Below are positions 1 through 64,000 of a stretch of 64,000 bases of DNA, piece by piece. A model generated the notes under the pieces. It saw only the letters and a program-made list of their open reading frames with translations. It did not search any database and had not been told where the DNA came from. The stretch is from a virus, in IMG/VR virus record IMGVR_UViG_3300030419_007436, positions 64,001-128,000 of that record, one strand, 5' to 3'. The position numbers and the translations under genes were made by a program. How positions within the stretch are numbered: position 1 is the stretch's first letter; every line of letters starts with the position of its first letter.

Positions 1-138
1 GTTGGCATTTATAAAGTTTGAGTATTTTTGCTGTGATACCCACACAGTCTTGCATATTATACTTTTAATTCTCTGTCGAAACCATTTCGTCCCCATTTCA
101 AAGATCTGAAATAAATATATACAATATTAACTTATAAG

Positions 139-507
139 TCAAGTGTTTTTAACTTCTTCTTCGAAAAAGCTTTCTGTATTATATTTTTTTATTAATTTTC
201 TGAGATCTTGAGGGATGAGACCTAAAAATCTAGCTGCTTCCTTTTTTGATCTTGTCGTAGAAAGAGCCATTTTTAACATAGCATCTTGTACTATTTCTCT
301 GGTAGAGTGCCATATTGGTATACCATAGCACTTTCCTCCAAATGGTTTTGTGGCTAATTCTAATTTGAGAGCAATTATATCTTCTAAAGATAAATTATTG
401 AGCATCAATTCAAATTCTTCAGTGGATTTATTTTCTTTTCTTAATTTTTTAGAAATACTATAGTGAGCATTTTTACCTGAGAGTCTTTTCTTTTTTTTCC
501 AAACCAT
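139..507 (-). CDS. Small protein with C-terminal Fis-type helix-turn-helix
   Basis: ALSTTRSKKEAARFLGLIPQDLRKLIKKY resembles the Fis/NtrC HTH pattern. Confidence 0.5.
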   Translation of the reverse strand: MVWKKKKRLSGKNAHYSISKKLRKENKSTEEFELMLNNLSLEDIIALKLELATKPFGGKCYGIPIWHSTREIVQDAMLKMALSTTRSKKEAARFLGLIPQDLRKLIKKYNTESFFEEEVKNT

Positions 508-594
508 CTTTACTTTTGTATCAAAACATGATACCCTATTTAAGTAATTAATATAACTTATTATAATTATTAATTTAATATATTATTTAAAATA

Positions 595-816
595 TTAGTT
601 ACTTATCTTTATATTATTAATTAATTCTAAGAGATCTTGAAGATAACTTTCAACAGTGCCTGGGTTGCTTTCCCATGTTTGCAGAAGATCTTTTACTTCC
701 GCCATCACTCCTTCAGCTTCCCTCAAATTATGTCTAGAGAGATGTAGATCGTGTCGTTCGTCTTCTTCGAATGCTTCTTTAATTAATTGCTTAAGTTTTG
801 ATTTTGTTAGTTTCAT
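595..816 (-). CDS. Small acidic protein with class I leader (MKLTKSKLKQLIKE)
   Basis: ORF track; shared N-terminal motif. Confidence 0.75.
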   Translation of the reverse strand: MKLTKSKLKQLIKEAFEEDERHDLHLSRHNLREAEGVMAEVKDLLQTWESNPGTVESYLQDLLELINNIKISN

Positions 817-825
817 AGTAGACTC

Positions 826-1053
826 CTATTTGTGTACGTCCTCGAAAATCTTCGGTTTGGAATACCCAGCAGCCTGCCGCAAGGAAACAATTGCAATTTC
901 CAGCTCTTTGAGAGCGCTGGCGCTATAGTTGCGCATAGCCTTAATCTCTTGATATGCTGCTACCGCATGTTGCAACGGATCATCGCGAAGCTGTTGCTGC
1001 TCTGTTATAACTTCTTTAATTAATTGCTTAAGTTTTGATTTTGTTAGTTTCAT
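826..1053 (-). CDS. Small protein with class I leader (MKLTKSKLKQLIKE)
   Basis: ORF track; first 14 aa identical to the 595..816 ORF. Confidence 0.75.
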   Translation of the reverse strand: MKLTKSKLKQLIKEVITEQQQLRDDPLQHAVAAYQEIKAMRNYSASALKELEIAIVSLRQAAGYSKPKIFEDVHK

Positions 1054-3893
1054 ATATTATATACCTCCTCTAAAGTTTCTTCTGTTGTTTCTTCAGTTTG
1101 AGGATAGTCCGGACTTTCTGGTTCTTCTCCAATTTGATCAGACATTTCTCCTTCGAATTTATCAAAATAAAGCTTAAGGTTTGTAAGTCCCCAGTCCTTA
1201 AATATATGCGCATCTTCAGGAGCAATTAATCTTTCATATGAGGAAACAATCTGCTGTTGTACATCATTCCATGCTTTTTCAGACTCTGAAGCCCCTTGTT
1301 GGACATAAGGGTCGTCTGAATCTAACTTTATAAACTCATTTTTTTCTTCTTCTTCATCTTCTTTTGCCTGCTCAATATCTTTAGATCTGGCAGGTAAAAA
1401 TTTCGACTCATCAGGTTCACTAGTGATATCATCTTGTTCGACTCCAACTTTAAAATCTAATTCTGCTAATTGCATTTGGGCGTCTCCGGGGGCCACTCTG
1501 TTTGCATCAATAGGAGCTAGAGCATTTTTGAAATTAACTAAAAAATGATATCTAAAAGATTTTCTTTCTTTCTCGCTCGATGACAAATTAGTATAAGCAT
1601 CTTCGATTTGCGTAATAATTCTTTTTAATAAATCATCTAAAACATTAATTCCAGTGTTTTTGTGTACAACTTTATCTGCCACTGCAGTTTTTCTATCAAC
1701 TTCCGGTATGACTTGGCGAATAACTTCTCCTAATTTACTTTCTTCAGAATGAATATTCTTTCTTTTTTCTTTTATAACTTTGATACCTTTTCTAATAAGT
1801 TTTCTTAGCCTTTCTTCTTCTGCATGCATTGAACTCACTCCTAATATTCTAAATAAATAGTCTTCTACTTCTCTAATTAACCCCTGTGGTTTGGCTTTAT
1901 CTCTCTTACCTGCACCCATCTCCGCAGCACCACCACCCATAGAAGAAGTTTCCTCCAACTCTTCATCGCAATCTTCTATATCTGGGTCACATTCCTCTCC
2001 ATCATCAAAACGATGTTTACCGGTATTATAATATCCTAGAGTGGCGCCCGCCTGACCATACATTCCTGTTAAACTCTCTTCTATCATCCGCAGAAAGATA
2101 CCCAGCGGAAGCTGGTTTTCCTCCAATTGTCTTAATTTATTTTTAATTAAATCATATATAAGCGGATCATAAAAACCCATTATTTGTTGAAATGATTCAG
2201 GATCTGAGCCTTTTAGTGCCGTCCTTAGTGTTGTACCAGACATTTCTCCGTGGCCCGGCACATCAATTGAAACATGCGGCGCAACTCCAATCTGCCATTC
2301 CCAGCCCTCATCTGTAGTGCCTTCTGTTTTTTGAAATCGAGGACTTTCTTTCATATCCTTTTCGCCAACTAAATAAACAACAGAATATTCTTCAGGATTA
2401 TAGTTCTGTAATATTTCTTTTGCGTTATATGGATTTTTTACTTTAATAATATTGTCTGATGAAATATCGTGAGATTGAATAATTTGTTTCTTTTCTTGAA
2501 AATTGAATGGAGATTTTGGAGTTCCTTCTTTTGTTGACATATCAACAGTATCTGATGTGGCAATAAAAACTTCATCATATTTTGGATCATTTAATATCTC
2601 TTTAAAAACTTCTGCATGATGTCTACCCATGGGCTGAAACCTTCCGGGATATACAGCAATAGTTTTCTTTTCAGTTACTTCACCAGATTCTTCAAAATCA
2701 TCTTCTATCTCAAACTCATAATCAATTGGCTCTTCAATAACTTCTGAGATTATTTCCTCTTCCTTATCAGCTTTAATCTTATCTTTTATTGCTCCCGAGG
2801 CGCCTTTTGTAATAAAATCTCCAGTCACTTTTACAGGTCTATCATCAATACCTCTAATAACAATACCTTCATGACCCTCTAAACCGCCTTTAGAGCTTGT
2901 TGAGGCGCGTTTAACGTCCATACCCAACTCATGGGTCGCGTGATTGAAAAGCGCGCCGTTAATGGCCGTTTTAACGTCTTCTGGAGTCTCTAACCATTCC
3001 ATAAGAGGTGTACCATTTAAAACGGCAAAATAAACCTCTTTACTTATTGCCCAAGCTGTTTTACCATCACGCTTTTGTACTTTTGCATCAAATGGGTTAA
3101 CTGCTTGAGATAACCAATCTTTTAATGGATAAGTTTCACTTTCTGTGCTTGTCATTTGTATAGAAAATGGAGTCGACAATGTTTCAGAAAAATCAACATC
3201 AGATTCTAATTGAGTTGAAACATCGCCAACCAAGCTAACTTCATGCTGTTCCGCGATAGGCTTCACTTTCTCAATAATAGATTCTAAAGCGCCCCGGTCA
3301 TAAGATATTTCTGTGCTGCCATGTTTTGTTGGTTTTCCGGTTTCTGGATCCACTGGTCTTTCTAATCCTGGTCGATCTATACCAATTCCTTTTCTAATTC
3401 TATGTGGTTGAGCCTTCTTTTCATAAAATTGATTGACGCCATGAAGGGCTAATATTTTTTCATCGTATTCAATTACGTTAGTTTTACCCTTTTTCATATA
3501 TTCTGTGTTAAAATATTTAGTGGGATCATCCCACATTCCAAGAGCTTTTAATTCTGGTTCAATTTGCGGCAGCGCTTCATTAAATATTTTTAGAAGCTCA
3601 TCAATTGCGGGAGGCATACCATGACCTTCGGGCCATTTTTTATAAGCATCGGCCGCCGTCATACCTCTAACAGATTCAGGTGCAGATGTGCCACGATCCA
3701 TCCTGAAGTCTTTTCCAGTTGGGGTAGATTCATCATCGACAAGTTTAAAGCTTACATTAATACCGTCAAACTTAACACTTCCGGGATTTGTAGAGAGATG
3801 TTCTGCAATTCTTTCGAAATAGTTTATTAAGTCTTGCCCTGTTTTGACATCTGGTATGTCAAATGGATGTTGCATATGTCCTGATGTGCCCAT
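1050..3893 (-). CDS. Multidomain protein: ligase-like nucleotidyltransferase domain, cytidyltransferase (HIGH-family) domain, acidic C-terminus
   Basis: KFDG, HEGIVIR and VKV resemble ligase motifs I/IV/V; YPGRFQPMGRHH and MSGTTLR resemble HIGH/KMSKS motifs. Confidence 0.6.
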   Translation of the reverse strand: MGTSGHMQHPFDIPDVKTGQDLINYFERIAEHLSTNPGSVKFDGINVSFKLVDDESTPTGKDFRMDRGTSAPESVRGMTAADAYKKWPEGHGMPPAIDELLKIFNEALPQIEPELKALGMWDDPTKYFNTEYMKKGKTNVIEYDEKILALHGVNQFYEKKAQPHRIRKGIGIDRPGLERPVDPETGKPTKHGSTEISYDRGALESIIEKVKPIAEQHEVSLVGDVSTQLESDVDFSETLSTPFSIQMTSTESETYPLKDWLSQAVNPFDAKVQKRDGKTAWAISKEVYFAVLNGTPLMEWLETPEDVKTAINGALFNHATHELGMDVKRASTSSKGGLEGHEGIVIRGIDDRPVKVTGDFITKGASGAIKDKIKADKEEEIISEVIEEPIDYEFEIEDDFEESGEVTEKKTIAVYPGRFQPMGRHHAEVFKEILNDPKYDEVFIATSDTVDMSTKEGTPKSPFNFQEKKQIIQSHDISSDNIIKVKNPYNAKEILQNYNPEEYSVVYLVGEKDMKESPRFQKTEGTTDEGWEWQIGVAPHVSIDVPGHGEMSGTTLRTALKGSDPESFQQIMGFYDPLIYDLIKNKLRQLEENQLPLGIFLRMIEESLTGMYGQAGATLGYYNTGKHRFDDGEECDPDIEDCDEELEETSSMGGGAAEMGAGKRDKAKPQGLIREVEDYLFRILGVSSMHAEEERLRKLIRKGIKVIKEKRKNIHSEESKLGEVIRQVIPEVDRKTAVADKVVHKNTGINVLDDLLKRIITQIEDAYTNLSSSEKERKSFRYHFLVNFKNALAPIDANRVAPGDAQMQLAELDFKVGVEQDDITSEPDESKFLPARSKDIEQAKEDEEEEKNEFIKLDSDDPYVQQGASESEKAWNDVQQQIVSSYERLIAPEDAHIFKDWGLTNLKLYFDKFEGEMSDQIGEEPESPDYPQTEETTEETLEEVYNI

Positions 3894-3902
3894 AAATTAC
3901 TC

Positions 3903-5309
3903 CTAAAGTGCGCCTCTGGTGCCTAAATTTTTTAAATCTTCTTTTTCCATAGCTCCGGTATCTCCACCCAGAGTGCCTCCTTCATCATCTGCGTGACTAG
4001 GCACTTCAGGCGCATCCTCCACTTGATCATCATCAAAATCAATATCTGCTATTTCTTCTTGTCTATCTTGTCTGTCTGCTCTTTTGATTCTATTTACATG
4101 TGCTCTGTGAGCAATAAATTCAGTCTCCCGGTCGACATATTCTTGTAATTGCTTTAATTTATTTATTAAACCCGGACAACAATCAGCACTAATTAATTCT
4201 TCTTGTTCTGGTCTCCAAACTTTTTCTAATTTACAACTCCCGGGAATAATTTTACCTTTTTTATCAAATTTACAAGTTTTTGGATCATAATAAAGCTTTT
4301 GTGACTCTCCTGGTATTGGCTTCCCTTCTTTATCTAATTCAACTCCCCAGTCTTTTGGCATATCTTCGGCACACATTGCCTTTATTTCTGCTATTTTTTG
4401 TTCTATGTTTCCTTGAATATTCATTAGTCTTTGATGATCTTCTTTGTTTCTAGTTAATTTACTAAAATCTTGTACGATCTTATTCCATATAGACATTGTT
4501 TCTTCTTTGTTCATTTTAAGATGGCCGCCGTATTTCTCATCTTCACCAAAAACTATTCCAACAGAACCACCAGGAACTATTCTTGCGATTATTTTTTCAA
4601 TATAGTGAAAACCGTCTAAATATTTTAAAGCCATATCATATGGTCTAATATTAGTGCCCGGTACCGTCCACGTACAATCCCAGCTTTCGAGTTGATCCAA
4701 AATTTGACCTTCAATAAATCCGTGAAACATTAGATATGCTACTACTTTTGCAGCTTTTGGATATTTCCAGGCCCATCCATATCTTGCTAACCACCTTAAT
4801 AACATATTAGGTCCTGCCCGCCACCACCACTTGGCTCCATGCGCTAGATAGGGCGCCCCCGCTCTTAGTGCGGCGCCTGTGGCGCCCACTCCCCCTCCAA
4901 GCCCCAAGAGCGCAATTGCAGCCGCGGCTTTACCGGTTTGTAGTGTATCTTCTGTTTCATCTTCATATCTATCTTTAGTGGTAAATCCACCTTTTGTATG
5001 AAAGCCCATTTGTTCGCCGGTACCAATATCTCCCCATGACCATTCTGTTTTTTCGAACGGCTGCTTGATATGTGCCGGTACTTTAGTTTTACCACCACCT
5101 CTTTGAAGAACGCCCCCACCAGCCGTACGACCAGATGGGTCTTGTGTCAAATCATATATTTTATCTGCGGCGCGCCTTCCCAAACGGCCGGGAAGATTCA
5201 TGGTCTGTTTTAGAGCATTTTTTATATCTTTCCAGTCTAACTCTTCTAATAATTCGGGATTTTCTAATAAAATTAGTTTTATCTCTTTTTTTAAATCTTT
5301 TTTATTCAT
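3903..5309 (-). CDS. Hypothetical protein with divergent class I leader and Gly/Ala-rich hydrophobic segment
   Basis: 468 aa ORF; MNKKDLKKEIKLILLE; AAAAIALLGLGGGVGATGAA. Confidence 0.7.
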   Translation of the reverse strand: MNKKDLKKEIKLILLENPELLEELDWKDIKNALKQTMNLPGRLGRRAADKIYDLTQDPSGRTAGGGVLQRGGGKTKVPAHIKQPFEKTEWSWGDIGTGEQMGFHTKGGFTTKDRYEDETEDTLQTGKAAAAIALLGLGGGVGATGAALRAGAPYLAHGAKWWWRAGPNMLLRWLARYGWAWKYPKAAKVVAYLMFHGFIEGQILDQLESWDCTWTVPGTNIRPYDMALKYLDGFHYIEKIIARIVPGGSVGIVFGEDEKYGGHLKMNKEETMSIWNKIVQDFSKLTRNKEDHQRLMNIQGNIEQKIAEIKAMCAEDMPKDWGVELDKEGKPIPGESQKLYYDPKTCKFDKKGKIIPGSCKLEKVWRPEQEELISADCCPGLINKLKQLQEYVDRETEFIAHRAHVNRIKRADRQDRQEEIADIDFDDDQVEDAPEVPSHADDEGGTLGGDTGAMEKEDLKNLGTRGAL

Positions 5310-5328
5310 CTATTAGCTCCCCTAGCGA

Positions 5329-6903
5329 TTAAATATCGTCGAACAAAGATTTGTTGACTTCAAAAATATCATCAAAATCTGGATCTGGTTCGTCTACACA
5401 CTTACCATTCTTACAAATCATTCCTGTGTAACAATCTCTATTCTTAGTACAGCCTGATGGAAGCTGTTGCTCTAAATCATAGCTGGGTTTTGGTACTGGT
5501 CTACCTTCCACATCAACAGGCTGCGTATACGGATCATCAGGAATTGGTGCAAAATCAAATAGCTTACCATCATAAAAGTTATTCAGTGCCGCGCACTCGT
5601 CTTCGTTAGGTTCTTTATCGGAATTTTCATAACATTGTTTCAAGGCCTCGGCCTTCGTCCACTCATTCCGATTTTTAAATCTTGTCATCAATTCTTTATA
5701 CATGGCCTCTCGACAACTGTCATTAGGCATCAATATCCTAGCTAACATTACCTCTTCTTTTGGAATCTCCGCTAGCTGTTTATCGCATGCTGCCTCTGGT
5801 GAATCTTCTAGCGACTCGCCTCTAGAAAGTTTACCTATGTCTTCAACACTTTTAGGAAGTAACCAGGCTGCACCAACAGCAGCTGCCGAACAAAGCATTG
5901 GAAGAGCATATCCTGTCGTTTTAACCCAAGTTATTGGGTTGAAGTCAATGTCGTGTATTCCAAATTTTTTCCCACGAAAGCGGCCACGCCATCTACACCA
6001 TCGCAAAAACTGTTTTGAAAATTTATGAAAGTGTTGAACATATACTTCAGCTAATTCAGGAGCTAGTTCTGTATATCTTCCACCTTTTGCTTCAAAATGT
6101 TCGATCATCTCTCTCACAACGTCGCGTCGCCTACCTTTGTTCATAGCCAAAGCAAACATATCAACGCCACCAGCCTCACTCTGCGCTTTTAAATATTGAG
6201 CCCATGCCAACCATGCCGCTTCGGTATTCCTGGCTTTTTTAAATATACCTGGCGCGAAGCTTTTAAGATTACTATTAAATAATTCTTTGGCTTCTTTATA
6301 GCGCTCTTTCGTTCGTTTAAGAGCCTTTGATGCACCTTTTCCTAATATTTTCATTGTGTCATCATATAGGCCTCTAGATTTTAACCACACTTCTGTTCTT
6401 GCACGTGTAAGATGTTTTCCTGTTTCATTATACCATTGTTCAAAGGCTTTGCGCCCCGCATCGGTATCTGGATATAGCCTTTCCCCACGCGAACCCTTCG
6501 CATTCTTTCTTATCAACTCGGACCACATCAAGCTCAAGACGTCTAAAATGTCGTCCTCTTGGGCTGCAATCATGTTGGCAGCCCTGGTTTTCATGTTGTC
6601 GTCAAAAGTCTTCCACGCGGGTTTCCCCGCATCATCCATTCTTTTTATCCATTTTTCCGCATTAACTATCCGTCGAGAACCCCTATCAAGCATATCTTGA
6701 AAGGAATCGATTGATATTTGAGTTAATCTTCTTGCTAATTCATCTACTATACCAGGCGCCTTCTTTTTTCCGGCCCAAAATGCTTTTCTAACTTCCTTAT
6801 CTCGCAGACCATCCGTTATTTCATCTTTAATTTCTCGTAATACAATATCTGGTATATCTAAAGTACCGTCAGTCGCTTGTTTTATTACACCCCTTTCCAT
6901 CAT
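5329..6903 (-). CDS. Hypothetical protein; frame stays open upstream to about 7197 with no start codon (possible fusion with 7155..7892)
   Basis: 524 aa ORF; manual translation of 6904-7197 shows no stop and no ATG/GTG/TTG. Confidence 0.7.
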   Translation of the reverse strand: MMERGVIKQATDGTLDIPDIVLREIKDEITDGLRDKEVRKAFWAGKKKAPGIVDELARRLTQISIDSFQDMLDRGSRRIVNAEKWIKRMDDAGKPAWKTFDDNMKTRAANMIAAQEDDILDVLSLMWSELIRKNAKGSRGERLYPDTDAGRKAFEQWYNETGKHLTRARTEVWLKSRGLYDDTMKILGKGASKALKRTKERYKEAKELFNSNLKSFAPGIFKKARNTEAAWLAWAQYLKAQSEAGGVDMFALAMNKGRRRDVVREMIEHFEAKGGRYTELAPELAEVYVQHFHKFSKQFLRWCRWRGRFRGKKFGIHDIDFNPITWVKTTGYALPMLCSAAAVGAAWLLPKSVEDIGKLSRGESLEDSPEAACDKQLAEIPKEEVMLARILMPNDSCREAMYKELMTRFKNRNEWTKAEALKQCYENSDKEPNEDECAALNNFYDGKLFDFAPIPDDPYTQPVDVEGRPVPKPSYDLEQQLPSGCTKNRDCYTGMICKNGKCVDEPDPDFDDIFEVNKSLFDDI

Positions 6904-7154
6904 CTCATTTAAAGTTTCAGCAACGGGGTCAAGCAGCTTCTCTATTATTCCTCTTTCTATTTCATCTGCAGATCTGCCAAGCGACGCGCGCAGAATATCT
7001 CTAAAATCTTTTACACCTATATCAAAGAATTCTTTAAATTTTTCACGAATAGATTTTTCGACGGGATTAGCCTCTAATAAAAGACGAGACTTTTTATGAC
7101 CTTTTTTTTTGAGGTTTTTTCTTAGGCGGGGTTTGTAATTACTTTCTTTAAGTA

Positions 7155-7892
7155 TTACTTTAAAATTTGTTTTTTTTTTATTTCTGTCAAACGAGACTCA
7201 CGAGACTCTGCGCTTTGAGGGTCTTGGTGGATATTATCGACGTTAAGAGACTCTTTGTCGTCGTCGTCTTCTTCTTCTTCGTCATTTTCTCCAAGAGTTA
7301 GCTGACCAGTTTGATAATCCACCTCATCCATTGAGATGCCTTCATTAATTGGTGCCTTATATCCCCATTTTTCCATCAAAAGGTTATTGAGTTCTTTGTT
7401 TTTCCAATCATTAATTGACATGTTTTTTTCTCCTACTATATAGGCGTCCTTATAAATAGTTTCATATAACACTTTGTTCTCTGTTTTAATTCCGTCTTCC
7501 CAATCTCTAAGGCAAAGATTTCCCTCAAGGTATGCTTCCTCTTCCATTTTACGTAAAAATTCATCATTTTGTGCATACCCTGGCTCAGTAGAAAATTCTC
7601 TATCAAAGTCGCCGCGGCAATTCTGATTATGATGTACCAATTCGTGAGACAGGGATCTTAAAATGTCTTTGATGTGGCGCCCATCTACAAAGATAGATAC
7701 TTCCATATTCGAGGGATCATAATGTGCAGTTCTTCCAAGAGGATTTCTGGAGTTTTCTTCATCGGATAAAAAATTAATTGTTGGAGGTCTATTAAATCCT
7801 ATTCTTTTTTGTGCAAAAGGTAAAAATTTATTAACTAAACCCTCTAATTCTCCTAGATCGTGTGGTGTATTATTATTTATTTTACAGTGCAT
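7155..7892 (-). CDS. Zincin-like metallopeptidase domain protein
   Basis: LRSLSHELVHHNQ (HExxH) and downstream EEEAY. Confidence 0.6.
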   Translation of the reverse strand: MHCKINNNTPHDLGELEGLVNKFLPFAQKRIGFNRPPTINFLSDEENSRNPLGRTAHYDPSNMEVSIFVDGRHIKDILRSLSHELVHHNQNCRGDFDREFSTEPGYAQNDEFLRKMEEEAYLEGNLCLRDWEDGIKTENKVLYETIYKDAYIVGEKNMSINDWKNKELNNLLMEKWGYKAPINEGISMDEVDYQTGQLTLGENDEEEEDDDDKESLNVDNIHQDPQSAESRESRLTEIKKKQILK

Positions 7893-7899
7893 TATATAA

Positions 7900-9030
7900 C
7901 TAAATAGTTTTCTTTTTTCCTACAGTAACCTTAAAACTTTTAAAACTTTTGTTTAAAGACTGATAAAAATATTTAGACCAGCTTTCAAACAAAAGTGGAT
8001 CCTTTTTGTTCTCATACATTGTTGGAATATGATGCTGTCTTGAAACATCTTTGCCGGTTATATTTCCTATGTATTTTTTTCTAAAAGCTGCTGAAGGATT
8101 TTTCTCGACACCCTTTGTGCTTTTTGAATAATCATTTGGCACAACATGCTCAGAACCATCTGGCATTTTTACCTTAAGATCATCTTTTATATTAATTTTT
8201 TTAGCTACTAATTCAACCCAGGAATCCCACAATTTTCGGGAGATATCATCAGCGCCCGTTTCCTTTGCGATTTGTCTTAAAAATTCTACATATTTTTGTG
8301 CTAGTTCGACTCCACCAGAAGTAAGTTTTATTATATTACTATCAAACTCACCAGCTTGAATAACTTTTTTACCAGATGCCGTAACTGATGGAGTTTTAAA
8401 TCCTTTATCTCCCGGGGTTAATATATTAAATTCTTGCGAAATACCTTTATAAATATTTAAATTAATTGAATCAATACAGCCTAAACGACCAATAATTAGT
8501 TGGGTGGCAAAAGCAGCTTTAGGTAAACCAAATCCTGGTAGTGTTATTGTTTGTAGATAAATATTAAATAAGGCCTCTTCTTTTCTTAAACCATTAGAAT
8601 TATTATACTCATCAAATAGAGGGCTGAAGCTGGAATATATGCTTTCTCTATTTTTCCACAAAAAATCAATTGCATGTTTCCTTGGTCCCATAACCAATTG
8701 TCCAAAGCCAGAAAAATCATATCTTGGTTTGTCTTCACCAGGATTCAATAAGTTTCTATCAGTCATTAATCCATCATTTTCATGAACAAAATTTAGTAAT
8801 ATTGGAAACTTTGGTACCACATCATACCATCTCATTTGTTGTGTGCCGATTACAAACATCAATACATCAGCTAATTGATCTGGAGAGTATTGTGCGTATT
8901 CATTTATAAGGGGATTGTATTTGCAAAAGCCAGAATCAAACTCTTTTGATAAATCTAATACAGCATCCTCAGAAGCTTCTTCTTCAGCTTCTTTAATATA
9001 CTCTCGCCAATTTTCAAATAGTAATTTCAT
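7900..9030 (-). CDS. HhH-GPD DNA glycosylase-like protein with class II leader
   Basis: Starts MKLLFENWREYIKE (ATG at 9030, TAATG overlap); PGFGLPKAAFATQLIIGRLGCIDSINL resembles the HhH-GPD hairpin plus catalytic Asp. Confidence 0.5.
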   Translation of the reverse strand: MKLLFENWREYIKEAEEEASEDAVLDLSKEFDSGFCKYNPLINEYAQYSPDQLADVLMFVIGTQQMRWYDVVPKFPILLNFVHENDGLMTDRNLLNPGEDKPRYDFSGFGQLVMGPRKHAIDFLWKNRESIYSSFSPLFDEYNNSNGLRKEEALFNIYLQTITLPGFGLPKAAFATQLIIGRLGCIDSINLNIYKGISQEFNILTPGDKGFKTPSVTASGKKVIQAGEFDSNIIKLTSGGVELAQKYVEFLRQIAKETGADDISRKLWDSWVELVAKKINIKDDLKVKMPDGSEHVVPNDYSKSTKGVEKNPSAAFRKKYIGNITGKDVSRQHHIPTMYENKKDPLLFESWSKYFYQSLNKSFKSFKVTVGKKKTI

Positions 9031-10388
9031 TATTGTCCGTATCCTGTTGGTGGCTTGAACCACGTTGGTGTTCCTGAAGCGAAAGCGGCGCCACCATCAT
9101 CGCCATGTGAATCATTAGTTAATAATCCGTGATTACCATTTCCTGATAAGTCTTCAACACTAGTCCCAGAGCCTTCATTAAATCTCCAATATCCTACAAG
9201 GCCGCTTTCGCCTGTATGGTTATAACTAGTTGCACCATCATATACACTCGCAATCCAAGTAGCATTTTTTTCTTCATTATAAATAGCTACTTCATCAAGA
9301 CCACAAGCCCATCCGTTATTATAACTAGTAGATGTTCCTGAACCTCTTACTGCGCGCATACCAAAAGATAAACCCTTACTCATTTCTGTACCTGTCTGGC
9401 TCCAATTTATATTACCCTTATATGTTGGATCTGACACTCCAGTACCCCATATTTGTTGTCCATTCATATATATTTTACGCAACATATTGTTTATTCCCGC
9501 ATCAGTACCTGCATATGTTACTGCAAAATGATACCATTTACCAATTGTTAATATCCAATCATCACCATCCTGTGTTAAATGTGTAGATTTATCTATCCCT
9601 GCTGTATCAAGCATTAATTCCCAACTTCTTTCAGATTGATTTGCTCCTACACCAAAATATCCTTTGGTATTTCTACTAATACCAAATGTAAATCTTTCGT
9701 TATTGTGAGCTTTTCTTCCAATTGCAAACATATCAGAGCCTAGTTCATCTGGTCTAACCCAATAAGATATAGTAAATCCTTTTGATGCGAGACTAAAATC
9801 ATCAGGATTAAAATCAGTTGCTACCAAATCTCCCCTCCTGGTGGCGACATTTGTATCGCCAGTAAATGACAATGCATAATTAACTGCTGCTTGTGGGATT
9901 CTTTTCTTGCGCCCGCCGGTCCTCTTGCGCCGTTTTGCCATCAAGTTGTCGCGCTTAAATATTTCCATTGCTCGATTAAAATCTAAATCAGCTAGTCTTT
10001 GGTTAACGGGATTGGATAACCAATTAGCCCAATCAAGCTCTTGAAGAGGGGGTTCACGATTTTGAATTATAATCCTTATTTCTTCAAGCTTATTATTCTC
10101 TCGTTGGATCCGGTCATCTTTTATTTTAGCTAATAAAATGTCAATCTGTTTGTCCCATCTTTCTTCTTCTAGTTTTTCTTTTCTTTGAATATTTTCTTGA
10201 CGAAAGCGCTCATCTTCCTGTTGTTCTAAAAGGAGATCTACACGTGCTGCAATTTCTTCTTGCTCGCGAATCAGCGCTTCCATTTTAGCAATTCGCTCTG
10301 CTTCTTTTTTAGCTTCTAATTCGGCCTCACGCTGCCTTTTTTTTTCCAACTGTTTTTGTTTATATATAATATATTTCTTGTTTAACAT
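9030..10388 (-). CDS. Coiled-coil plus LamG/concanavalin-like domain protein (likely virion or adhesion)
   Basis: FTISYWV, WYHFAVTY, LDEVAIYN, LVGYWRFNEGSG, DLSGNGNHG are typical LamG motifs. Confidence 0.75.
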   Translation of the reverse strand: MLNKKYIIYKQKQLEKKRQREAELEAKKEAERIAKMEALIREQEEIAARVDLLLEQQEDERFRQENIQRKEKLEEERWDKQIDILLAKIKDDRIQRENNKLEEIRIIIQNREPPLQELDWANWLSNPVNQRLADLDFNRAMEIFKRDNLMAKRRKRTGGRKKRIPQAAVNYALSFTGDTNVATRRGDLVATDFNPDDFSLASKGFTISYWVRPDELGSDMFAIGRKAHNNERFTFGISRNTKGYFGVGANQSERSWELMLDTAGIDKSTHLTQDGDDWILTIGKWYHFAVTYAGTDAGINNMLRKIYMNGQQIWGTGVSDPTYKGNINWSQTGTEMSKGLSFGMRAVRGSGTSTSYNNGWACGLDEVAIYNEEKNATWIASVYDGATSYNHTGESGLVGYWRFNEGSGTSVEDLSGNGNHGLLTNDSHGDDGGAAFASGTPTWFKPPTGYGQ

Positions 10389-10421
10389 TTGTGTCCCTTA
10401 GTGAGAAATTTTCGCCAATTT

Positions 10422-10952
10422 TCAAACGTTTTTTTCATACATTAATTCCCCTGATTCTTCTGCCTTTTGATTTCTTTCTTTTTCGTAAGCATTCCGCAAT
10501 TTTCCAAAAATACCGTAAGGATCGGAAGGGATTGCTTCGAGACCAGCTTCTTCGGCGTCTAAAATATCTTCTGGATCATCGTCATGGTGCATCGACGAGT
10601 TTAAATTTTTAAGAGTTTCAATTTTAGCGTTGCCATTGGTAAAATATACCCCATCTACATTTAATCCATGTTCATCGAGAAACTCTTGCACAGCGCGCTG
10701 CTCTTCATTTTCTAAGGATTGGGCCTCTCTGTCTTCATATCTGGAAGTCACAACATATACTACAACATCTGGTTCCCTAATAAATTCTTTAATTCTTTTC
10801 ATCATTGGCTCATAAGGGCCCGCGTGTTTCCATGTACCGGTTTCATCATTAAAATCTGATTTCGCCAAGGTATCATCAAAATCAAACGTAACAACTTTTT
10901 TTTCTTCTTGTTCGTTTAAATACTTTCGCCAATTTTCAAATAGGAGTTTCAT
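10422..10952 (-). CDS. HAD-superfamily phosphatase with class II leader
   Basis: MKLLFENWRKYLNE; VTFDFDDTL (DxDxT), VVTSR, K, HHDDD. Confidence 0.75.
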   Translation of the reverse strand: MKLLFENWRKYLNEQEEKKVVTFDFDDTLAKSDFNDETGTWKHAGPYEPMMKRIKEFIREPDVVVYVVTSRYEDREAQSLENEEQRAVQEFLDEHGLNVDGVYFTNGNAKIETLKNLNSSMHHDDDPEDILDAEEAGLEAIPSDPYGIFGKLRNAYEKERNQKAEESGELMYEKNV

Positions 10953-10955
10953 AAA

Positions 10956-12791
10956 TTAATCCTCTTTTAAAAAGCCGCGCCAATTTTCAAATAGACAATT
11001 TAAATTATTATTTTTTTCTATACCCTCGTTCTGCGCAACTTCAATTTCTTCCTCTCCTTTATCAAACATTGCTTTCGCATATGCTTCAAGATTTTCATCA
11101 GAAAGTTCGTCGACAGCACCAGAAAATGATTTTGTAAAGTCTTCGTCACTCAAATCAGACCCTTTAATGCCTTTTGTTGCTTTTGTTAATTCTTTTCCAG
11201 GTTCATATTTTTTATCTAAAGGAACAATATCAAATTGCTTTATGCCAAAGACATTGGCTAAAAATTTTCTTTTCGCGTCCGTGGTTCCCCTTTTACTTTT
11301 TATAAATCTTTGCAAATCTTCTTTTGTTACTTTACCATCCGGGCCCGTCAATTCATTAAACATTTCTCTGTAAGCTTTTTTCCGGGCTTTTGACGCATAG
11401 TGTACACCGCTCTTGCACCCTCTAAATTTTCTTGTTCTTTCAAAAACGGATGTATAGGGTATACCATATTCTTTGGCGCCTGCTTGTAGCGCTACGTCTG
11501 CATAACCACGGTTTTTACTATATTTCGTACATTTACCACCAAAGGGAATTCCATAAAATATAATTTCGGTACCACCGTCTTGAAGTTCTTTTAATCTTTT
11601 CATTAATTTTTTTACTTCTTTAATTTTTGATCCCGTTGGATATATCCATTGTTCCTCTGTATTCGTTGCCTGCACATTGTTTCCTCCGGCTGAGCCTATA
11701 AAAACAACCTTTGCACCATCAGCTTTTTTAAGAGAATTTCTTATCCTTCCCAATGTGTATCCAATTTTAGACACATTAATAATTCTATTATCTTCACCAT
11801 ACTTTTTTAATAAAGAAGCTCCATGTCTCTTCCAATGACCGTATGTATTCGAGTCTCCGGCAATATATATTCTTGGCCAACTTTTCTGCTGTTTTTCTAT
11901 CTCTGTTTCAGCATAATCATCCCCGACTGCTTTTCCTCGGTATCTGTTCTGTACATATTTTGGGCACCATGGAGCATTAGGCACCTTTCCAGAAAATGTT
12001 CCGTATTCATCACATATTCTATTTCTCCAGCCAGTACGATATCGTTTGCTATATGCTACGCTACTTTTACATTTTTTTATTTTCTCTGCATCCGTTTTAA
12101 TTTTTCGGTACTTCTTATGATTTCTGTATTTATCAATATTATTTTCACACCAATTTGGATCTTCATATTTTTTTGTAAAGGCCCAGTTACCAGCATTCAT
12201 CATAACTTTATTGGCTTGGCTAATTTTTCCTTTATTAATTAATCTAACGAGCCTATTTGCAGTAACACTTCCGGGCCCCGCATTGAACATTCTAGATACA
12301 ATAGCCATAAACTGACCTTTTGTTGGCGCCACCGTGAACTTTCTCACCAAACCATATATTACTGCCATGGCATCATACATCTTTAATTCAATGGCTTCTT
12401 CTTTGGTAATTTTTTGTCCGCCATCTTTCCAATATGGCGCCCACCATTCTCCCATTTTTCCACCGGCAAGGTGCGATTTAAGAACGTGCCCATATCCAAT
12501 TGTTGCTTGCCCTACATGCCGCCCATTTACATAAAAACGATACCAACCATCTTTTCCAGGTCTTCTGTTTCCTTTGCTTTGCCACTTTTTAGGAGAGTGT
12601 TCACTATATACCCCCCTATAAAGGCCTTCCCATCGTGTAATTAAATCCACATCCCTTACACTAATATTTTTAACTAAATTAGTAAGCGCCTCCCTAACTT
12701 CTTCAGAGGCATTTTTATTAAATTGCAAACCTTTTTCAACTCTGCTGAGATGTCTATTTTTATAATAATCTAAAATTTTATCAATTGACAT
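10956..12791 (-). CDS. GH24/phage-lysozyme-like domain fused to SGNH/GDSL hydrolase domain
   Basis: WEG, TIGYGH, ITKEEA, FNAG (lysozyme-like); AGDS, GGNN, GVHY (SGNH blocks); ends LFENWRGFLKED. Confidence 0.6.
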   Translation of the reverse strand: MSIDKILDYYKNRHLSRVEKGLQFNKNASEEVREALTNLVKNISVRDVDLITRWEGLYRGVYSEHSPKKWQSKGNRRPGKDGWYRFYVNGRHVGQATIGYGHVLKSHLAGGKMGEWWAPYWKDGGQKITKEEAIELKMYDAMAVIYGLVRKFTVAPTKGQFMAIVSRMFNAGPGSVTANRLVRLINKGKISQANKVMMNAGNWAFTKKYEDPNWCENNIDKYRNHKKYRKIKTDAEKIKKCKSSVAYSKRYRTGWRNRICDEYGTFSGKVPNAPWCPKYVQNRYRGKAVGDDYAETEIEKQQKSWPRIYIAGDSNTYGHWKRHGASLLKKYGEDNRIINVSKIGYTLGRIRNSLKKADGAKVVFIGSAGGNNVQATNTEEQWIYPTGSKIKEVKKLMKRLKELQDGGTEIIFYGIPFGGKCTKYSKNRGYADVALQAGAKEYGIPYTSVFERTRKFRGCKSGVHYASKARKKAYREMFNELTGPDGKVTKEDLQRFIKSKRGTTDAKRKFLANVFGIKQFDIVPLDKKYEPGKELTKATKGIKGSDLSDEDFTKSFSGAVDELSDENLEAYAKAMFDKGEEEIEVAQNEGIEKNNNLNCLFENWRGFLKED

Positions 12792-12996
12792 TGTTTAAAC
12801 CTTTTAATTTTTTATTCATTCTAATTAATTTCTTATCTAATAAATCGAGCCTTTTCTGTTGTATTCTATTTTCACTTTCAAGAGCCTCTATTTTCAAAGT
12901 AAGAGAATTAAGATCACTTATAGTTGTATAATAGAAACCCGATACAGTGAACAATAAAGTACCTATCATTATTGCTGTTTTTAAATCAAGCTTCAA
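12781..12996 (-). CDS. Small membrane-anchored coiled-coil protein
   Basis: N-terminal hydrophobic helix followed by heptad-like coil. Confidence 0.6.
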   Translation of the reverse strand: MKLDLKTAIMIGTLLFTVSGFYYTTISDLNSLTLKIEALESENRIQQKRLDLLDKKLIRMNKKLKGLNNVN

Positions 12997-12997
12997 C

Positions 12998-13453
12998 TTA
13001 TTGTCCTCTTTTCCACTTTAAAAAATTAATTAATCTCTGACAAGTATCGATCTTATCTTTTATTTTTTTTTCTAAACCAAACTGTGTGACTATTTGATAG
13101 TCTTGAAAATTATCTAATTTTGCCCTTTCTAATCTTATCTCAGCTTCAGATAATCTAGTGAGAGCTTGCATAAACTCTAAGCTAGCCGACAAATATAATT
13201 TTTTTTCAATTAATTTTTTTCCTTCTTTGATAAAATTATCAGAATCATGATAAAGGGCGACAGCACACTCTGCTTCTGATTTATCTTTGCAATCTAATTG
13301 TGGATTACAATCATCTTGAAAAATTATTTTTACAGGACCATCTTCATATTGTGAAGTAACAAGTACTTTGGCGTTCGGATCTTTGACATATTGTGGCCCA
13401 CAGCTTACAATTAAAAACAATAAAACAGAAATATATAAAAAAATGTTTCTCAT
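12998..13453 (-). CDS. Predicted lipoprotein
   Basis: Signal peptide with IVSC lipobox. Confidence 0.65.
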   Translation of the reverse strand: MRNIFLYISVLLFLIVSCGPQYVKDPNAKVLVTSQYEDGPVKIIFQDDCNPQLDCKDKSEAECAVALYHDSDNFIKEGKKLIEKKLYLSASLEFMQALTRLSEAEIRLERAKLDNFQDYQIVTQFGLEKKIKDKIDTCQRLINFLKWKRGQ

Positions 13454-13457
13454 ACTA

Positions 13458-13784
13458 TTAATTAGTTATAAAAACGTGATATGCAATATTACAATGTAAT
13501 ATAAAAACATATGAATACAACATTATAATGGGAATTATTAATATTTGTGTTAATACCCTTTTTCTAACTGACCACAAATATAATATAGCAAAATTAACAA
13601 AAAATAATTTTATATACACGAATAACGTGGGGCTTAAATCTAACCAGTGTTGCATAAGAGGATTTCTCTCGTAGGCAAATCCCTCTGTTATCCAATAAAG
13701 TGTTGCACCGGTGTCTACAATGTTTAATAAAAATAAAATTATGAGTAAAATTTTTAAAATTTTCTCACTTATTATTTGTTTCAT
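13458..13784 (-). CDS. Small multi-pass membrane protein (DUF5658-like)
   Basis: LNIVDTGATLY...ERNPLM pattern; three hydrophobic segments. Confidence 0.55.
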   Translation of the reverse strand: MKQIISEKILKILLIILFLLNIVDTGATLYWITEGFAYERNPLMQHWLDLSPTLFVYIKLFFVNFAILYLWSVRKRVLTQILIIPIIMLYSYVFILHCNIAYHVFITN

Positions 13785-14191
13785 GGTTTTGGCGCTTTTG
13801 TATAAGTTATAGTATAATAGAACGTTAACCAGCCTTCAGAAACTTCCTCTTTTATTTTAGCATTAGAGTATAATCCTTTTGGATCTACGCGTTTTAGATA
13901 TTCAATATAATGTAGAGTTAATAACTCCATAGAAGGTCTACGAATTTTTTCTATTTCTGTATTTTCGTCTGTTGCAACGACTAAGAGCATTTTAACATCT
14001 AAACAGTTGTCAAATCTAACAACTACTGCGGGTCGACCTAAAACACCAACATTCCAACTTTCAGCCGGTTTACAATTATTCTTTACGTTTTGAATTGTTA
14101 TATTAGCATATGGATCTAAGTGTTCATTTTGAGTGGTGGCACAAGAAACCATAAAAGTCGCCACCATAAAAAGCATCATTAATTTTTTCAT
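13781..14191 (-). CDS. Predicted lipoprotein
   Basis: MKKLMMLFMVATFMVSC lipobox. Confidence 0.65.
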   Translation of the reverse strand: MKKLMMLFMVATFMVSCATTQNEHLDPYANITIQNVKNNCKPAESWNVGVLGRPAVVVRFDNCLDVKMLLVVATDENTEIEKIRRPSMELLTLHYIEYLKRVDPKGLYSNAKIKEEVSEGWLTFYYTITYTKAPKP

Positions 14192-14203
14192 TTTTTACCT
14201 CTT

Positions 14204-16330
14204 TTAGTTTGTTTTTTTAATTTTATTACCACAAGCAGTTTCGTCTAAAATTTCTAGAAGACTATTATACATCTCAATCGCCTTCATTGTTAAGGGATAA
14301 ACCTTACCGCCCATACCAGCAGCTGCTAATGCTTCATAATTATCTGCCGAACCAAAATCTAATAAAAGCTCGTGTGTAAAGGCGTAGAAAGATAATTCAT
14401 CAGCTGCATTAATCATATTGACTAGCGTAGCCTCAGTGATCTCAGGTATAAGATATGATTGTCCAGCTTCATCAGAAAAAACGATTACCACGTGTTTTGC
14501 GTCCTCTCGCCAACTAATATCCCATTTTTCTTTAGGTGGGTTTGATTCTGATACCCATGTTCCCATCCACTGCAAATCTGCAAGGGGATATGGAAGGCCG
14601 TTGGCGCCAATTAAATTATGAATTGCAAGATAAATGGCGTCATAGTTTTGCTCACTACCACCGTTTAATGAAAAGCCGGAGTTTTGGAATATTTGCATAA
14701 ATGTATCAAAATCAACTAAGTCGGTCTGAAGCACTACATTTTCTTTCCACGCGACTGGATCATAAGAGGCAGTAAATACAAGGCCCCACTTAACTACGTC
14801 CGAATCACTATAGTGAGTCGCAAATTTATTAAGAGCAGTCATGACAGCGTTAATTTCCTCTACCATCGACCCTGAAAGATCCACAATAAATAATATATCT
14901 GTTGGTTCAAGTTGTTTATCTTCATCGATCATACCATCACAATTAGTATCAGTGCCGTTGCATAAATCTTCTAGCTCTGGTGTTATTTCACCCAAGCATA
15001 GTTTTTTAACAAACTGATTGTTGTCGTCGTAATTGCCCCACGTTCCCGCTATGCAAGTCATTTCGCCGGGAACACAGATACCAACATGCATTGTTTGTGG
15101 AGGTCCGCTATAACAGCCTGCAAAGAGATTTTCATCAATTAATTGGTTACAGTTATCATCATGGTTATTACACTCTTCTGGTTTTATCTCACCTAGGTAT
15201 TTATCACATGTTGCTCCCGGGGATAAAGTTTGTGGAAGCCAATGACAAGCGGCTAAACATTCACTTAATTGTAGTTCAGCACATGTTGGGTCTGTAGGGT
15301 CTGCACACTCACATGTTTTATAACCTGCGCCGCAAACTAATGGACTTTCTTGACATTTAAATAAAGTACCAATATCTTGTTTTGTACAAAGGCAATCTAA
15401 GCCTTCATCAGCTTTTCCATCACAATCATCATCTAAACCATTGCAGATTTCTTCTTTAGGTTGCTTTGCCGTACAAATCCATTGACCACCAACACAATAT
15501 TGTAGATTTTCTTCACAGTCTGTAGAACATTTGTCTATTAAATCTTCATCAATTAGGCCGTTACAATCATTATCAATCCCATCGCATATTTCATCATCGA
15601 CGGGCCCGCACTTGCCGCATGCGTTTAGCTGTCCTTCATCAGTTTCACCATCGCAGTCATTATCAATGCCGTCACAAACTTCTTCAGGTTCTTTTCCACA
15701 ACCACCACATGCATTTGCAACACCATTATCAATTACACCATCACAATCGTTATCTATAAAGTCACAAACTTCCTCTGGGACGTCTCCACACTGCCCACAA
15801 GCGTTAATAACGCCTTCATCGATCTCTCCATCACAATCGTTGTCTATAAGGTCACAGACCTCCTCTGAGCAGTCTGATTTGCAGTTTGTATATTGTATCT
15901 GTCCTTTATTACAGAGCTTATCTTTTGTCCCGGGATATCCTTCTTCTGTTGTGCATGGAATATTAGCCTCTAGAACTGGCTGTGATGGATTACACTCTAA
16001 ATGTGCTTCACATTCACCTTCAAAAACTATAGTTGGGGGGCTATTACAATTGTTGATGCAGATCTGCTTTTGCCAAACAACGTCTAAGTTGCCGCAAAAG
16101 TACCACGCGCACTCAACACAGGGATCTGTATATATTGAATATGTATCTTGTTCTATATCTTCTTCTATATCTTCTTCTACGTCTGGCTCACTAACATCTT
16201 CAATTTCTGGATATGTATATACGTGTTCATTGTTTCCATTTCCGCCCTGTTGATTATTGCTGCATGAAACTATAAAGAGTAAAGCAAATATAATAACAAG
16301 GCATATATAAATTAGTCTTTTGAAGGACAC
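14204..16330 (-). CDS. Lipoprotein with Cys/Asp-rich MopE-like repeats and C-terminal VWA domain
   Basis: IVSC lipobox; about 7 repeats of EExCDxxDNDCDGxxDEG; DILFIVDLSGSM MIDAS motif. Confidence 0.8.
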   Translation of the reverse strand: MSFKRLIYICLVIIFALLFIVSCSNNQQGGNGNNEHVYTYPEIEDVSEPDVEEDIEEDIEQDTYSIYTDPCVECAWYFCGNLDVVWQKQICINNCNSPPTIVFEGECEAHLECNPSQPVLEANIPCTTEEGYPGTKDKLCNKGQIQYTNCKSDCSEEVCDLIDNDCDGEIDEGVINACGQCGDVPEEVCDFIDNDCDGVIDNGVANACGGCGKEPEEVCDGIDNDCDGETDEGQLNACGKCGPVDDEICDGIDNDCNGLIDEDLIDKCSTDCEENLQYCVGGQWICTAKQPKEEICNGLDDDCDGKADEGLDCLCTKQDIGTLFKCQESPLVCGAGYKTCECADPTDPTCAELQLSECLAACHWLPQTLSPGATCDKYLGEIKPEECNNHDDNCNQLIDENLFAGCYSGPPQTMHVGICVPGEMTCIAGTWGNYDDNNQFVKKLCLGEITPELEDLCNGTDTNCDGMIDEDKQLEPTDILFIVDLSGSMVEEINAVMTALNKFATHYSDSDVVKWGLVFTASYDPVAWKENVVLQTDLVDFDTFMQIFQNSGFSLNGGSEQNYDAIYLAIHNLIGANGLPYPLADLQWMGTWVSESNPPKEKWDISWREDAKHVVIVFSDEAGQSYLIPEITEATLVNMINAADELSFYAFTHELLLDFGSADNYEALAAAGMGGKVYPLTMKAIEMYNSLLEILDETACGNKIKKTN

Positions 16331-16389
16331 ATCCTATACCTCACATTATAACTATGTTTAGGATACAATAAAAAACGTTTGTTTTAAAA

Positions 16390-16740
16390 TTATTTCTGAG
16401 ATATATCAACTGGAGGAGAAGAAAATTGTACACCCAATATCCTATCTCCTGATTCATCTTTCAATGTCGACAGTTGTTTTTTAAGAAATATGCCGTAATT
16501 TACCATTCCAGTTTCATTGACAATACATTTTATTTCTAGTACTGCTGCTTTTTGCGAGTTTGATATATTTCTTTGCTGTTCTTTGGTTTTTACGATTGTA
16601 ACACCAGGGATTGCACGAATTTTCTCAAAGATATCTGCATAAAGGTTTGCGTCCTTTTCTAAACGAACTAATACGTTAAATTCCCATCTATTTTTAATTT
16701 CTTTTAGATAGTTACGAAAATTTTCAAGAATTAGTTTCAT
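16390..16740 (-). CDS. Hypothetical protein with class II leader (MKLILENFRNYLKE)
   Basis: ORF track; leader motif. Confidence 0.7.
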   Translation of the reverse strand: MKLILENFRNYLKEIKNRWEFNVLVRLEKDANLYADIFEKIRAIPGVTIVKTKEQQRNISNSQKAAVLEIKCIVNETGMVNYGIFLKKQLSTLKDESGDRILGVQFSSPPVDISQK

Positions 16741-16748
16741 TGTTTTTG

Positions 16749-17735
16749 TTAATCTTGCCCAATTGGCGGGTACCCTCTGGGGAGCCCAAGTTTTCTTCTT
16801 GTACTCTTGCCCGCATTGGTGATAATCCAGTTTTTATGATATCTTATTACCCCGTCACCCACCAATTTCTTAAACTTTTCTAATTTATCCTCACCGAGTG
16901 ACCGAACCAAGTCGACTGAGGGATCCGGATCTTGCGCAATTGTCTGCATATATACTATGTCTGGGTCTCTCGTTTTTTTGGCCAATTTATTAACTTTGTC
17001 TAAATGTACCTGAGTATAATGCGCGCCAGAGCGCCACTCTGTCCTTCTCTTTGGCTTAACTTGCTTAACTTTTACTTTTATTTTTCGTTTTTTCCACTTT
17101 CTATATTTTGAATAATGATCTTTTAAACTCGGATATAAAATTTCACATGCTCTATCAGTTTTTTCACTGGGCGCGCCCCCATCGCCTTTTCGTGGTTTAT
17201 AATGTTCACTATCTGGGCATCTTCTAGCATTTCTTCTTTTGAAAAAGTCTTCTTTTTTACCATCCCACTCCCATTTTCGTTTTTTATTAAGCCATCTTGT
17301 CGACATTCCTAAGAAACGCTTCGGCATTGGCGATCCAAGGGCCCAAATTTCTTCAGTTACATCTCCTGGCTTGACATCGCCCATGAGATTCCACCCTCTA
17401 TCTTTATATGAAACGCATTCTCGCTCCCAGAATCCTTCAGGAGTTTGTTTTGTTTGACCTTGTTTACACGTACCTTCTTTAAAATCAAAATGTAATACGC
17501 CTGGCGATGTCCACGGATGACAGTCTGTGTCTTCTTCTGGGTTATATGTACCCGGCAAAGGTTGATATCCATCTCTACATTTAAAAGGTTCTTCTTCTGT
17601 GGTTGTCTCATCACTCCCGGCCGCTTGATGTGCGATTTGTAGTGCTCTCGGGAACCCGAAGGCGCCCCATTCTTCTAAAGTACCTCTTAATTCTTCTCTA
17701 ATTATCTCTTTTATTCTTTTTTTAGTGACATGCAT
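16749..17735 (-). CDS. Hypothetical protein with class I-like leader (MHVTKKRIKEIIREE)
   Basis: ORF track; RBS AAGGAG upstream. Confidence 0.7.
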   Translation of the reverse strand: MHVTKKRIKEIIREELRGTLEEWGAFGFPRALQIAHQAAGSDETTTEEEPFKCRDGYQPLPGTYNPEEDTDCHPWTSPGVLHFDFKEGTCKQGQTKQTPEGFWERECVSYKDRGWNLMGDVKPGDVTEEIWALGSPMPKRFLGMSTRWLNKKRKWEWDGKKEDFFKRRNARRCPDSEHYKPRKGDGGAPSEKTDRACEILYPSLKDHYSKYRKWKKRKIKVKVKQVKPKRRTEWRSGAHYTQVHLDKVNKLAKKTRDPDIVYMQTIAQDPDPSVDLVRSLGEDKLEKFKKLVGDGVIRYHKNWIITNAGKSTRRKLGLPRGYPPIGQD

Positions 17736-17912
17736 GCTCGCACTCCTTGAAAATGGTGATATATCTTAAATAATTAGTCAAAAAATACTCTTATTACTAT
17801 TAATATTCCATTTTTTTGTACACCAATATAGCCTAAAAAGGCATAAAAAACAGTAAAATATTACCATTTTAAGGGTATTTGGGGGTTATTTTAGGGGTAA
17901 AATAGCTTGTTT

Positions 17913-18095
17913 TTAGATGTCTAGGACGATAATTTCGCTATTTTCTTCGGTTTTTTGCTCATTTTCTGGTAAAATTGTCATTTCTGGGGCTGGAATTTGT
18001 AAAAAAGGCCTCTCGTCAAGCGTTTTTTGCTTGTTTTTCTCCATTTTTATCAAAAAATCAATCATTTCCGGTGAAAAATCGGTTAAAAATGGCAT
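17913..18095 (-). CDS. Small hypothetical protein
   Basis: RBS AGGAGG before ATG; ACTATTTAT motif upstream. Confidence 0.55.
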   Translation of the reverse strand: MPFLTDFSPEMIDFLIKMEKNKQKTLDERPFLQIPAPEMTILPENEQKTEENSEIIVLDI

Positions 18096-18140
18096 TTTTA
18101 GGCCTCCTATCTATAATAAATAGTTTTAAAAGGCCCTAAA

Positions 18141-19859
18141 TTACTCCTCGGCAGCCCCCGGTGGTGCGCTTTTTATGTATTTTGAGCTACTTTTTGCAAC
18201 CGGAAACATGCCTGTGTCGGTTTTGTTCGGCCCTTGAGACCTTAATCTATTAATAAAACTACTATAAGTGCTTCTCGCGTGTGCAACAGAGGGCTCATTT
18301 GACATTGTTGGGTCTTTTTCTTCGTCCAATTCGTCTAAATCTTCCCAATCGAACGCATCAGGGTCGAAATATTCGAATTTTTCCTCCTTTTCGGGGTCAA
18401 ATTCGTCTTTTTCTTCACTTTTTCCTTGTTTTTGAGTAATTTTGTCCGAAAATTGGTCCAAAATGTTCTTTTTCGACTTAGAAAACACAAAAAAGAAGGG
18501 ATTTTCGTCATTTTCGTGTTCTGCACCCACTTTTTTCTCTTTTTCAACCCCATATTCGTTATTTTGCATGAATTTTGCCCAAACGCGCTCTGCGTCGGGA
18601 CTAGTTTCATAAGAATCGGGCGCTAAACCTTCTTCAGCTAGCTCTAGAGCCATCAAATACATGATTGTGCCCACTTTTTCGCTGTTTAGGGGCGAAGATG
18701 ACCACGCAACCTCCCAATGGGGCACATTTGTGCGTTTTTCAAGCGAAATATAGGCATTTGTACCCTCTTTTTTGCTTTCTACGGGCTCTTTTGTCACTGG
18801 ATCAAGTAAATTGATGGTGATTTCGCTTGGAGAGGTCGTAATGTCATATAAAAAGTCATTTGGGCCCTTAATTTCAGCATTTTCGAGAAATAGGCGCCAA
18901 TTTTTAGTTATATTTTCTTTCATTATCGGTGTTTCGGTATCTTCCGGCGCAGGATGCCATGTTTTTGCTATGTCATCGTCAAAAATAGCTGATATTCCTC
19001 TTCCCGCGTCTCTAGGGTTTTCTCCTGCGACTGTTCCTGCATCAGTTCCCAACCCAAAGCCCGGATCAAGTATAACAAACTGTTTTTTTCCATTTCTCAT
19101 GGCATATCCAACATTATATGGTCTAATATCCCATGATGGAAGATTAAATTGTGCTAAAAGGTCGCGAATATTTAATATAAGAGGATCATTAACTAGCTCT
19201 TCACCGTCGCCATAAGTTATTGTATGTTCTGCTCGCTTATCTATTTGTTTTGCAGCAACTTCAGGTATTGTTTTAGTGTTTATTAGTTTTTGAAACCAGT
19301 ACTGGAAATCTTCAGTTGGCTCATCTTTCCAAACAGGGAAAAATTCTTGCATTTCTTCCCAAGATGTTATATCTTTGACTTTTTCAGAAACAATCCAGAA
19401 GTAATCTTTGGCACTGTCATAGACTTTTGGTACTAAGTCAGAAGATGTTTGATAAAATGCTTGAGCTTCGTCCCGATTCATCTCCATACTTCTTCTAGAC
19501 TCTCTACCTTGATTAACCGCGGGCCCTACAACCTTTAAAACAAGCTCTGGGTTTTCTGGAACGTTAAAAGTGGCCCTAAAAGATCCTGCGCCAAGCTTGG
19601 TGTATCCCTCCTTCTCCATACAATCATAAAAATCAGGAGGAAAAACATCAATTGATTCATTTCTAAGATCTTTTATACATTGTATACTATCAGGATTCTT
19701 TCCAAAATATGTTTCACGTGACTTTTCCGGCGTATCATCATATTCATATGGTGCACTATATTCATCAGGTTGTGTCACACCAGGCTTTTGTACTTTTGTT
19801 GTTGCAAAAGGGTCAACATTTTCATTTAAAAACTGGCGCCAGCTTTTAAAAAAGCTCAT
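18141..19859 (-). CDS. Protein kinase-like domain plus GNAT-like domain, with class II leader and an internal leader copy
   Basis: Start MSFFKSWRQFLNE at 19859; LGAGSF, VLK, DIRPYN, ILDPG; GTIMYLMALE...SPDAERVW; internal NWRLFLENAE. Confidence 0.6.
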   Translation of the reverse strand: MSFFKSWRQFLNENVDPFATTKVQKPGVTQPDEYSAPYEYDDTPEKSRETYFGKNPDSIQCIKDLRNESIDVFPPDFYDCMEKEGYTKLGAGSFRATFNVPENPELVLKVVGPAVNQGRESRRSMEMNRDEAQAFYQTSSDLVPKVYDSAKDYFWIVSEKVKDITSWEEMQEFFPVWKDEPTEDFQYWFQKLINTKTIPEVAAKQIDKRAEHTITYGDGEELVNDPLILNIRDLLAQFNLPSWDIRPYNVGYAMRNGKKQFVILDPGFGLGTDAGTVAGENPRDAGRGISAIFDDDIAKTWHPAPEDTETPIMKENITKNWRLFLENAEIKGPNDFLYDITTSPSEITINLLDPVTKEPVESKKEGTNAYISLEKRTNVPHWEVAWSSSPLNSEKVGTIMYLMALELAEEGLAPDSYETSPDAERVWAKFMQNNEYGVEKEKKVGAEHENDENPFFFVFSKSKKNILDQFSDKITQKQGKSEEKDEFDPEKEEKFEYFDPDAFDWEDLDELDEEKDPTMSNEPSVAHARSTYSSFINRLRSQGPNKTDTGMFPVAKSSSKYIKSAPPGAAEE

Positions 19860-20104
19860 TAGTCCCCAAACCCTATTTTTTCCCAATATTCATCATCAAA
19901 AAGTCCATCTTCGATGTCCCGACCAAATTCGAAGTCTTGACCTAAGAACGCTTCCCATGATTTTTCTAATTCTTTTTGAATTAGCATTGTTTTTACTTCA
20001 TTATAGTGTGAGTCACCTACTTTTTCTTTCATTTCTTCTAAATTTCGACGAGCTTCACTAATCGTGAGTTTTTCTTTTTCATACTCTACACAAATTAAAC
20101 ACAT
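19859..20104 (-). CDS. Small hypothetical protein with N-terminal CxxC
   Basis: MCLIC; TAATG coupling to the next gene. Confidence 0.6.
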   Translation of the reverse strand: MCLICVEYEKEKLTISEARRNLEEMKEKVGDSHYNEVKTMLIQKELEKSWEAFLGQDFEFGRDIEDGLFDDEYWEKIGFGD

Positions 20105-20334
20105 ATTTTTTTTACCTCTATAAGTTTTTCTTACTGCTTTTAATAAAGTGTTTTGACTTCTTTTTTACTTTGTTAAAACCATTGTTTTTTCCGTTCTTCA
20201 TATTAACTCCTATTTCCAGAATTGCCACCACTTCTTTTTCGGCCCGGAACCTAAAGATTTAAAGGTTAATTTTGCAAACATTTTTTTCAATCTTTTAGTT
20301 CCCACATTTCTAGTTCCTTGCAGTCTCCTGCTTT

Positions 20335-20484
20335 TTATTCGTTTTCTTCGTCTTCTTCGTCTTCTTCAAAGAGATGAGACTCATCTCTGCGCCCTTTATA
20401 TATAGGGCTCTCTGGTCATTCGCGAAGAGCGCTAATTTCTTCTAAAATTAACTCTTTTAAATAATCTTTTGTAAGTTTTTTCAT
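20335..20484 (-). pseudogene. Class I-leader ORF interrupted by an in-frame TGA (nonsense allele or readthrough)
   Basis: MKKLTKDYLKELILEEISALRE*PESPIYKGRRDESHLFEEDEEDEENE*; TGA at 20416-20418. Confidence 0.5.
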
Positions 20485-20495
20485 TTTTAGCTCCA

Positions 20496-21284
20496 TTAAA
20501 TGTTGATTTTTACAATCTCACTTCCTATTCCATTAACTGACATCATTTTATCATATGACATAATTTTTAAACTAGATAGTTTATGTAAATAGTCGTTACG
20601 GCGCAGAACTTTATAAACTAAATTCTCAACAGAATATTCTCCGCCCTTTTCTAAACCACCTTGTCTAAATTTCCTTAATTTTTCTCGAAGCTTGTTGGCT
20701 TCGTCGTGTGCAAATTTATATTTTTTTTCTGCAAAATCATCGTATATATCATCAATGTGATTCATAAACTTTGCAGCTTTTTTCTTTACGTTGGCTTCAT
20801 CAATTTGTGGATTATATCTAGAAGGTGTTTTATTCCACCTATCATATTTTATTGAATAAACACCTGTAGAATGGTGTTGCTCTCTAGAATCCTGTACATA
20901 TAATTCTACATCATGGCCTTTAATTCTAATATTGTGGGTTTTGTTCCACATTGAAGAAACACTTCTAAAAAGATCTGTTACCAGCTTTTCATTTTCATCA
21001 ACTTGAGAATAATCTACCAGTATATGCAAATCCACGTCTGAATATCGAGACCAATTATAGTTTGCTAAAGAACCTGTTAGGGTAACATCTTTTACGAGAG
21101 ACCATTCTAGGCCTAAATTTTGAAAGAAGTTTTTTGCAATTTTATAAAGATGTTTAGAAATATATTCTTTTAATTTATTTTTTTCCCATATAACGGGATC
21201 TAAATTATCCTTAATTGTAAAACCAGACATTTTAACATCTTCAGGGTCTATAATCTCTTCTAAATATTCTTTAAAAGCTTTCAT
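20496..21284 (-). CDS. Pol-beta-type nucleotidyltransferase with T4-CTS-like N-terminus
   Basis: LTGSLANYNWSRYSDVDLH (GS..DxD) and DVELY; N-terminus MKAFKEYLEE. Confidence 0.75.
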   Translation of the reverse strand: MKAFKEYLEEIIDPEDVKMSGFTIKDNLDPVIWEKNKLKEYISKHLYKIAKNFFQNLGLEWSLVKDVTLTGSLANYNWSRYSDVDLHILVDYSQVDENEKLVTDLFRSVSSMWNKTHNIRIKGHDVELYVQDSREQHHSTGVYSIKYDRWNKTPSRYNPQIDEANVKKKAAKFMNHIDDIYDDFAEKKYKFAHDEANKLREKLRKFRQGGLEKGGEYSVENLVYKVLRRNDYLHKLSSLKIMSYDKMMSVNGIGSEIVKINI

Positions 21285-21288
21285 TTAA

Positions 21289-21744
21289 TTAGTTCCAATC
21301 TTCTTGGTCGTCGTCCCAAAGGCCCGCACTCTCTTCTGGTGTCATCGGAGTCGACGGACCTTCTCTGCGCGCCAAGGCCTCTTCTTTGTCATAACGTCGT
21401 CTAAGGCTCTCTTCGTAATCATCTTCTGGTTTTGAGAGTGCAGGGTCATGACCAAGCATTGAACTAGCTTGTTCAGCTATTGGCAAAAGAGCATCCATCA
21501 GCAATTCTTCAAATTCTAAAGCAAGATCATTTTCGTGCATTTGCCCAGGCCCATCGCCAATTTTACCTTCGGCTTCAAACTCGCTAAGTAATACATCTTG
21601 TAGGGCGCTAACAAGCTTATCATTTATTTGATACACAGGACCAGCAGCCCATTTCGATTCAGGGTGTACATCGTCTGGCCAATCAGCAGCCTCTCTAAGT
21701 TCTTCTTTAATTATTTGTTTAAGCCTTTCGATTTTAATACGCAT
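21289..21744 (-). CDS. Acidic hypothetical protein with class I leader
   Basis: MRIKIERLKQIIKEELREA. Confidence 0.7.
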   Translation of the reverse strand: MRIKIERLKQIIKEELREAADWPDDVHPESKWAAGPVYQINDKLVSALQDVLLSEFEAEGKIGDGPGQMHENDLALEFEELLMDALLPIAEQASSMLGHDPALSKPEDDYEESLRRRYDKEEALARREGPSTPMTPEESAGLWDDDQEDWN

Positions 21745-21979
21745 TTTCTGCCTCCTTCATATATTGTTCTTGTACATAAACATTTTTTCCTAATTTAACA
21801 TATTTGTTATTTCGTCTTCTTTTTCTTTTTTTGAGGATTTGACAGAGGTGTTCATTTTTCATTTTTAAAGATATAATTTTATCTGTTAGACGTTTGTTTG
21901 ACCAAAGTAAAGATCCTGTCCATAACATTAACACCCCATAAAAGAAAGCTGCTTCAAGTATGTTTAATTCAAAAGTCAT
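21734..21979 (-). CDS. Small membrane protein
   Basis: One hydrophobic helix and a basic tail. Confidence 0.55.
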   Translation of the reverse strand: MTFELNILEAAFFYGVLMLWTGSLLWSNKRLTDKIISLKMKNEHLCQILKKRKRRRNNKYVKLGKNVYVQEQYMKEAENAY

Positions 21980-22014
21980 TATAAATCTCTTCCTTTATTA
22001 TAATTAGAACTTTA

Positions 22015-22635
22015 TTATCCCAGTTCCTTAATTATTTTTTCAACATCCCCATCATCATACACAATATATACATCTTCATCCAATCCAAGTACTTTTTCTT
22101 GCATGTCGCTGGCTTCTTGTCTGGCCCTAGAAAGTCTTTCTTCATATTCTTCTTGAGATTTATACTCTCCTTTATTTAGGCGCTTTAAATGTCGTCTTTC
22201 TAGCTCCTCTGTAGATGGAGGCGCCGAAAAAACAAGTATTAATTCTTTTCCGTATTTTGCTGCAACATTCCTTAAGTCATTCTCATCCTTACTTCCATCA
22301 ATACTTGTTTCGTCTGTAACTAATATTGCTTTTTGAGCATTTAAAAAATCTTCTAATTTTGTTCCATAATAATTACCACCGTATTGATTAGTATTAATTA
22401 ATTGTCCACTTTTGTCTTTTTCTAACCAGTCCTCTTCTGTTGTAAAATCATATTCAACATCTTCTTCGCCCCTCGGCGGGCGAGTAACTAATGAAACTAA
22501 TTCCTTCCATCCGTGTTTTTTAAATATATTTTTTTGTCTAGACTTTCCAGATCCAGATGGTCCAAATATGGCAACAACCTTACCAGATTTAGATTCTTTC
22601 AGATATTGGCGCCAGTTTTCAAATAAGAGTTTCAA
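22015..22635 (-). CDS. Guanylate kinase-like protein with class II leader
   Basis: GPSGSGKS P-loop, VTRPPR, NYYGT; TTG start. Confidence 0.8.
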   Translation of the reverse strand: MKLLFENWRQYLKESKSGKVVAIFGPSGSGKSRQKNIFKKHGWKELVSLVTRPPRGEEDVEYDFTTEEDWLEKDKSGQLINTNQYGGNYYGTKLEDFLNAQKAILVTDETSIDGSKDENDLRNVAAKYGKELILVFSAPPSTEELERRHLKRLNKGEYKSQEEYEERLSRARQEASDMQEKVLGLDEDVYIVYDDGDVEKIIKELG

Positions 22636-22844
22636 TCTTTTTTAAATCTCCTAAATGTGTAAGTATTCCATTGATCTAGTTGATTAGTCGTGTTAGATAA
22701 ATTCCATCGTTCTGGTATATTACAAACTGGTATTAGTGCATGCAAAAGAAATACAAGGCCTCTAAAAATTAAAGTTAATCCAATTTTACCAGCAAATAGT
22801 AGATGACTTAAGTAAGTCTCGTTATTTTCTTTTAGATGCATCAT
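22632..22844 (-). CDS. Small membrane protein (DUF6356-like)
   Basis: ETYLSHLLFA...LLHALIP pattern. Confidence 0.5.
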   Translation of the reverse strand: MMHLKENNETYLSHLLFAGKIGLTLIFRGLVFLLHALIPVCNIPERWNLSNTTNQLDQWNTYTFRRFKKD

Positions 22845-23749
22845 TATAACAATTCCTTTGTAATAGAAAGTGATTCTTCACTACTCGCAATTTCATCTGA
22901 AGTTAATTGTACATCCACACCAAGCTGTTTGAGTTTTTCATATTTTTCAGAGTTTTGCCAGTGAGCTTTAATTTCTTCCATGGTTTCAGAATCGTATTCA
23001 TCAACTAGTTGAACCAAGACAACGCCATTATTATCGATATTCATATTTTTTATTGGCATCTCAACGTAGTCTTCAATCATATTAATAATTTCCGGATCTA
23101 ACTCCGGAGTATCTACTTCTACTTTAACTAACTCCTTTCTTTCAGGGTCTAATCTATATCCTGTAATCTCAGGATCAACCTCTCCAACTTGATCAAAATC
23201 AAATCCTGGCAATATTGCTATTTTCTGAGGGGGAAAATACCCTCTATCTAAAAAGAAAGCAGCTTGGCCCACAACCTCTGTAAACAAGGCGCCTGCAGCT
23301 GAAGGAGGAACAGTCTTCATGTGAGCATTATAAGAGGCAATTTCTCCTTCAAAAGTAAAATCGGTATCTCTCTGACAGTGTGTCATATAATCGTGTACTG
23401 CTCGTAGCTTTAAATTTAGTTCTGGGCTAAATATTTGATGTTCTGTGCCACCTTTCCATATCTTTAGTATACCATTATTAAGGGCATCAGCACACATTTC
23501 TTTTGGCCCCTCATATGGATCTTCATCAACAAACTGTATATCCACTCTAGAAGATATTCTTTTGAACATTTTATCTACAAATGGCTCTATTGCTTCGAAT
23601 GCGCCAACAGCCTCTTGATCAAATATGGGAGCTTCATCATAAGCTTTCGCTACTAATTCTCTATATTTATCCCATCCATCAGGTCCAGGCTTGAGCATTA
23701 ACTTTTCTGTTAGTAGGAATTTTCGCCAATTTTCAAATAATAGTTTCAT
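22844..23749 (-). CDS. Conserved phage domain with HDxxxH motif and class II leader
   Basis: RAVHDYMTH...GE...H...FTEVVGQ...FPPQK; function unknown. Confidence 0.65.
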   Translation of the reverse strand: MKLLFENWRKFLLTEKLMLKPGPDGWDKYRELVAKAYDEAPIFDQEAVGAFEAIEPFVDKMFKRISSRVDIQFVDEDPYEGPKEMCADALNNGILKIWKGGTEHQIFSPELNLKLRAVHDYMTHCQRDTDFTFEGEIASYNAHMKTVPPSAAGALFTEVVGQAAFFLDRGYFPPQKIAILPGFDFDQVGEVDPEITGYRLDPERKELVKVEVDTPELDPEIINMIEDYVEMPIKNMNIDNNGVVLVQLVDEYDSETMEEIKAHWQNSEKYEKLKQLGVDVQLTSDEIASSEESLSITKELL

Positions 23750-24777
23750 TATTGAGCCCTTCTGACAAATATTTTTTCAGCTGCAATATTACCAATCGCT
23801 AACACCTCTTCCTCATCTCTAAAAGTTTTTAAAACATTGACTTTGTTTTTATCTAGCGTTTTGGCAACATCAATAAATTTATCTCCAGAGGTTTGAAAAA
23901 TAATTTCAAATCTATCGCCATGCGTTGCCGTTGTTTGATCAGCAAACCTTTCAGCTTGTTTCCAACTCTTTGTAAATGATTTTCCCCCTTCTTGTGCGGC
24001 TATCGTGATTCCTGATCCTGGAAGTTTAATTTCAACCCATTTACCCGGCTGGCTCCAGACTTCTTGAAATTGTTTTCTGAAAAAATAATCTGCAGAATTA
24101 GCAGGATTTGGTCCTTTGCCCGCGCGGTACGCAATATAATCAAGCGGTTTACGATTTTTAATTCCGGGAATATTTAATTGGTCTACTAGCTGCATGAAAT
24201 TATTTGCTCTAGCTCCTCGAAAAGCTTTTCCAGAATATCCGACTGCCTTTCCCTCTTTTGCCATTTTTAAAAGTCTATTCATATCTCCCCTTTTAAGAAC
24301 ACCAAAGCCTTGAGTAGTTTCCATATATATTTTGAGTTTTTCTATGGACACTTTACCCGCGTCGTCAATTTTGTTGGCCATTTTTGCGCCATCTGAGACT
24401 CCATCAAACATCTTTTTACCTTTATCGGTAACTGTTTTTGTGGTTCTCATTAATTTGGCAGCCTTTGCTGGCGCAGCGGCTTTTCCAAGTACAGGAATAA
24501 TTGCAAGAAGTGCTAAAAGCCATTCTCCTCCAGCCTTCATTGTTCTCTGATCGTTTAAATTTTTCGTTGCTGCAGCAAATTCTGGCCACGATAAAATACC
24601 TGTCGGTTCTACAATAGAAACAATTTGTCTTATTGTATCTGCCTGTTCAACGGTCATTTTACTAGAAAGGCTTACTAAGGCATCAAGAGTACGCTCTTCA
24701 GAAGGTCCGCCCATTCCTGTTATTTCGTTTAAAGATTCTTTTCTAAAATTTCGCCAATTTTCAAATAGTAGTTTCAT
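23749..24777 (-). CDS. ADP-ribosyltransferase-like protein with class II leader and pre-toxin-like hydrophobic segment
   Basis: AFRG / SFTKS..A..FA / EEEVL match the R-S-E triad; LLAIIPVLGKAA. Confidence 0.55.
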   Translation of the reverse strand: MKLLFENWRNFRKESLNEITGMGGPSEERTLDALVSLSSKMTVEQADTIRQIVSIVEPTGILSWPEFAAATKNLNDQRTMKAGGEWLLALLAIIPVLGKAAAPAKAAKLMRTTKTVTDKGKKMFDGVSDGAKMANKIDDAGKVSIEKLKIYMETTQGFGVLKRGDMNRLLKMAKEGKAVGYSGKAFRGARANNFMQLVDQLNIPGIKNRKPLDYIAYRAGKGPNPANSADYFFRKQFQEVWSQPGKWVEIKLPGSGITIAAQEGGKSFTKSWKQAERFADQTTATHGDRFEIIFQTSGDKFIDVAKTLDKNKVNVLKTFRDEEEVLAIGNIAAEKIFVRRAQ

Positions 24778-24786
24778 TATTATTAA

Positions 24787-24987
24787 TTAGTTGTGAGTGC
24801 GTGAAACCAACTCTAATGTGAAGTCTAGACACCAAAATTCTTCACCATCTAGCCAAAGCACTTTTACATCTGCTATTTTTTCTGGTGGTTCGAATTCTGG
24901 GGCATTTTTTATTTCTGTAACGAGGCCAAGTTTTCTGGTGCAATCAAATTGTACTAAATCTCCAATCTGAAATTTATCAGAGGGCAT
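24787..24987 (-). CDS. GDLV-family small beta-barrel protein (stand-alone copy)
   Basis: IGDLVQF...GLV...VLW...LELVSR. Confidence 0.7.
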   Translation of the reverse strand: MPSDKFQIGDLVQFDCTRKLGLVTEIKNAPEFEPPEKIADVKVLWLDGEEFWCLDFTLELVSRTHN

Positions 24988-24988
24988 A

Positions 24989-25420
24989 TTAAAACCACTC
25001 TACATCTTTAAAAATATCTTTTAGTTGGTTAAAGAAATCAGAAATAACTTTTTTGTCTTCTTCTGATATTGCTCCGTTATCTGCAATTATTACTTTATCG
25101 TTTCCATTGCCGTCAACATATTTTACAATGCCTACTGGTTTTAAATTTTGAGATTTAGAGTCTGAACTGGGAGATATTACAAAGTCCCAGCCCATATTAT
25201 CGGCTGGATTAATTGCATCCGTCCACTCACCATAATCAAATGGCAGTTCTAGTTGTGTACCACCTTTAAAGGCCTTCGTAGAGCCTTTAGGACTATCTAT
25301 ATTACGATTTTGATTTGCTTCTGGATTTTGATTTAGATATCCAATTAGATTTTCATATGAATCTAGAGATTTTTCTTCTTCGGTGAGATATTGACGCCAA
25401 CTTTCAAATAATGTCTTCAC
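24989..25420 (-). CDS. Inorganic pyrophosphatase-like domain with class II leader
   Basis: MKTLFESWRQYLTEEE; PFDYG...ADNMGWDFVI...NDKVII resembles PPase motifs. Confidence 0.45.
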   Translation of the reverse strand: MKTLFESWRQYLTEEEKSLDSYENLIGYLNQNPEANQNRNIDSPKGSTKAFKGGTQLELPFDYGEWTDAINPADNMGWDFVISPSSDSKSQNLKPVGIVKYVDGNGNDKVIIADNGAISEEDKKVISDFFNQLKDIFKDVEWF

Positions 25421-25435
25421 ATTATAAGTAGTAGC

Positions 25436-25648
25436 TTATTGTGCTTCTGGCGGCTCTAAGATATGGCCGCATTCTTTGCATTGAAAACATTGTACAGGAA
25501 ACTTAAGTTCTTGACCTGTTGGCGAAATTAGAGCAGAAAGTTTTTTTACCATTATTACTGGTGTAAAATATAAACTTTCGCACTTTTCACATCCAACGTC
25601 TTCTGCTTGTTTTAAATCAACGTTAATTTGATGTTGTCCTTGTTGCAT
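25436..25648 (-). CDS. Zinc-ribbon protein
   Basis: CEKC and CKECGH. Confidence 0.7.
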   Translation of the reverse strand: MQQGQHQINVDLKQAEDVGCEKCESLYFTPVIMVKKLSALISPTGQELKFPVQCFQCKECGHILEPPEAQ

Positions 25649-25709
25649 ATTTATTCCCTTTTATTTTATCATTAAAAACATTTTTACTGTTTCTATTATT
25701 TTATCTATT

Positions 25710-25922
25710 TTAGACTGTTGGGGTTGTTCCGCCTGGACGAAAAAGTTTTTCATGCACAACCTTAAATCTAGAATTAACATCTTCTATTAATTGTGTATAA
25801 TTTTGTTTAAGTACTACAACTTCTTCAGCTAACGCATTGTTTGCTGCAGCAAGTCTTCCAACAGTTTTACGTACATCTTCAATCGATTCTTGAACTTTAG
25901 CGTTTGAATTTTTATCTACCAT
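25710..25922 (-). CDS. Small coiled-coil protein
   Basis: ORF with AGGAGG RBS. Confidence 0.6.
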   Translation of the reverse strand: MVDKNSNAKVQESIEDVRKTVGRLAAANNALAEEVVVLKQNYTQLIEDVNSRFKVVHEKLFRPGGTTPTV

Positions 25923-25995
25923 GGTACACCTCCTTATGTGTCATCTAGGCCTTCTAACAATACTAGCATGTTTTAAAACAATATTTAATATTTTT

Positions 25996-26241
25996 TTAAT
26001 AGGAATCGGATTCTATTAAGTCTAATAATTCTTTCTCTAAGGTATCAATTTTATTCTCTAATTCTCGGGCCTCTTCAACTCTTTCATAGTGGCCATATGA
26101 AATTAATGTTCTAACTTCTTTCAAGCTTTCTGAGGCTCTTTTGATCCTTTTCTTGAGACTTTCTTCTTTGAAACTTATAACGTTCATGCTATAATTATAA
26201 TAAGTATATAACTGTTTTTTAAGTTGGCACACCCTTTGCAA
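25996..26241 (-). CDS. Small hypothetical protein (true start may be MNVISF)
   Basis: ORF track. Confidence 0.5.
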   Translation of the reverse strand: MQRVCQLKKQLYTYYNYSMNVISFKEESLKKRIKRASESLKEVRTLISYGHYERVEEARELENKIDTLEKELLDLIESDSY

Positions 26242-26269
26242 TAAAAATAGTTATATAAGGAGTAATATT

Positions 26270-26752
26270 ATGGAAATATGTTTAATATTTATGTTATCTA
26301 ACGGTTTTGCACTAGGTACCGCTGAATGTCAACAACAACTATTTGTTGGAGATGGGTTGGTTACGCCACACGAAGTGGTATATAATTCACACCCTGAAGA
26401 ATGTTGGGATGGGTACTTATTTTATATACCGTATAATAGAGTACACGTAGCTCACCACACGCGCTACGTAAAATATCATGTTGTCCGCAAAAGACATGTC
26501 AATAGAATCAGATATCACGGTAAAGTACATCATCACAAACGCTATAAACGCTATAAGCGTTATAAAAGGCCACGGGTAAAATACCGTCGACATAAACGAC
26601 TAATAAGAATGAAACCCAGGTATGCACCTCGAAAAAGGGTTTATAATAGAACCGTAATTAATAGACATTATTATGGGAATAATTCTTCGAAAAATAAGAA
26701 TCACAGGAGAGGAAAGGGAAAGGTTAAAAAGGGCAAGAATAAGAAGTTTTAA
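26270..26752 (+). CDS. Very basic His/Arg/Lys/Tyr-rich protein with signal-like N-terminus
   Basis: AAGGAG RBS; fills a gap between minus-strand genes; KRYKRYKRYKR. Confidence 0.6.
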   Translation: MEICLIFMLSNGFALGTAECQQQLFVGDGLVTPHEVVYNSHPEECWDGYLFYIPYNRVHVAHHTRYVKYHVVRKRHVNRIRYHGKVHHHKRYKRYKRYKRPRVKYRRHKRLIRMKPRYAPRKRVYNRTVINRHYYGNNSSKNKNHRRGKGKVKKGKNKKF

Positions 26753-26761
26753 CTAACGCCC

Positions 26762-27016
26762 CTATTCAGGGCATTTTACTTGCGACCCAAGTGTACTTGG
26801 ATCAACGGGAGCCTTCAGTCTCACAGGGCTGCATGATCCTTGACCACAATACACCTTTAAGCGTGGATTAATAAGTTTAAACACCCCTTTTTCGTCTTGA
26901 TAGCATGGATATTCTCCTTCTTTCAGGAGTGTTTCTAACAGTTCTTGCTGTTCCAATATATGATCAGTTAAAGATTCTTTGATTAGTTGTTTAAGATTGG
27001 ATTTGGTTAGTTTCAT
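26762..27016 (-). CDS. Small Cys-containing protein with class I leader; paralog of 30258..30518
   Basis: MKLTKSNLKQLIKE; PCYQDEKGVFKLIN...KVYC...C..VRLK. Confidence 0.7.
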   Translation of the reverse strand: MKLTKSNLKQLIKESLTDHILEQQELLETLLKEGEYPCYQDEKGVFKLINPRLKVYCGQGSCSPVRLKAPVDPSTLGSQVKCPE

Positions 27017-27021
27017 GTTGT

Positions 27022-27336
27022 TTATCCTTCCCACACACTTTCACATGCACTAGGATCTCCTGAGAATTTCTGTAGTCCCAGCGTACGGACCGTATCTTCT
27101 TTGCCCCATTTTTCTAGATAGGCCCGGGCCTGTCTAGCATTATCTTCCGGAGTGTTTCTTCCACCAGCTGCAGCATAAAATTTACGTGCATTGGCAATTG
27201 ACCACCCTAGTTTACACAGCGGCACCTTCTGCGCATTAACATAAGCTAGCACGTTATCAGGATAGGGCTCTTCCATAAGAACGCTTCTTAGTTCTTCTTG
27301 GATAATTTGTCTAAGTTTTGATTTGGTTAATTTCAT
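27022..27336 (-). CDS. Small protein with class I leader
   Basis: MKLTKSKLRQIIQEELRSVLMEE. Confidence 0.7.
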   Translation of the reverse strand: MKLTKSKLRQIIQEELRSVLMEEPYPDNVLAYVNAQKVPLCKLGWSIANARKFYAAAGGRNTPEDNARQARAYLEKWGKEDTVRTLGLQKFSGDPSACESVWEG

Positions 27337-27360
27337 TTTTAGTTTTTTCCTTGTTGTTGG

Positions 27361-27636
27361 CTATAATAGAGGCCGTAAACCTATAGCTGATAGCTGCTCC
27401 TCATCCATCCCCGGGCGCATGGCACAACTGCGCACATCGCTAGCGGTTTTGGTGGCGTCTTGGCCAACACATTGAGAATTCCACAATCGCGAACATTTAC
27501 TCATACTATAAGCAGGTTCGCCCTGGGCCAATTCTTTACTTACCCTTACACACCAAGCGCTAGCTTCTTCTTCCATAAGAACGCTTCTTAGTTCTTCTTT
27601 AATAATTTGTTTAAGTCTGGATTTTGTTAATTTCAT
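27361..27636 (-). CDS. Small Cys-containing protein with class I leader
   Basis: MKLTKSRLKQIIKEELRSVLMEE; four Cys in the cargo. Confidence 0.7.
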   Translation of the reverse strand: MKLTKSRLKQIIKEELRSVLMEEEASAWCVRVSKELAQGEPAYSMSKCSRLWNSQCVGQDATKTASDVRSCAMRPGMDEEQLSAIGLRPLL

Positions 27637-27753
27637 AGAGGAATCTCCTTACTAATATTAAATAGTATAAAAATACACTAAATGCATATATTTCCTTGAC
27701 ATTATTCCGAGAGTCTGTTAATCTGTATATAAGAATAAAGGAGTTCATTCACT

Positions 27754-28185
27754 ATGAATACAAATACAATCAAAAAGTGTCTCTTGGTTTTTCTCGCATT
27801 GGGGTTGATTTCTTGCGCGAAGAAAGAAGAGACAAAAAAATACCCAGAAGTTAAATGGGTAAAATTTGAAAATTATGTTAATAATAGTTATAAACAGCCA
27901 GTTTTTGTTAATGTAACTGCCGACTGGTGTGCAAACTGTCAATACATCGAAAAGACTGTGTTAGAAACTGCAGAATTTAAAAAATATGTTGAAGAGAAGA
28001 ACGTGTTAGCAGTAGAAGCAGATGTAACGCAAGAAGAAAATTTTAATAAAGTAGAAAATTGGTTTAATGAAGTTACCAAAGAGAACTTTACTGGTGCTCA
28101 AACATATGTTGTTTTTGATAGAGGGAAGACAACAGTATTACAATCACAAAATGATGTGTTGGCTTTTTTGTGGATGTCTAAATAA
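27754..28185 (+). CDS. Thioredoxin-fold lipoprotein
   Basis: LISC lipobox; TADWCANC; TTGACA promoter-like site and AAGGAG RBS upstream. Confidence 0.8.
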   Translation: MNTNTIKKCLLVFLALGLISCAKKEETKKYPEVKWVKFENYVNNSYKQPVFVNVTADWCANCQYIEKTVLETAEFKKYVEEKNVLAVEADVTQEENFNKVENWFNEVTKENFTGAQTYVVFDRGKTTVLQSQNDVLAFLWMSK

Positions 28186-28187
28186 TT

Positions 28188-29201
28188 TTATTGGGGATCA
28201 TATTTTTTAACAAATTCTTCCCATGCTTTATATTTGTCAGAGCCCCCGTATTTCTGCGGCCCTAATCTTTCTATACGCCTTCTGAGTATTTTGGCCCGCT
28301 TCTTACGTCTTTCCGGTGGCAATGACGCCAAACGCTTGTACTCTCTTTGAGAAGCGATATTGCCTCCAAGATTAGGTACCTTGATTCCCCCAATTGGGTT
28401 CCCTGAATCAGGCGCCTGGCTTTTCTTTGGATTTTGCCCTGGAATACGTTTTTTCTTAAGGTTTTTTATAGCCTGCAACGCTTTTGATGCAGTTTGTTTA
28501 TCTGCTTCACCACTAGCGTTTTTTGATTGTGTGCGCAACGATGCAAGAATTTCTTGTCTCTTTTTAGGATCTCTTTCTGCATAATATCGATCAACCAGTC
28601 TTTGAATTTCCTTCGGGTTGACAGTTGCAGGTCCTTTTACTGTCGGCTTTGTTTTTGGATCAGCTTTTTTGGGCCCCGTTGGCGTACTGGATTTTGCTGG
28701 TGCCGCAGGCTTTTTAGCTGCGACTCCCTTCGGCGGAGGACCACCTCTATATTTACACCTAAACCATGTACGGTACGTTGCTCTTTCTGGGTGCTTTGCT
28801 GGCAGCTTTTTCCAGCCTCTGCGCAACGGAGGCCTAGGCCCACACTTACCAGACGTACGTCGACGACTTTTGCTTTTCTTGCTTTTTCTTTTAGTGCTAG
28901 TTGGTTTACCTTTCGTTTGCAGTTTTTTTAATGCAGCCATCCTTTCTTTATCGGTTTTGGTTTCTTTTTGTTTACCTCTATGATCTGCCCATGCTTTTCT
29001 AGAAGGTACCTGTCTTGGGGCTGTACCATCGGCAGGCGTGATCACGCAAAACCACTGCCCTGCTCTGGCGCCTTTCAGTGCTTTGGTACCGGGTGGGCAT
29101 GCATTTGCTGCTGTTACCTTTGATGCTTTTTCTTGTTCAAACAATATATTAGAGATTTCTTCTTGTATGATTTGTTTTAAGTAGAATTTGGTTAGTTGCA
29201 C
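28188..29201 (-). CDS. Basic, Pro/Lys-rich protein with class I leader
   Basis: GTG start, MQLTKFYLKQIIQEEI; GGAGG RBS. Confidence 0.7.
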   Translation of the reverse strand: MQLTKFYLKQIIQEEISNILFEQEKASKVTAANACPPGTKALKGARAGQWFCVITPADGTAPRQVPSRKAWADHRGKQKETKTDKERMAALKKLQTKGKPTSTKRKSKKSKSRRRTSGKCGPRPPLRRGWKKLPAKHPERATYRTWFRCKYRGGPPPKGVAAKKPAAPAKSSTPTGPKKADPKTKPTVKGPATVNPKEIQRLVDRYYAERDPKKRQEILASLRTQSKNASGEADKQTASKALQAIKNLKKKRIPGQNPKKSQAPDSGNPIGGIKVPNLGGNIASQREYKRLASLPPERRKKRAKILRRRIERLGPQKYGGSDKYKAWEEFVKKYDPQ

Positions 29202-29255
29202 AGGACGGCCTCCAATATATATAAATAGTACCTCGGCCCTTAAATCGAAAATTTT

Positions 29256-29462
29256 TTATTCCACTGTAATGCAGAATACGTCCACCCCTCGGCCTAAACA
29301 CCAGAACCGGCTCCCATTTGCCCATTGTACGTACAAATCGCGCTCATGTTCTTGGTCTCTTTCATTGTACCAATACCTAGTTTCCAACACAATACCACTG
29401 AGGGGCGCATCCCCATCGAGGATAACCAGATCGCCAATAATAGCAGTGGTACCGTTACGCAT
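29256..29462 (-). CDS. GDLV-family small beta-barrel protein (stand-alone copy)
   Basis: IGDLVIL...GIV...YVQW. Confidence 0.6.
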   Translation of the reverse strand: MRNGTTAIIGDLVILDGDAPLSGIVLETRYWYNERDQEHERDLYVQWANGSRFWCLGRGVDVFCITVE

Positions 29463-29557
29463 ATAGTAACTATTAACGCGAGATTCGAAAATATTTTTTT
29501 CTTAAGAGTTTAGAATAATTATTGTCAGCATCCAATTGAAGGGCAGATCTGCATGTA

Positions 29558-30076
29558 TTAATGCATGCGTTGGAATTGTTCTAATAACACATCTTTAATA
29601 ATGCGGCGTAGATTTTCTTCGAATGTACCGCTAAAGGTGGCACCGACGCCCTTACCTTTAACTATATCTCCGGCGGTACCCACGCCTGCCGCGCCTAATT
29701 TAACATTTCCTAACTTACTATGCATACCGGTAATCTTTGCTTTTGCAATATCTCCACCGGAGCGCTTCTTAGCTACTTTTGGCGTACGCATAATGATATT
29801 TTTGTTTTTTTCGTACCATTCTTTGTATTTAAAAAAATTGTCGCGCTGCTTTTTATGATTGCCCATCATAGACTCCGCCTTACAAAGGTGAGCTACGCCC
29901 GCTGCTTTGGCATATTTACAAAAATGTTTTACACTTTGGGTAGCTGCAAAACCATCACTAGCGGTTGCTAGGGCAATTGATTTAAATTCTTTATTTTCTG
30001 TATCTGCAGCTGGCGCCACAGCTTCATGTATTTCTTCTTGTATGAGTTGTTTGAGTGTTGATTTAGTAAGCTTCAT
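29558..30076 (-). CDS. Hypothetical protein with class I leader and leader-like C-terminus
   Basis: MKLTKSTLKQLIQEEI ... LRRIIKDVLLEQ. Confidence 0.7.
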   Translation of the reverse strand: MKLTKSTLKQLIQEEIHEAVAPAADTENKEFKSIALATASDGFAATQSVKHFCKYAKAAGVAHLCKAESMMGNHKKQRDNFFKYKEWYEKNKNIIMRTPKVAKKRSGGDIAKAKITGMHSKLGNVKLGAAGVGTAGDIVKGKGVGATFSGTFEENLRRIIKDVLLEQFQRMH

Positions 30077-30092
30077 AATTATAGCTACCCTT

Positions 30093-30167
30093 CTATTTGC
30101 AGCAGCCGCACTGGCAACAGCAATGCATTGGGTTAAGCCAATTTACTAAGCGATGTAATGTTTTCAT
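30093..30167 (-). CDS. 24 aa Cys-rich peptide MKTLHRLVNWLNPMHCCCQCGCCK
   Basis: Manual translation; GAGGAG RBS and ACTAGTTAT motif upstream; not in the ORF track. Confidence 0.55.
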   Translation of the reverse strand: MKTLHRLVNWLNPMHCCCQCGCCK

Positions 30168-30194
30168 GATAGTGTTCTCCTCTGTGTATAATAA

Positions 30195-30227
30195 CTAGTT
30201 CGATGCGCTAGATTTGGTTAGTTTCAT
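30195..30227 (-). pseudogene. Leader-only relic MKLTKSSASN*
   Basis: ATGAAACTAACCAAATCT matches class I leader DNA, then a stop after 10 codons. Confidence 0.5.
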
Positions 30228-30257
30228 TAGCTAATATACCCTTTTATTTAAGACACT

Positions 30258-30518
30258 TTATCTACTACACCCATCGCCAACCCACTCCCATTGATTTTTT
30301 AAAGAATCGCTGGGCTCACCCTTCAGTCTCACAACTCTGCATGGTTTTTGTTCACAATATACCTTTGAATATTGGTTATCCATATTAATAAGTTCAAATA
30401 CCCCTTCTTCGTCTCTATAACATGGATTTACAGCACCTTCCAGGAGTTGCTGTTCCAGCATTATATTTTGTAATTCTTCTTGTATGATTTGTTTAAGTTT
30501 GGATTTGGTTAGTTTCAT
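30258..30518 (-). CDS. Small Cys-containing protein with class I leader; paralog of 26762..27016
   Basis: MKLTKSKLKQIIQEEL; PCYRDEEGVFELIN...KVYC...C..VRLK. Confidence 0.7.
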   Translation of the reverse strand: MKLTKSKLKQIIQEELQNIMLEQQLLEGAVNPCYRDEEGVFELINMDNQYSKVYCEQKPCRVVRLKGEPSDSLKNQWEWVGDGCSR

Positions 30519-30646
30519 GGTAAACCCTCGCATAATAAGTAGTTTACAAAAAACTTAAAATCTCAAAAATTGGGCTGCGATTTATACACGTACTTAGTCG
30601 CGCTATAAGTGCCCGTAATCACTACTAGAACATACATTCCGGTATA

Positions 30647-30670
30647 GGAGGGGGGAGGGGGGGTACCCCT
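30647..30670. other. G-tract element GGAGGGGGGAGGGGGGGTACCCCT in non-coding DNA at the early/late boundary
   Basis: Two runs of 6 and 7 G followed by a GGGGTACCCC palindrome. Confidence 0.7.
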
Positions 30671-30799
30671 TTTAAAGGTTTTGCAAAGCTACAACAAAGC
30701 AGATAATTATTGTTACTATTGCTAGGGGAAACACATCTCTTGCTAACTCTTTCATTATATATATATTAGCATAGCCTACTGGATATGTCAAGTACTATT

Positions 30800-30937
30800 T
30801 TATTTTTTAATACTCTCGCGAATACTTTTGGAAGTGACTGTAACCACTGGGGAAACTGTATCCATCCCTACAATGGTGGACTCTGTGGTTGTGGCTAGTT
30901 TCTTTATTAGCTTTTTTATTTCTTTAATCTCGCGCAT
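30800..30937 (-). CDS. Small hypothetical early protein (45 aa)
   Basis: Manual translation MREIKEIKKLIKKLA...; GGAG RBS. Confidence 0.45.
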   Translation of the reverse strand: MREIKEIKKLIKKLATTTESTIVGMDTVSPVVTVTSKSIRESIKK

Positions 30938-30987
30938 GTTTCTATCTCCACTAAGCGTAAGTTAAACTAAGTCATTGATATTGTTGG

Positions 30988-31179
30988 TTAATTAATTTGG
31001 GGTGTATATACGTTGTGAGGGTTCATGATTGCATCAATTGAGATGAGAGATATAGCAGTAACAATACTGTCCCAGTCTGGCTTACCATCTTCTGTGCATG
31101 TATAGCCGCATTCAAACGGCAAGACTAACAGCAACTCTTCATGCGTTAAATTTTCTTTACTTAATCGTGTACTAAACAT
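30988..31179 (-). CDS. Small hypothetical early protein
   Basis: ORF track; promoter-like site just upstream. Confidence 0.5.
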   Translation of the reverse strand: MFSTRLSKENLTHEELLLVLPFECGYTCTEDGKPDWDSIVTAISLISIDAIMNPHNVYTPQIN

Positions 31180-31402
31180 CTCTCGCCTCTATAGTAACTA
31201 TACCATACCTTAAGGTAAAGTCAAGTACTTTTTTATTTTTATTACCCTCGCATGTGTAATTGTTACACAGCATATTTGTAGATATTATTCACTTGACAAC
31301 GCTATATATATGTGCTTTATACTACTAGCATTTATCGCTGCTTCTCTTACCACTTCACTGTCGTACCTCTTTTCATCCTTTTATTTCCTGTGGCTCCCTA
31401 CC

Positions 31403-31573
31403 TTATAAGATATTTACTACACCACCTTTATTTGTAACAATACGTACTTGACCGCTGTTGCTCTGACGTTTGGCGTAGTTCTTCGCGTGGATGTATGCTG
31501 TGTTCTCACAACCAAATGGGCCACTCACGACGTACCAATTATTAAAGTTTAGTCTCTGTACAAAATACTTCAT
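31403..31573 (-). CDS. Small hypothetical early protein (56 aa)
   Basis: Manual translation MKYFVQRLNFNNWYVVSGPF...; GGGGAG RBS. Confidence 0.55.
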   Translation of the reverse strand: MKYFVQRLNFNNWYVVSGPFGCENTAYIHAKNYAKRQSNSGQVRIVTNKGGVVNIL

Positions 31574-31774
31574 TTACTCCCCTTAGTAGTATTTTTATTA
31601 TTATTGCTCTCGCTGTTATTTTGTAGGCTAACACTACCGCTAACACCAGCAGCGCATTTACGATGACCAGTGCTCCACCAATTCTTTTTTGTATGTGCAC
31701 AAAGAGCATCCATCGCTGCATGCCATTCTAAATTTACGCTAGACATTGCTGTCCTCCAATCTTTCTATATTAAT

Positions 31775-31803
31775 ATTATCTCACAAGCTGTCGTGTTTGT
31801 CAA
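31775..31803 (-). promoter_or_regulatory. Early promoter TTGACA-N17-GATAAT
   Basis: Consensus -35, extended -10 TGnGATAAT, 17 nt spacer. Confidence 0.8.
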
Positions 31804-32021
31804 GAAGAAAATGCAACCTTTTTATCTGTGCGGTAGTAAGCAATCATTTTGTCACTGTTCCAGCCTGTCCGACCGTAGACTTGACCTTCAAAACTCACGG
31901 CATGTGGCTTTTGTGTGAAGTCATAGTAATCACAACAATCTATCATGACAACTTTAACGCCGTTTGGTAGGGTTTCTGCTTGCTTAACGCTGATTGCATT
32001 TTGAAGGGATTGTGCTTGCAT
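31800..32021 (-). CDS. Small hypothetical early protein
   Basis: AAGGAG RBS directly below the promoter at 32048-32076. Confidence 0.7.
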   Translation of the reverse strand: MQAQSLQNAISVKQAETLPNGVKVVMIDCCDYYDFTQKPHAVSFEGQVYGRTGWNSDKMIAYYRTDKKVAFSS

Positions 32022-32047
32022 CTTTTCTCCTTTGACTTTCTATACAT

Positions 32048-32076
32048 ATTATCTCATAGAAAGTGCTTATTGTCAA
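32048..32076 (-). promoter_or_regulatory. Early promoter TTGACA-N17-GATAAT
   Basis: Same consensus. Confidence 0.8.
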
Positions 32077-32127
32077 GCATTAATTGAGTAAAAAGAGAAA
32101 AATTATTTCGATTCGCGTTTTCCGCTT

Positions 32128-32289
32128 TTAGGAGGCCGCGCCGATGACCTGCAAGTCGTCCACGTGCTCTGAGAAAATAACATTGTCTGCCCACAACACT
32201 TTGACCCACTTCTTGCCTTTCTTTTCTTTTATTATCCCTGAGAGACTCTTTTCGTCTTCACAGTATTTTACTAAATCGCCAATGTTCAT
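32128..32289 (-). CDS. GDLV-family cassette protein (53 aa)
   Basis: Manual translation MNIGDLVKYC...VKVLW...LQVIGAAS. Confidence 0.7.
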   Translation of the reverse strand: MNIGDLVKYCEDEKSLSGIIKEKKGKKWVKVLWADNVIFSEHVDDLQVIGAAS

Positions 32290-32322
32290 GCAGGCGATTA
32301 TACATTATATCAAATTGTTTTT

Positions 32323-32520
32323 TTAGCCCTTCGAGACTGTTTTGACGTAATCCCGGTGCATCCATTGGCTTCCTCTTCCCATCCACATCACTTGAATGGT
32401 GTACAACCTTTTATCTTGCGTAGACACATCAACAACAATTCCTGTTCTCTGCTTGAATTTCTGGCACCATTGAATTCTCTTTCCTTTGCTGGATAGCTCG
32501 ACTAAATCTCCTACTTTCAT
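32323..32520 (-). CDS. GDLV-family cassette protein
   Basis: MKVGDLVELS...; ATGA overlap with the upstream gene. Confidence 0.75.
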   Translation of the reverse strand: MKVGDLVELSSKGKRIQWCQKFKQRTGIVVDVSTQDKRLYTIQVMWMGRGSQWMHRDYVKTVSKG

Positions 32521-32723
32521 TTTATTACCTTCAACCAGCGCATCAACGAGCCATCGCACAACGATGAGACAGACTCACCAACAAACTGAACCGCAAAGTT
32601 ATTGATTATTTTTCCATCCTCGCGTTTCAGAGGCTTTGGACCTAGATATATCGCAATCCTGTTGTTGATGTCTCGCGTGTGACCATTAACGTAATCGAAT
32701 TTTACTAAATCGCCTATTTTCAT
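32517..32723 (-). CDS. GDLV-family cassette protein
   Basis: MKIGDLVKFD...LKVIK; ATGA overlap. Confidence 0.75.
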   Translation of the reverse strand: MKIGDLVKFDYVNGHTRDINNRIAIYLGPKPLKREDGKIINNFAVQFVGESVSSLCDGSLMRWLKVIK

Positions 32724-33022
32724 TCTTCTGCCTTTATATACGGAATTCCAGCAGGTAGCTCGCCAGAGACAATACCGCCGTGTTTGGCGCAGATTAGCGA
32801 AACTCTCGATGCTGGTACATAACCATACACCGTATTGAGAGGCGCATTTTCGTTTTCTGCCCAAGGCATCAATATTGGCTCATATTGGTTTGGATAGCCT
32901 ACCTCTACTTCTTCGTATCGGTCTGCGTCGTCAACTCGCGGTTGGCAGTATGCGGTGGCATTTGCCTGCACACTCATTATGAACCCATCTTTGCAGACAA
33001 TCTTTTCGTTATGTTTTTTCAT
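32720..33022 (-). CDS. Conserved phage hypothetical protein
   Basis: SVQA..YC.PR...VEVG.P...TVYGYVP...KHGG; ATGA overlaps at both ends. Confidence 0.75.
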   Translation of the reverse strand: MKKHNEKIVCKDGFIMSVQANATAYCQPRVDDADRYEEVEVGYPNQYEPILMPWAENENAPLNTVYGYVPASRVSLICAKHGGIVSGELPAGIPYIKAEE

Positions 33023-33183
33023 ACTGTACTGATCACCCTTACATCTTCATGACTAAGATATGTTGCGTAGTCGGGCGCGTCAGTCCATCGCACTTGCACA
33101 CAGCCATCAGTAGCCCAAACAACTAAGCCACAAGATTTGCGCCATGTAGGGCCGGTCAAAACGACTAAATCACCTACTTGCAT
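33019..33183 (-). CDS. GDLV-family cassette protein (54 aa)
   Basis: Manual translation MQVGDLVVLTG...VRVISTV. Confidence 0.75.
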   Translation of the reverse strand: MQVGDLVVLTGPTWRKSCGLVVWATDGCVQVRWTDAPDYATYLSHEDVRVISTV

Positions 33184-33367
33184 TAATTACCTCCAGCCAC
33201 GCATGACGAAACCAATATTCTTCACATGATCCCGCTGTACGTACCCAATATTGAATTGTGATACCTCGCGAATCTTCCCGCTCTTGCAGCCTAGTGATCA
33301 CTCCAATGCTACCAATTGGTGTTCGCAATTCTTTTCTTATAACTTTTACTAAATCACCGACTTGCAT
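33170..33367 (-). CDS. GDLV-family cassette protein
   Basis: MQVGDLVKVI...LEVINASR; 14 nt overlap with the next gene. Confidence 0.8.
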   Translation of the reverse strand: MQVGDLVKVIRKELRTPIGSIGVITRLQEREDSRGITIQYWVRTAGSCEEYWFRHAWLEVINASR

Positions 33368-33518
33368 TGATTACCTCTACTTTTGTTCGCCATGAGGCGG
33401 CAACAACACCGCTGCGATTGTCTCTGACTATTGGGTCATTATCTTCATCAAACCCAACGACAATACCTGTGCCCACTTTTTTGTGGTAAGAATATTTTAC
33501 TAAATCGCCTACTTTCAC
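33354..33518 (-). CDS. GDLV-family cassette protein (54 aa)
   Basis: Manual translation (GTG) MKVGDLVKYS...VEVINASR. Confidence 0.75.
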   Translation of the reverse strand: MKVGDLVKYSYHKKVGTGIVVGFDEDNDPIVRDNRSGVVAASWRTKVEVINASR

Positions 33519-33521
33519 TGA

Positions 33522-33725
33522 TTACCTCACGACTAGTTTGAGCCACTCATAGCCCTCATATCCTCGCCACCAAGTGTTTTTGTCGCGTCCCATAAGTTGG
33601 AATACACCGCCGCCACCACGTCTGTCGTGGTCATTGCGTAGTACACGATATATGCCGTCATCATAGGCCAGAAATTGTCCTGCTCGAATGTCCTCGCCGT
33701 GCTTTTTGATGATTTTAACTTTCAA
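33522..33725 (-). CDS. Small hypothetical early protein
   Basis: First gene below the promoter at 33759-33787; its 3' end runs into a junction copy. Confidence 0.6.
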   Translation of the reverse strand: MKVKIIKKHGEDIRAGQFLAYDDGIYRVLRNDHDRRGGGGVFQLMGRDKNTWWRGYEGYEWLKLVVR

Positions 33726-33758
33726 GACTAGTTCCCTTTTTCGACTGTTTCTATATAC

Positions 33759-33787
33759 ATTATCTCACACAGAAGGCGTCTTGTCAA
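33759..33787 (-). promoter_or_regulatory. Early promoter TTGACA-N17-GATAAT
   Basis: Same consensus. Confidence 0.8.
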
Positions 33788-33995
33788 GTGTTTTTTTCAC
33801 TTTTACGTGTTTTAACTCTCTTCTGTTGATATAATACGGGCGGGAATTTGGGAAAAACCAGTGTACCTTCAAGAGAGCAATGTGAGTGCCATGGCGACAG
33901 TCGATGACCAAACCTTTTTTACCTTCGAGGCCCTTAAAATGACCACCATGCTTCAAGCCATAAGCTGAAAGCTCAACTAAATCACCTACTTGCAC
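33765..33995 (-). CDS. GDLV-family cassette protein
   Basis: MQVGDLVELS... Confidence 0.75.
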   Translation of the reverse strand: MQVGDLVELSAYGLKHGGHFKGLEGKKGLVIDCRHGTHIALLKVHWFFPNSRPYYINRRELKHVKVKKTLDKTPSV

Positions 33996-34158
33996 TGACT
34001 ACCTCCAACGCTGTCTTGTATACAAAGAAGGGGTGTTCCTTTCCGTTGACATACACGACGAAAGTCGCGGGACGCCTTTCTTCAGTAATTACGCCCGTCT
34101 TGCCTGCGTACTGTGGATAATCTTCTTTATCGAAGAGCACCAAATCACCGACTTGCAT
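33982..34158 (-). CDS. GDLV-family cassette protein
   Basis: MQVGDLVLFD...LEVVSASR; start corrected to 34158. Confidence 0.8.
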   Translation of the reverse strand: MQVGDLVLFDKEDYPQYAGKTGVITEERRPATFVVYVNGKEHPFFVYKTALEVVSASR

Positions 34159-34330
34159 TGATGACCTCCAATTGGTGTTCGCGAAAGTCCACATATGTAT
34201 TTCGGGGCCAATCGCCACCCATAAGCACCTTGTAAAGCACCGTCCATCGCCTAGAATAATCTGCGTGTGTGATGATGCCCGTAGGCTTTCCATCGACAAT
34301 TAATACTTTTACCAAATCACCTACTTGCAC
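34145..34330 (-). CDS. GDLV-family cassette protein; close paralog of 36217..36402
   Basis: MQVGDLVKVLIVDGKPTGIIT...LEVINASR. Confidence 0.8.
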   Translation of the reverse strand: MQVGDLVKVLIVDGKPTGIITHADYSRRWTVLYKVLMGGDWPRNTYVDFREHQLEVINASR

Positions 34331-34571
34331 GTGCTTTTACCACCTTGAAAGTCCTCCGAAGATTATGAATATTTGACCGTGAGTAACCGTAATCGCTGTA
34401 GTCAGGCGGTGTGCCGTTGCTCCATCTGACGAAAACTTTAGCGTGATTATATTCGTTGTATGTCAACTTATAAACAACACCAGTATATTTTTTGTTGTCT
34501 GAGTTTTGAACCAACAAGTCGCCTACCTCTGCCCATCGAGACTTATCCATTGGTACACAAACCCTCTTCAA
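34317..34571 (-). CDS. GDLV-family protein with N-terminal extension
   Basis: EVGDLLVQ...GVV...VFVRW...KARASR. Confidence 0.7.
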   Translation of the reverse strand: MKRVCVPMDKSRWAEVGDLLVQNSDNKKYTGVVYKLTYNEYNHAKVFVRWSNGTPPDYSDYGYSRSNIHNLRRTFKVVKARASR

Positions 34572-34737
34572 TCAAGGTACTAGCAACACGACCATAATGC
34601 CCTTGAAGGCTCCATGCCAATCCACTGTTAATCAACTCCTGAAAGAATTGGATTGTCTCGGCCTCATCCATTTGGCCAGTCTCGTAACGAATAATCTTGT
34701 CAACCATGCTGTTCTCCGAATCGTTTGTTGGTGTCAT
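34543..34737 (-). CDS. Conserved small phage protein
   Basis: IIRYETG...FQELINSGLAWSLQGHYGR. Confidence 0.7.
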   Translation of the reverse strand: MTPTNDSENSMVDKIIRYETGQMDEAETIQFFQELINSGLAWSLQGHYGRVASTLIEEGLCTNG

Positions 34738-34738
34738 T

Positions 34739-34767
34739 ATTATACCACGTGGGATTCAACCTGTCAA
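34739..34767 (-). promoter_or_regulatory. Early promoter TTGACA-N17-TATAAT
   Basis: Perfect sigma70 consensus with TG extension. Confidence 0.8.
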
Positions 34768-35241
34768 GCCTTTTGTGATAAAAACTGACCATGTTGGGTA
34801 AGTGTTCGCCGCGCCAGAAGAAAAGAATTCATCCAGCTTACATTCACGCAAAGCACCATTCTTCAAATTGAGAAAGATAAACCTAAACTTATCTTTCAGC
34901 ACTTCTGCGTTGTGCTTCTCTGCGCCTGTCAAGGTGAATCCCAGTCCAGACCAATTCTCCTCGACAGGCGACTTCCTTTCCCTACCGGCAGTTTTCAGTT
35001 CAAAAAGTGTAATGTTTTCGACTGCTTCTGCCAATTGGTCTGGATTATCAATTGTCTTTGCGTCAGATTCTTTAATCAAGTCAAAGCCTTTCGCTCGTAT
35101 TTCTTTTCCTACTTGTGCGTAGGCTTCGACAAGATTCTTTCTTTGTTGTGGTGTTGGGCGAACAAAGCCGTGTGTACGCATTGTTGTCCATGAGTCAGCC
35201 TCGTTTTGTTTTCCCGTGTTGTAGCTTTTGGCGTTGTTCAT
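34756..35241 (-). CDS. PD-(D/E)xK nuclease-like protein
   Basis: GFDLI...LFELKT; start at the TAATG overlap, 35241. Confidence 0.5.
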   Translation of the reverse strand: MNNAKSYNTGKQNEADSWTTMRTHGFVRPTPQQRKNLVEAYAQVGKEIRAKGFDLIKESDAKTIDNPDQLAEAVENITLFELKTAGRERKSPVEENWSGLGFTLTGAEKHNAEVLKDKFRFIFLNLKNGALRECKLDEFFSSGAANTYPTWSVFITKGLTG

Positions 35242-35732
35242 TATACTGCACTCGCTAGAATCTTGTCCGAATGCCATTTGATTGTGCCGGGGCGACAAGT
35301 GATTGTCTGAATCTTGTTGTTGACAAACACAGTCAACTCGTTTCGGCCAACTGCTGTCACAATGGCATGCTTCTTGTTGACAGTGATTAGACTACCAACA
35401 GGCGGCAAACCATCTTCTGTGATTAAGCCGGGGTCTTGAATCCTGAGAAACGGACGCTTCTGATTCGGAGCATAAAGTACACCATTCTTCTCATCCAGCA
35501 CAAGTTTTGTGTCCTTCGGCTTTCCATTCAAAGAAGAATATTGTTTACCCTCAACAGTCCATTGCTTACCTTTCTTGGTGGCCTTTTCGACTTTGAAAAC
35601 GATTGTGCGATACTTTGGATAAGTGCGATAGGTTTGAAGTTCGCCGTTTGCATCCATAGCTGCCTCTTCACGAGCCTTGCTCCGACCCATTCCAAAACAC
35701 CACTTCTTCATTAGAATATCATTTGCTTGCAT
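35241..35732 (-). CDS. Hypothetical early protein
   Basis: ORF track; AGGAG RBS. Confidence 0.7.
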   Translation of the reverse strand: MQANDILMKKWCFGMGRSKAREEAAMDANGELQTYRTYPKYRTIVFKVEKATKKGKQWTVEGKQYSSLNGKPKDTKLVLDEKNGVLYAPNQKRPFLRIQDPGLITEDGLPPVGSLITVNKKHAIVTAVGRNELTVFVNNKIQTITCRPGTIKWHSDKILASAV

Positions 35733-35741
35733 GGTACTCTC

Positions 35742-35918
35742 CTATGACGTGGGCTTAAGGCATGCTTCAACGAAACGCTGCTTGTTGAAACGAGGATTGG
35801 TTTCAGATAGTTTCTGTGCGAAGCTAACCGCAAGTTCTTGAATAACGCAGCGGTTCATCGGAGATGTGCTGCTGGCTTTGAGTACGTCTGCAATAAGTTG
35901 AAAATCTTTACGAGTCAT
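35742..35918 (-). CDS. Conserved small phage protein (MTRKDF...NPRFN..RF..AC)
   Basis: Manual translation, 58 aa, first gene below the promoter. Confidence 0.7.
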   Translation of the reverse strand: MTRKDFQLIADVLKASSTSPMNRCVIQELAVSFAQKLSETNPRFNKQRFVEACLKPTS

Positions 35919-35949
35919 TTTGAATCCTTTTTTAATTTGTTATGTATGT

Positions 35950-35978
35950 ATTATCTCATGAATTGCGGTGTTTGTCAA
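35950..35978 (-). promoter_or_regulatory. Early promoter TTGACA-N17-GATAAT
   Basis: Same consensus. Confidence 0.8.
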
Positions 35979-35986
35979 GAAGTTTT

Positions 35987-36079
35987 TTACTTTTTTTTAT
36001 CTTTCAACAGTTCTGCTATCACAAAAAGGGCAGTCCAAACAAACAAAACTAACACTGTGATTTTATTGAGTCTGTCCAC
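35987..36079 (-). CDS. 30 aa single-helix membrane peptide
   Basis: GTG start with GGAGGT RBS embedded in the LEVI codons of the upstream cassette. Confidence 0.5.
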   Translation of the reverse strand: MDRLNKITVLVLFVWTALFVIAELLKDKKK

Positions 36080-36230
36080 CAATAACCTCCAAATACTCCG
36101 CACTGAGCCATATTGGTTCAGCATCACCAACCAGTAAGACTTGGGCATTGAAGTGGCCACCTCGCGTGACCAAGCCATACCTGCAAGTATCATGTCTGGT
36201 GGTATATTTTACCAAATCACCGGGCTGCAC
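36063..36230 (-). CDS. GDLV-family cassette protein (55 aa)
   Basis: Manual translation MQPGDLVKYT...LEVIGGQTQ. Confidence 0.75.
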   Translation of the reverse strand: MQPGDLVKYTTRHDTCRYGLVTRGGHFNAQVLLVGDAEPIWLSAEYLEVIGGQTQ

Positions 36231-36402
36231 TGATTAGCTCCAATTGGTGCTCTCGAAAGAAGACCTCTGCATCCCAGCCATAACCTCTGCCCATAAGAAC
36301 TTCGTAAATCACAGTCCATCGTCGAGAATGGTCTACTTTTGTGATGATGCCTGTAGGCTTTCCATCAACAATTAATACTTTTACTAAATCACCGACTTGC
36401 AC
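36217..36402 (-). CDS. GDLV-family cassette protein; close paralog of 34145..34330
   Basis: MQVGDLVKVLIVDGKPTGIIT...LELISAAR. Confidence 0.8.
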   Translation of the reverse strand: MQVGDLVKVLIVDGKPTGIITKVDHSRRWTVIYEVLMGRGYGWDAEVFFREHQLELISAAR

Positions 36403-36556
36403 TTATCACCTTCAAATGTTTCTTTGCAAACAGTTCAACTTTGTTAGTGCCCAGCCATATCACTTCTGCGCTAATAGGAGTATACCAGCCAACAATAATT
36501 GCTGTCGGGCGTTGACCTTCTCCATATGTCCTCTCGACCAGATCACCGACTTGCAT
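36389..36556 (-). CDS. GDLV-family cassette protein
   Basis: MQVGDLVERT...LKVISASR; start corrected to 36556. Confidence 0.8.
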   Translation of the reverse strand: MQVGDLVERTYGEGQRPTAIIVGWYTPISAEVIWLGTNKVELFAKKHLKVISASR

Positions 36557-36557
36557 C

Positions 36558-36941
36558 TTAATAACAAAGGCTCCTTTCCATGTGAATGTCGCCGTAGTGC
36601 AATTCTCCCCTGCTGTCGCAGTCGTCATACTCTTCACCTAGGCGGACAAAGCGCACATGATTGCCCTGCCACTCATTTTCTGGAAGTTCAAACCCTTCAA
36701 TCCCATCACCTTCAGCCTCTTGAATAAATTCATTGATAGCTTGAATCTCTGGATAGCTATCGTACCATTTTATACCTCCCCAAGTAACGAGCAACGTACC
36801 TTCATTGTTATAGTTCTGGTCAAGATGGTCATGATGTTTGAAAATTAATGAGCGTGTCTCTGGCTCTTTCGCCAAGACAGCAAGAAAATGTGGCATGATT
36901 TGTTTACTGATTGCTAACACTACTTCTGAACGATAACCCAT
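36558..36941 (-). CDS. Conserved phage hypothetical protein
   Basis: MGYRSEV...IKWY...FVRLGEE. Confidence 0.75.
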   Translation of the reverse strand: MGYRSEVVLAISKQIMPHFLAVLAKEPETRSLIFKHHDHLDQNYNNEGTLLVTWGGIKWYDSYPEIQAINEFIQEAEGDGIEGFELPENEWQGNHVRFVRLGEEYDDCDSRGELHYGDIHMERSLCY

Positions 36942-37087
36942 TTATTTTCTCCGTTGTTTGTGGGCTAATAAGATTGTTTTCTACACGTGCTGGGGGCGAG
37001 GTCAGCTTCTAGTCCTTCAACTGTGCGTTGTTGGCACGCCCTATGTTCACAATTTCATCTTCATGCTCCTCGACTGTTTCTATAGGT

Positions 37088-37116
37088 ATTATCTCAAATA
37101 TTGGGAGGTTTGTCAA
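37088..37116 (-). promoter_or_regulatory. Early promoter TTGACA-N17-GATAAT
   Basis: Same consensus. Confidence 0.8.
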
Positions 37117-37117
37117 G

Positions 37118-37279
37118 CTATTTCTTTGCTTTTTTTGCTTTTTTTGCTTTTTTTCGCCGTGGTTTTCCCCATGCGCTGATGGCTACATAATCTGGGCCAC
37201 GCTCATCTTTGGGAAGCAGCGTAACGCCATTTTCCTTAATAAAATCATTGATTTGTAGCAATTCTTCTTCTCTCGTCAT
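37118..37279 (-). CDS. Small protein with basic tail
   Basis: MTREEELLQINDFIKENGVT...KKAKKAKKAKK; AAGGAG RBS. Confidence 0.65.
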   Translation of the reverse strand: MTREEELLQINDFIKENGVTLLPKDERGPDYVAISAWGKPRRKKAKKAKKAKK

Positions 37280-37364
37280 TATTTTCTCCTTTTTATCGAC
37301 GATTCCTCGTTCCACACAAACAACACCAATCCCACGACTGGTATCAGTAGACCGAATAATTCCA

Positions 37365-37622
37365 TTAATCTTTTTTCTCGCACGCCATGCAGTGGCAACC
37401 GGGATTGGGACAGTTTTCTTTCATGCTGTCGCGCAACTCTGCTGACCACTCGAATGAATCTTTGAAGTCGTCCCATGTTTCGTCAAAGATGTCCGGTGCA
37501 TGCCGATAATCATCGACAAACTGGGTGATGACGTATTCTTCCAAGTCCTCGCGACTCCAACCGCTAAGAATTTTAGATGCTAGTTCATATCTATTATTAT
37601 CATTGTTGTCAGGATATGCCAT
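37365..37622 (-). CDS. Small hypothetical protein
   Basis: ORF track; coupled to the upstream VWA gene. Confidence 0.65.
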   Translation of the reverse strand: MAYPDNNDNNRYELASKILSGWSREDLEEYVITQFVDDYRHAPDIFDETWDDFKDSFEWSAELRDSMKENCPNPGCHCMACEKKD

Positions 37623-38836
37623 TAGTCTGTCCCCTCAATAGCCAAGACTCGTTCATTAGTTTTGAACCACGGGTGCCGTGCATAATATGCTGTAGTCATC
37701 CACATCCGTTGACACTTAGATGCTTTTGGCTTTGGTGCCATCATGTCAGTCAAGACAATATGCCCATCGAACCCATGCTTGTTCACATATGCAGTAGGAG
37801 CATCAAAGCAAGTTCCACCAGAGAGCACTCGCTCCCATTTTTTGTTCTCGCCTTTCTTCCAGTCGTAGACCTTATCTTCAAACACCTCTGTGTCGAACGG
37901 TACCACGGTAAACGAGGCCAGTTTAGCAAGTTTATTCAACTCGCCAAAGAACGCTGCAAGCATGCTATCGCTCACCGAACCTGATTGGTCAATGCTGATA
38001 GCAATGCGAGCCTGACGTGTTACTTTTTTGCCAGAGTGAATGTAGGCGTAGCGTTTGTTCAGTCGTTTGACCGTGCTGCGCTTAGATGCGCGCCGTGAGG
38101 TTTTGACGAAGTAGCGCAGAACCTTTTTCCAATCTACTTTGGTGGACAGCTTTTCAATAATTTCACGCTTCACCGATGCACTGACGCTGCCCCATCCACT
38201 TCCTTGTTGCGCTTCTTTCGCTGCCTCTTTGATATGCTCTTTGACGCGCTCTTTCGCAATCTCGCTGGTCGTGGTGTCTGTCTCACCCCACTCCTGATGG
38301 CTGTCTAAGCCATTGTCTTCTGGCAGCTTATTGTCATCACCCTCTTCGCCGCCGCCTTGACTCTCGCCGCCTTTGTCTTTTTGTTTTTCTTCTTCTCGCT
38401 TTTGTTTAATAAGCCTCAAATATGCTTCGGCAGACAGGCCCGACTCAAACTCAGCGAACGGACCTTTACCGGGAACACATGCGCTTTCAGGCAACCCACT
38501 GATGTGACTGTTGATTGAAAGGTCTGCCGCAATGTTCCAATCACGAGTCATGGCACCGTCAGGAAGACGGCTTGTCACGTGCTCGAAAATCAAGTGATAA
38601 AACTCGTGGATAAGAACAGCCTTGCGCTCTGCGTCAGTGAGTCCCTCAAAGAAATTGGGGTTATAGAACAACTCGTAGCGAGCCGTATCAGGATTAACAC
38701 GCACACCAGCAGTGGGTACGGCAGTGCTTACGCATTTTGTAATACGACGCGAAAGGGATGCAAAGAACGGCTCATCCATGAGTAGGCGAGCCGTGTGCAT
38801 GTTCAAATCAAAACTTTTGTTTTTCGTGTTTTCCAT
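37622..38836 (-). CDS. Metallopeptidase-like (HExxH) plus VWA-like domain protein (DUF2201 type)
   Basis: LIHEFYHL, WNIAADLSIN, SIDQSGSVS, GGTCF, LTD. Confidence 0.85.
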   Translation of the reverse strand: MENTKNKSFDLNMHTARLLMDEPFFASLSRRITKCVSTAVPTAGVRVNPDTARYELFYNPNFFEGLTDAERKAVLIHEFYHLIFEHVTSRLPDGAMTRDWNIAADLSINSHISGLPESACVPGKGPFAEFESGLSAEAYLRLIKQKREEEKQKDKGGESQGGGEEGDDNKLPEDNGLDSHQEWGETDTTTSEIAKERVKEHIKEAAKEAQQGSGWGSVSASVKREIIEKLSTKVDWKKVLRYFVKTSRRASKRSTVKRLNKRYAYIHSGKKVTRQARIAISIDQSGSVSDSMLAAFFGELNKLAKLASFTVVPFDTEVFEDKVYDWKKGENKKWERVLSGGTCFDAPTAYVNKHGFDGHIVLTDMMAPKPKASKCQRMWMTTAYYARHPWFKTNERVLAIEGTD

Positions 38837-38842
38837 GCTATA

Positions 38843-38871
38843 ATTATCTCACACGTGAACGAATTTGTCAA
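38843..38871 (-). promoter_or_regulatory. Early promoter TTGACA-N17-GATAAT
   Basis: Same consensus. Confidence 0.8.
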
Positions 38872-38883
38872 GAAAAAAGTGAA

Positions 38884-38910
38884 GCTCCACCCATTTTTTT
38901 TGGGTGGAGC
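38884..38910 (-). terminator. Intrinsic terminator hairpin after the AAA ATPase gene
   Basis: Perfect 10 bp stem GCTCCACCCA/TGGGTGGAGC followed by a T-rich tract. Confidence 0.75.
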
Positions 38911-38918
38911 GTGTTTTA

Positions 38919-40001
38919 TTAGTCTGTCTGGTTGCCAGTCAGAATTTCAACGATGTAAGAAGAAACCTTTGTGCCGTTGTTGGCAGTGGCACTATGAAGC
39001 CCAGTGGTGTTCTCCAGTACATCGCCTTTGCCCACCAAGGTCCACAGCTTCATGAACGCCTCGGACGGAAGGGTCACTGAATAGTTCGCCAAGTTTTGAA
39101 CTTGTTCCTTTGGAAGTACCGTGGCAAATGTGTCCTTTGCTTCCATCTTCTCGATGAGAGCACAGTGCTCATTCAAGTCAAAGTTGGTGGTAGCGTCCAC
39201 ATTACCTTCAACCAATACCTCTTCGACCGTCACGACTCGCTCATAATTCTTTACGAAGTCGTTGAAAGCCACCGCAGCCTCAAAACCAACAAAGGCTGTA
39301 GAAAGGTTGAAAAGAAGAGGCGAAGCCTCTTCCACTGCTTCTGCCTGCACCAAACAATCATTCAGGCGTTTCCATGAGCGACGAGAGGGATAAACCTTGT
39401 TTGGCTCGAAATCATCTTTGTGGTCAAGATGGTTGCGGTTCTGATTAACAAAATCCCAGACAATGCCATGCACGTTAGTTTTTGCCCAATCAAGCCAGTC
39501 TTCAACAGAAGGCTCAACATCGAAAACCGTGTAACGGTCAAGCTCCGCTGGGTCCATTTCATTGACCTGATATTGGTCCCCATGCTCTCCACCGTTCACA
39601 GCAGCAATAACAATAGTTTCCTCGTGCAGAACCCAGCCAGCAATTTTTCGGCTGTCGGTCAACTCAAAGATGCCCTGCCGTACCTCAGTTGTCGCACGGT
39701 CAACTTCATCCAAGAAGAGGACCACAGGCTCAGTACAAGCCTGAATTAGCCAAGAGAAAGGCCGGAAAACAGAAGCCTGTTCGCCATTGACTTCAACCAA
39801 CTCAGGCGAAGGCATACCTAACAAATCACCCTCGGTCATCTGAGATGCACGACGCTCCACGACAGGCAGACCCATGCTCTCGGCTACTTGATAAACAACC
39901 TCGGACTTGCCGACGCCGTGGCGACCACGGAGTAGGATGGGTTTGCGAACTGCGATGACGTGGGGTGCACAGGAAAGAAATGTTTTGAAGTCGATTGCCA
40001 T
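38919..40001 (-). CDS. MoxR-like AAA+ ATPase
   Basis: GRHGVGKS Walker A, LFLDEVDR Walker B, AAVN, MDPAELDR. Confidence 0.85.
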   Translation of the reverse strand: MAIDFKTFLSCAPHVIAVRKPILLRGRHGVGKSEVVYQVAESMGLPVVERRASQMTEGDLLGMPSPELVEVNGEQASVFRPFSWLIQACTEPVVLFLDEVDRATTEVRQGIFELTDSRKIAGWVLHEETIVIAAVNGGEHGDQYQVNEMDPAELDRYTVFDVEPSVEDWLDWAKTNVHGIVWDFVNQNRNHLDHKDDFEPNKVYPSRRSWKRLNDCLVQAEAVEEASPLLFNLSTAFVGFEAAVAFNDFVKNYERVVTVEEVLVEGNVDATTNFDLNEHCALIEKMEAKDTFATVLPKEQVQNLANYSVTLPSEAFMKLWTLVGKGDVLENTTGLHSATANNGTKVSSYIVEILTGNQTD

Positions 40002-40039
40002 GTTTTAAGCTCCTTTGTTTTCCGACCTTTCTGTATATA

Positions 40040-40068
40040 ATTATCTCACAAGGAAAGGAAATTGTCAA
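40040..40068 (-). promoter_or_regulatory. Early promoter TTGACA-N17-GATAAT
   Basis: Same consensus. Confidence 0.8.
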
Positions 40069-40094
40069 GTGTTTTTTTGTTTTTTTTTGTTTTT

Positions 40095-40730
40095 TTAGTC
40101 CAAATAATAGCGAGAAACATACCAGTGACCATTAGCCCTCTGAAGGTCATCAATTTCACTTAGGGTGCCTTTGTCACTGCTATCGAACCAGCCCTCTGGA
40201 ATTCCAAAATCAACCGCACTAGAAGAAACTGGCCCAACCACTGAGAGAATATCGTTTGCAGAGGTACAGTATCCACCGTCACCTGTTTTCATCATTCGAT
40301 AAAGAATAAAGTCGCGGTGGCCTCGATTTGGGAACTGTTCCAACAGAAACCCGTTGTCTACTCGAATCTTTTGCCACTGGATCCGTTCCACCATCGCTGT
40401 CGAATCGCCGTGATTCCAATGGGTTACAGTAAAAAGTGCGCCCGGTGCAAGGCCCTGTTCTTGAAGATAATTATAGACTTGTGCACGCATGCGTATATTC
40501 TTTATCATTAGCCCTTCGCGGTCTTGTTTCAAAGCTGGGCATGTCCTGCGAGTGTGGCCGGTTTCCTCACAATAACCACATTTTCGACCTCGACTCTTGC
40601 GCTGTTGGTCACGGCGTGCTTCATAGCTGTCAGGGTTTCTCTGAATGTACTCCTTTCTGTCGGGGCATCCGTTTTTGTTGTGTCCCGTCTTGTAACACCA
40701 ACTGCAAGTAACTGTATTGTTCCAACTCAA
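40095..40730 (-). CDS. Double CCHC zinc-knuckle protein
   Basis: CSWCYKTGHNKNGC and CGYCEETGHTRRTC. Confidence 0.75.
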   Translation of the reverse strand: MSWNNTVTCSWCYKTGHNKNGCPDRKEYIQRNPDSYEARRDQQRKSRGRKCGYCEETGHTRRTCPALKQDREGLMIKNIRMRAQVYNYLQEQGLAPGALFTVTHWNHGDSTAMVERIQWQKIRVDNGFLLEQFPNRGHRDFILYRMMKTGDGGYCTSANDILSVVGPVSSSAVDFGIPEGWFDSSDKGTLSEIDDLQRANGHWYVSRYYLD

Positions 40731-40760
40731 TGTTTTCTCCTTTTCATTAAGTCCATGTGT

Positions 40761-40789
40761 ATTATCTCAAATATTTAGTGATTTGTCAA
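40761..40789 (-). promoter_or_regulatory. Early promoter TTGACA-N17-GATAAT
   Basis: Same consensus. Confidence 0.8.
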
Positions 40790-40795
40790 GAAGTT

Positions 40796-41092
40796 TTATG
40801 CGCCAATGTGCGAAGTGTCAGCGGTCCAGTCCACTTTTTTGACTGGCTCGCTCTCATGCAACTGTGTGGGTTCAATGCTGAAAAACTCTGTTTCACCACT
40901 GATTTCGGTCCATGCTTGCCAAAGTTCAACATCGGTCAAATCGTTGCAACTATTATCACGCCAATCTTCTAAAGTTTCGCGCATGACACTAATGCACCAC
41001 TTTTTTGCACCTTCTCTTGTGGTATGCGCTGTGGTGTCCAGACCATGCTTGTGATCGTGCATTGCAAGAAAAATTGTTTTTGATTGTGGCAT
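40796..41092 (-). CDS. Hypothetical early protein
   Basis: Start MPQSKTIF with GGAG RBS. Confidence 0.65.
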   Translation of the reverse strand: MPQSKTIFLAMHDHKHGLDTTAHTTREGAKKWCISVMRETLEDWRDNSCNDLTDVELWQAWTEISGETEFFSIEPTQLHESEPVKKVDWTADTSHIGA

Positions 41093-41093
41093 A

Positions 41094-41219
41094 TTATTTA
41101 CACTCCAACACGTCGTATTTACCAGTGAAAATGTTTTTGTCAATGACGGCATCGAGATTGTGTTTTTCGATATAATTCACGGCGTCTGTTACGAAAAGAA
41201 ATGATGCTAGTGTTTTCAT
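41094..41219 (-). CDS. Small hypothetical early protein (41 aa)
   Basis: Manual translation; AAGGAG RBS below the promoter. Confidence 0.6.
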   Translation of the reverse strand: MKTLASFLFVTDAVNYIEKHNLDAVIDKNIFTGKYDVLECK

Positions 41220-41249
41220 TTTGGCTCCTTTGCCATCGTTTCTATAAGT

Positions 41250-41278
41250 ATTATCTCAAATTTTAAGGGAATTGTCAA
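41250..41278 (-). promoter_or_regulatory. Early promoter TTGACA-N17-GATAAT
   Basis: Same consensus. Confidence 0.8.
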
Positions 41279-41298
41279 GAAGTTTTTTCACTTTTTTG

Positions 41299-41958
41299 CT
41301 AAAAAGGCACGTCGCTGTAAGTCTTTGTTTTCCGTTTCTTTTTAGAATTGGGCTTACATTTTTTGATTTGACGTTCTTCAAAGACAAGAGGCATCGCGTC
41401 CCCATATGGCAAAACCTTATACTGCTTGCCGCCTTTCGCAGCCGAAACCACCTCGCTCAGTATTTCAAGCACCAAACAGGGTGTACCATCCAGCCGACGA
41501 TTGGCGTATTCTAGCGCAGGTCCGCGGAGTACAACAGTCGAACCAACGGCGTAGAGAGGAGTCGCATGGAAAGTCTCCAGCACCTTTACGGCGTACTTGT
41601 TTTCACACATTTTTTTGTACGCTTGGCGAGTAGGAACAAATTCAGGATTTTCCAGCACTTTCATGGCCAAGCCAGTGAAATAGCCAGCATTTTTGTAATA
41701 GTGCGCGACAACGAGTGCCGACTCTCTGTATTGAGATTTGTAAAGTTGTGTCCAAGATTTAGCATCTTCAATAGCCTCTGGTGTGCATTTCACTTCGGAC
41801 TTAGAAAAAATGTCAAGCTGCTTTTGAGACAAAGAGCCGCGGCGCGAAACCTGTTCTTGGATAGACTCCAAAAAACCTTTTTCCCAGTCGCTCAAAAGCG
41901 AACACTCAGCGTCTGTGTCTATGACATTTTGAATGCGAGCTAAAAGTTGTTCTTTCAA
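41299..41958 (-). CDS. Hypothetical early protein
   Basis: 219 aa; LSDWEKGFLESI...LSQKQ. Confidence 0.75.
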   Translation of the reverse strand: MKEQLLARIQNVIDTDAECSLLSDWEKGFLESIQEQVSRRGSLSQKQLDIFSKSEVKCTPEAIEDAKSWTQLYKSQYRESALVVAHYYKNAGYFTGLAMKVLENPEFVPTRQAYKKMCENKYAVKVLETFHATPLYAVGSTVVLRGPALEYANRRLDGTPCLVLEILSEVVSAAKGGKQYKVLPYGDAMPLVFEERQIKKCKPNSKKKRKTKTYSDVPF

Positions 41959-41987
41959 TGTGACGTTTCTCCATCGTGTTATAAGTA

Positions 41988-42016
41988 ATTATCCCACACA
42001 GTAAAGAAAAAGTCAA
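41988..42016 (-). promoter_or_regulatory. Early promoter variant TTGACT-N17-GATAAT
   Basis: One mismatch in -35. Confidence 0.7.
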
Positions 42017-42042
42017 GAGAAAAATGAAAAAAAATGAAAAAA

Positions 42043-42231
42043 TTATGCCGGGGAGATAACCTCAATAAATTCTCTACCCATTGGTGCTCTGTATCCTGTC
42101 AGTGGGCCGTTCAAGGATACCAGTGTCACGCAGTTTGGAAGCTCCGTTCCGCAGCTATGGGCGGTGAGCATCGCTATGATATAGACCCCTTTCCTTACGG
42201 GAAGTACCGTCACCAAATCACCGACTTGCAC
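42043..42231 (-). CDS. GDLV-family cassette protein
   Basis: MQVGDLVTVL...IEVISPA. Confidence 0.75.
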   Translation of the reverse strand: MQVGDLVTVLPVRKGVYIIAMLTAHSCGTELPNCVTLVSLNGPLTGYRAPMGREFIEVISPA

Positions 42232-42397
42232 TGATTACCTCCAAGTTGTCGCGATGATACCAGTACGGCGCTTTATCGCGCTCAAGGGGAAATACGACTC
42301 CTATGAACGCACCCACATCAATTACAATTCCCATACCCTTCTTTTTCCACTGTGGGCCAAGATTCGCTCCATACCTCACTAAATCACCGACTTGCAC
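42218..42397 (-). CDS. GDLV-family cassette protein (59 aa)
   Basis: Manual translation MQVGDLVRYG...LEVISASR. Confidence 0.8.
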   Translation of the reverse strand: MQVGDLVRYGANLGPQWKKKGMGIVIDVGAFIGVVFPLERDKAPYWYHRDNLEVISASR

Positions 42398-42557
42398 TGA
42401 TTAGCTCCAAATTGCGCCGCTGAAACCACATGCTGTAGTCGGCACCGTTAAGCAGTGCGCGGATAGGGCCAATCGGGCGATTGTCCACTTCAGTTACAAT
42501 TCCGTAATAAGCGCCACCATTTCCCCCAACATATTTAACTAAATCACCGACTTCCAT
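42384..42557 (-). CDS. GDLV-family cassette protein
   Basis: MEVGDLVKYV...LELISASR; start corrected to 42557. Confidence 0.8.
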   Translation of the reverse strand: MEVGDLVKYVGGNGGAYYGIVTEVDNRPIGPIRALLNGADYSMWFQRRNLELISASR

Positions 42558-42619
42558 TGATTGCCTCAAAAATAAAAATATTCTCACGTGTGTGTCTACA
42601 AAAATAAAAATAAATAAAA

Positions 42620-42735
42620 TATAGGCTGCGTGCGCTGTCTTCACCGTCGCTCGCTAGACTCCTTTCCACTGGCTCTTGGCCTATCCTTCAGGAGAGTCAT
42701 TGAAGGTCTGTGTTATCATGTAAACACAGCCTATA
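42620..42735 (-). ncRNA. Candidate structured RNA or leader element (116 nt)
   Basis: GC-rich island in AT-rich intergenic DNA; 9 bp terminal inverted repeat plus two internal hairpins. Confidence 0.35.
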
Positions 42736-42861
42736 AAAAAAAATATTACTTACGTCGTCACATCATCTTAGCACCTCCAAAAAAATACTCACTGTTGTTA
42801 TTAGAACAAAAAAAAATAATCTTGTCAACAAAAAAAAATAAAAATACTTCAAATAAAAATA

Positions 42862-43068
42862 TTAAACTCTTGAAACTAATTTTAATTCGGACGCGGGAGT
42901 CCAATCGACGCCATAGTGACCATCTTGGCTGCTGAACCAGCATACCTTCACTTGACCTAGTTTCCTATTATCATCCTTTTCTATTATAACCCCCAACCAC
43001 AAGGGCATTTGTGCCGAAGTATTTTTTGAATAGGTGGGCACCCATGAAACAATATCTCCTAACTCCAT
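42862..43068 (-). CDS. GDLV-family protein
   Basis: MELGDIVSW...GVI...VKVCW...LKLVSRV. Confidence 0.7.
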   Translation of the reverse strand: MELGDIVSWVPTYSKNTSAQMPLWLGVIIEKDDNRKLGQVKVCWFSSQDGHYGVDWTPASELKLVSRV

Positions 43069-43087
43069 GAAATAAATATATATTTAA

Positions 43088-43684
43088 TCAAAAAATATCT
43101 TCATATGAAACAACGTTGACCAAATCAGCCATGTTGCTTGTATATTTTCCAACCAAGTCGGTGCGATTTCTTTCCTGAGCCTCTGCAATGTCCCATTTCA
43201 GTTGTTTGAAGGCCAGTTCGGCATTAATTAGATATTCAAATGTAGTTGTAATTGTGTTGATTATTGCCGTAGTTATGGAGCGTGATTGTGAAGAAAAATA
43301 TATTCTCTTTTTCTGTCGATTGATAAGGGCTACTTTTATTTCAACCGGTGCATCAGTGGGTCTTACCTTAAAGCTGCTAAACTTCACCTCCATTGAAAAG
43401 TCTTCAAACTGAAGGTGTCTTAAAGAAAAAAAATCTTTACAAAAAACAGATAACATAGAATTAAAAAGAGCATCTACCATTCCAACTCCAGACCCCTCAA
43501 TCTGTAAGTTGCCCCAATTATTAGAGAAAGCTAACATACACACCACAGTTGTTGTGTCTTTCTCTGCGCTCTCTGAAAGAGTAAAATCTTCAACTGACAA
43601 TTTTATATATTTTTCACCCAGAGTCTCACAAACAATCTTGTGGCACTTCTTTTGAAAAAGTTCTTGAGGAAATGAATTTATCAT
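43088..43684 (-). CDS. Hypothetical protein, possibly related to the LeuA regulatory-domain fold
   Basis: GSGVGMVDALFNSM resembles the GxGPVDAL motif; weak. Confidence 0.4.
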   Translation of the reverse strand: MINSFPQELFQKKCHKIVCETLGEKYIKLSVEDFTLSESAEKDTTTVVCMLAFSNNWGNLQIEGSGVGMVDALFNSMLSVFCKDFFSLRHLQFEDFSMEVKFSSFKVRPTDAPVEIKVALINRQKKRIYFSSQSRSITTAIINTITTTFEYLINAELAFKQLKWDIAEAQERNRTDLVGKYTSNMADLVNVVSYEDIF

Positions 43685-44315
43685 CTGTATTAATTAGTTT
43701 ATTGGGACGCCCTACCACATATAATTTATAAACTAAGTAATAAATTAATGCTGCTAACATCATACCAGAAAACACATCTACTATAAAGTGTTGTTTCAGA
43801 GTAAGGGTAGAAATAGACACCAGAGTGGCCCAAACTATGTAGGCATACTTCATTAAAGGATTTTTTCGTATATACTCTGAAAGTGATACAAAAAATACTA
43901 GCAGCCAAGCAAATGTCACGTGCCCAGACGGGAAGGTGTTGTGGGGTCCGTCAATAGCATGTGTAAGGTTTACGAGCCACCCTGATGTCGTAGAGGTATC
44001 TGCAATTGCTTCACGAGGATAAAAAGATGGGAATAGTACATAAAATAAGCACATTATCGCCCCTGAAGATATTATTGCAAATATCAGCCCCAAAAATACA
44101 TTCCTTTTTTTAAACAAAAGGGTGCCTGTAAAAAAGATGACTGGAATTATGGTGTGATATATCCAAATGAATTGGGGAATAAAAGGAATTTGAGTATCCA
44201 CACTTGTCAACAAATCGTACTGACTTGCCCCGATTAATGATTGAATCAAAAAATATAATGCCATATAAGGAAAAAACGCGAAAAAAAGATACCGAGCTTT
44301 AACCTTTGTTGACAT
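43626..44315 (-). CDS. PAP2/AUR1-like membrane phosphatase or phosphotransferase
   Basis: Multi-pass; NTFPSGHV and STLTLKQHFIVD. Confidence 0.8.
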   Translation of the reverse strand: MSTKVKARYLFFAFFPYMALYFLIQSLIGASQYDLLTSVDTQIPFIPQFIWIYHTIIPVIFFTGTLLFKKRNVFLGLIFAIISSGAIMCLFYVLFPSFYPREAIADTSTTSGWLVNLTHAIDGPHNTFPSGHVTFAWLLVFFVSLSEYIRKNPLMKYAYIVWATLVSISTLTLKQHFIVDVFSGMMLAALIYYLVYKLYVVGRPNKLINTDDKFISSRTFSKEVPQDCL

Positions 44316-44447
44316 TCAGGCAGTCCTCCACATGCACTTATCCATTTAAAGAAAGTAAAAACAAAATTTAGGGGAAAGCGTGAAAAAAAATTCGCGCCTC
44401 TATAAATACATATAATTACAAAACAAAAAAAGAAAAAAATGTGTGAA

Positions 44448-44693
44448 TTATTTGAAAACTTTTTCTCTTGCAGTTTTAAAAAGCTGGGGTAAAAAGGACT
44501 TTTTTAGTTGAAGGAGCCTTTCAAACTTGGCTTTCTCGCGGGCACTGGTGTAGAGCGCAGTTGGTTTGCGAATTTCACCATCTATCACCTGATCGTTAAA
44601 ATCATAGAACTTTGATTTGACGTTTTTTTTAGGGGGCGCTGCGCTCGCCGTCAGCGAAAAAATAAAAATAGTTAGAGCTAAAAATAATTTCAT
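44448..44693 (-). CDS. Secreted protein resembling myxobacterial CglF/GltF
   Basis: Signal peptide, then YDFNDQVIDGEIRKP...FERLLQLKKSFLPQL..TA. Confidence 0.55.
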   Translation of the reverse strand: MKLFLALTIFIFSLTASAAPPKKNVKSKFYDFNDQVIDGEIRKPTALYTSAREKAKFERLLQLKKSFLPQLFKTAREKVFK

Positions 44694-45163
44694 TTGGTTC
44701 TCCTAGTATTAAATAGTTTGTCCGGCCACTCAACGGTCACTCCATAGTTTGCGTCCTGATTTTTTCCAGTGTGATGTTCGTAGTGCCAAGGAATATTTTT
44801 TTTAGCCCAAGCAACATCCAAGTGGGCGCGCCTATGATAATAAAAATATCTACCCGTATAAAACAATAAACCAATGAAGAAATATGGAGCAACAAAAAAG
44901 AACGGTACATGAGCAGCCACAAGGAGTGTCAAAAATAATATCTCTTTTTTTACGCTGGGAGGGGGAGGAAATTTCCTATAATCTTCATCAAAATTATCAT
45001 TTTTTCTGCATGTCTTGTGGTGAGAGTGCCAGTGGAAAGAAAAAATACTTTTTTTATTCTTTCCGAGGCCGTGCAAAATATATTTGTGTAAGAACCATTC
45101 CAAAAGGCCACTATAAATATATGCAACCATAAATGAAATAAAAATAAAGGAAAATTCAGGCAC
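44690..45163 (-). CDS. Fatty-acid hydroxylase/sterol desaturase superfamily membrane protein
   Basis: His boxes HKYILH, HWHSHH, HRRAH, YEHH; NYGV. Confidence 0.75.
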   Translation of the reverse strand: MPEFSFIFISFMVAYIYSGLLEWFLHKYILHGLGKNKKSIFSFHWHSHHKTCRKNDNFDEDYRKFPPPPSVKKEILFLTLLVAAHVPFFFVAPYFFIGLLFYTGRYFYYHRRAHLDVAWAKKNIPWHYEHHTGKNQDANYGVTVEWPDKLFNTRRTK

Positions 45164-45186
45164 GCAATAAATAGTTTTTTAAAAAA

Positions 45187-45567
45187 TTAATGCAATGATA
45201 ACGAACAGTTTTCTTTCAATAGGTCTTCCTTCATCACTACCAAACTTTGAAACAAAACCGTGAAAGAGAGGGCTTCTTTCTCTGGAATTATGTAGGATTT
45301 AGTTTTTTTATCAAAAAGCCTCTCATCCATCATATCATTCAGAACATTTTCAAAGTGGCGGAGGCCAGCAAAGTACTCACACAAGATTGCTTTAGCCAAA
45401 CTATTAATGTCTTTGAGATCCCCCTCAAAAAGCAATTGGGAAACAATCTTTCTGTCTCGCTCTATTTTAAAAATGTATCTTAGACAAGCATCTTCATCTA
45501 ACACATAAATTATTTTCTTCTTCTTCTCTTGCAAGAATAATATACCTCTTTCTTGCCCTCTCTCCAA
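45187..45567 (-). CDS. Hypothetical protein
   Basis: ORF track; start uncertain. Confidence 0.5.
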   Translation of the reverse strand: MERGQERGILFLQEKKKKIIYVLDEDACLRYIFKIERDRKIVSQLLFEGDLKDINSLAKAILCEYFAGLRHFENVLNDMMDERLFDKKTKSYIIPEKEALSFTVLFQSLVVMKEDLLKENCSLSLH

Positions 45568-45950
45568 AATTTAGGGCTTTTTCTATCTTCTGTTACAAGC
45601 AACGCTTGAATTTGTTTCTGGCCATCTTTTTCTCTTATTTTAAAACTATAGGGCTTCGGTCTAAAAGACCCGTAAAGGGGCTTTCTGCGGCGCTTCTTGC
45701 CATATCTGCTCTTGGGCCTAGAATTAAGGAATCTGATGCAAGCAGCTACTATTTCTGCAAGTTCTAGGCCCTCCTTCTCCCACGCCTCGTAATCTACATC
45801 AAGATTTACGACCACAACCCAACAATCACGACCATATCCTTTGATGGGATAGTAACACGTCATGTATTGACCATACCTGTATTCAGATTCGTCAGTTGGG
45901 AACAGCGTCGATCTTTTCATTGGTATCAGTTTGCACGGAATTGTTTTCAT
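45510..45950 (-). CDS. Hypothetical basic protein
   Basis: ORF track. Confidence 0.6.
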   Translation of the reverse strand: MKTIPCKLIPMKRSTLFPTDESEYRYGQYMTCYYPIKGYGRDCWVVVVNLDVDYEAWEKEGLELAEIVAACIRFLNSRPKSRYGKKRRRKPLYGSFRPKPYSFKIREKDGQKQIQALLVTEDRKSPKFWREGKKEVYYSCKRRRRK

Positions 45951-46212
45951 CTAAATCACCTAAATGTTTTTCCAGATCGGTGTATCCACCAATCAAAGTA
46001 AAGCTCCCACGGGAAGTAATTTCAAACACAATGGGAACAGTGTCCCAACTGTGCTTTTCTTTCACTCTACCTAACTCTTCAAGATTTCCATCCATTACAA
46101 AGATATGATAAGGTAAAGATTTTTCAATTAATATTTCTTCAGCCTTTTTGCACCACGGACAAGACGATTTTATCCAAAGCACATAGTGTTGTTCAGCCGA
46201 GGAGAAGTTCAT
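45892..46212 (-). CDS. Glutaredoxin
   Basis: CPWC, TVPIVF, IGGY. Confidence 0.85.
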   Translation of the reverse strand: MNFSSAEQHYVLWIKSSCPWCKKAEEILIEKSLPYHIFVMDGNLEELGRVKEKHSWDTVPIVFEITSRGSFTLIGGYTDLEKHLGDLDENNSVQTDTNEKIDAVPN

Positions 46213-46471
46213 TTTTATTCCCCCTTATTTTTTCTTGAATCGAAGAGGGGTCGCCCACCACAATGAGTTCTGCGCCAGCTTGCCCCTTGTCAAGTACGAC
46301 GCGAGTAAACCGATGAGAATCATCGAGACCAACGGGCATTGTCCCTTCGTTAAGTTTTCTCTTAACACTATCATCTTCACGTAGCGAAACCACGTGTTTA
46401 GGATTTACGAATACTTCCCTTAGTGTGTAGTTTTGAGTTGAACTTCTAAATACTTCTACTAGTCTAACCAT
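46193..46471 (-). CDS. Small beta-rich protein, FlbD-like pattern
   Basis: VFVNPKHVVSLRE...IVVGDPSSIQEKI; weak similarity. Confidence 0.4.
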   Translation of the reverse strand: MVRLVEVFRSSTQNYTLREVFVNPKHVVSLREDDSVKRKLNEGTMPVGLDDSHRFTRVVLDKGQAGAELIVVGDPSSIQEKIRGNKNELLLG

Positions 46472-46725
46472 TTTTCCTCCTGATAAGGCAATACATCATG
46501 CCGATTAATGTAAAACTTTTCGCCTCGATATAGAACCGGAAGCCACTCTTCCCGATCATTTTCACAGTTTTCCAACAGCAACAGATTTTTTGGCGTAGTT
46601 AAATTTATGAAGCGCACGGGAGATGGACCAACATATGTTTGATTGGGGTTGACTTCCTGTACGCTTTCATCAAAATCCATCAAAGTTACGTGTGCTGGAA
46701 CATAAACCAAATCACCCGCCTTCAT
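46459..46725 (-). CDS. GDLV-like protein
   Basis: MKAGDLVYVP; ATGA overlap. Confidence 0.6.
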   Translation of the reverse strand: MKAGDLVYVPAHVTLMDFDESVQEVNPNQTYVGPSPVRFINLTTPKNLLLLENCENDREEWLPVLYRGEKFYINRHDVLPYQEEKWLD

Positions 46726-47095
46726 TTGTTTGTCCTTCCTGATGCATTTTTATAAATTCTTCCCAGGCACGTTGAGCGGCCTCATCAGACCCAAGATCGC
46801 CCTGTGGTGGTTGATGCTCTGTCAAAATTCCCTGTTGAGCCTGAAGTCGGGCTTGTTGATAACCATTTAAAATATTTTGGCAATCGTACAGAGAAAAGGC
46901 CGCGGCAGACAGATTTTTTCTACATTCTTCAATTGCCTCGGATGCCTTTTTTTCATCTTCTTTTTGTAAGAGTTTTTGTACATCAGGAAATTTTTTATTA
47001 AGATTCTCAATATTTTCCTCTGTTTTTAATAAAAGTTCTTCAATCAACCCCCTCACTTCTGATAGGTCGACTGAATAAGTTACATTAACGCGCAT
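46712..47095 (-). CDS. Coiled-coil hypothetical protein
   Basis: AGGAGG RBS; TTGACA..TATAAT upstream (47119-47146). Confidence 0.7.
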   Translation of the reverse strand: MRVNVTYSVDLSEVRGLIEELLLKTEENIENLNKKFPDVQKLLQKEDEKKASEAIEECRKNLSAAAFSLYDCQNILNGYQQARLQAQQGILTEHQPPQGDLGSDEAAQRAWEEFIKMHQEGQTNEGG

Positions 47096-47151
47096 GAACG
47101 CCTCCTTCTATAAACTTAATTATAACATGTTTAAACTATTTGTCAAGAAAA

Positions 47152-47418
47152 TTAAAGTAGAATTTTATAAACGGTGGCGCAGGTGAGAGTGACTACGCTT
47201 GTTATTATAATCCAAATAAGGCGAGAGGAGGTTTCCTTCCAAGACTCTAGCTCACGAAGTCGAGCGTATAATCCCTGATCCGGGTTATATACGGCTTCCT
47301 TGATTTTTACAATATCGTCAGCCATTTCGTCCTGTTTATCTTTGACGGTATCTAATTTTTGCATTAGTTGATCAAACTTTCCGTTCATTTCTGCAAAAGC
47401 TACAGCATCGTCGCTCAT
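47152..47418 (-). CDS. Coiled-coil protein with C-terminal membrane helix
   Basis: ORF track; hydrophobic C-terminus. Confidence 0.65.
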   Translation of the reverse strand: MSDDAVAFAEMNGKFDQLMQKLDTVKDKQDEMADDIVKIKEAVYNPDQGLYARLRELESWKETSSRLIWIIITSVVTLTCATVYKILL

Positions 47419-47442
47419 GAAAGTTTCCCCCTGTTAACATAA

Positions 47443-49017
47443 CTAGTTAGCACATTCGATAATGGCATGATTAGTTGTGATTAAAGTGGACGCAACAGAC
47501 GTTGCATTTTGTAGCGCACATCTTGTAACTTTTACTGGGTCAATAATCCCACTTTCCACCAAATTTACCAGCTTCCCGGTATTAAAATCAATTCCCTTGT
47601 TTTCTTTTGACTTTTCCACCAAAGATAATAAAATATCAGGAGAATAGCCAGCGTTCTTTGCCATCTGTCTGAAAGGTTCTTTTACTGCCTCGCAAACTAT
47701 CTGAACTCCCAGCTTTTGATCGTCATTATCTGTCGCGACTTTTAAATTTTTAGTAGCGCGTATAAGAGCCACACCTCCTCCTGAAACAACGCCCTCAAGC
47801 TGCGCGGCAGTTACCGCTTCGAGAGCATCTTCAATGCGGTGTTTTTTTTCTATCATTTCTACCTCGCTGGAGGCTCCCACTCGGATTATTGCAATACCGC
47901 TAGCAAGTCGAGTTATTCTTTCTTGTGCTTTCTCACATTCTTGCAAACTTTCCGTTTCTTTTATCTGAGCTTTTAGCAAATCAATTCTTTTTTCCACCTC
48001 ATCGATGTCCCCGTTTCCACCTACTACAGTTGTAAGATTTTTAGAACTTTCAATTGATTTGGCGCGGCCAAAATGATTGAGTTTTATATCTTTTAATCTC
48101 AAATTGTTTTGTCTTGTAATGAAAGTCGCACCGACAGAAAGCGCCAAATCATTAAGAATGCTTCGCCTTTCCTCTCCATATCTAGGCGCCTTAATCCCGG
48201 CGACGCGAAGAGTACCACGCATTGCATTCATAATTAACGCAGCAAGAGCCTGGCCTTCTATATTTTCAGCCACGATAATAAAAGGGCGACTCTCGCGCGC
48301 CGCTATTTCTAGCGCAGGCATCATGTCCTCTACATTGTCAATGCTCTCGTCTGTGACCATAATGAGGGGATCCTCGTAGCGCACGACACCTCTCTTTTCG
48401 TCAGTTACAAAGGCGCTAGCTAAATATCCAGAATCAAAGCGAAATCCCTCCACCAAGTCTAGACTAGTTTCAATTGATCGTGCCTCTTCGATTGTGATCG
48501 CTCCATCCTTGCCTGCAAGATCCACAGCTTTAGCAATTAAATTACCGATAAGGCTGTCATTGTTAGCTGATATTTTTGCAATGTGGGCTATTTCCTCCTG
48601 AGACATTATGGGTTGTGCCAAAGACTTTAAATTCTCTACAATCTGCTTCAAAGCCTTATCCATCCCTCTTTTTAGTTCTACTGGGGGCGCCCCGGCCATC
48701 AAATATTTTTGAGCCTGTGTTAAAATTGCGCGTGTTAAAACGGTAGATGTAGTGGTGCCGTCACCGGCCTCACTGTTAGTCCTTGATGCAGCCTGCTTGA
48801 TAATTTCTGCACCTACATTTTCAAAAGGATCCTTTAGTTCCACAAATTTAGCTACCGTTACTCCGTCTTTTGTAATTATTGGATTTTGCCCAGGTTGGTG
48901 TAGGATAACATTTCTTCCGCGCGGTCCAAGTGTAGAAGCCACGTTATCAGCCAGCGTAGCTGCTCCATTTAGAATTTTTTGTTGAAGATTTGTTCCCGAT
49001 TCATACTGTCGCGACAT
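47443..49017 (-). CDS. groL: Chaperonin GroEL (no GGM tail)
   Basis: TLGPRGRNV, ITKDGVTVA, AGDGTTT, GGGVAL, GIIDPVKV. Confidence 0.97.
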   Translation of the reverse strand: MSRQYESGTNLQQKILNGAATLADNVASTLGPRGRNVILHQPGQNPIITKDGVTVAKFVELKDPFENVGAEIIKQAASRTNSEAGDGTTTSTVLTRAILTQAQKYLMAGAPPVELKRGMDKALKQIVENLKSLAQPIMSQEEIAHIAKISANNDSLIGNLIAKAVDLAGKDGAITIEEARSIETSLDLVEGFRFDSGYLASAFVTDEKRGVVRYEDPLIMVTDESIDNVEDMMPALEIAARESRPFIIVAENIEGQALAALIMNAMRGTLRVAGIKAPRYGEERRSILNDLALSVGATFITRQNNLRLKDIKLNHFGRAKSIESSKNLTTVVGGNGDIDEVEKRIDLLKAQIKETESLQECEKAQERITRLASGIAIIRVGASSEVEMIEKKHRIEDALEAVTAAQLEGVVSGGGVALIRATKNLKVATDNDDQKLGVQIVCEAVKEPFRQMAKNAGYSPDILLSLVEKSKENKGIDFNTGKLVNLVESGIIDPVKVTRCALQNATSVASTLITTNHAIIECAN

Positions 49018-49071
49018 AAGCCCTCCATGACTTGTCTTTAAAATATATTATATTATACAATGATTGTCAAG

Positions 49072-50685
49072 TTATTTTTCAGATTTTATTTCTTCAGTTT
49101 TTGTTTCTATCTTTTGTGCAGCATTAATAGCTGTGTCTGCTTGTTCGTCAACAGCCAAACCTCCCGCAAAATAAGCCTGAATATTGGTGGTAAGTACCTT
49201 CACGTTATTAAAAATATCAAACACCTTCTCATTGATTGCTGCTGTGACTCGGTTAAGAACGTCTTGTACATTTGCAGCACCTACATGAATTGTGCCGATA
49301 TACACGCTTTCTTGGCCTTCCGGTAATGCGCTTTCTGAATAGCTTCCAACTTGCTTGACGTTTGTTTTATTTAATTTGAAGTCGTCCTTGAATAAGTACC
49401 CTCTACTATTTTTTAAGGCTCTTTTAAGAGTTTCAGTATCAGCAACTTGATAGAACTTAAGAGATTCCTCTGCACTCGCAAAATCCAGCTGGCCCAACGC
49501 TTCTTTTCTTCGGCTGCCAGCTTGAGAGCGATAGGCCCTGATTTGATTATTGATTGTGTTGAGTCCATCAATAATTTTTGGTACCATTTCCATAGAATAT
49601 ATACCTTCTCCGCCCTCTTCAGATACCGCGAGGTCAACTACAATATTTTTAAGAGGTCGTTGTACGAAAGCTGATCGTCCTGGTACCTTTTTACCCTTGA
49701 CCGATGTGAAAATTGCCTCATTGTTGGCCCAATCAAGTGCTTGTAGTAACATCTCTGCCTTTTGTTCGTCTCCGATCAAATTCTTTACATTGTCAGAAAA
49801 TAAAGATTCTAATTCTTCTGTAGAGACTCCCGCTGCCACCGCAGGCAGGTTTTCATTGTAATCCATCGACGGATTCTTAATAAATTCAACGGGTAATTCA
49901 ATCAAGCGTAAATTCTGTGTAACTTTTGAGAGAAAAAGAATATTAACAACGTTGCTTAAATTAAAATTAAACCTGTAAAAATCTAAGTGGCCTCTTTTCT
50001 CCAGTCCATCACCAGATAATGTTTTAGTCACTACTACATACTGCATCCCACGAGAGGCATCACTAGTCAAGTCGTTAATTAGATCTGTATAGCTTCCTCC
50101 CACCTCCACGCTAGTTTCAGAATACAGTTTAAGACTGATGGGGGTACCATCAGCAGTTCTCAGGTCTGCAATTGTGCCTTCACCTGTTGGTACCTGCTGT
50201 CCTCCCAAGAGGACTGCCAAAAATGATTCAAAAGAAAATCCCGCAGAGGAAGCATTAAAATTTGTAATGATTGTAGTGAGAGTTTTATAAAAAACCAAAT
50301 AGGACATGACTCGTGAAATTGTTGCACCGGCATCTCCGTCAATCATTTGTGCGAAAGATTCATCATCCCCCTCGTAAAATTCATTAAGAGACTTTAGCTT
50401 TCCCGGAAGGTCGGAGCCTTGAATATTGTTCAAGAAGTTTTGTAGTTGGGATCGCTGCTCCGATGGAATTTCGTGACCCTCTTCCGTGGTGCTCAGTTGT
50501 GACCATCCAATTTCAGAAACAGGCACATCTGGAATTGAGGCCCAGGATAGAGTTTGAGGACCGGCGTCTTCATTGAGAAGACTCAACAAATTCATTTGTT
50601 CTTCGATTTTTTCTAAGAGAGCGCCAAATTCCAAGACGTGCTCTGGTGCGTGATAAGAATCAACCAGCTTGTTTATATCAACCAT
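49072..50685 (-). CDS. Large protein with PD-(D/E)xK nuclease-like core
   Basis: GFSFESFLA...IADL...ISLKLY. Confidence 0.45.
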   Translation of the reverse strand: MVDINKLVDSYHAPEHVLEFGALLEKIEEQMNLLSLLNEDAGPQTLSWASIPDVPVSEIGWSQLSTTEEGHEIPSEQRSQLQNFLNNIQGSDLPGKLKSLNEFYEGDDESFAQMIDGDAGATISRVMSYLVFYKTLTTIITNFNASSAGFSFESFLAVLLGGQQVPTGEGTIADLRTADGTPISLKLYSETSVEVGGSYTDLINDLTSDASRGMQYVVVTKTLSGDGLEKRGHLDFYRFNFNLSNVVNILFLSKVTQNLRLIELPVEFIKNPSMDYNENLPAVAAGVSTEELESLFSDNVKNLIGDEQKAEMLLQALDWANNEAIFTSVKGKKVPGRSAFVQRPLKNIVVDLAVSEEGGEGIYSMEMVPKIIDGLNTINNQIRAYRSQAGSRRKEALGQLDFASAEESLKFYQVADTETLKRALKNSRGYLFKDDFKLNKTNVKQVGSYSESALPEGQESVYIGTIHVGAANVQDVLNRVTAAINEKVFDIFNNVKVLTTNIQAYFAGGLAVDEQADTAINAAQKIETKTEEIKSEK

Positions 50686-50723
50686 ACCTATAATTAGTTC
50701 TCCTAGGGCACATATACTATTAT

Positions 50724-51371
50724 TTAAACAATTATATCTGCGATACCATATTCCACCGCTTCTTTGGCGGTAAAATAAAAGTTAACTCTTTTGTCTAGCA
50801 TCTTTTTTAATTGCCTTCTCGTTAGCTTGGTTTCTTTTATTAGTGTAGTACAGAGTTGCTCTTGGATCCAGCGCATTTCATTCATTTCATTTTCTAGATT
50901 GTGCAGCGCTCCCCACTGCTCCCCAACGGTACTATGAATCATGACACGACAGGATTTGCCAATCTTTCGTTTTCCCTTGGTGCCAGAAGCGAGCAACAAA
51001 ACTCCTGCTGACATCACCTTCCCCAATCCATAGGTACAAATATCATAGTTTTCTCGCATTTCTCTGATCACATCATATAAAGTAAACATGCCATAGGCGC
51101 AACCGCCCCACGTAGAAATATAAAAGTCCACTGGTTTATAAATTGTTTCTGCTACCGGCGAATCTGGGTTTGTAGGGTCTTCCAAAACTTCCTCTATCCC
51201 GGTTTTCTGAAGTTCTAATAAGGTGCATGCAATCTCTTCCACTTTATCCTCAGATAAGCTCCCAAACAGTTTGACTGAGCGTAACTTTGGCTGCTCTGAA
51301 GAGGTGTTGAGAAGAATTATTGGTGTCGTTTCTTCTTTTTTTTCTTCTTTTTCTTCTTCGCTGAACTTCAA
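50724..51371 (-). CDS. clpP: ClpP-family protease subunit
   Basis: ISTWGG, GKVMSAG (Ser), RVMIH (His), AKEAVEYGIAD. Confidence 0.9.
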   Translation of the reverse strand: MKFSEEEKEEKKEETTPIILLNTSSEQPKLRSVKLFGSLSEDKVEEIACTLLELQKTGIEEVLEDPTNPDSPVAETIYKPVDFYISTWGGCAYGMFTLYDVIREMRENYDICTYGLGKVMSAGVLLLASGTKGKRKIGKSCRVMIHSTVGEQWGALHNLENEMNEMRWIQEQLCTTLIKETKLTRRQLKKMLDKRVNFYFTAKEAVEYGIADIIV

Positions 51372-51688
51372 AATCCGTTTCCTTGCCTTTCATCAGGAGT
51401 TGCACCAAGATCTGGGCTGCTAACATTTTTACTATGTAATAGAACCTGAATTATGTCGCCGCTCCACTTCAAGTCCAGCTTGTCTTGAATAAATAATCTA
51501 ACCATATTCATACTTTTTTCTACCTCCTCTGGAGTTATCTTCTTTTCAAGAGCGTACCTTCTAATAGAATTAACAACAGTGTTCGCCAAGAACGCCTTAT
51601 CGGCAATATATAAATTTTCTTCCTGTTTGACAGTACCCTCTTTTACAAACCATTCCAATACCTTATTCTTTGTCTTTGTTGTTTTCAT
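51368..51688 (-). CDS. Hypothetical protein
   Basis: ORF track; coupled overlap. Confidence 0.6.
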   Translation of the reverse strand: MKTTKTKNKVLEWFVKEGTVKQEENLYIADKAFLANTVVNSIRRYALEKKITPEEVEKSMNMVRLFIQDKLDLKWSGDIIQVLLHSKNVSSPDLGATPDERQGNGF

Positions 51689-52052
51689 TGAGACGCCTCC
51701 TGTAATATTCGCTCAGTATATCCATACCTTCTTTCCAACTATCAAAAGACAGTTTAATATAATTAGGTACAGTAGAATGAATATTTCTAATACAAGAGCC
51801 TTTAAAGTTTTCAAAGAATTGAACGTCGTCCAGTTTGCTTTTCTTTATTTGCTCGGGGTCAATATTAGACTCCAACATCGTTTTATATTTTAGTGATTTT
51901 ATGAAAGATATATCCTCGGCTGCTGTGGCCAGCAGCCTCAATACATCATACTGAAGTGTCTGAAATACTATTGTTACTTGGGATATCCCAAATAACTTAG
52001 ATAGGAGACGATAGCTTAAAGCTCCAAAAAGAAACCATAAGAATTCATACAT
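51663..52052 (-). CDS. Hypothetical protein with N-terminal membrane helix
   Basis: ORF track. Confidence 0.65.
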   Translation of the reverse strand: MYEFLWFLFGALSYRLLSKLFGISQVTIVFQTLQYDVLRLLATAAEDISFIKSLKYKTMLESNIDPEQIKKSKLDDVQFFENFKGSCIRNIHSTVPNYIKLSFDSWKEGMDILSEYYRRRLNENNKDKE

Positions 52053-52069
52053 TTAAACCTCTTTGGTTG

Positions 52070-53110
52070 TTATTTGCGGTTTCTTCCAAGGCGGCGGCTG
52101 ATTTTCTCGGCCAACACATTGGCCATATCATCTGCACGCTTTTCCTTAAGAATACGATTGCGCACTCGGGTGAAAACTGTTTCCAAAAGGGCATCTTCAT
52201 CAAGATATTCTACCCCTTCAAGTTCAAGGTTCTCGTTGGTGGGCTTTTTCTTTCCCGCGCACTCAGCATCACGGACAACGCGCGTACTGTTGCCGTCTGG
52301 TACCACACAATTCCATTTGTCGCCGGTTTGCTCCCAGTGGGCTTTGCCGCCATGAACTTTGTCTTTGTAGCCACCGGTTTCGCTGAGCTTTTTCTTTCCC
52401 GCGCACTCAGCATCACGGACAACGCGCGTACTGTTGCCGTCTGGTACCACACAATTCCATTTGTCGCCGGTTTGCTCCCAGTAGGCTTTGCCGCCATGAA
52501 CTTTGTCTTTGTAGCCACCGGTTTCGCTGAGTTCCTCACCATGGCCGCCTGTCTCCATCAGCCGCTGCATTAGGCGATTATAAATACTTTCGGCCAACTC
52601 TTCTTCAGGCTCATCCTCGGGCCCAAGTTCGCCTTCAAGGTCGCCACCAGCTTCAAGGTCTTCTCCCTCTTCTTCGGGTTCCATTTCTCCAACCTCAATC
52701 TCTTCCGGCTCTGGCATTTCCTCAACTTGCATATCAACACCATGCTCTTCTGCAACATCTTTGATGGCGTCTAGCACATCTCTAGCAAACTCCTCAACGG
52801 AGCCCTCAAGTCCCTCTTCCTCGGGTGCATCCACTTCCATTTCTGCGCCCATAGGCTCTTCCATGGGGGCTTCTGCGCCTAATTCTGCTCCCTCTTCGGC
52901 TGCTGCTTCTAGGTCCTCTTCTTCTTGTTCTTTTAACGCTGGCGGGACTGCGCCCTCATGATTTCCTGGGTTAAGATTCTTCTTACCCCATTTGCCCGGG
53001 CCGTGGCCATCGCCCTCGGCTAAAAAATCACCAGTCAAGACATCTGTACCGGCCAATTTCATAAAACGGCGAATGGTGCCTTCCTTTAACAAGTTCTTGT
53101 TATTGCTCAT
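52070..53110 (-). CDS. Highly acidic scaffold/prohead-core-like protein with a 48 aa tandem duplication
   Basis: Start MSNNKNLLKEG with AAGGAG RBS; Glu-rich; many L-x-E sites. Confidence 0.55.
   Translation of the reverse strand: MSNNKNLLKEGTIRRFMKLAGTDVLTGDFLAEGDGHGPGKWGKKNLNPGNHEGAVPPALKEQEEEDLEAAAEEGAELGAEAPMEEPMGAEMEVDAPEEEGLEGSVEEFARDVLDAIKDVAEEHGVDMQVEEMPEPEEIEVGEMEPEEEGEDLEAGGDLEGELGPEDEPEEELAESIYNRLMQRLMETGGHGEELSETGGYKDKVHGGKAYWEQTGDKWNCVVPDGNSTRVVRDAECAGKKKLSETGGYKDKVHGGKAHWEQTGDKWNCVVPDGNSTRVVRDAECAGKKKPTNENLELEGVEYLDEDALLETVFTRVRNRILKEKRADDMANVLAEKISRRLGRNRK
52243..52531 (-). repeat. 144 bp in-frame tandem duplication
   Basis: 52243-52387 and 52387-52531 differ at one base (TAC/CAC, Tyr/His). 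Confidence 0.95.
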
Positions 53111-53171
53111 CGAATTTCTCCTTCCCTTATGATTATCTGCCAGCACTTCTGGCGCTTACGTAAATAAATAG

Positions 53172-53411
53172 TTACAAACCTTTTAAATGTCTGTTTTTTT
53201 GCAATTTTTGTAAGGCTTTATCTTGAATTTGTTTTACTCGAACAATACTCAAGTCCAATCGCTTGGCCACTTCTTCCAATGTAAGCGTCTTGTGTTTTAT
53301 TATTGATAAAAAGCTGCAATTTAAATCTTCTTTATATTCGATCCAACCGCGACACTCTTTTTCAGCGCATGTTTTACTCTCTAATACGCATTTCTGTAAA
53401 CATTTTTTCAT
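53172..53411 (-). CDS. Stand-alone sigma-70 region-4-like HTH with N-terminal Cys cluster
   Basis: TLEEVAKRLDLSIVRVKQIQDKALQKL; five Cys in the first 32 aa. Confidence 0.7.
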   Translation of the reverse strand: MKKCLQKCVLESKTCAEKECRGWIEYKEDLNCSFLSIIKHKTLTLEEVAKRLDLSIVRVKQIQDKALQKLQKNRHLKGL

Positions 53412-53734
53412 AAATTTGGGTGCTCCTTTTCTAAAATGTCAAATATGTTTTCAATATCCTCAACATCCAAACCAAACTTTCTGACTGTTTCCTTCTGTTT
53501 TTTTACCATTTTTTTATTTTCATTTATTTTTGTTTTAGATGTTTGTTTTTTTTCTTTTATTTCTTCAATAAAATTTATTATGTTTTCATTCTTTTCAATA
53601 TAGCCTTGCACCACCTTATTAAAAAATTCCTTAATTTTAATATTATCGTAGTGAAGTCGTATTTTCAAATCAGCATGTAATTTTGTGCTACCTTCAAAGC
53701 AAATTTGCTTTTTGTCTATTCCATATTCAGACAT
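53408..53734 (-). CDS. Hypothetical protein
   Basis: ORF track. Confidence 0.65.
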   Translation of the reverse strand: MSEYGIDKKQICFEGSTKLHADLKIRLHYDNIKIKEFFNKVVQGYIEKNENIINFIEEIKEKKQTSKTKINENKKMVKKQKETVRKFGLDVEDIENIFDILEKEHPNL

Positions 53735-53737
53735 CCC

Positions 53738-54778
53738 TTACCTCTTTAATATATGAGTATGGCTTTCTCCAAGCCCAGCACTTGTCTGGCGAACAAATGT
53801 GGCACGAGACTGAAGTTCTGAAATATTTCTACATCCAGAGTATGATAGACCACTCGCAATGCCATTTTTTAAATCTTGAAGAATGTTTTTCACATCCCCT
53901 TTGTACGGAATGGTGGTTGATATTCCTTCATCAGAAGAGTGTTCTCCTCTCCAATCAAACTGTGCTTCTTTGCTTGCCATCCCCCGATAAACTTTATTTT
54001 TAATACCTCTTGCAGTTTGAATTAATTCGCCGGGCGATTGATCTGTACCGGCTAGAACAGAGCCAAGCATTACAAAATCGGCTCCGGCGGCAATTGCCTT
54101 AACCATGTCTCCACTATTGCGCAAGCCACCGTCTGCGATGATCTTAGCCGCCCTGTCGGTTTTGGCACATTGAAATATTGTTTCAAGACCAGGGACGCCA
54201 TGGCCCGTTTGTATTCGAGTGGAACAAATTGAACCTCCACCAATATTACATCTTATGCTATCTGCACCCCAATCAGCCAAATCATTGAAAGCCTCTAAGG
54301 TTGCGACATTTCCTGCCATCACGTGCAACTTCTCATGAAATTCAGATTTTATTTTTTTAATTGCGTTTTTTACTAGGGCGTGGTGTCCGTGCGCAACATC
54401 CACGCAAACAATGTTTGCCCCATTTTCGTATGCGAGGGCGGCACGCGTGATGAACTTGCCCGTAACTCCAATTGCGACAGCTATGTTCGGATCTCTCATT
54501 CCTTCTCTCAAATAAGAATCATGAAGTTCCCTTACCATAGTGGACATCTCATCAATAGTGTTGTACCGGTGAATAACACCTAGTGCGCCACACTGAGCCA
54601 TCGAATAAGCCATTTCACTCTCCGTTACGGTGTCCATGGGAGCAGATATAATCGGCAAACTCAATTTTATATTTTGATCTAAGTTACTGGTAAGATCGAC
54701 CTCCTTTCTGCTAATAATGTCTGAATATTTCGGAACTAATAAAACATCATCGTATGTTAATGCTTCTTTAAATTTCAT
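53738..54778 (-). CDS. IMP dehydrogenase / GMP reductase family enzyme lacking CBS domains
   Basis: [46 protein letters not shown]. Confidence 0.9.
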
Positions 54779-54790
54779 TTTAACCTCTTT

Positions 54791-55654
54791 TTATTTTTTA
54801 TCACACACTTTTAATTTTTCAAACGCATCGGGGCCGCCAACCAACCAATTTCGGTCACATTTCCGAATGCCTGTTTGATCGAGACCTTTGATGATTCCCT
54901 TGCTTGTCCACTGCCACGCCGACCATTCGCTCCAGCCGCAAAGGTCGTCAGGTTCATAGCGGCCACCTTGATCAAAGGGTTTTGTATAATCAGCCACCCA
55001 TAAAGGATAATCTGTCAACCCCTCGACATTTCTACGGAGATAGCCTCTTACAAACCACTTTGCCGTGTATATTACAGCTTTTAAACCCGTCTCATTTTCT
55101 AATTCTTTTAACCATTCTAATGCCCACTGACGGTTATGCTCTGGGTCCTTCTTTTTACCTGCTTCTAGATCCAAAACTGGAAGCATATCCCCTTCCTTAA
55201 TACCATCCGGGATACCTTTCAGAAAATTTTCAACTTCCAATTTAGGATCCTTGCTATCAGCACCTATATGGGGAGAAGGAAAGTGATAGGCGCCAATTGG
55301 AATCCCCTCGGCACGACAGCCTTCAAAATTATGCATTCTGGAAGAATCATGCCAGTCGCGACCTTGAGAAACTTTTGCCCACACAAACTCTACGTTTTTC
55401 CGATCAATATTTCCCCACGGAACATTGCCATTCCACCCACTAACGTCGATTCCAGCGTATATGTCGATCCCTAATTGTTTTCTGGTGGCAGGGCCCACCA
55501 CTCCATCAATATTGAGAGAATTCCAACGTTGATACTCTTGTACCGCTTTCTCTGTTTTTGGTCCAAAATCGCCATCGACCGCTAAATTGCCCAGTGTGCG
55601 CTGGATTCTTTTAACTTCTTGGCCTTTGGTGCCTTTCTTATAAAGTAAACTCAT
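54791..55654 (-). CDS. Endolysin: peptidoglycan-binding domain plus GH25 muramidase
   Basis: VDGDFGPKT, IDGVVGPAT; GIDVSGW, LDLE, LWVADY, WQWTS. Confidence 0.9.
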   Translation of the reverse strand: MSLLYKKGTKGQEVKRIQRTLGNLAVDGDFGPKTEKAVQEYQRWNSLNIDGVVGPATRKQLGIDIYAGIDVSGWNGNVPWGNIDRKNVEFVWAKVSQGRDWHDSSRMHNFEGCRAEGIPIGAYHFPSPHIGADSKDPKLEVENFLKGIPDGIKEGDMLPVLDLEAGKKKDPEHNRQWALEWLKELENETGLKAVIYTAKWFVRGYLRRNVEGLTDYPLWVADYTKPFDQGGRYEPDDLCGWSEWSAWQWTSKGIIKGLDQTGIRKCDRNWLVGGPDAFEKLKVCDKK

Positions 55655-55941
55655 TTATCATTTCTCCTTTTTTGTACTCTATCTTTGAGTTCTTCAACGA
55701 GCTTTGTAGCCCTCTCCCAACAAGGGGGGCAGTACAAATTAACTTTGTCTTCTTTTTCTCGCACCACAACCCTCCAACTAAATACTTGTTCTCTATTTTT
55801 TTTATCAAAGGGAGCCTCACACGTCATGCATTCGTCCGGAAGGTTGCCCATCAATTTAACTTTTTTGGCCATTTCTTTTTCAGCCAACTTCTTTTTTCTA
55901 ACAAGATTTTTTCTTTTTCCTTTTCGCGCCCAGGAACCCAT
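55651..55941 (-). CDS. Small Zn-finger-like protein
   Basis: CMTC and CPPC. Confidence 0.65.
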   Translation of the reverse strand: MGSWARKGKRKNLVRKKKLAEKEMAKKVKLMGNLPDECMTCEAPFDKKNREQVFSWRVVVREKEDKVNLYCPPCWERATKLVEELKDRVQKRRNDK

Positions 55942-56358
55942 CTATTCGCCCCCTCTATAATCTTTGACGCCTTTGCCCTTCCATCTAGTATTACGACCTC
56001 TTACATCATAATGAACGAAACTGCGGTAAAGGCCCACGCCGCCCTTCTTTATTTTGCCTTCTTTGATCAGGGTGACAATGATTTTTCTTAATTCAACAGG
56101 CTTCATGCCCCTGACAACAATATCTGCGGCCTTTGCTTTCATGTGTTGAGACTTTCTCGCGCCACCAATCCTACGATTATATTTTGGGGTTCTATATCCC
56201 GAAATAATGTGCATTGGTTTTTTTATATAGTCCCGAATAATTTGTAGATTTTCAACCAATTCTTTCAAATTATCCATATATTCATCTGGTACTTCTGTGC
56301 CGTCTCGGCATTTAAATTCAGACTTTTTAAAATTTTTACTTAGTTGATTACAACTCAT
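55942..56358 (-). CDS. Peptidase M15A (D-Ala-D-Ala carboxypeptidase-like)
   Basis: SGYRTPKYN...SQHM..AADI...FVHYDVR; start MSCNQ with GGAG RBS. Confidence 0.88.
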   Translation of the reverse strand: MSCNQLSKNFKKSEFKCRDGTEVPDEYMDNLKELVENLQIIRDYIKKPMHIISGYRTPKYNRRIGGARKSQHMKAKAADIVVRGMKPVELRKIIVTLIKEGKIKKGGVGLYRSFVHYDVRGRNTRWKGKGVKDYRGGE

Positions 56359-57310
56359 TTTTATCTCCTTCTCCGCAACCGGATGTTTCAAAGTCATAAA
56401 CCCACCCGAAGGAGCGGTCTCCAATCTCACTGTGCGTTACGTGTCTATTAAAAACTACATGCCTTACGTTAGTTGGTGTTTTTTTAAATCTTTTCAAAAA
56501 TCTTCTCATGTTGTTGTATGGTCTGTCCCATTTCCTCGTTAAAATAAGAAACTCTGTTCCCCATACGCGTGGATTAAAATACTTCCAAGTAATATCAAGC
56601 CATCGTCCATATGATGCGTCTGAAAAAATAACCTTTACTGATAAAGCTTTTGCGCTGTTGTGGAGCCAGTTTAAACCTCCAGATCTTGAAATAGACATGA
56701 GAGTGCTCCCGCCAGCGCTGTGACCTAACAATGTTATATCACCCAAAATATGTGGCGGCGAAACGGGGCACTGTTCTTTGTTGCATTTGGGGTGAAAGTG
56801 TTCACGCAGTATATCCCTAACTCCCCCCACGAACGTTCCGAAAGCTCCTTTCTTAGTAAAGACTCGGCCTTGCCGCGTTCTTGGCGTAGATGTGTTTTTA
56901 GACCACGGCATTTCCGGTATCACAATTACATAATTTTTTGTTGGATCGATTAGTGTGGTATGTTCCAACACTCTCGTTCCAAAGTCCCTCTTTTTAAAGC
57001 CACCTAGGCCATGAAAGTAAAATATAATATCTATCGGCTGTTTAAAATTTGTACAAGTGGGGATAAAAACGATAGTGTCGCGTGCGTTGTTTTTATGCCT
57101 CCTGTCTATGTAGCCGTTGCCCTTCAGGGGACCAATATATGTTGTGCCTTTTATACTGTTGTCGTCTTTTGTTAGGTGTTCATAAACCTCAGTCCATGTC
57201 TTCACTGTGGGTTTATAAGCCCTAGATGCATGAACTGGGGTAAATGCATGTGAAAATCCAACAGGCATAATGATAGCGATCAAGACCACCAGTGTTCTTT
57301 TAAAACTCAT
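56348..57310 (-). CDS. Secreted alpha/beta hydrolase-like protein
   Basis: Signal peptide; FYFHG; GHSAGG nucleophile elbow. Confidence 0.65.
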   Translation of the reverse strand: MSFKRTLVVLIAIIMPVGFSHAFTPVHASRAYKPTVKTWTEVYEHLTKDDNSIKGTTYIGPLKGNGYIDRRHKNNARDTIVFIPTCTNFKQPIDIIFYFHGLGGFKKRDFGTRVLEHTTLIDPTKNYVIVIPEMPWSKNTSTPRTRQGRVFTKKGAFGTFVGGVRDILREHFHPKCNKEQCPVSPPHILGDITLLGHSAGGSTLMSISRSGGLNWLHNSAKALSVKVIFSDASYGRWLDITWKYFNPRVWGTEFLILTRKWDRPYNNMRRFLKRFKKTPTNVRHVVFNRHVTHSEIGDRSFGWVYDFETSGCGEGDKNEL

Positions 57311-57404
57311 TACTTTTATTCCTTTTCAATAGGCTGCCCCAAGCTTATTGCAACCAATATGGCAACACCAAACATTACTAAGTCCACCTTATCATAATAA
57401 CTCA

Positions 57405-57875
57405 TTATCTTTCTCCTGTCGACCCAAAGCCTCCAAGACCTCGGTCTGAGTAAAGATTCATAAAATTATCAGTCTCTAGTTCTTCCACGCCGCAATGTAT
57501 TACTGGTATTAAAACCGCTTGAGCAATCTTATCTCCTGGCTGTAAGTACTGAGTTTTTAATCCAATGTTATGAAGATTCACATAAACTTCTCCATCATAG
57601 CCAGGGTCTACAACACAAGAACCCACAACCAACTGCCTCTTATATGCGATGCCAGACTTGTTTTTAATTTCCAACATATGACCATAAGGCACTTCTACTT
57701 TTAGTCCAGTAGGGATCAGTACGCTTTCTCGTGCGCCGATGGCTAACCCCTCTTCCTTCAACACACGAGCGCGTTCTCCGTTAGGGCAGTAAAATAAGTC
57801 CATCCCTGCATCCGTTTTGTGAGCACGATGCGGAGGGCGTGCATCAGGTCTAATTTTATATACTTTTAAGTTCAT
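57405..57875 (-). CDS. dut: dUTPase
   Basis: DAGMDL, KSG, VVDPGYDGE, DKIAQ, RGLGGFGSTG. Confidence 0.95.
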   Translation of the reverse strand: MNLKVYKIRPDARPPHRAHKTDAGMDLFYCPNGERARVLKEEGLAIGARESVLIPTGLKVEVPYGHMLEIKNKSGIAYKRQLVVGSCVVDPGYDGEVYVNLHNIGLKTQYLQPGDKIAQAVLIPVIHCGVEELETDNFMNLYSDRGLGGFGSTGER

Positions 57876-57884
57876 GTTTCTCCT

Positions 57885-60800
57885 TTATGCTAACATTCTG
57901 AAATTGTATTTTATAGAGCGGGTACTAAAACCCCACTGATCATCATATTCTAGTTTGCTCATGTATGGGTGATTTATATATATTTCATCTCGCTCGGGGT
58001 TAACTCCCCAACACTTAATGGCGGTCACTGTTGATGTGTTATCAATCACTTTAACAATCCAATAGGTTTTACCATTTTTTGTCTTTTTTGGGATGATCTC
58101 TCTTGGTATAAACCATGCTACCCCCAGATCATTGTCCCATTCTCCAATGGGGGGCACTTTATAATAATCAAGTCGATTCATAACAGAATCATCTAGTACT
58201 AAATCCATGGGAAATATGCCAGTAAGAGACACAAGATTATTAATTTTTTCTTCATCGTTGAAATCTCCCTCCGGCTTAAATAAATCAATATTTTCCTCAA
58301 ACTTTTTCAAATTCTTCGGCCTCTCAACAACCGCGGCTGACCAGAAGTGCTTAAGTCCTGTGAATCTATCATCCACCAAACTACTCAGCGCCCCAGATCG
58401 CACCAAGACATCCAGCGCCTTCTTGTTTAGTTTACTATAAAGAATGTTATCATTAAAGAGAAATTCTTCAGCACTTTTGAAAGGTCTGTTGTTAATAATT
58501 TGCTCGATTGCTTTTTCTCCTAATCCTTTCAAGGAGGTTAGGGGCTGTATAAGTGTTTTGTTGTCAGCGTCAATATCCCACACCACACCAGAATTATTAA
58601 CATCCACTGGCTTAATTTTAAATTTAAACTTTTTTGCGAGATTTATTGCTCTCTCTTTCCTAGTTTCTGGCTCTTTGTCTAAAAACGCCGCCATCCATTC
58701 AGCAGGATAATAATTAAAAAGCCATGCGCATTGATAAGAAATTATAGAATATGAAACAGCGTGAGATTTGTTGAAACCGTAGCCAGAGAAATATTCAAAC
58801 TTTTTCCACATTTTTTCTGCCCAGTTCTTGGACAACCCCTTTTCAACACACCCAGCAACAAACTTAAGCTTTATTTGATTTTTTTGTTTAGCTGCCGAGC
58901 CGGTGCCTTTTTTTGTAAGAAGCTTACGAAGCTTATTGCCTTCATCCAAACTCAAATCTTTGCCGAGCTTGTGGGCCAACAGTGCAATTTGTTCTTGAAA
59001 AATTAAAAAACCATAGGTTTCTTCTGTAAGACTCTTGACATAATCATGTTCGTAAAGAATATCTTCTGGGTTTTTTTTGGCCCTCACATAGAGTTTATCC
59101 ACATCCGCGCCGAGGGGCCCCGGGCGATAAATCGAGGTGATGGCAGCAAGATCAATTATGTTTCTAGGAAGCGCCTTTCTACAAAATTTTTGGGCGCCAT
59201 TCTCTGTAAATTGGAATATTCCGGCCCACTTGCCTTTATGAAAAATGTTTTCGTAAACTTTCTGATCATTTAAGTCTATTTTTTCCGGATGTAAATGTTT
59301 GTCATAATAGTTTTTAATATCCCTGAAGGTGGGTGACTTCACACCATGATATCTCTTAAGAATGTGACCAACTGCCCCTTCGATCATCTTCAGCGTCGAA
59401 AGGCCAAGAATATCAAATTTAATAAAGCCCATGGGTTCTAAGTGTCTGACATTTTGACCCTCTGACCACGGAGTTTGAGTAACTCCACCACTATTGATTA
59501 GTGGCATGTACTTATTTAAATCTTCTCCGATAACAACGCCACCGGCATGCCGAGAAACAGAGCGCATCTGCCCATATAGTACATTAATATGGCTTGCCAC
59601 GTGCGGGTGCTTGTTTAGAAAATTCTTAAGAGACTCCGAAAACTCCATAACTTCTTCAAAAGTTGGTGTATAAACTCCTGACTTAATGCCGTGCTTTTTC
59701 TTTGCTAGAGGTGTTGCCTCTTTGAGCATCCGAGAAGTAACAGCATTAACTTCCGTGAATGGTATTTCATAAAACTTAGATATATCTTTTACAAGAGAAC
59801 GAAGCTGCAAAGTGTTAAAATTTGAGATAGGTACAACCTTATCGCCTCCCCACTCATCAATCAACATCTCTTTAAGAATCATGGGATCAGATACATCATA
59901 ATCAATATCTGGGTAATCTTTTGCATCCGAACGCATAAAGCGAGAGAACAAAAGGTTATATTTGATGGGGTCAATCTGAGTTATCCCAAGCACATAGGCA
60001 ACTAATGATCCGGCTGCAGAGCCGCGGCCCGGGCCTGTAAGCTGTACTGAGTTTGCCTTGTCGACTACCGCATTCATTGTGAGAAAATACTTACTAAATC
60101 CCCTCTCATCAATAATTTGTAACTCTTCCTTAAGTCTATCAGTATATTCTTCTGCTGTGTGCAAACTCAACGCCCTCAATCCTTCAAAGCAAAGCTGTGA
60201 CAGCGCTTGTGAGGCCGTAAATCCGGCCGGTACAACAAAATCAGGGAGTCGCACCGTGTTATCCGGTAAAAACGATTCTATGCGCTCATGGGCAATTCTA
60301 TGAGTTTCTGTTATAGATTTCATTACTAAATCATCATCATATTTAGCGCCGCATTCTTTTGAATATGTTTTATAAGACTCCCACATCTGATCGCCGTTTT
60401 TCGGATAGAGTTCATATCCAATATCTTCAACTCCAATCGGAAGCTCAGACGAAAGCCATGAAGGTGTTGAACCTTTACCAAGCCACCCAAGGCGTTTATA
60501 AAGTTCTCTATCTTTCCATGCATTTTGCGAAGGATAGTGACTGTCCGCAGTAGAAATCAAACCAAACCCATACTTTTTAGATACTTGAATAATATATTTG
60601 TTTAACTCGTGTTGTTCGGGAATGTTATTCCACTGAAGCTCTCCATACCATCGATCACCGAATATGTCCATCATTTTCGTAGTGGTCTTGCTCATAGCAT
60701 CTCGAATTTGTGAGGGGCCCTTATCTTTATTTTCCCAATAGTCTCCAGCGTAGACGCCTCCGAGGCATGCGCTGGCAGCAATAACACCTTCGTTGTATTT

Positions 60801-61319
60801 ACGGAGGAGTTTGTAGTCTACCCTTGGAAAACGATAGAAGCTTTCTTTTGAAAAAGATTTAGAAACCATCTTAAAAATATTGTTTAGCCCCGTTTGATTT
60901 TGGGCCAAAAGAATTAGATGGCGTCGGCGGTTCAATATGTTTTTAACAGCAGTCTTCGACGAACCTTCATCCTCAATCGTCGTAGCTGACCTAGAATCGT
61001 CCAGCGTGCGTTTAGCCTTTTTGTCTTCTTTTGCTTTTTCGTATTCTTGTTTCCACTCTGAAAGGCTCGGAAGAAAGTAGGCCTCCACTCCAAATATGGG
61101 CTTAAAATTCTTGCCTTCTTCTTGCATTTTTTTGGCGTGTAGCACCTGATATGCCATACCATTCATATTACCATGGTCGGTTAAAGCAAGCGCATCGCAT
61201 CCATTATTATAGGCGAAATCCATGTGTTCCTGTGGGTATCCCAATCCATCAAAAGGGCTTCCAACTCCACTGTGTGCATGTAAACCAACGAAAGGTATTT
61301 TACTCATTATCTTCTCCAA
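57885..61319 (-). CDS. dnaE: DNA polymerase III alpha subunit (family C)
   Basis: PHP domain LHAHS/LTDHG; GRGSAAGS, YPDIDYD, HAGG, KFDILGL, FNKSHA. Confidence 0.97.
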   Translation of the reverse strand: MEKIMSKIPFVGLHAHSGVGSPFDGLGYPQEHMDFAYNNGCDALALTDHGNMNGMAYQVLHAKKMQEEGKNFKPIFGVEAYFLPSLSEWKQEYEKAKEDKKAKRTLDDSRSATTIEDEGSSKTAVKNILNRRRHLILLAQNQTGLNNIFKMVSKSFSKESFYRFPRVDYKLLRKYNEGVIAASACLGGVYAGDYWENKDKGPSQIRDAMSKTTTKMMDIFGDRWYGELQWNNIPEQHELNKYIIQVSKKYGFGLISTADSHYPSQNAWKDRELYKRLGWLGKGSTPSWLSSELPIGVEDIGYELYPKNGDQMWESYKTYSKECGAKYDDDLVMKSITETHRIAHERIESFLPDNTVRLPDFVVPAGFTASQALSQLCFEGLRALSLHTAEEYTDRLKEELQIIDERGFSKYFLTMNAVVDKANSVQLTGPGRGSAAGSLVAYVLGITQIDPIKYNLLFSRFMRSDAKDYPDIDYDVSDPMILKEMLIDEWGGDKVVPISNFNTLQLRSLVKDISKFYEIPFTEVNAVTSRMLKEATPLAKKKHGIKSGVYTPTFEEVMEFSESLKNFLNKHPHVASHINVLYGQMRSVSRHAGGVVIGEDLNKYMPLINSGGVTQTPWSEGQNVRHLEPMGFIKFDILGLSTLKMIEGAVGHILKRYHGVKSPTFRDIKNYYDKHLHPEKIDLNDQKVYENIFHKGKWAGIFQFTENGAQKFCRKALPRNIIDLAAITSIYRPGPLGADVDKLYVRAKKNPEDILYEHDYVKSLTEETYGFLIFQEQIALLAHKLGKDLSLDEGNKLRKLLTKKGTGSAAKQKNQIKLKFVAGCVEKGLSKNWAEKMWKKFEYFSGYGFNKSHAVSYSIISYQCAWLFNYYPAEWMAAFLDKEPETRKERAINLAKKFKFKIKPVDVNNSGVVWDIDADNKTLIQPLTSLKGLGEKAIEQIINNRPFKSAEEFLFNDNILYSKLNKKALDVLVRSGALSSLVDDRFTGLKHFWSAAVVERPKNLKKFEENIDLFKPEGDFNDEEKINNLVSLTGIFPMDLVLDDSVMNRLDYYKVPPIGEWDNDLGVAWFIPREIIPKKTKNGKTYWIVKVIDNTSTVTAIKCWGVNPERDEIYINHPYMSKLEYDDQWGFSTRSIKYNFRMLA

Positions 61320-62181
61320 TCATATTCCACTCATGATATCCTAACATACTCTTAGGGGGCTTGTCAAGTTTTTTGCCACTCCCTAAATATTTTTTTAAAT
61401 TGTCCCAATTGTCTATTTTGTAATACCAAGGTACCTCAACCTTTGTATCTTTTATTTTAACATTTTTAAATATCTTGTCAAGTTTAAAATGGCGGCCCGA
61501 CCATCTTTCTTCAATAGGAATTCTTTTTTTTGCGTCATAATCATTAAATTGGCCTGTTCCTTGTTCCCTTATTACACGACGGGCTTCCTTGAAATCTTCT
61601 GAGTCGAATGTAAAAGCCAAATACTCATCATTTCTCACGTCTTTTCCATCGTACGAAAGATAAAATCCTTTTTTATTTGAAATTTTACTCCTATGCGGGA
61701 TGATAACTTCGGGGTCATACACACCATATGGAAAACATGCATAATATTTATCAGGTATCACCCATTTACTTATTGTGCGACTCAACCAGTAAGCTGTTAA
61801 AGCACCATATAATACACTCCAACCAAGAGAATCTCTTTTGTCTCTATCTTTTTGGTGTATGGGCACATAGTATATGGGTATTACTCTTTCATGTTCCTTT
61901 GGAAATGTTTTTCTTGTGAGGTTGTGTCGAAGAGGATCCTGAACATAATCCCCCAGGCGGTACCTTATGAGGGGTTGCATATCGTCATGACAAACAATCC
62001 AAATTGTTTCACAACCTGCGCATGCACACTCCCAAACTGCGCGTTCGACCGCCAAGTAATTTTTTCCAATTGGTTGTAGACAATCGTGCCACGGGAAGCC
62101 AAAATCTAATTTTTGACCCGCAACAGGTATAATACCCGCCAAATGAAAACTGTTTATTAGCTGTGGACCTTTTTCTATCAT
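61300..62181 (-). CDS. Sugar-phosphate nucleotidyltransferase-like protein
   Basis: GIIPVAG...LQPIG...CACAGCETIWIV resembles the NTP-transferase N-terminus. Confidence 0.55.
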   Translation of the reverse strand: MIEKGPQLINSFHLAGIIPVAGQKLDFGFPWHDCLQPIGKNYLAVERAVWECACAGCETIWIVCHDDMQPLIRYRLGDYVQDPLRHNLTRKTFPKEHERVIPIYYVPIHQKDRDKRDSLGWSVLYGALTAYWLSRTISKWVIPDKYYACFPYGVYDPEVIIPHRSKISNKKGFYLSYDGKDVRNDEYLAFTFDSEDFKEARRVIREQGTGQFNDYDAKKRIPIEERWSGRHFKLDKIFKNVKIKDTKVEVPWYYKIDNWDNLKKYLGSGKKLDKPPKSMLGYHEWNMIGEDNE

Positions 62182-62906
62182 TTAAACTTTATTTTCTTAG
62201 TGTCTTCATAAGTGTGCATATATGCTTTTCTTATTTCGCGGCGGTCAACCTCTAATTTTAAAGCATATTGGTTGTTTCCCCCACACTTTGTCCCCTTCAA
62301 TCCCTTTTCCCTCAGAAGATGAGTTACTTTAAATCTGGCGTATGTGTCAGAATATTCAAAATCATTTAACTGCTCTTTTTTTAAAAAAGATATAGAAACT
62401 AAGTCCTTTCTATTTGGATGATGGCCATCCATTCTTTCTGACGGGTAAAAGTATATTTTATTTACAAATAAATCATCAGTGTCAATAGTTTCACAACGAT
62501 GTGTTTCACACGAGCGAGCAATCATCCAGTCAAGAACAACGAAGGTGTCATTCTCTTTTTTTGGAAGTGGAAGTCCCTCCACATTCTCATCGTCGAAAAC
62601 AAAAAGCTTTTCATAGACAAACTTCACGATGCGCGCATTTTCAGTACTCACCACAACTTCCTCTTCCTTTATTCTAACCTGACGTGTTTTGTGCCCTAAC
62701 AAATTTAATCCCCGCAGGGATAGATAATAAAACAGGTCAAACCATATTTTTATTGCGCTCTCGCCATTTACCTCTTCAAATCGATGAGGAAGATTAATTT
62801 TATTTATTATTATAGGGAGTGATTTTTTTTTGGAATATTTTAAAGCGTCTAGAGTGCCACCAAGTACAATTTCTTTATATTCATATTTTGGTATTTTAAT
62901 TAACAC
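62178..62906 (-). CDS. Hypothetical protein
   Basis: 242 aa ORF, coupled overlap. Confidence 0.7.
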   Translation of the reverse strand: MLIKIPKYEYKEIVLGGTLDALKYSKKKSLPIIINKINLPHRFEEVNGESAIKIWFDLFYYLSLRGLNLLGHKTRQVRIKEEEVVVSTENARIVKFVYEKLFVFDDENVEGLPLPKKENDTFVVLDWMIARSCETHRCETIDTDDLFVNKIYFYPSERMDGHHPNRKDLVSISFLKKEQLNDFEYSDTYARFKVTHLLREKGLKGTKCGGNNQYALKLEVDRREIRKAYMHTYEDTKKIKFK

Positions 62907-62920
62907 TTATTAAAACTATT

Positions 62921-63214
62921 TTATTTGGCCTTTTGGACCTCGTTGTGCCACCCTCTTAAAGGCATCAGCTTAGTTGTTCCTGTGCATTCGGCGCGATTCG
63001 GCTTCCCTTTGATTATTCTTTCCCAAGACGACCACTTGGGGAGAATTGTTCTTCTTACACAGGTCTCGAAACTTTCAATTACATTTGTTTCTTTAACAAA
63101 ATGTTCTCCCCATTCTGTAATCTCTTTATTTTCATTTAAATGATTAATATATGAGTCGTCCACCAGGGGGGAAGTTAGTGATAATAAAAAAGATATCACA
63201 ATTGTTTTTAACAT
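62921..63214 (-). CDS. Small secreted hypothetical protein
   Basis: Signal-like N-terminus. Confidence 0.55.
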   Translation of the reverse strand: MLKTIVISFLLSLTSPLVDDSYINHLNENKEITEWGEHFVKETNVIESFETCVRRTILPKWSSWERIIKGKPNRAECTGTTKLMPLRGWHNEVQKAK

Positions 63215-63269
63215 ACTATTTTTTCCTTCTTAAGTTTTTTATATGGCTCGGTATTTTCTTGAAGCCTTT

Positions 63270-63971
63270 TTACCACTCCAGTCCTTTTCTACTTTTCATC
63301 ATTGCCTCAATCCAAGATTTCGGCTGCGATGTTTTTCTCCCTTCCTTTAGCTGGAAGTGTTTACCGCTTGCCCTCGACCAAAAATCTGAATCTTCTGAAA
63401 CCGTGTCTACGCTTGTCCAGGGTCCAGCCCATGCGTCCTTTATTTGGTTTCCGTTTTTATCATAGGCATTAATAATTTTAAATTCATTGCCTCGGGAGGT
63501 CGTTGCGCTTTCGCCAAATATAAAAGCCTCTTGATCGTATTTTCGAGACATTTCGGCGCCAAAGTCAAACAAGGCCTCTGGGGTGCTTTCCTCCAAGTCG
63601 GCGCCGCGGCCATGTGTTGTAACAAGTAGACTATTTTCAATTACATGTACCGGCTCTTCTAATTCAACTTCAATTTCTTCGCCGGTTTCGGGATCAACTT
63701 CTGTTTTAGTGGTTTCCTTGAAGCCACCCTTAAGTTCTGTAAAGGGAAATCCAGCTGTCGCGAAATCTTGTTTCATTTGTTGGTACATTCTCCTGTTCTG
63801 TGCCGTACTTCTTTCGTGCCGGTCGGAAGACATAATAACAAAAGGATTTCCCCCTTCAATATGATCTCTCACACGATTATAAGAACTCATCTCCTTAAGG
63901 GTAGATCTCTCTTCAACGGCCTCCTTGACTATTTCATAGACAGCCTCCTTTGTGAGAGATGCAGCTTTCAA
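63270..63971 (-). CDS. Conserved phage protein with divergent class I leader
   Basis: SLTKEAVYEIVKEAVEE...TLKE; YDQEAFI. Confidence 0.7.
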   Translation of the reverse strand: MKAASLTKEAVYEIVKEAVEERSTLKEMSSYNRVRDHIEGGNPFVIMSSDRHERSTAQNRRMYQQMKQDFATAGFPFTELKGGFKETTKTEVDPETGEEIEVELEEPVHVIENSLLVTTHGRGADLEESTPEALFDFGAEMSRKYDQEAFIFGESATTSRGNEFKIINAYDKNGNQIKDAWAGPWTSVDTVSEDSDFWSRASGKHFQLKEGRKTSQPKSWIEAMMKSRKGLEW

Positions 63972-64000
63972 AATATCCTTTATATTTTTAGTAAGATCCA

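Follow-up and report, generated by a model that had tools for sequence, protein, structure and literature searches.

Two short leaders shared by unrelated proteins of an uncultured marine T4-like phage as candidate capsid-targeting tags

The 190-kb genome of an uncultured marine phage, a distant T4-like myovirus, encodes about 20 otherwise unrelated proteins that begin with short shared leaders. There are two kinds, with one class per protein: class I (M-K-L-T-K-S-x-L-K-Q-I-I-K-E-E) extends over ~22 aa, and class II (M-K-L-L-F-E-N-W-R-x-Y-L-x-E) over 14 aa. On balance we lean towards reading both, from their sequences, as tags of the T4 capsid-targeting sequence (CTS) or propeptide type, serving for head loading and proteolytic trimming. 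They resemble the load-then-trim head signal of T4, on a much larger scale.

Leaders and their cargo

The window (the 64,000-nt stretch analysed, positions 64,001 to 128,000 of the viral record) carries class I leaders on 10 intact ORFs, class II on 8, and a short form on one nucleotidyltransferase (NTase). Every ORF in 1-32000 is on the minus strand, and the coordinates listed in an earlier note on this DNA are low (stop) ends; translation starts at the high ends, where the leaders form true N-termini. A leader HMM scan of the genome and its relatives, which that note had proposed, bore the leaders out: with models trained on relatives only and a cut-off of at least 12 bits, the genome under study yielded 21 matches, of which 20 fall at start codons and none lies on the non-coding strand; over four genomes the total was 64, against none in reversed six-frame controls. 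A chance origin of the shared leaders is excluded. Unbiased clustering of N-terminal 14-mers from the four genomes gave classes I and II as the only non-orthologous leader clusters, a mini-gene family aside. No cultured phage carrying either leader was found by tblastn.

Among the class I ORFs, those at 595-816 (73 aa; leader HMM 35.5 bits; no Pfam match) and 826-1053 (75 aa; 29.8 bits) have identical DNA over their first 14 codons. The others are at 16749-17735 (328 aa; divergent leader, 16.2 bits), 21289-21744 (151 aa; 20.7 bits), 26762-27016 (84 aa; 30.9 bits), 27022-27336 (104 aa; 35.2 bits), 27361-27636 (91 aa; 38.8 bits), 28188-29201 (337 aa, GTG start, basic with pI 10.9; 17.7 bits), 29558-30076 (172 aa; 32.7 bits) and 30258-30518 (86 aa; 36.5 bits), this last grouped by clustering as a paralogue of 26762-27016. 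Two more class I genes, absent from the earlier list, lie outside the window at 136800-137636 and 184238-184669 of the genome. That list had 12 class I members, of which these 10 are intact and two are truncated remnants: the one listed at 20335 is a 22-codon leader ending in TGA (20416-20484; 10.4 bits), after which 26 further acidic codons stay open down to 20335, and the one at 30195-30227 has only 10 codons. Two supposed divergent members were not supported, with 63270 scoring 2.0 bits (rank 50 of 945 ORF N-termini) and 3903 lying outside the top 75, so that four of about 23 listed members are remnants or unsupported, and the rest stand.

All eight listed class II ORFs were confirmed, including those with TTG and GTG starts. 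The first, 7900-9030 (376 aa; 32.8 bits; no Pfam or PHROG match), shares one base of its start with the upstream stop. A HAD/5′-nucleotidase-like protein follows at 10422-10952 (176 aa; 34.6 bits; weak match to PF06189), whose orthologues retain the leader; in frame with this leader is a C-terminal class II copy that the list lacked (10956-10994; 19.9 bits), forming the end of the lysozyme/GDSL ORF 10956-12791 (lysozyme, PF00959). The leaders at 16390-16740 (116 aa; 22.5 bits) and 18141-19859 (572 aa; divergent, 15.9 bits) score lower. A guanylate-kinase-like P-loop protein with a TTG start (22015-22635; 206 aa; leader 30.3 bits) matches PF00625 (5e-14) from residue 19, 4 residues past the leader. 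It is followed by 22844-23749 (301 aa; 27.1 bits; phrog_3170, 4e-22) and 23749-24777 (342 aa; 19.3 bits), the latter ADP-ribosyltransferase (ART)-like in its C-terminal half: the best Foldseek matches to its AF2 model (pLDDT 68) are CT/PT-type ARTs (E 0.03, prob 0.98). Residues 2-19 of the model are helical, with pLDDT below 50 over residues 1-24, and homologues of this protein also retain class II leaders. The last is 24989-25420 (143 aa, GTG start; 28.1 bits). The NTase (20496-21284; PF01909) begins, as had been noted, M-K-A-F-K-E-Y-L-E-E, a 10-aa short class II leader.

Both leaders are charged and amphipathic, without a hydrophobic core of at least 10 residues after a basic N-terminus, and a Sec or lipoprotein signal peptide was rejected. 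Lipoprotein-type hydrophobic N-termini are seen on other ORFs only (12998-16330).

The leaders are conserved as peptides, since no conservation was found in the DNA upstream of their starts and their synonymous sites vary, with 5-6 codons seen at Leu positions and 6 at Arg9. Codon entropy within leaders is somewhat lower than background. In a set of 148 diverse tagged proteins drawn from both classes, K2 and E14 are the sole near-invariant positions after Met1; in class II, E14 is conserved in 86-87%, though the search pattern left it unconstrained.

What follows the leaders is highly varied. In related IMG/VR contigs, 354 tagged proteins fall into 234 cargo clusters, and the leaders are modular. 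The cargo in the window is mostly non-homologous, as first described, apart from the paralogue pair 26762 and 30258. Class I and class II leaders have been swapped on homologous cargo (58% identity, E 2e-30), which argues that the two are equivalent; they appear interchangeable, and nothing supports the suggestion that they are two address labels for separate routes. Of 53 tagged genes, none occurs in every one of the four genomes, whereas 37% of untagged ORFs do, which marks the tagged set as accessory. With a median pI of 5.0-5.1 (6.6 for all ORFs), and only 11-22% of its proteins above pI 8.5, the cargo is acidic; by pI it is thus not the small, basic, DNA-associated cargo of internal proteins proper, and this difference from the basic T4 internal proteins counts against head loading of the CTS type. 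So does the identity of many recognizable cargoes, which are nucleotide and RNA housekeeping enzymes (guanylate kinase, 5′-nucleotidase, NUDIX, tRNA nucleotidyltransferase, PNK) of kinds that normally act in the cytoplasm.

Leader geometry, head module and promoters

Both classes have hydrophobic residues at positions 8, 11 and 12 and a near-invariant Glu14. Class II has [LIVM] at 12 and Glu at 14, while class I has I12-K-E14 and again L20-x-E22; the (L/I)-x-E ending first noticed in the leaders thus falls at residue 14 in both. In the T4 record, IPII and IPIII begin M-K-T-Y-Q-E-F-I-A-E, followed by Ala, and the gp24 propeptide ends I-N-E-L-L-R-E, followed by Ser. The spacing (i, i+3, i+4, with Glu at i+6) is the same in the leaders, in IPII/IPIII and in the gp24 propeptide (PMC8442874). 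The leaders of NTase orthologues are graded, from the full 14-aa class II to 9-10-aa forms of T4 length, and all end in [LI]-x-E immediately ahead of conserved cargo. This series ties the leader at 20496, which the earlier note had likened to that of T4, to class II. The T4 CTS has no significant sequence similarity to the leaders. Common to it and the leaders are a core of aromatic/hydrophobic-x-x-aromatic/hydrophobic-[LI]-x-E and, for the short forms, a length of 10 aa. We propose that class II may be the T4-style core aromatic-x-x-aromatic-[LI]-x-E with extra residues at its N-terminus, and class I a hydrophobic variant with the spacing of class II. The residue following E14 is usually Glu or variable, unlike the Ala or Ser that follows Glu in the T4 cut sites read and in the predicted capsid cut site of the clade, and this counts against trimming of the CTS type.

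The genome encodes a gp21-type Peptidase_S77 prohead protease (PF03420, E 6e-25; phrog_207, 9e-45), a portal, a 424-aa scaffold-like protein and, downstream of the scaffold-like gene, a gp23-like capsid protein; the protease was present in 10 of 10 leader-bearing contigs tested, each of at least 150 kb. The scaffold-like protein contains 23 [LI]-x-E sites where 8.8 are expected (z 5.4), a density of 5.4 per 100 aa compared with 1.25 for the genome as a whole; in the capsid protein the density is 6.7 per 100 aa up to residue 60 and 1.3 beyond it. This is an enrichment of about 4-fold in scaffold and capsid propeptide, although in the scaffold it could partly reflect the heptad periodicity of a helical, Leu/Glu-rich protein. 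The capsid proteins of this genome and of relatives G015 and G004 have L-R-E followed by A-S near the place of the T4 L-T-E/A cut. In G015, the gene for a class I-tagged, basic 203-aa protein directly follows the protease gene, within the head module. Class I also weakly resembles the N-terminus of a conserved protein encoded beside the protease gene.

A promoter-like motif, C-T-A-[CT]-T-T-A-[TA], occurs 38 times on the coding strand and 8 times on the opposite one. In four genomes it stands ahead of the genes for scaffold, adaptor and tail, and tagged clusters follow it; we infer its “late” class solely from the genes downstream of it. In the window, minus-strand copies are found at 25424-25431, heading a run of class II genes; at 27658-27665 and 29221-29228, respectively 21 nt and 19 nt ahead of the start codons at 27636 and 29201; and at 30535-30542, ahead of the one at 30518. 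No tagged gene lies behind any of the 18 sigma70-like early promoters.

The docking, cleavage, packaging and injection that we infer for the tagged proteins would run as follows. Made late, they would be docked by an N-terminal amphipathic helix onto the scaffolding core during prohead formation; the S77 protease would cut after the conserved Glu of [LI]-x-E14 in both classes, with a second cut in class I probably after L-x-E22; and the cargo would remain in the head and then enter the host cell with the DNA. Several lines of evidence favor this CTS-type reading: the presence of the protease in the genome and all 10 large relatives tested; E14, the T4-like spacing and the graded NTase leaders; the enriched [LI]-x-E sites of scaffold and capsid N-terminus; the modularity of the leaders, together with the tagged gene inside the G015 head module; the use by tagged clusters of the structural-gene motif, and never of early promoters; the accessory nature of tagged genes, like that of the hypervariable internal-protein loci of T-even phages (PMC3012670); and one ART-like cargo, as T4 has its head-packaged Alt. 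The role first suggested for the leaders is partly supported: these in silico results fit it, with acidic cargo and the lack of sequence similarity to the T4 CTS on the other side.

A wider reading, possible but rather doubtful, is that marine T4-like phages load a large, fast-changing enzyme arsenal into the head for co-injection by means of this portable, sequence-readable tag. The arsenal would include ART-like, kinase, nucleotidyltransferase, NUDIX, 2H-phosphoesterase and RNA-repair types, and would amount to at least 10-20 in each type of virion, with hundreds of families over the clade. If this holds, the genome alone could suffice to predict which proteins an uncultured phage injects. 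In a bolder version, class I and the T4-like, aromatic-core class II would bind different core partners, so that the two would differ in dose or in place within the head.

Other possible roles

The leaders might instead be helices that dock their cargo somewhere outside the capsid interior, bringing unrelated enzymes to a common hub with no need for cleavage; the hub could be a cytoplasmic multi-enzyme complex, like the dNTP-synthesizing one of T4, or another phage structure. The wealth of nucleotide and RNA enzymes among identifiable cargo, its acidity, and the modeling of a leader as a low-pLDDT helix would all suit such docking. We nevertheless consider it fairly unlikely: it leaves unexplained the near-invariant Glu14 with [LI]12 in two dissimilar leaders, the spacing match to T4 propeptides, the tagged gene within a head module and the promoter class common to structural genes, and no candidate hub was found. 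Tags for proteolysis or folding, time-limiting or folding auxiliary enzymes, seem improbable; these could be host ClpX/ClpA degrons acting with phage ClpP, or client tags for phage GroEL. The class II leader presumably fits the loose ClpX-degron pattern “Met-basic-three hydrophobic residues,” and the phage has genes for a true ClpP (PF00574, 3e-26) and for GroEL. N-terminal ClpX degron classes do exist (PMC12723719). However, ClpP and GroEL are kept in all four genomes compared and are clade-wide, so their co-occurrence is uninformative; degrons would be expected on early genes, yet none of the tagged genes lies behind an early promoter; and neither the [LI]-x-E14 geometry nor the graded series to T4-length forms is explained.

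It would be surprising if the shared 5′ ends were simply recombination or expression cassettes, DNA or mRNA elements for swapping or translation whose peptide has no role. Remnants, the C-terminal copy, in-frame tandem leader-cargo-leader-cargo ORFs and leader swaps are signs of recombination at or near leaders, a junction-based mini-gene system exists in the same genome, and the slightly reduced codon entropy points the same way; but amino acids are kept across many synonymous codons beside unconserved upstream DNA, and a translation element needs neither a conserved Trp nor two distinct peptide classes. Least credible of all is a leader recognized by a dedicated modifying enzyme, RiPP-style, given that radical-SAM (PF04055) is absent from this genome and from G001, both leader-bearing, and that the tagged clusters include no conserved enzyme gene.

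Comparison with known systems

For head loading with trimming, the closest precedent is T4 itself, where the CTS of IPI, IPII, IPIII and Alt is removed by the gp21 prohead protease (Mullaney and Black, 1996; PMC8442874, PMC3012670, PMC5694885). Like the leaders, it is a short N-terminal peptide on unrelated, fast-evolving accessory proteins, with an [LI]-x-E end and the same hydrophobic spacing, in a phage with an S77 protease and a scaffold core, and the ART-like cargo parallels Alt; lengths are 10-20 aa in T4 and 10, 14 or ~22 aa in the leaders. The leaders differ in sequence, in forming two classes, in being known from sequence alone, in the residue after the Glu (usually Glu or variable, rather than Ala/Ser), in a mostly acidic cargo with many nucleotide/RNA enzymes where T4 internal proteins are basic, and in number, with ~20 tagged genes per genome against three T4 internal proteins with a CTS (PMC8442874). 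The T4 gp24 (10 aa) and gp23 (65 aa) propeptides are likewise cut at L/I-x-E; gp24 has the same layout, and the L-R-E/A-S of the clade's capsid proteins is near the aligned cut region, but these are essential shell proteins, while the leaders are on accessory ones.

In the giant phiKZ-like phages SPN3US and 201phi2-1, a protease related to gp21 removes the propeptides of ejection and inner-body proteins at A/S/G-x-E (PMC5694885, PMC10052503). As proposed for the leaders, many proteins packaged in these heads are cleaved after Glu by an enzyme of this kind, and paralogues can have identical N-termini; the propeptides, however, are often over 100 aa, with no single portable tag and another cutting rule. 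The MuF polymorphic toxins of temperate phages join a constant N-terminal head-packaging module to variable effector domains, but unlike the leaders this module folds as a domain several hundred residues long and is no cleavable peptide. The PeSL cassettes of T4-type hyperplastic regions, and mini-gene junctions, are similar in that small accessory genes are rapidly gained, lost and shuffled at a repeated sequence, which in those cases is intergenic DNA or a regulatory element, whereas the leaders are translated peptides kept across synonymous change.

The leaders as N-termini

Every ORF of note in positions 1-32000 lies on the minus strand, so the coordinates by which an earlier note on this DNA had listed the leader-bearing ORFs are their stop ends, and the shared peptides are true N-termini at the high ends. 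A strict-pattern search of the whole 190,629-bp genome gave 10 class I and 9 class II matches, all on the coding strand and all except one at a start codon. The DNA 5′ of the start codons of leader genes is not conserved, and synonymous positions vary. Profile HMMs trained solely on leaders from other contigs, a scan that the earlier note had proposed, recovered 12 class I and 9 class II sites here (21 in all); across the four genomes (this one, G000, and the IMG/VR relatives G015, G004, and G001) 64 sites reached 12 bits or more and reversed six-frame controls gave none, a result that bears out the view of the shared leaders as real N-termini. Not all of the proposed members survive: the “ORF at 20335” is a 22-codon leader followed by TGA (20416-20484), that at 30195 is a 10-codon stump, and leader scores do not support including ORFs 3903 and 63270 as divergent members. 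Absent from the original list were a C-terminal class II copy in a lysozyme/GDSL ORF (10956-10994) and two further class I genes beyond the window.

The class I leader runs to about 22 residues (M-K-[LI]-T-K-S-x-L-K-Q-I-I-K-E-E-[LI], positions 19 and 20 being hydrophobic and 22 often Glu), and class II to 14 (M-K-L-L-F-E-N-W-R-x-[YF]-[LI]-x-E); the sequence beyond the leader is variable, acidic, and Pro/Gly-rich. When 148 diverse tagged proteins from the two classes are aligned, K2 and E14 are the sole near-invariant positions after Met1, and the classes have in common hydrophobic residues at 8, 11, and 12 ahead of the Glu at 14. The propeptides of T4 IPII, IPIII, and gp24, as read from the T4 record, have the same layout at 4, 7, and 8, with Glu at 10; the T4 capsid-targeting sequence (CTS) itself is confirmed in PMC8442874. 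The nucleotidyltransferase at 20496-21284 had been singled out for a T4-like leader. Among its orthologues in 20 other loci the leaders range from the full 14 residues to 9-10 residues, every one ending in [LI]-x-E right before the conserved body; this leader belongs to class II.

Cargo, spread, and recombination

Degenerate DNA patterns for the two leaders matched 103 and 59 stretches in IMG/VR contigs, both leaders occurring in many contigs. These loci (1.36 Mb) hold 348 distinct complete tagged ORFs, most of which start no more than 30 codons from the upstream stop. Together with the tagged proteins of this genome they form 234 cargo clusters, 180 of them with one member, so that the post-leader sequences, claimed to be non-homologous, are mostly so. 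Three clusters mix class I and class II, the clearest pair being a 108-aa class I and a 98-aa class II protein that are 58% identical across 79 residues. When the N-terminal 14-mers of 896 ORFs were clustered in an unbiased way, no further leader class emerged. The four complete genomes carry 21, 23, 11, and 9 leader sites, and none of their 53 tagged proteins is common to all four, versus 37% of untagged ORFs.

Most cargo has no Pfam match, and the 21 families that are matched are nearly all matched through one member. Recognizable cargo includes guanylate kinase, HAD/5′-nucleotidase, nucleotidyltransferases (including the tRNA CCA-adding type), NUDIX, HD, and 2H phosphoesterase proteins, an RNase T-like exonuclease, polynucleotide kinase, protein kinases, and GNAT. 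The C-terminal half of the protein at 23749-24777 is ART-like, with weak but consistent Foldseek matches and conserved R, S-like, and E-x-E positions visible in the alignment; the class I cargo at 28188-29201 is basic. Among the tagged genes there is also a row of four predicted lipoproteins or membrane proteins (12998-16330), one of which is 708 aa long and has five MopE-type metal-binding repeats (PF11617, 1.5e-19).

Several arrangements point to exchange at the leaders. Two adjacent class I genes (595-816 and 826-1053) have identical 42-nt leader DNA and unrelated bodies, which points to recent duplication or gene conversion confined to the leader. A 611-aa lysozyme and GDSL-like protein (10956-12791), which has no homologue among the fetched relatives, ends in a class II copy (..L-F-E-N-W-R-G-F-L-K-E-D, then stop; 10956-10994), and the following gene, which begins in that same frame one codon past the stop, has a class II leader of its own; the terminal copy looks like a recombination scar or fused remnant. 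The leader-only class I ORF at 20416-20484 has 22 codons with its TGA exactly at the L-x-E, after which the frame stays open for 26 very acidic codons (to 20335); decay of a gene may account for the whole (20335-20484), or possibly read-through. In the relatives, G015:141777-142631 and G004:109460-110887 (fetched loci L181 and L189) are single ORFs with an in-frame leader-cargo-leader-cargo order, and G004:112565-113194 is an ORF that ends in a class I-like copy. The in-frame fusions could be polyprotein-like, separable by a Glu-specific head protease, or could have lost their stop codons.

Promoters, the head module, and alternative roles

Judged from its sequence, the G000 record, an IMG/VR virus record of which the window spans bases 64001-128000, is a distant T4-like myovirus: it encodes a gp23-like capsid protein (nearest cultured relatives Flavobacterium phage immuto, at 49% identity, Microcystis phage Mel-JY01, and Rhodothermus phage RM378), a portal, a scaffold-like protein, and a gp21-type prohead protease (Peptidase_S77). 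Sigma70-like promoters whose extended -10 element reads T-G-A-G-A-T-A-A-T mark its early genes; the coding strand has 18 of them and the opposite strand 1. No tagged gene lies behind any of them; the earlier note had held that leaders equally frequent on non-late genes would speak against its idea. Coding-strand enrichment of the T4 late promoter, T-A-T-A-A-A-T-A, was sought and not found, and this query was replaced by a motif discovered 5′ of structural genes. The resulting candidate late promoter, A-C-T-A-T-T-T-A-T-(A/T), lies 15-35 nt 5′ of start codons and is unlike that of T4. Its counts on the coding and other strands in the four genomes are 38:8, 27:10, 28:7, and 29:1; it precedes the scaffold gene in all four, as well as adaptor-like and tail genes, and the same motif heads the tagged clusters. 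Examples are at 25424-25431, 27658-27665, 29221-29228, and 30535-30542, and at G000 161759, 158195, 152178, and others. It is also found 5′ of a gene for a 358-aa protein of no assigned function (52070-53146) and of its G015 counterpart; these two share a conserved N-terminal stretch (..L-L-K-E-x-T-[IV]-R-R-F-M-[KR]-L-A), with only about 34 residues aligning.

The components needed by a T4-type loading route are present. An S77 protease is encoded by all 10 tested leader-bearing contigs of at least 150 kb (the mid-size leader contigs tested being 24-36% fragments). The scaffold-like protein is strongly enriched in [LI]-x-E (z 5.4); the capsid protein is enriched in it over its first 60 residues, though not in its remainder, and the capsid proteins of G000, G015, and G004 have L-R-E followed by A-S near the place where T4's is cut. 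In G015 the gene for a basic protein with a class I leader has been inserted immediately behind the protease gene. From these features and the late-like motif we infer a series of steps in which tagged proteins would be made late, the leader helix would dock on the scaffold core, cleavage would follow Glu14 (and, in class I, also Glu22), and the cargo would be kept in the head and enter with the DNA. Directly after the protease gene in G000 (164764-165207; L113:8765-9208 in the fetched locus), with orthologues in G015, G004, and G001, is the gene of a conserved protein of 133-147 aa whose family is [LI]-x-E-enriched and whose N-terminus (M-K-K-x-x-L-K-x-x-L-K-P-[IL]-V-K-E-C-[IL]-K-E) bears a loose likeness to class I. 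This protein is a candidate for the prohead core, and the leader may dock on it or descend from it; scores of the class I HMM against head-core and scaffold N-termini (0.7-6.5 bits) are suggestive by rank, not significant.

The main alternative is that the leaders are docking tags for a non-capsid complex. The head-loading reading has its caveats: many of the enzymes among the cargo belong to types whose usual place of action is the cytoplasm, the cargo is acidic, and Glu14 is followed by a residue other than Ala or Ser. Were the leaders instead recombination or expression cassettes, independent of the peptide, remnants, C-terminal copies, and in-frame tandem fusions would be at home, and recombination at leaders clearly does occur; the synonymous variation within them contradicts this account.

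A role as degron or chaperone tags seems improbable. ClpP and GroEL are conserved in all four genomes, but being clade-wide they cannot discriminate, and such a role leaves the Glu14 geometry and the promoter class unexplained. In the window these genes form a conserved module (47443-51371) of phage GroEL, a 537-aa protein of no assigned function, and a true ClpP (PF00574); G015, G004, and G001 each have a second, weaker ClpP-like match. A radical-SAM recognition tag was ruled out, since two leader-bearing genomes have no such gene.

Relation to the T-even capsid-targeting system

Megablast of the window against cultured phages gave no match. Searched by tblastn with the leaders, 50,697 phage records gave only one weak class I-like match (E 3), in the uncultured 484-kb record LR756508, besides chance ones in Microviridae. 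Full-text literature searches for the leader motif strings found no paper, and those on CTS use by T4-like phages of marine or metagenomic origin nothing relevant.

If head loading of the CTS type, the reading toward which we lean, is right, the tags mark the capsid-travelling proteins of uncultured, abundant marine phages, which would act in the first seconds of infection and belong to a class, that of head-carried proteins, that genomics usually cannot identify. With each genome tagging about 20 genes, some 230 cargo families represented in 1.4 Mb of related DNA, and either leader able to sit on the same cargo, internal proteins would no longer be a peculiarity of T-even phages but a major accessory system, and the leaders would be candidate packaging tags for engineered protein delivery in non-E. 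coli phages.

T-even phages carry diverse internal proteins that have only a CTS in common (PMC3012670), a propeptide of 10-20 residues (PMC5694885), and the system described here follows the same logic. It differs in its new leader sequences, in having two apparently interchangeable classes and about twenty tagged genes per genome, and in its enzymatic, acidic cargo, whereas the internal proteins of T4 are basic.

Follow-up and report, generated by a model that had tools for sequence, protein, structure and literature searches.

The gene family and its arrangement

The window analysed here, a 64,000-nt stretch from an uncultured marine phage of ~190 kb (record 190.6 kb), carries 17 clear paralogs, variants of one small barrel protein of 53-76 aa, all encoded on the minus strand. 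A motif and HMM scan located these core genes at 32128-43068 and also returned weaker family members at 24787-24972 and 29256-29444, together with a further weak member at 180885-181121 of the 190.6-kb record, outside the window. Thirteen of the 17 paralogs are arranged in four chains of 3, 4, 3 and 3 genes, within which exactly nine gene pairs overlap by an identical 14 nt. The initial annotation, which gives the repeated motif in minus-strand orientation, had reported both the four sub-arrays and the nine overlaps, as well as a repeat spacing of 151-184 bp, and was correct in each respect. With up to three mismatches allowed, the motif has eight matches in the window, compared with 0.00 expected from shuffles, and a scan of the full genome placed all its matches (8/8) inside the window. 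The arrays thus described sit in a plastic accessory region of the phage.

At the high-coordinate end lies a stand-alone, unchained member of 68 aa (42862..43068; MELGDIV...LKLVSRV; HMM 61 bits). Chain 1 is headed by a 57-aa gene that ends in ...LELISASR (42384..42557; motif/HMM scan) and belongs to cluster c6, relatives of which occur in loci L010 and L026 with other neighbours. It is followed by two genes with GTG starts and 14-nt overlaps, both recognised by motif and overlap: one of 59 aa (42218..42397), overlapping 42384..42557, and one of 62 aa (42043..42231), which closes the chain with the tail ...EVISPA, without ASR. Chain 2 comprises a 55-aa gene downstream of a 127-aa gene (36389..36556, motif/HMM scan; 36558-36941, respectively), a 61-aa gene that is an in-genome paralog of 34145-34330 (36217..36402; 72% aa; scan and clustering) and a 55-aa chain end with the tail ...LEVIGGQTQ (36063..36230; scan and overlap). 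Chain 3 begins with a divergent gene that has an N-terminal extension, an uncertain start (ATG 34553 or TTG 34571) and the ending ...KARASR (34317..34553; HMM 51.6 bits), and continues with genes of 61 aa (34145..34330; relative in L026), 58 aa (33982..34158; motif and overlap) and 76 aa (33765..33995; scan), the last being the chain end, the 3' end of which overlaps the next sigma70 promoter. Chain 4 consists of a 54-aa gene of cluster c3 with a GTG start (33354..33518; relatives in L010, L015 and L024), a 65-aa gene (33170..33367) and a 54-aa chain end with the tail ...VRVISTV (33019..33183; motif and scan). The remaining members are one of 68 aa (32517..32723; scan and overlaps), which overlaps the next by 4 nt with no junction there, one of 65 aa (32323..32520) and one of 53 aa (32128..32289; both by motif/HMM scan). 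A mechanical longest-ORF list over-extends six members (32323..32559, 32517..32864, 33982..34299, 34317..34571, 36389..36637 and 42384..42644).

A stretch of 11.5 kb contains ten near-consensus sigma70 promoters on its coding strand. Consensus sigma70 promoters, likewise on the minus strand, precede the operons of chain 2 (37088..37116; TTGACA-17-TG-n-GATAAT), chain 3 (34739..34767; 12/12 consensus) and chain 4, the last operon also including a 67-aa KOW-like gene (33759..33787). These separate promoter repeats mostly have no paired hairpin. Judging from the promoter sequences, the chained genes are probably early genes, expressed from such near-consensus sigma70 promoters.

The protein family and its predicted fold

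The AlphaFold2 model of the 33170..33367 product (pLDDT 93.5) has five strands (residues 6-9, 21-32, 35-44, 50-53 and 58-62) and matches only SH3-like barrels, namely PetP, chromo-barrel, KOW and SH3 (TM 0.65-0.82); these matches are generic (Foldseek E ~0.01), with sequence E-values of ~0.006 or weaker. The family is thus predicted to fold as a five-strand SH3-like (KOW/Tudor-type) barrel. SH3-like small barrels include the KOW domains of NusG/Spt5/uL24, PetP, PsaE, chromo and Tudor barrels, and Rv2302. The family resembles them in its five strands and its ~55-65 residues, and profile and fold searches match only such domains; it differs in that the six members searched against Pfam gave no match at cut-off and in that no functional residues are shared. 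Hence, the resemblance is at the fold level only. A profile search retrieved 2277 homologs in metagenomes, without a name, and no Pfam domain was found in the 120 of them that were listed.

Grouped at 55% identity, the 313 family genes form 220 clusters. A median dN/dS of 0.18 over 43 ortholog pairs, computed with the dual-coded ends excluded, indicates that orthologs are under purifying selection. We suppose that the proteins may constitute a repertoire of small binders that serve to take over the host or to counter its defences at an early stage of infection.

A constrained, dual-coding junction

The joint between chained genes is a ~33-nt junction, exemplified by 42378..42410 (minus strand), where L-E-L/V-I-S-A-S-R-stop is superimposed on the ribosome site and GTG-CAA-GTC-GGT-GAT-TT. 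Its start codon, at 42397, is one of nine in overlapped genes; the other eight true junctions are centred on the start codons at 42231, 36402, 36230, 34330, 34158, 33995, 33367 and 33183, also on the minus strand. The readings of both frames agree with the initial description: in the last strand, the codons for L-E-V make up the ribosome site GGAGG, 6 nt before the next start codon, the (N/S)-(A/E)-S-R-TGA tail corresponds to the M-(Q/K)-V-G-D codons of the next gene read one base earlier, and the TGA stop of the upstream gene is supplied by the G-D codons of that next gene. The accompanying claim that the terminal strands encode the signals of the neighbour stands for L-E-V-I, which carries the Shine-Dalgarno sequence, and for the G-D codons, which give TGA, but not for the ASR tail. 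The latter does not belong to a beta strand but arises as a side effect of the overlap; chain-end members are without it. The same 14-nt overlap was found in 92 of ~110 adjacent family pairs across the window and 67 related marine phage loci. Since it has to accommodate the two terminal strands together with ribosome site, start and stop, the junction is almost invariant, whereas cassette interiors differ almost completely. The geometry of translational coupling is present, the coding sequence of the upstream gene containing both the start and the ribosome site of the downstream one, and the genes within a chain may therefore be translated by termination followed by re-initiation.

The initial annotation envisaged a dedicated shuffling system. 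On the strictest form of such a reading, the junction would be an evolved recombination site, favoured by selection for the shuffling itself and acted on by a specific, unrecognised enzyme, as attC is by IntI in integrons. We regard this as very unlikely. Dual coding leaves clear marks on codon usage: of 66 chained genes, 63 use GAG for the upstream E, against a genome preference for GAA (69%), and GTG starts make up 54% in chains vs 10% in promoter-adjacent genes without upstream overlap. Synonymous third bases outside dual coding, namely those of V at -5 and +20 and of L at +17, vary freely, and the biased codons relax where no upstream gene overlaps, GGT dropping from 98% to 55% and GTC from 69% to 28%. 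Synonymous conservation in the junction therefore does not exceed what dual coding predicts, and the constraints of coding, ribosome site and stop suffice to account for it. Moreover, in L010 the junction of a chain-terminal copy, which no gene follows, has decayed. In favour of a dedicated site, phages with only 65-75% identity in their core genes share 90-100% identity in the junction, and promoter-proximal genes, although free of dual coding, still exceed background in GTC (28% vs 14%) and GGT (55% vs 32%). This residual excess may be a legacy of earlier in-chain positions, or reflect weak DNA-level selection.

Neither the structure of the junction nor the gene content of the phage points to such an enzyme. 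No attC-like hairpin or unusual pairing was found at the junction, its unpaired probability being 0.42, as in shuffled controls (0.42); read directly, it is not palindromic, and, lying within two coding frames, it contains no promoter hexamers or stem. A tyrosine integrase (PF00589) was not found anywhere in the 190.6-kb record, although the controls were positive, and neither RecT, ERF nor a reverse transcriptase (PF00078) was found in the genome. This agrees with the earlier observation that the window holds neither an attC structure nor a recombinase; a RecA/UvsX-like gene (125 bits) is present in the genome, outside the window. Given the relaxed synonymous sites, the lack of a hairpin, integrase or reverse transcriptase and the presence of the RecA/UvsX-like gene, we conclude that the junction is very probably not a dedicated system.

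Gain, loss and exchange of cassettes among relatives

The excision, duplication and reordering of whole genes with edges in the junction, previously proposed from the window alone, is seen in relatives and involves the window's own cassettes. These events come from comparing contigs of different phages, and all relatives are metagenome contigs. Loci L032 and L033, from different metagenomes and ~98% identical at the nucleotide level, agree everywhere except at two indels, of 148 and 145 nt, each of which comprises a whole cassette. The direct repeat (A/G)TGAA(A/G)GTCGGTGATTT flanks these indels, and their edges lie in the start motif. L013 contains two cassette copies that are 99% identical, in a non-adjacent slot, with identity running from the ATG into the next start motif. 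Four Tara contigs combine the window's cassettes anew, the copy of 33170..33367 being 85% identical there and having other neighbours. In one of them, L076, the window's 127-aa gene (98.5% nt) precedes not the counterpart of 36389..36556 but a 33367-type cassette (87%), after which comes a 33995-type cassette (83%; 33765..33995 in the window), and the switch points lie inside the shared start motif.

Cassette order is clearly not conserved among the related loci: of 36 comparable cases, in which both orthologs are next to a chained gene, 27 show different neighbours and 9 a shared one, the latter mostly from near-identical genomes. The same cassette may be found at 85-95% identity beside unrelated neighbours in phages whose ATPases are 68-86% identical. 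The gene at 34145..34330, for instance, shares 95% aa identity (dS 0.14) with a cassette of L026, although the ATPases are only 68% identical, and the homology spans the start codon to the next junction; relatives of 33354..33518 in L010, L015 and L024 have unrelated flanks, with homology ending at the junctions. Overall, 17% of homology-block ends lie no more than 25 nt from the start codon of a family gene, a zone that makes up 1.5% of the sequence. This ~11-fold enrichment at the junction, not seen at the equally repeated promoter motifs, is a further point for a dedicated system.

The arrays might instead be old and static, i.e., tandem paralogs from an ancient duplication, with relatives differing only by ortholog divergence in a fixed order. 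The deep divergence of most cassettes, with their many clusters and dS often >1, fits such a history, as does the synonymous freedom in the junction. However, the unit-precise indels of L032 and L033, the joins of L076, the L013 copy, the changing neighbours and the mobility of cassettes relative to their ATPases contradict it, and we consider it extremely improbable.

It is also highly improbable that the cassette orders are chimeric joins made by metagenome assemblers at the ~33-nt repeat. Such a risk exists with metagenome contigs, and in public runs the short-k contigs indeed break off and pile up at the junction (depth 200-400 vs ~15 beside it), with many mutually conflicting loose ends; the 'goes back' joints in these contigs have sides of 21-35 nt and are ambiguous, other phages sharing the repeat. 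Against this, the gene order of L076 recurs in L077 and L078, from other samples (three samples in all), while L079 (521 bp) covers part of it only; since these contigs match, assembly chimeras are unlikely. Recurring orders are found in L035/L036/L064, L056/L057 and L044/L045 as well, L032 and L033 agree outside their two indels, and reads, being far longer than the repeat, span the junction.

A translation joint as a probable homology patch

Our collective results argue strongly that these are chains of paralogous SH3-like early genes in which a constrained translation joint doubles as a patch of homology where ordinary recombination can act. Each gene is joined to the next by the fixed, out-of-frame overlap of 14 nt, and, as the relatives show, the invariant junction serves as a portable patch for the deletion, insertion, duplication and exchange of whole genes, every product retaining frame, ribosome site, start and stop. 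We postulate that the events arise from general homologous recombination or replication slippage with no site-specific enzyme; single-strand annealing would fit the data equally well. Most likely, then, the arrays are shuffled tandem paralogs, rearranged by homology-driven recombination or slippage at a sequence held constant by constraint.

A more far-reaching possibility, which we think unlikely, is that second-order selection or gene conversion keeps the junction uniform, as a self-propagating 'plug' that gives access to a shared library of thousands of binders. If this were true, the marine phage population would draw on combinatorial SH3-like binders, each for a different takeover or defence target, and the arrays would be a viral analogue of a cassette-based repertoire needing no dedicated recombinase.

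Comparison with known systems

In integrons, each cassette boundary bears an attC site, the imperfect inverted repeats of which form a hairpin, and the IntI tyrosine recombinase is encoded beside the array. The phage arrays resemble them in being chains of short, mostly promoterless genes that would be transcribed from an upstream promoter, and in the cassette-wise gain, loss and reordering. They differ in having no attC hairpin and no IntI-type recombinase, in that the cassettes are mutually homologous with coding, overlapping boundaries, and in that exchange appears to be homology-driven rather than site-specific. A diversity-generating retroelement differs as well, there being no reverse transcriptase here and the cassettes differing throughout, not only at adenine-templated sites.

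The lambdoid modular theory, reportedly put forward by Susskind and Botstein in 1978 and taken up in later HK97/HK620 comparisons, is said to propose conserved boundary 'linker' sequences as sites of homologous exchange. These linkers are short conserved stretches at gene borders, lying between otherwise unrelated modules, and the present junction resembles them in its position and its supposed role. The lambdoid modules, however, are reportedly unrelated functional genes, and linker evidence is said to be sparse, whereas the present junction occurs nine times in this one genome and in >90 gene pairs in relatives, with exact reading-frame geometry. Poxvirus gene 'accordions', said to have been described by Elde et al. 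in 2012, reportedly involve a transient tandem amplification of one gene, K3L, under selection; as in our arrays, tandem units recombine, which changes their copy number, and later diverge, the L013 duplicate being a comparable case, but here the units are long diverged, individually conserved and mixed between genomes.

The closest published analogue comes from T4-type phages, in whose hyperplastic regions PeSL (promoter-early stem-loop) cassettes are shuffled (Arbiol et al., 2010, PMC2839356; Comeau et al., 2014, PMC4122927). The PeSL is an intergenic regulatory unit, a sigma70-like early promoter with a terminator hairpin, copies of which allow homologous exchange to insert, delete and replace whole genes among related phages, with excised mini-circles shown (PMC2839356; PMC4122927). 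The present phage has a DnaE-type polymerase and hence is not T4-type. Moreover, its junction is coding on both sides and contains no promoter or hairpin, its units are paralogs of one protein family, and its block ends concentrate at the junction rather than at promoter repeats. Nevertheless, in both systems small, non-essential early genes are separated by a short conserved repeat, in a plastic region where strong sigma70-type early promoters are plentiful, and in both the edges of insertions, deletions and replacements between relatives lie in that repeat, as the ~11-fold enrichment of block ends attests here.

Overlapping mini-genes and their junction

A peptide-motif scan, followed by a search with an HMM built from its matches, defined 17 clear paralogs, each of 53-76 aa, on the minus strand from 32128 to 43068; 13 of them form four chains of three, four, three and three genes (42557-42043, 36556-36063, 34553-33765 and 33518-33019, respectively). 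Nine consecutive gene pairs overlap by exactly 14 nt, and the 33-nt motif joining them (the junction), with up to 3 mismatches, yielded eight minus-strand matches (0.00 expected) and was not found elsewhere in the genome. The coordinates, period and reading frames of the initial annotation are borne out. In the upstream frame the coding strand reads, 5' to 3', TTG GAG GTA ATC A(A/G)T GCA AGT CGG TGA, and the downstream frame, one base later, reads (A/G)TG CAA GTC GGT GAT TT. Asn or Ser in the upstream tail thus corresponds to ATG or GTG as the downstream start, and the upstream stop depends on the downstream Gly codon being GGT. Since this tail, (N/S)-A-S-R-stop, is M-Q-V-G-D read out of frame, members that end a chain lack ASR and terminate in …VISTV, …EVIGGQTQ or …EVISPA.

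The L-E-V codons spell GGAGG, 6 bases before the start. In an AlphaFold2 model (pLDDT 93.5, pTM 0.78) the last strand spans L58-N62 and the first L6-V9; hence the proposal that the last strand of one protein encodes the ribosome site of the next agrees with the model, while the stop, formerly assigned to the first strand, would fall in the residues just before it. The ribosome sites at the junctions were no more sequestered than in shuffles, so there is no sign that coupling would work by melting of a hairpin; moreover, the junction possesses neither a hairpin nor unusual pairing.

The model folds as a five-strand SH3-like barrel, whose best solved-structure matches were PetP, chromo-barrels, PWWP, KOW and SH3 (TM 0.65-0.82, Foldseek E about 0.01); the best PDB sequence matches of the profile were Rv2302, uL24, eL21, NusG/Spt5 KOW and PsaE (E 0.006 or weaker). 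Conserved positions comprise M1, G4, D5, L6, V7, one Gly before strand 2, one Trp in strand 3 and L-E-V-I, and the remaining positions vary, as do the loop lengths. Orthologous cassettes (43 pairs) gave a median dN/dS of 0.18, computed after trimming 8 codons from the start and 9 from the end. Three weaker, isolated members were found by HMM outside the region initially reported, at 24787-24972 (E 3e-7) and 29256-29444 (E 0.07) and, beyond the window, at 180885-181121 of the 190.6-kb record (E 0.006), all on the minus strand. Additionally, a 67-aa gene directly upstream of the 33518-33019 chain (33522-33725, minus strand), which ends in ...KLVVR and has a weak EF-P KOW-like Pfam match below the cut-off (E 3.6e-4), probably belongs to the same barrel family, as a distant relative that the HMM missed.

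When 5.8 billion proteins were searched with the profile, 2277 matched at E <= 0.001, most of them from ENA, JGI and Tara metagenomes; among the 120 matches listed, not one carried a Pfam domain or name. PHROGs gave the family members a single weak match, of unknown function, BFVD matches included many uncharacterised phage mini-proteins, and the Atlas neighbours of the fold are unnamed viral clusters. Two metagenome proteins of double length (P0001 and P0006, 116 aa) scored highest against the profile (80 and 59 bits); each may represent an in-frame fusion of two cassettes or an error of gene calling. These mini-proteins constitute a large nameless phage family without a Pfam entry, with more than 2000 representatives in marine metagenomes and as many as 17-20 in one genome. 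The family is under-annotated because gene callers miss or mis-start overlapped 55-aa genes.

Conservation of the junction

Core genes of the closest relatives are 65-75% identical in DNA; the junction matches are 90-100% identical. The initial annotation had raised the possibility of a constraint on the junction beyond dual coding. We profiled 83 non-redundant in-chain junctions position by position. Sites outside every constraint vary freely, namely the third base of V in L-E-V (information content 0.12 bits) and, beyond the stop, the third bases of L and V. The ribosome site constrains the Glu codon to GAG in 63 of 66 cases, against a genome-wide preference for GAA (69%), and the stop constrains the Gly codon to GGT in 98%. 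Non-chained members were then divided by the presence or absence of an overlapping upstream frame. Where an upstream ORF of another kind overlaps, 69 of 86 such ORFs stop at the corresponding TGA, and the codon bias is kept, while in promoter-adjacent genes without an overlapping frame the bias relaxes: GGT for Gly falls from 98% in chains to 55% (genome background 32%), GTC for Val from 69% to 28% (background 14%), GTG as the start from 54% to 10%, and CAA as codon 2 from 43% to 7%. The choice of GAG over GAA did not separate chain-internal from chain-terminal genes (95% vs 88% GAG); many such 'terminal' genes still precede an overlapping gene of another kind. In L010, one of the related marine phage loci, the junction of a chain-terminal relative of the gene starting at 33518 has decayed, is AT-rich and runs into the next promoter. 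Given the relaxed codon bias, this decayed copy and the lack of a hairpin, dual coding together with the ribosome site accounts for the conservation, leaving a small residual codon bias.

Shuffling of cassettes among related phages

Using the neighbouring ATPase as an anchor, we fetched 67 related viral loci (49-98% ATPase identity), in which the family HMM detected about 300 members, always on the coding strand, and the 14-nt overlap recurred in 92 of ~110 adjacent member pairs. The 313 well-delimited members fall into 220 clusters at 55% identity, and one cluster occupies different chains and positions in different phages. When both members of an ortholog pair had a chained neighbour, the neighbour belonged to a different cluster in 27 comparisons and to the same one in 9, the latter mostly from near-identical genomes; hence the fixed cassette order expected of old tandem paralogs is not what the relatives display.

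Individual cassettes illustrate how they move. The protein of cassette 33518-33354 is 83-87% identical to its copies in L010 and L015 and 60% identical to that in L024 (all related loci), and the homology extends from the ribosome site or start to the next junction, with unrelated flanks. Cassette 34330-34145 is 95% identical (dS 0.14) to a cassette of the related locus L026, in which it is preceded by a promoter rather than by another cassette; since the ATPases of the two phages are only 68% identical, this is a recent transfer. In the Tara contig L076, the window's 127-aa gene (98.5% DNA identity) is followed by relatives of the genes starting at 33367 (87%) and 33995 (83%), the former occupying the place of the window's 36556 gene; the overlap of the aligned blocks is limited to the common start motif, and the gene order is repeated in L077 and L078 from other samples, while L079 (521 bp) covers only its start. 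Moreover, L032 and L033, which come from different metagenomes and share ~98% DNA identity, differ by two one-unit indels (148 and 145 nt), both bounded by the direct repeat (A/G)TGAA(A/G)GTCGGTGATTT. In locus L013 (14614-15194, plus strand), two 99% identical cassette copies flank a different cassette (A=B=A), with identity from the ATG to within the next start motif, which is a very recent in-genome duplication. Across all loci, stretches within 25 nt of a family start codon make up 1.5% of the sequence but contain 17% of the block ends for homology blocks of >=85% identity; the equally repeated promoter motif, considered as an alternative exchange point, showed no such excess (2% against a background of 1.7%), in a crude comparison with only 27 loci carrying that promoter type. 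The L032/L033 indels, the L013 copy, the L076 joins and the block ends collectively indicate that whole-gene shuffling at the junction, as initially proposed, is real among relatives.

The simplest reading is that the 17-33-nt patch, kept constant by other constraints, would serve as a site of homology-driven exchange or slippage. A RecA/UvsX-like recombinase (371-aa frame; PF00154, 125 bits), encoded outside the window at 137923-138738 of the phage record (minus strand), was the sole recombination protein found among those searched; tyrosine integrase, RecT, ERF and reverse transcriptase were searched for in the genome and none was found. A dedicated shuffling system is not indicated, since dual coding and the ribosome site explain the conservation and there is neither a tyrosine integrase nor a hairpin.

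The junction is where contigs from four marine runs break and accumulate; they include many junction-to-junction joints, which are ambiguous, with 21-31 nt on the shorter side; their loose ends show low agreement and stem from many phages having the same repeat. Because so many phages carry it, these contigs were not taken to demonstrate excision, circles or variants of this genome; no event was seen within its own population.

Genomic setting and possible function

The IMG/VR virus record (190,629 bases), of which the window spans 64001-128000, is complete by CheckV, and nearly all long ORFs of the window lie on the minus strand. Besides a Pol III alpha (DnaE-type) polymerase (57885-61319) and a GroEL-type chaperonin (47443-49017), the window encodes a MoxR-like AAA ATPase (38919-40001, minus strand) adjoined by a VWA/DUF2201 metallopeptidase-like protein (37622-38836, minus strand), a pair kept in 67 of 67 relatives and serving as the anchor of the plastic region; between the two genes (38884-38910) lies a perfect GC-rich hairpin of 10 bp, with runs of T on both strands. 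Cultured relatives of this ATPase are all <=35% identical, and none was found for the region by megablast, or for one family member by tblastn, against 50,697 phage records; the public runs containing this stretch are marine or seawater metagenomes, with no RNA run among those listed. A 211-aa protein (40095-40730, minus strand) carries two CCHC-type zinc knuckles (Pfam zf-C2H2_10, 29.8 bits), which are unusual for a phage early region, and a 708-aa protein (14204-16330, minus strand) contains repeated MopE-type putative metal-binding motifs (PF11617, 70 bits). Upstream of the 42557-42043 chain lies a GC-richer stretch (42620-42735), with a terminator-like stem on the plus strand only (42685-42706) and no Rfam family match; Rfam gave zero matches across the whole window.

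Ten near-consensus sigma70 promoters (TTGACA, 17 nt, TG-n-GATAAT) are predicted on the coding (minus) strand between 32048 and 42016, with hexamer pairs at 42016-41988, 41278-41250, 40789-40761, 40068-40040, 38871-38843, 37116-37088, 35978-35950, 34767-34739, 33787-33759 and 32076-32048; similar sites occur near 47132 and near 31789. One such promoter is predicted one gene ahead of each of the chains 36556-36063, 34553-33765 and 33518-33019. Together with a ~25 nt leader carrying a ribosome site, these strong, near-identical promoters make up a second dispersed repeat family (77-88% identity in relatives). Judged from sequence, the region looks like an early accessory region read by the host polymerase, and the more frequent GTG starts inside chains would fit translational coupling. 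The proteins are kept individually yet reassorted between phages, as expected of early host-interaction or counter-defence factors. Given their position, size, diversity and per-type conservation, our working guess is that they are a reassortable set of small early binders engaged in host takeover or counter-defence.

Discussion

We herein describe, base by base, how a phage lineage can add, drop, copy and trade whole genes while frame, ribosome site, start and stop always stay intact. The 33 nt held constant by protein folding and translation are at the same time the source of homology for exchange, which makes this a clean and testable example of modules being shuffled at conserved borders between genes, for which, to our knowledge, there is little direct evidence outside the PeSLs of T4. 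A full-text literature search found the PeSL papers, and in the texts searched neither the family nor the junction is described, although absence there is not proof of novelty.

The likeness to integrons is in outcome only, as the hallmarks attC and IntI were both tested and both absent. Among published systems, the PeSL of T4-type phages comes closest: its promoter-terminator repeats separate small early genes, and at these repeats related phages swap modules and form mini-circles (PMC2839356, PMC4122927). In both systems, modules are exchanged between related phages at a repeat between small early genes. Unlike the PeSL, however, the junction is coding on both sides, without promoter or hairpin, it links paralogs of one family, and its phage possesses a DnaE-type polymerase. 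Hence, the behaviour is the same, while the element is different.
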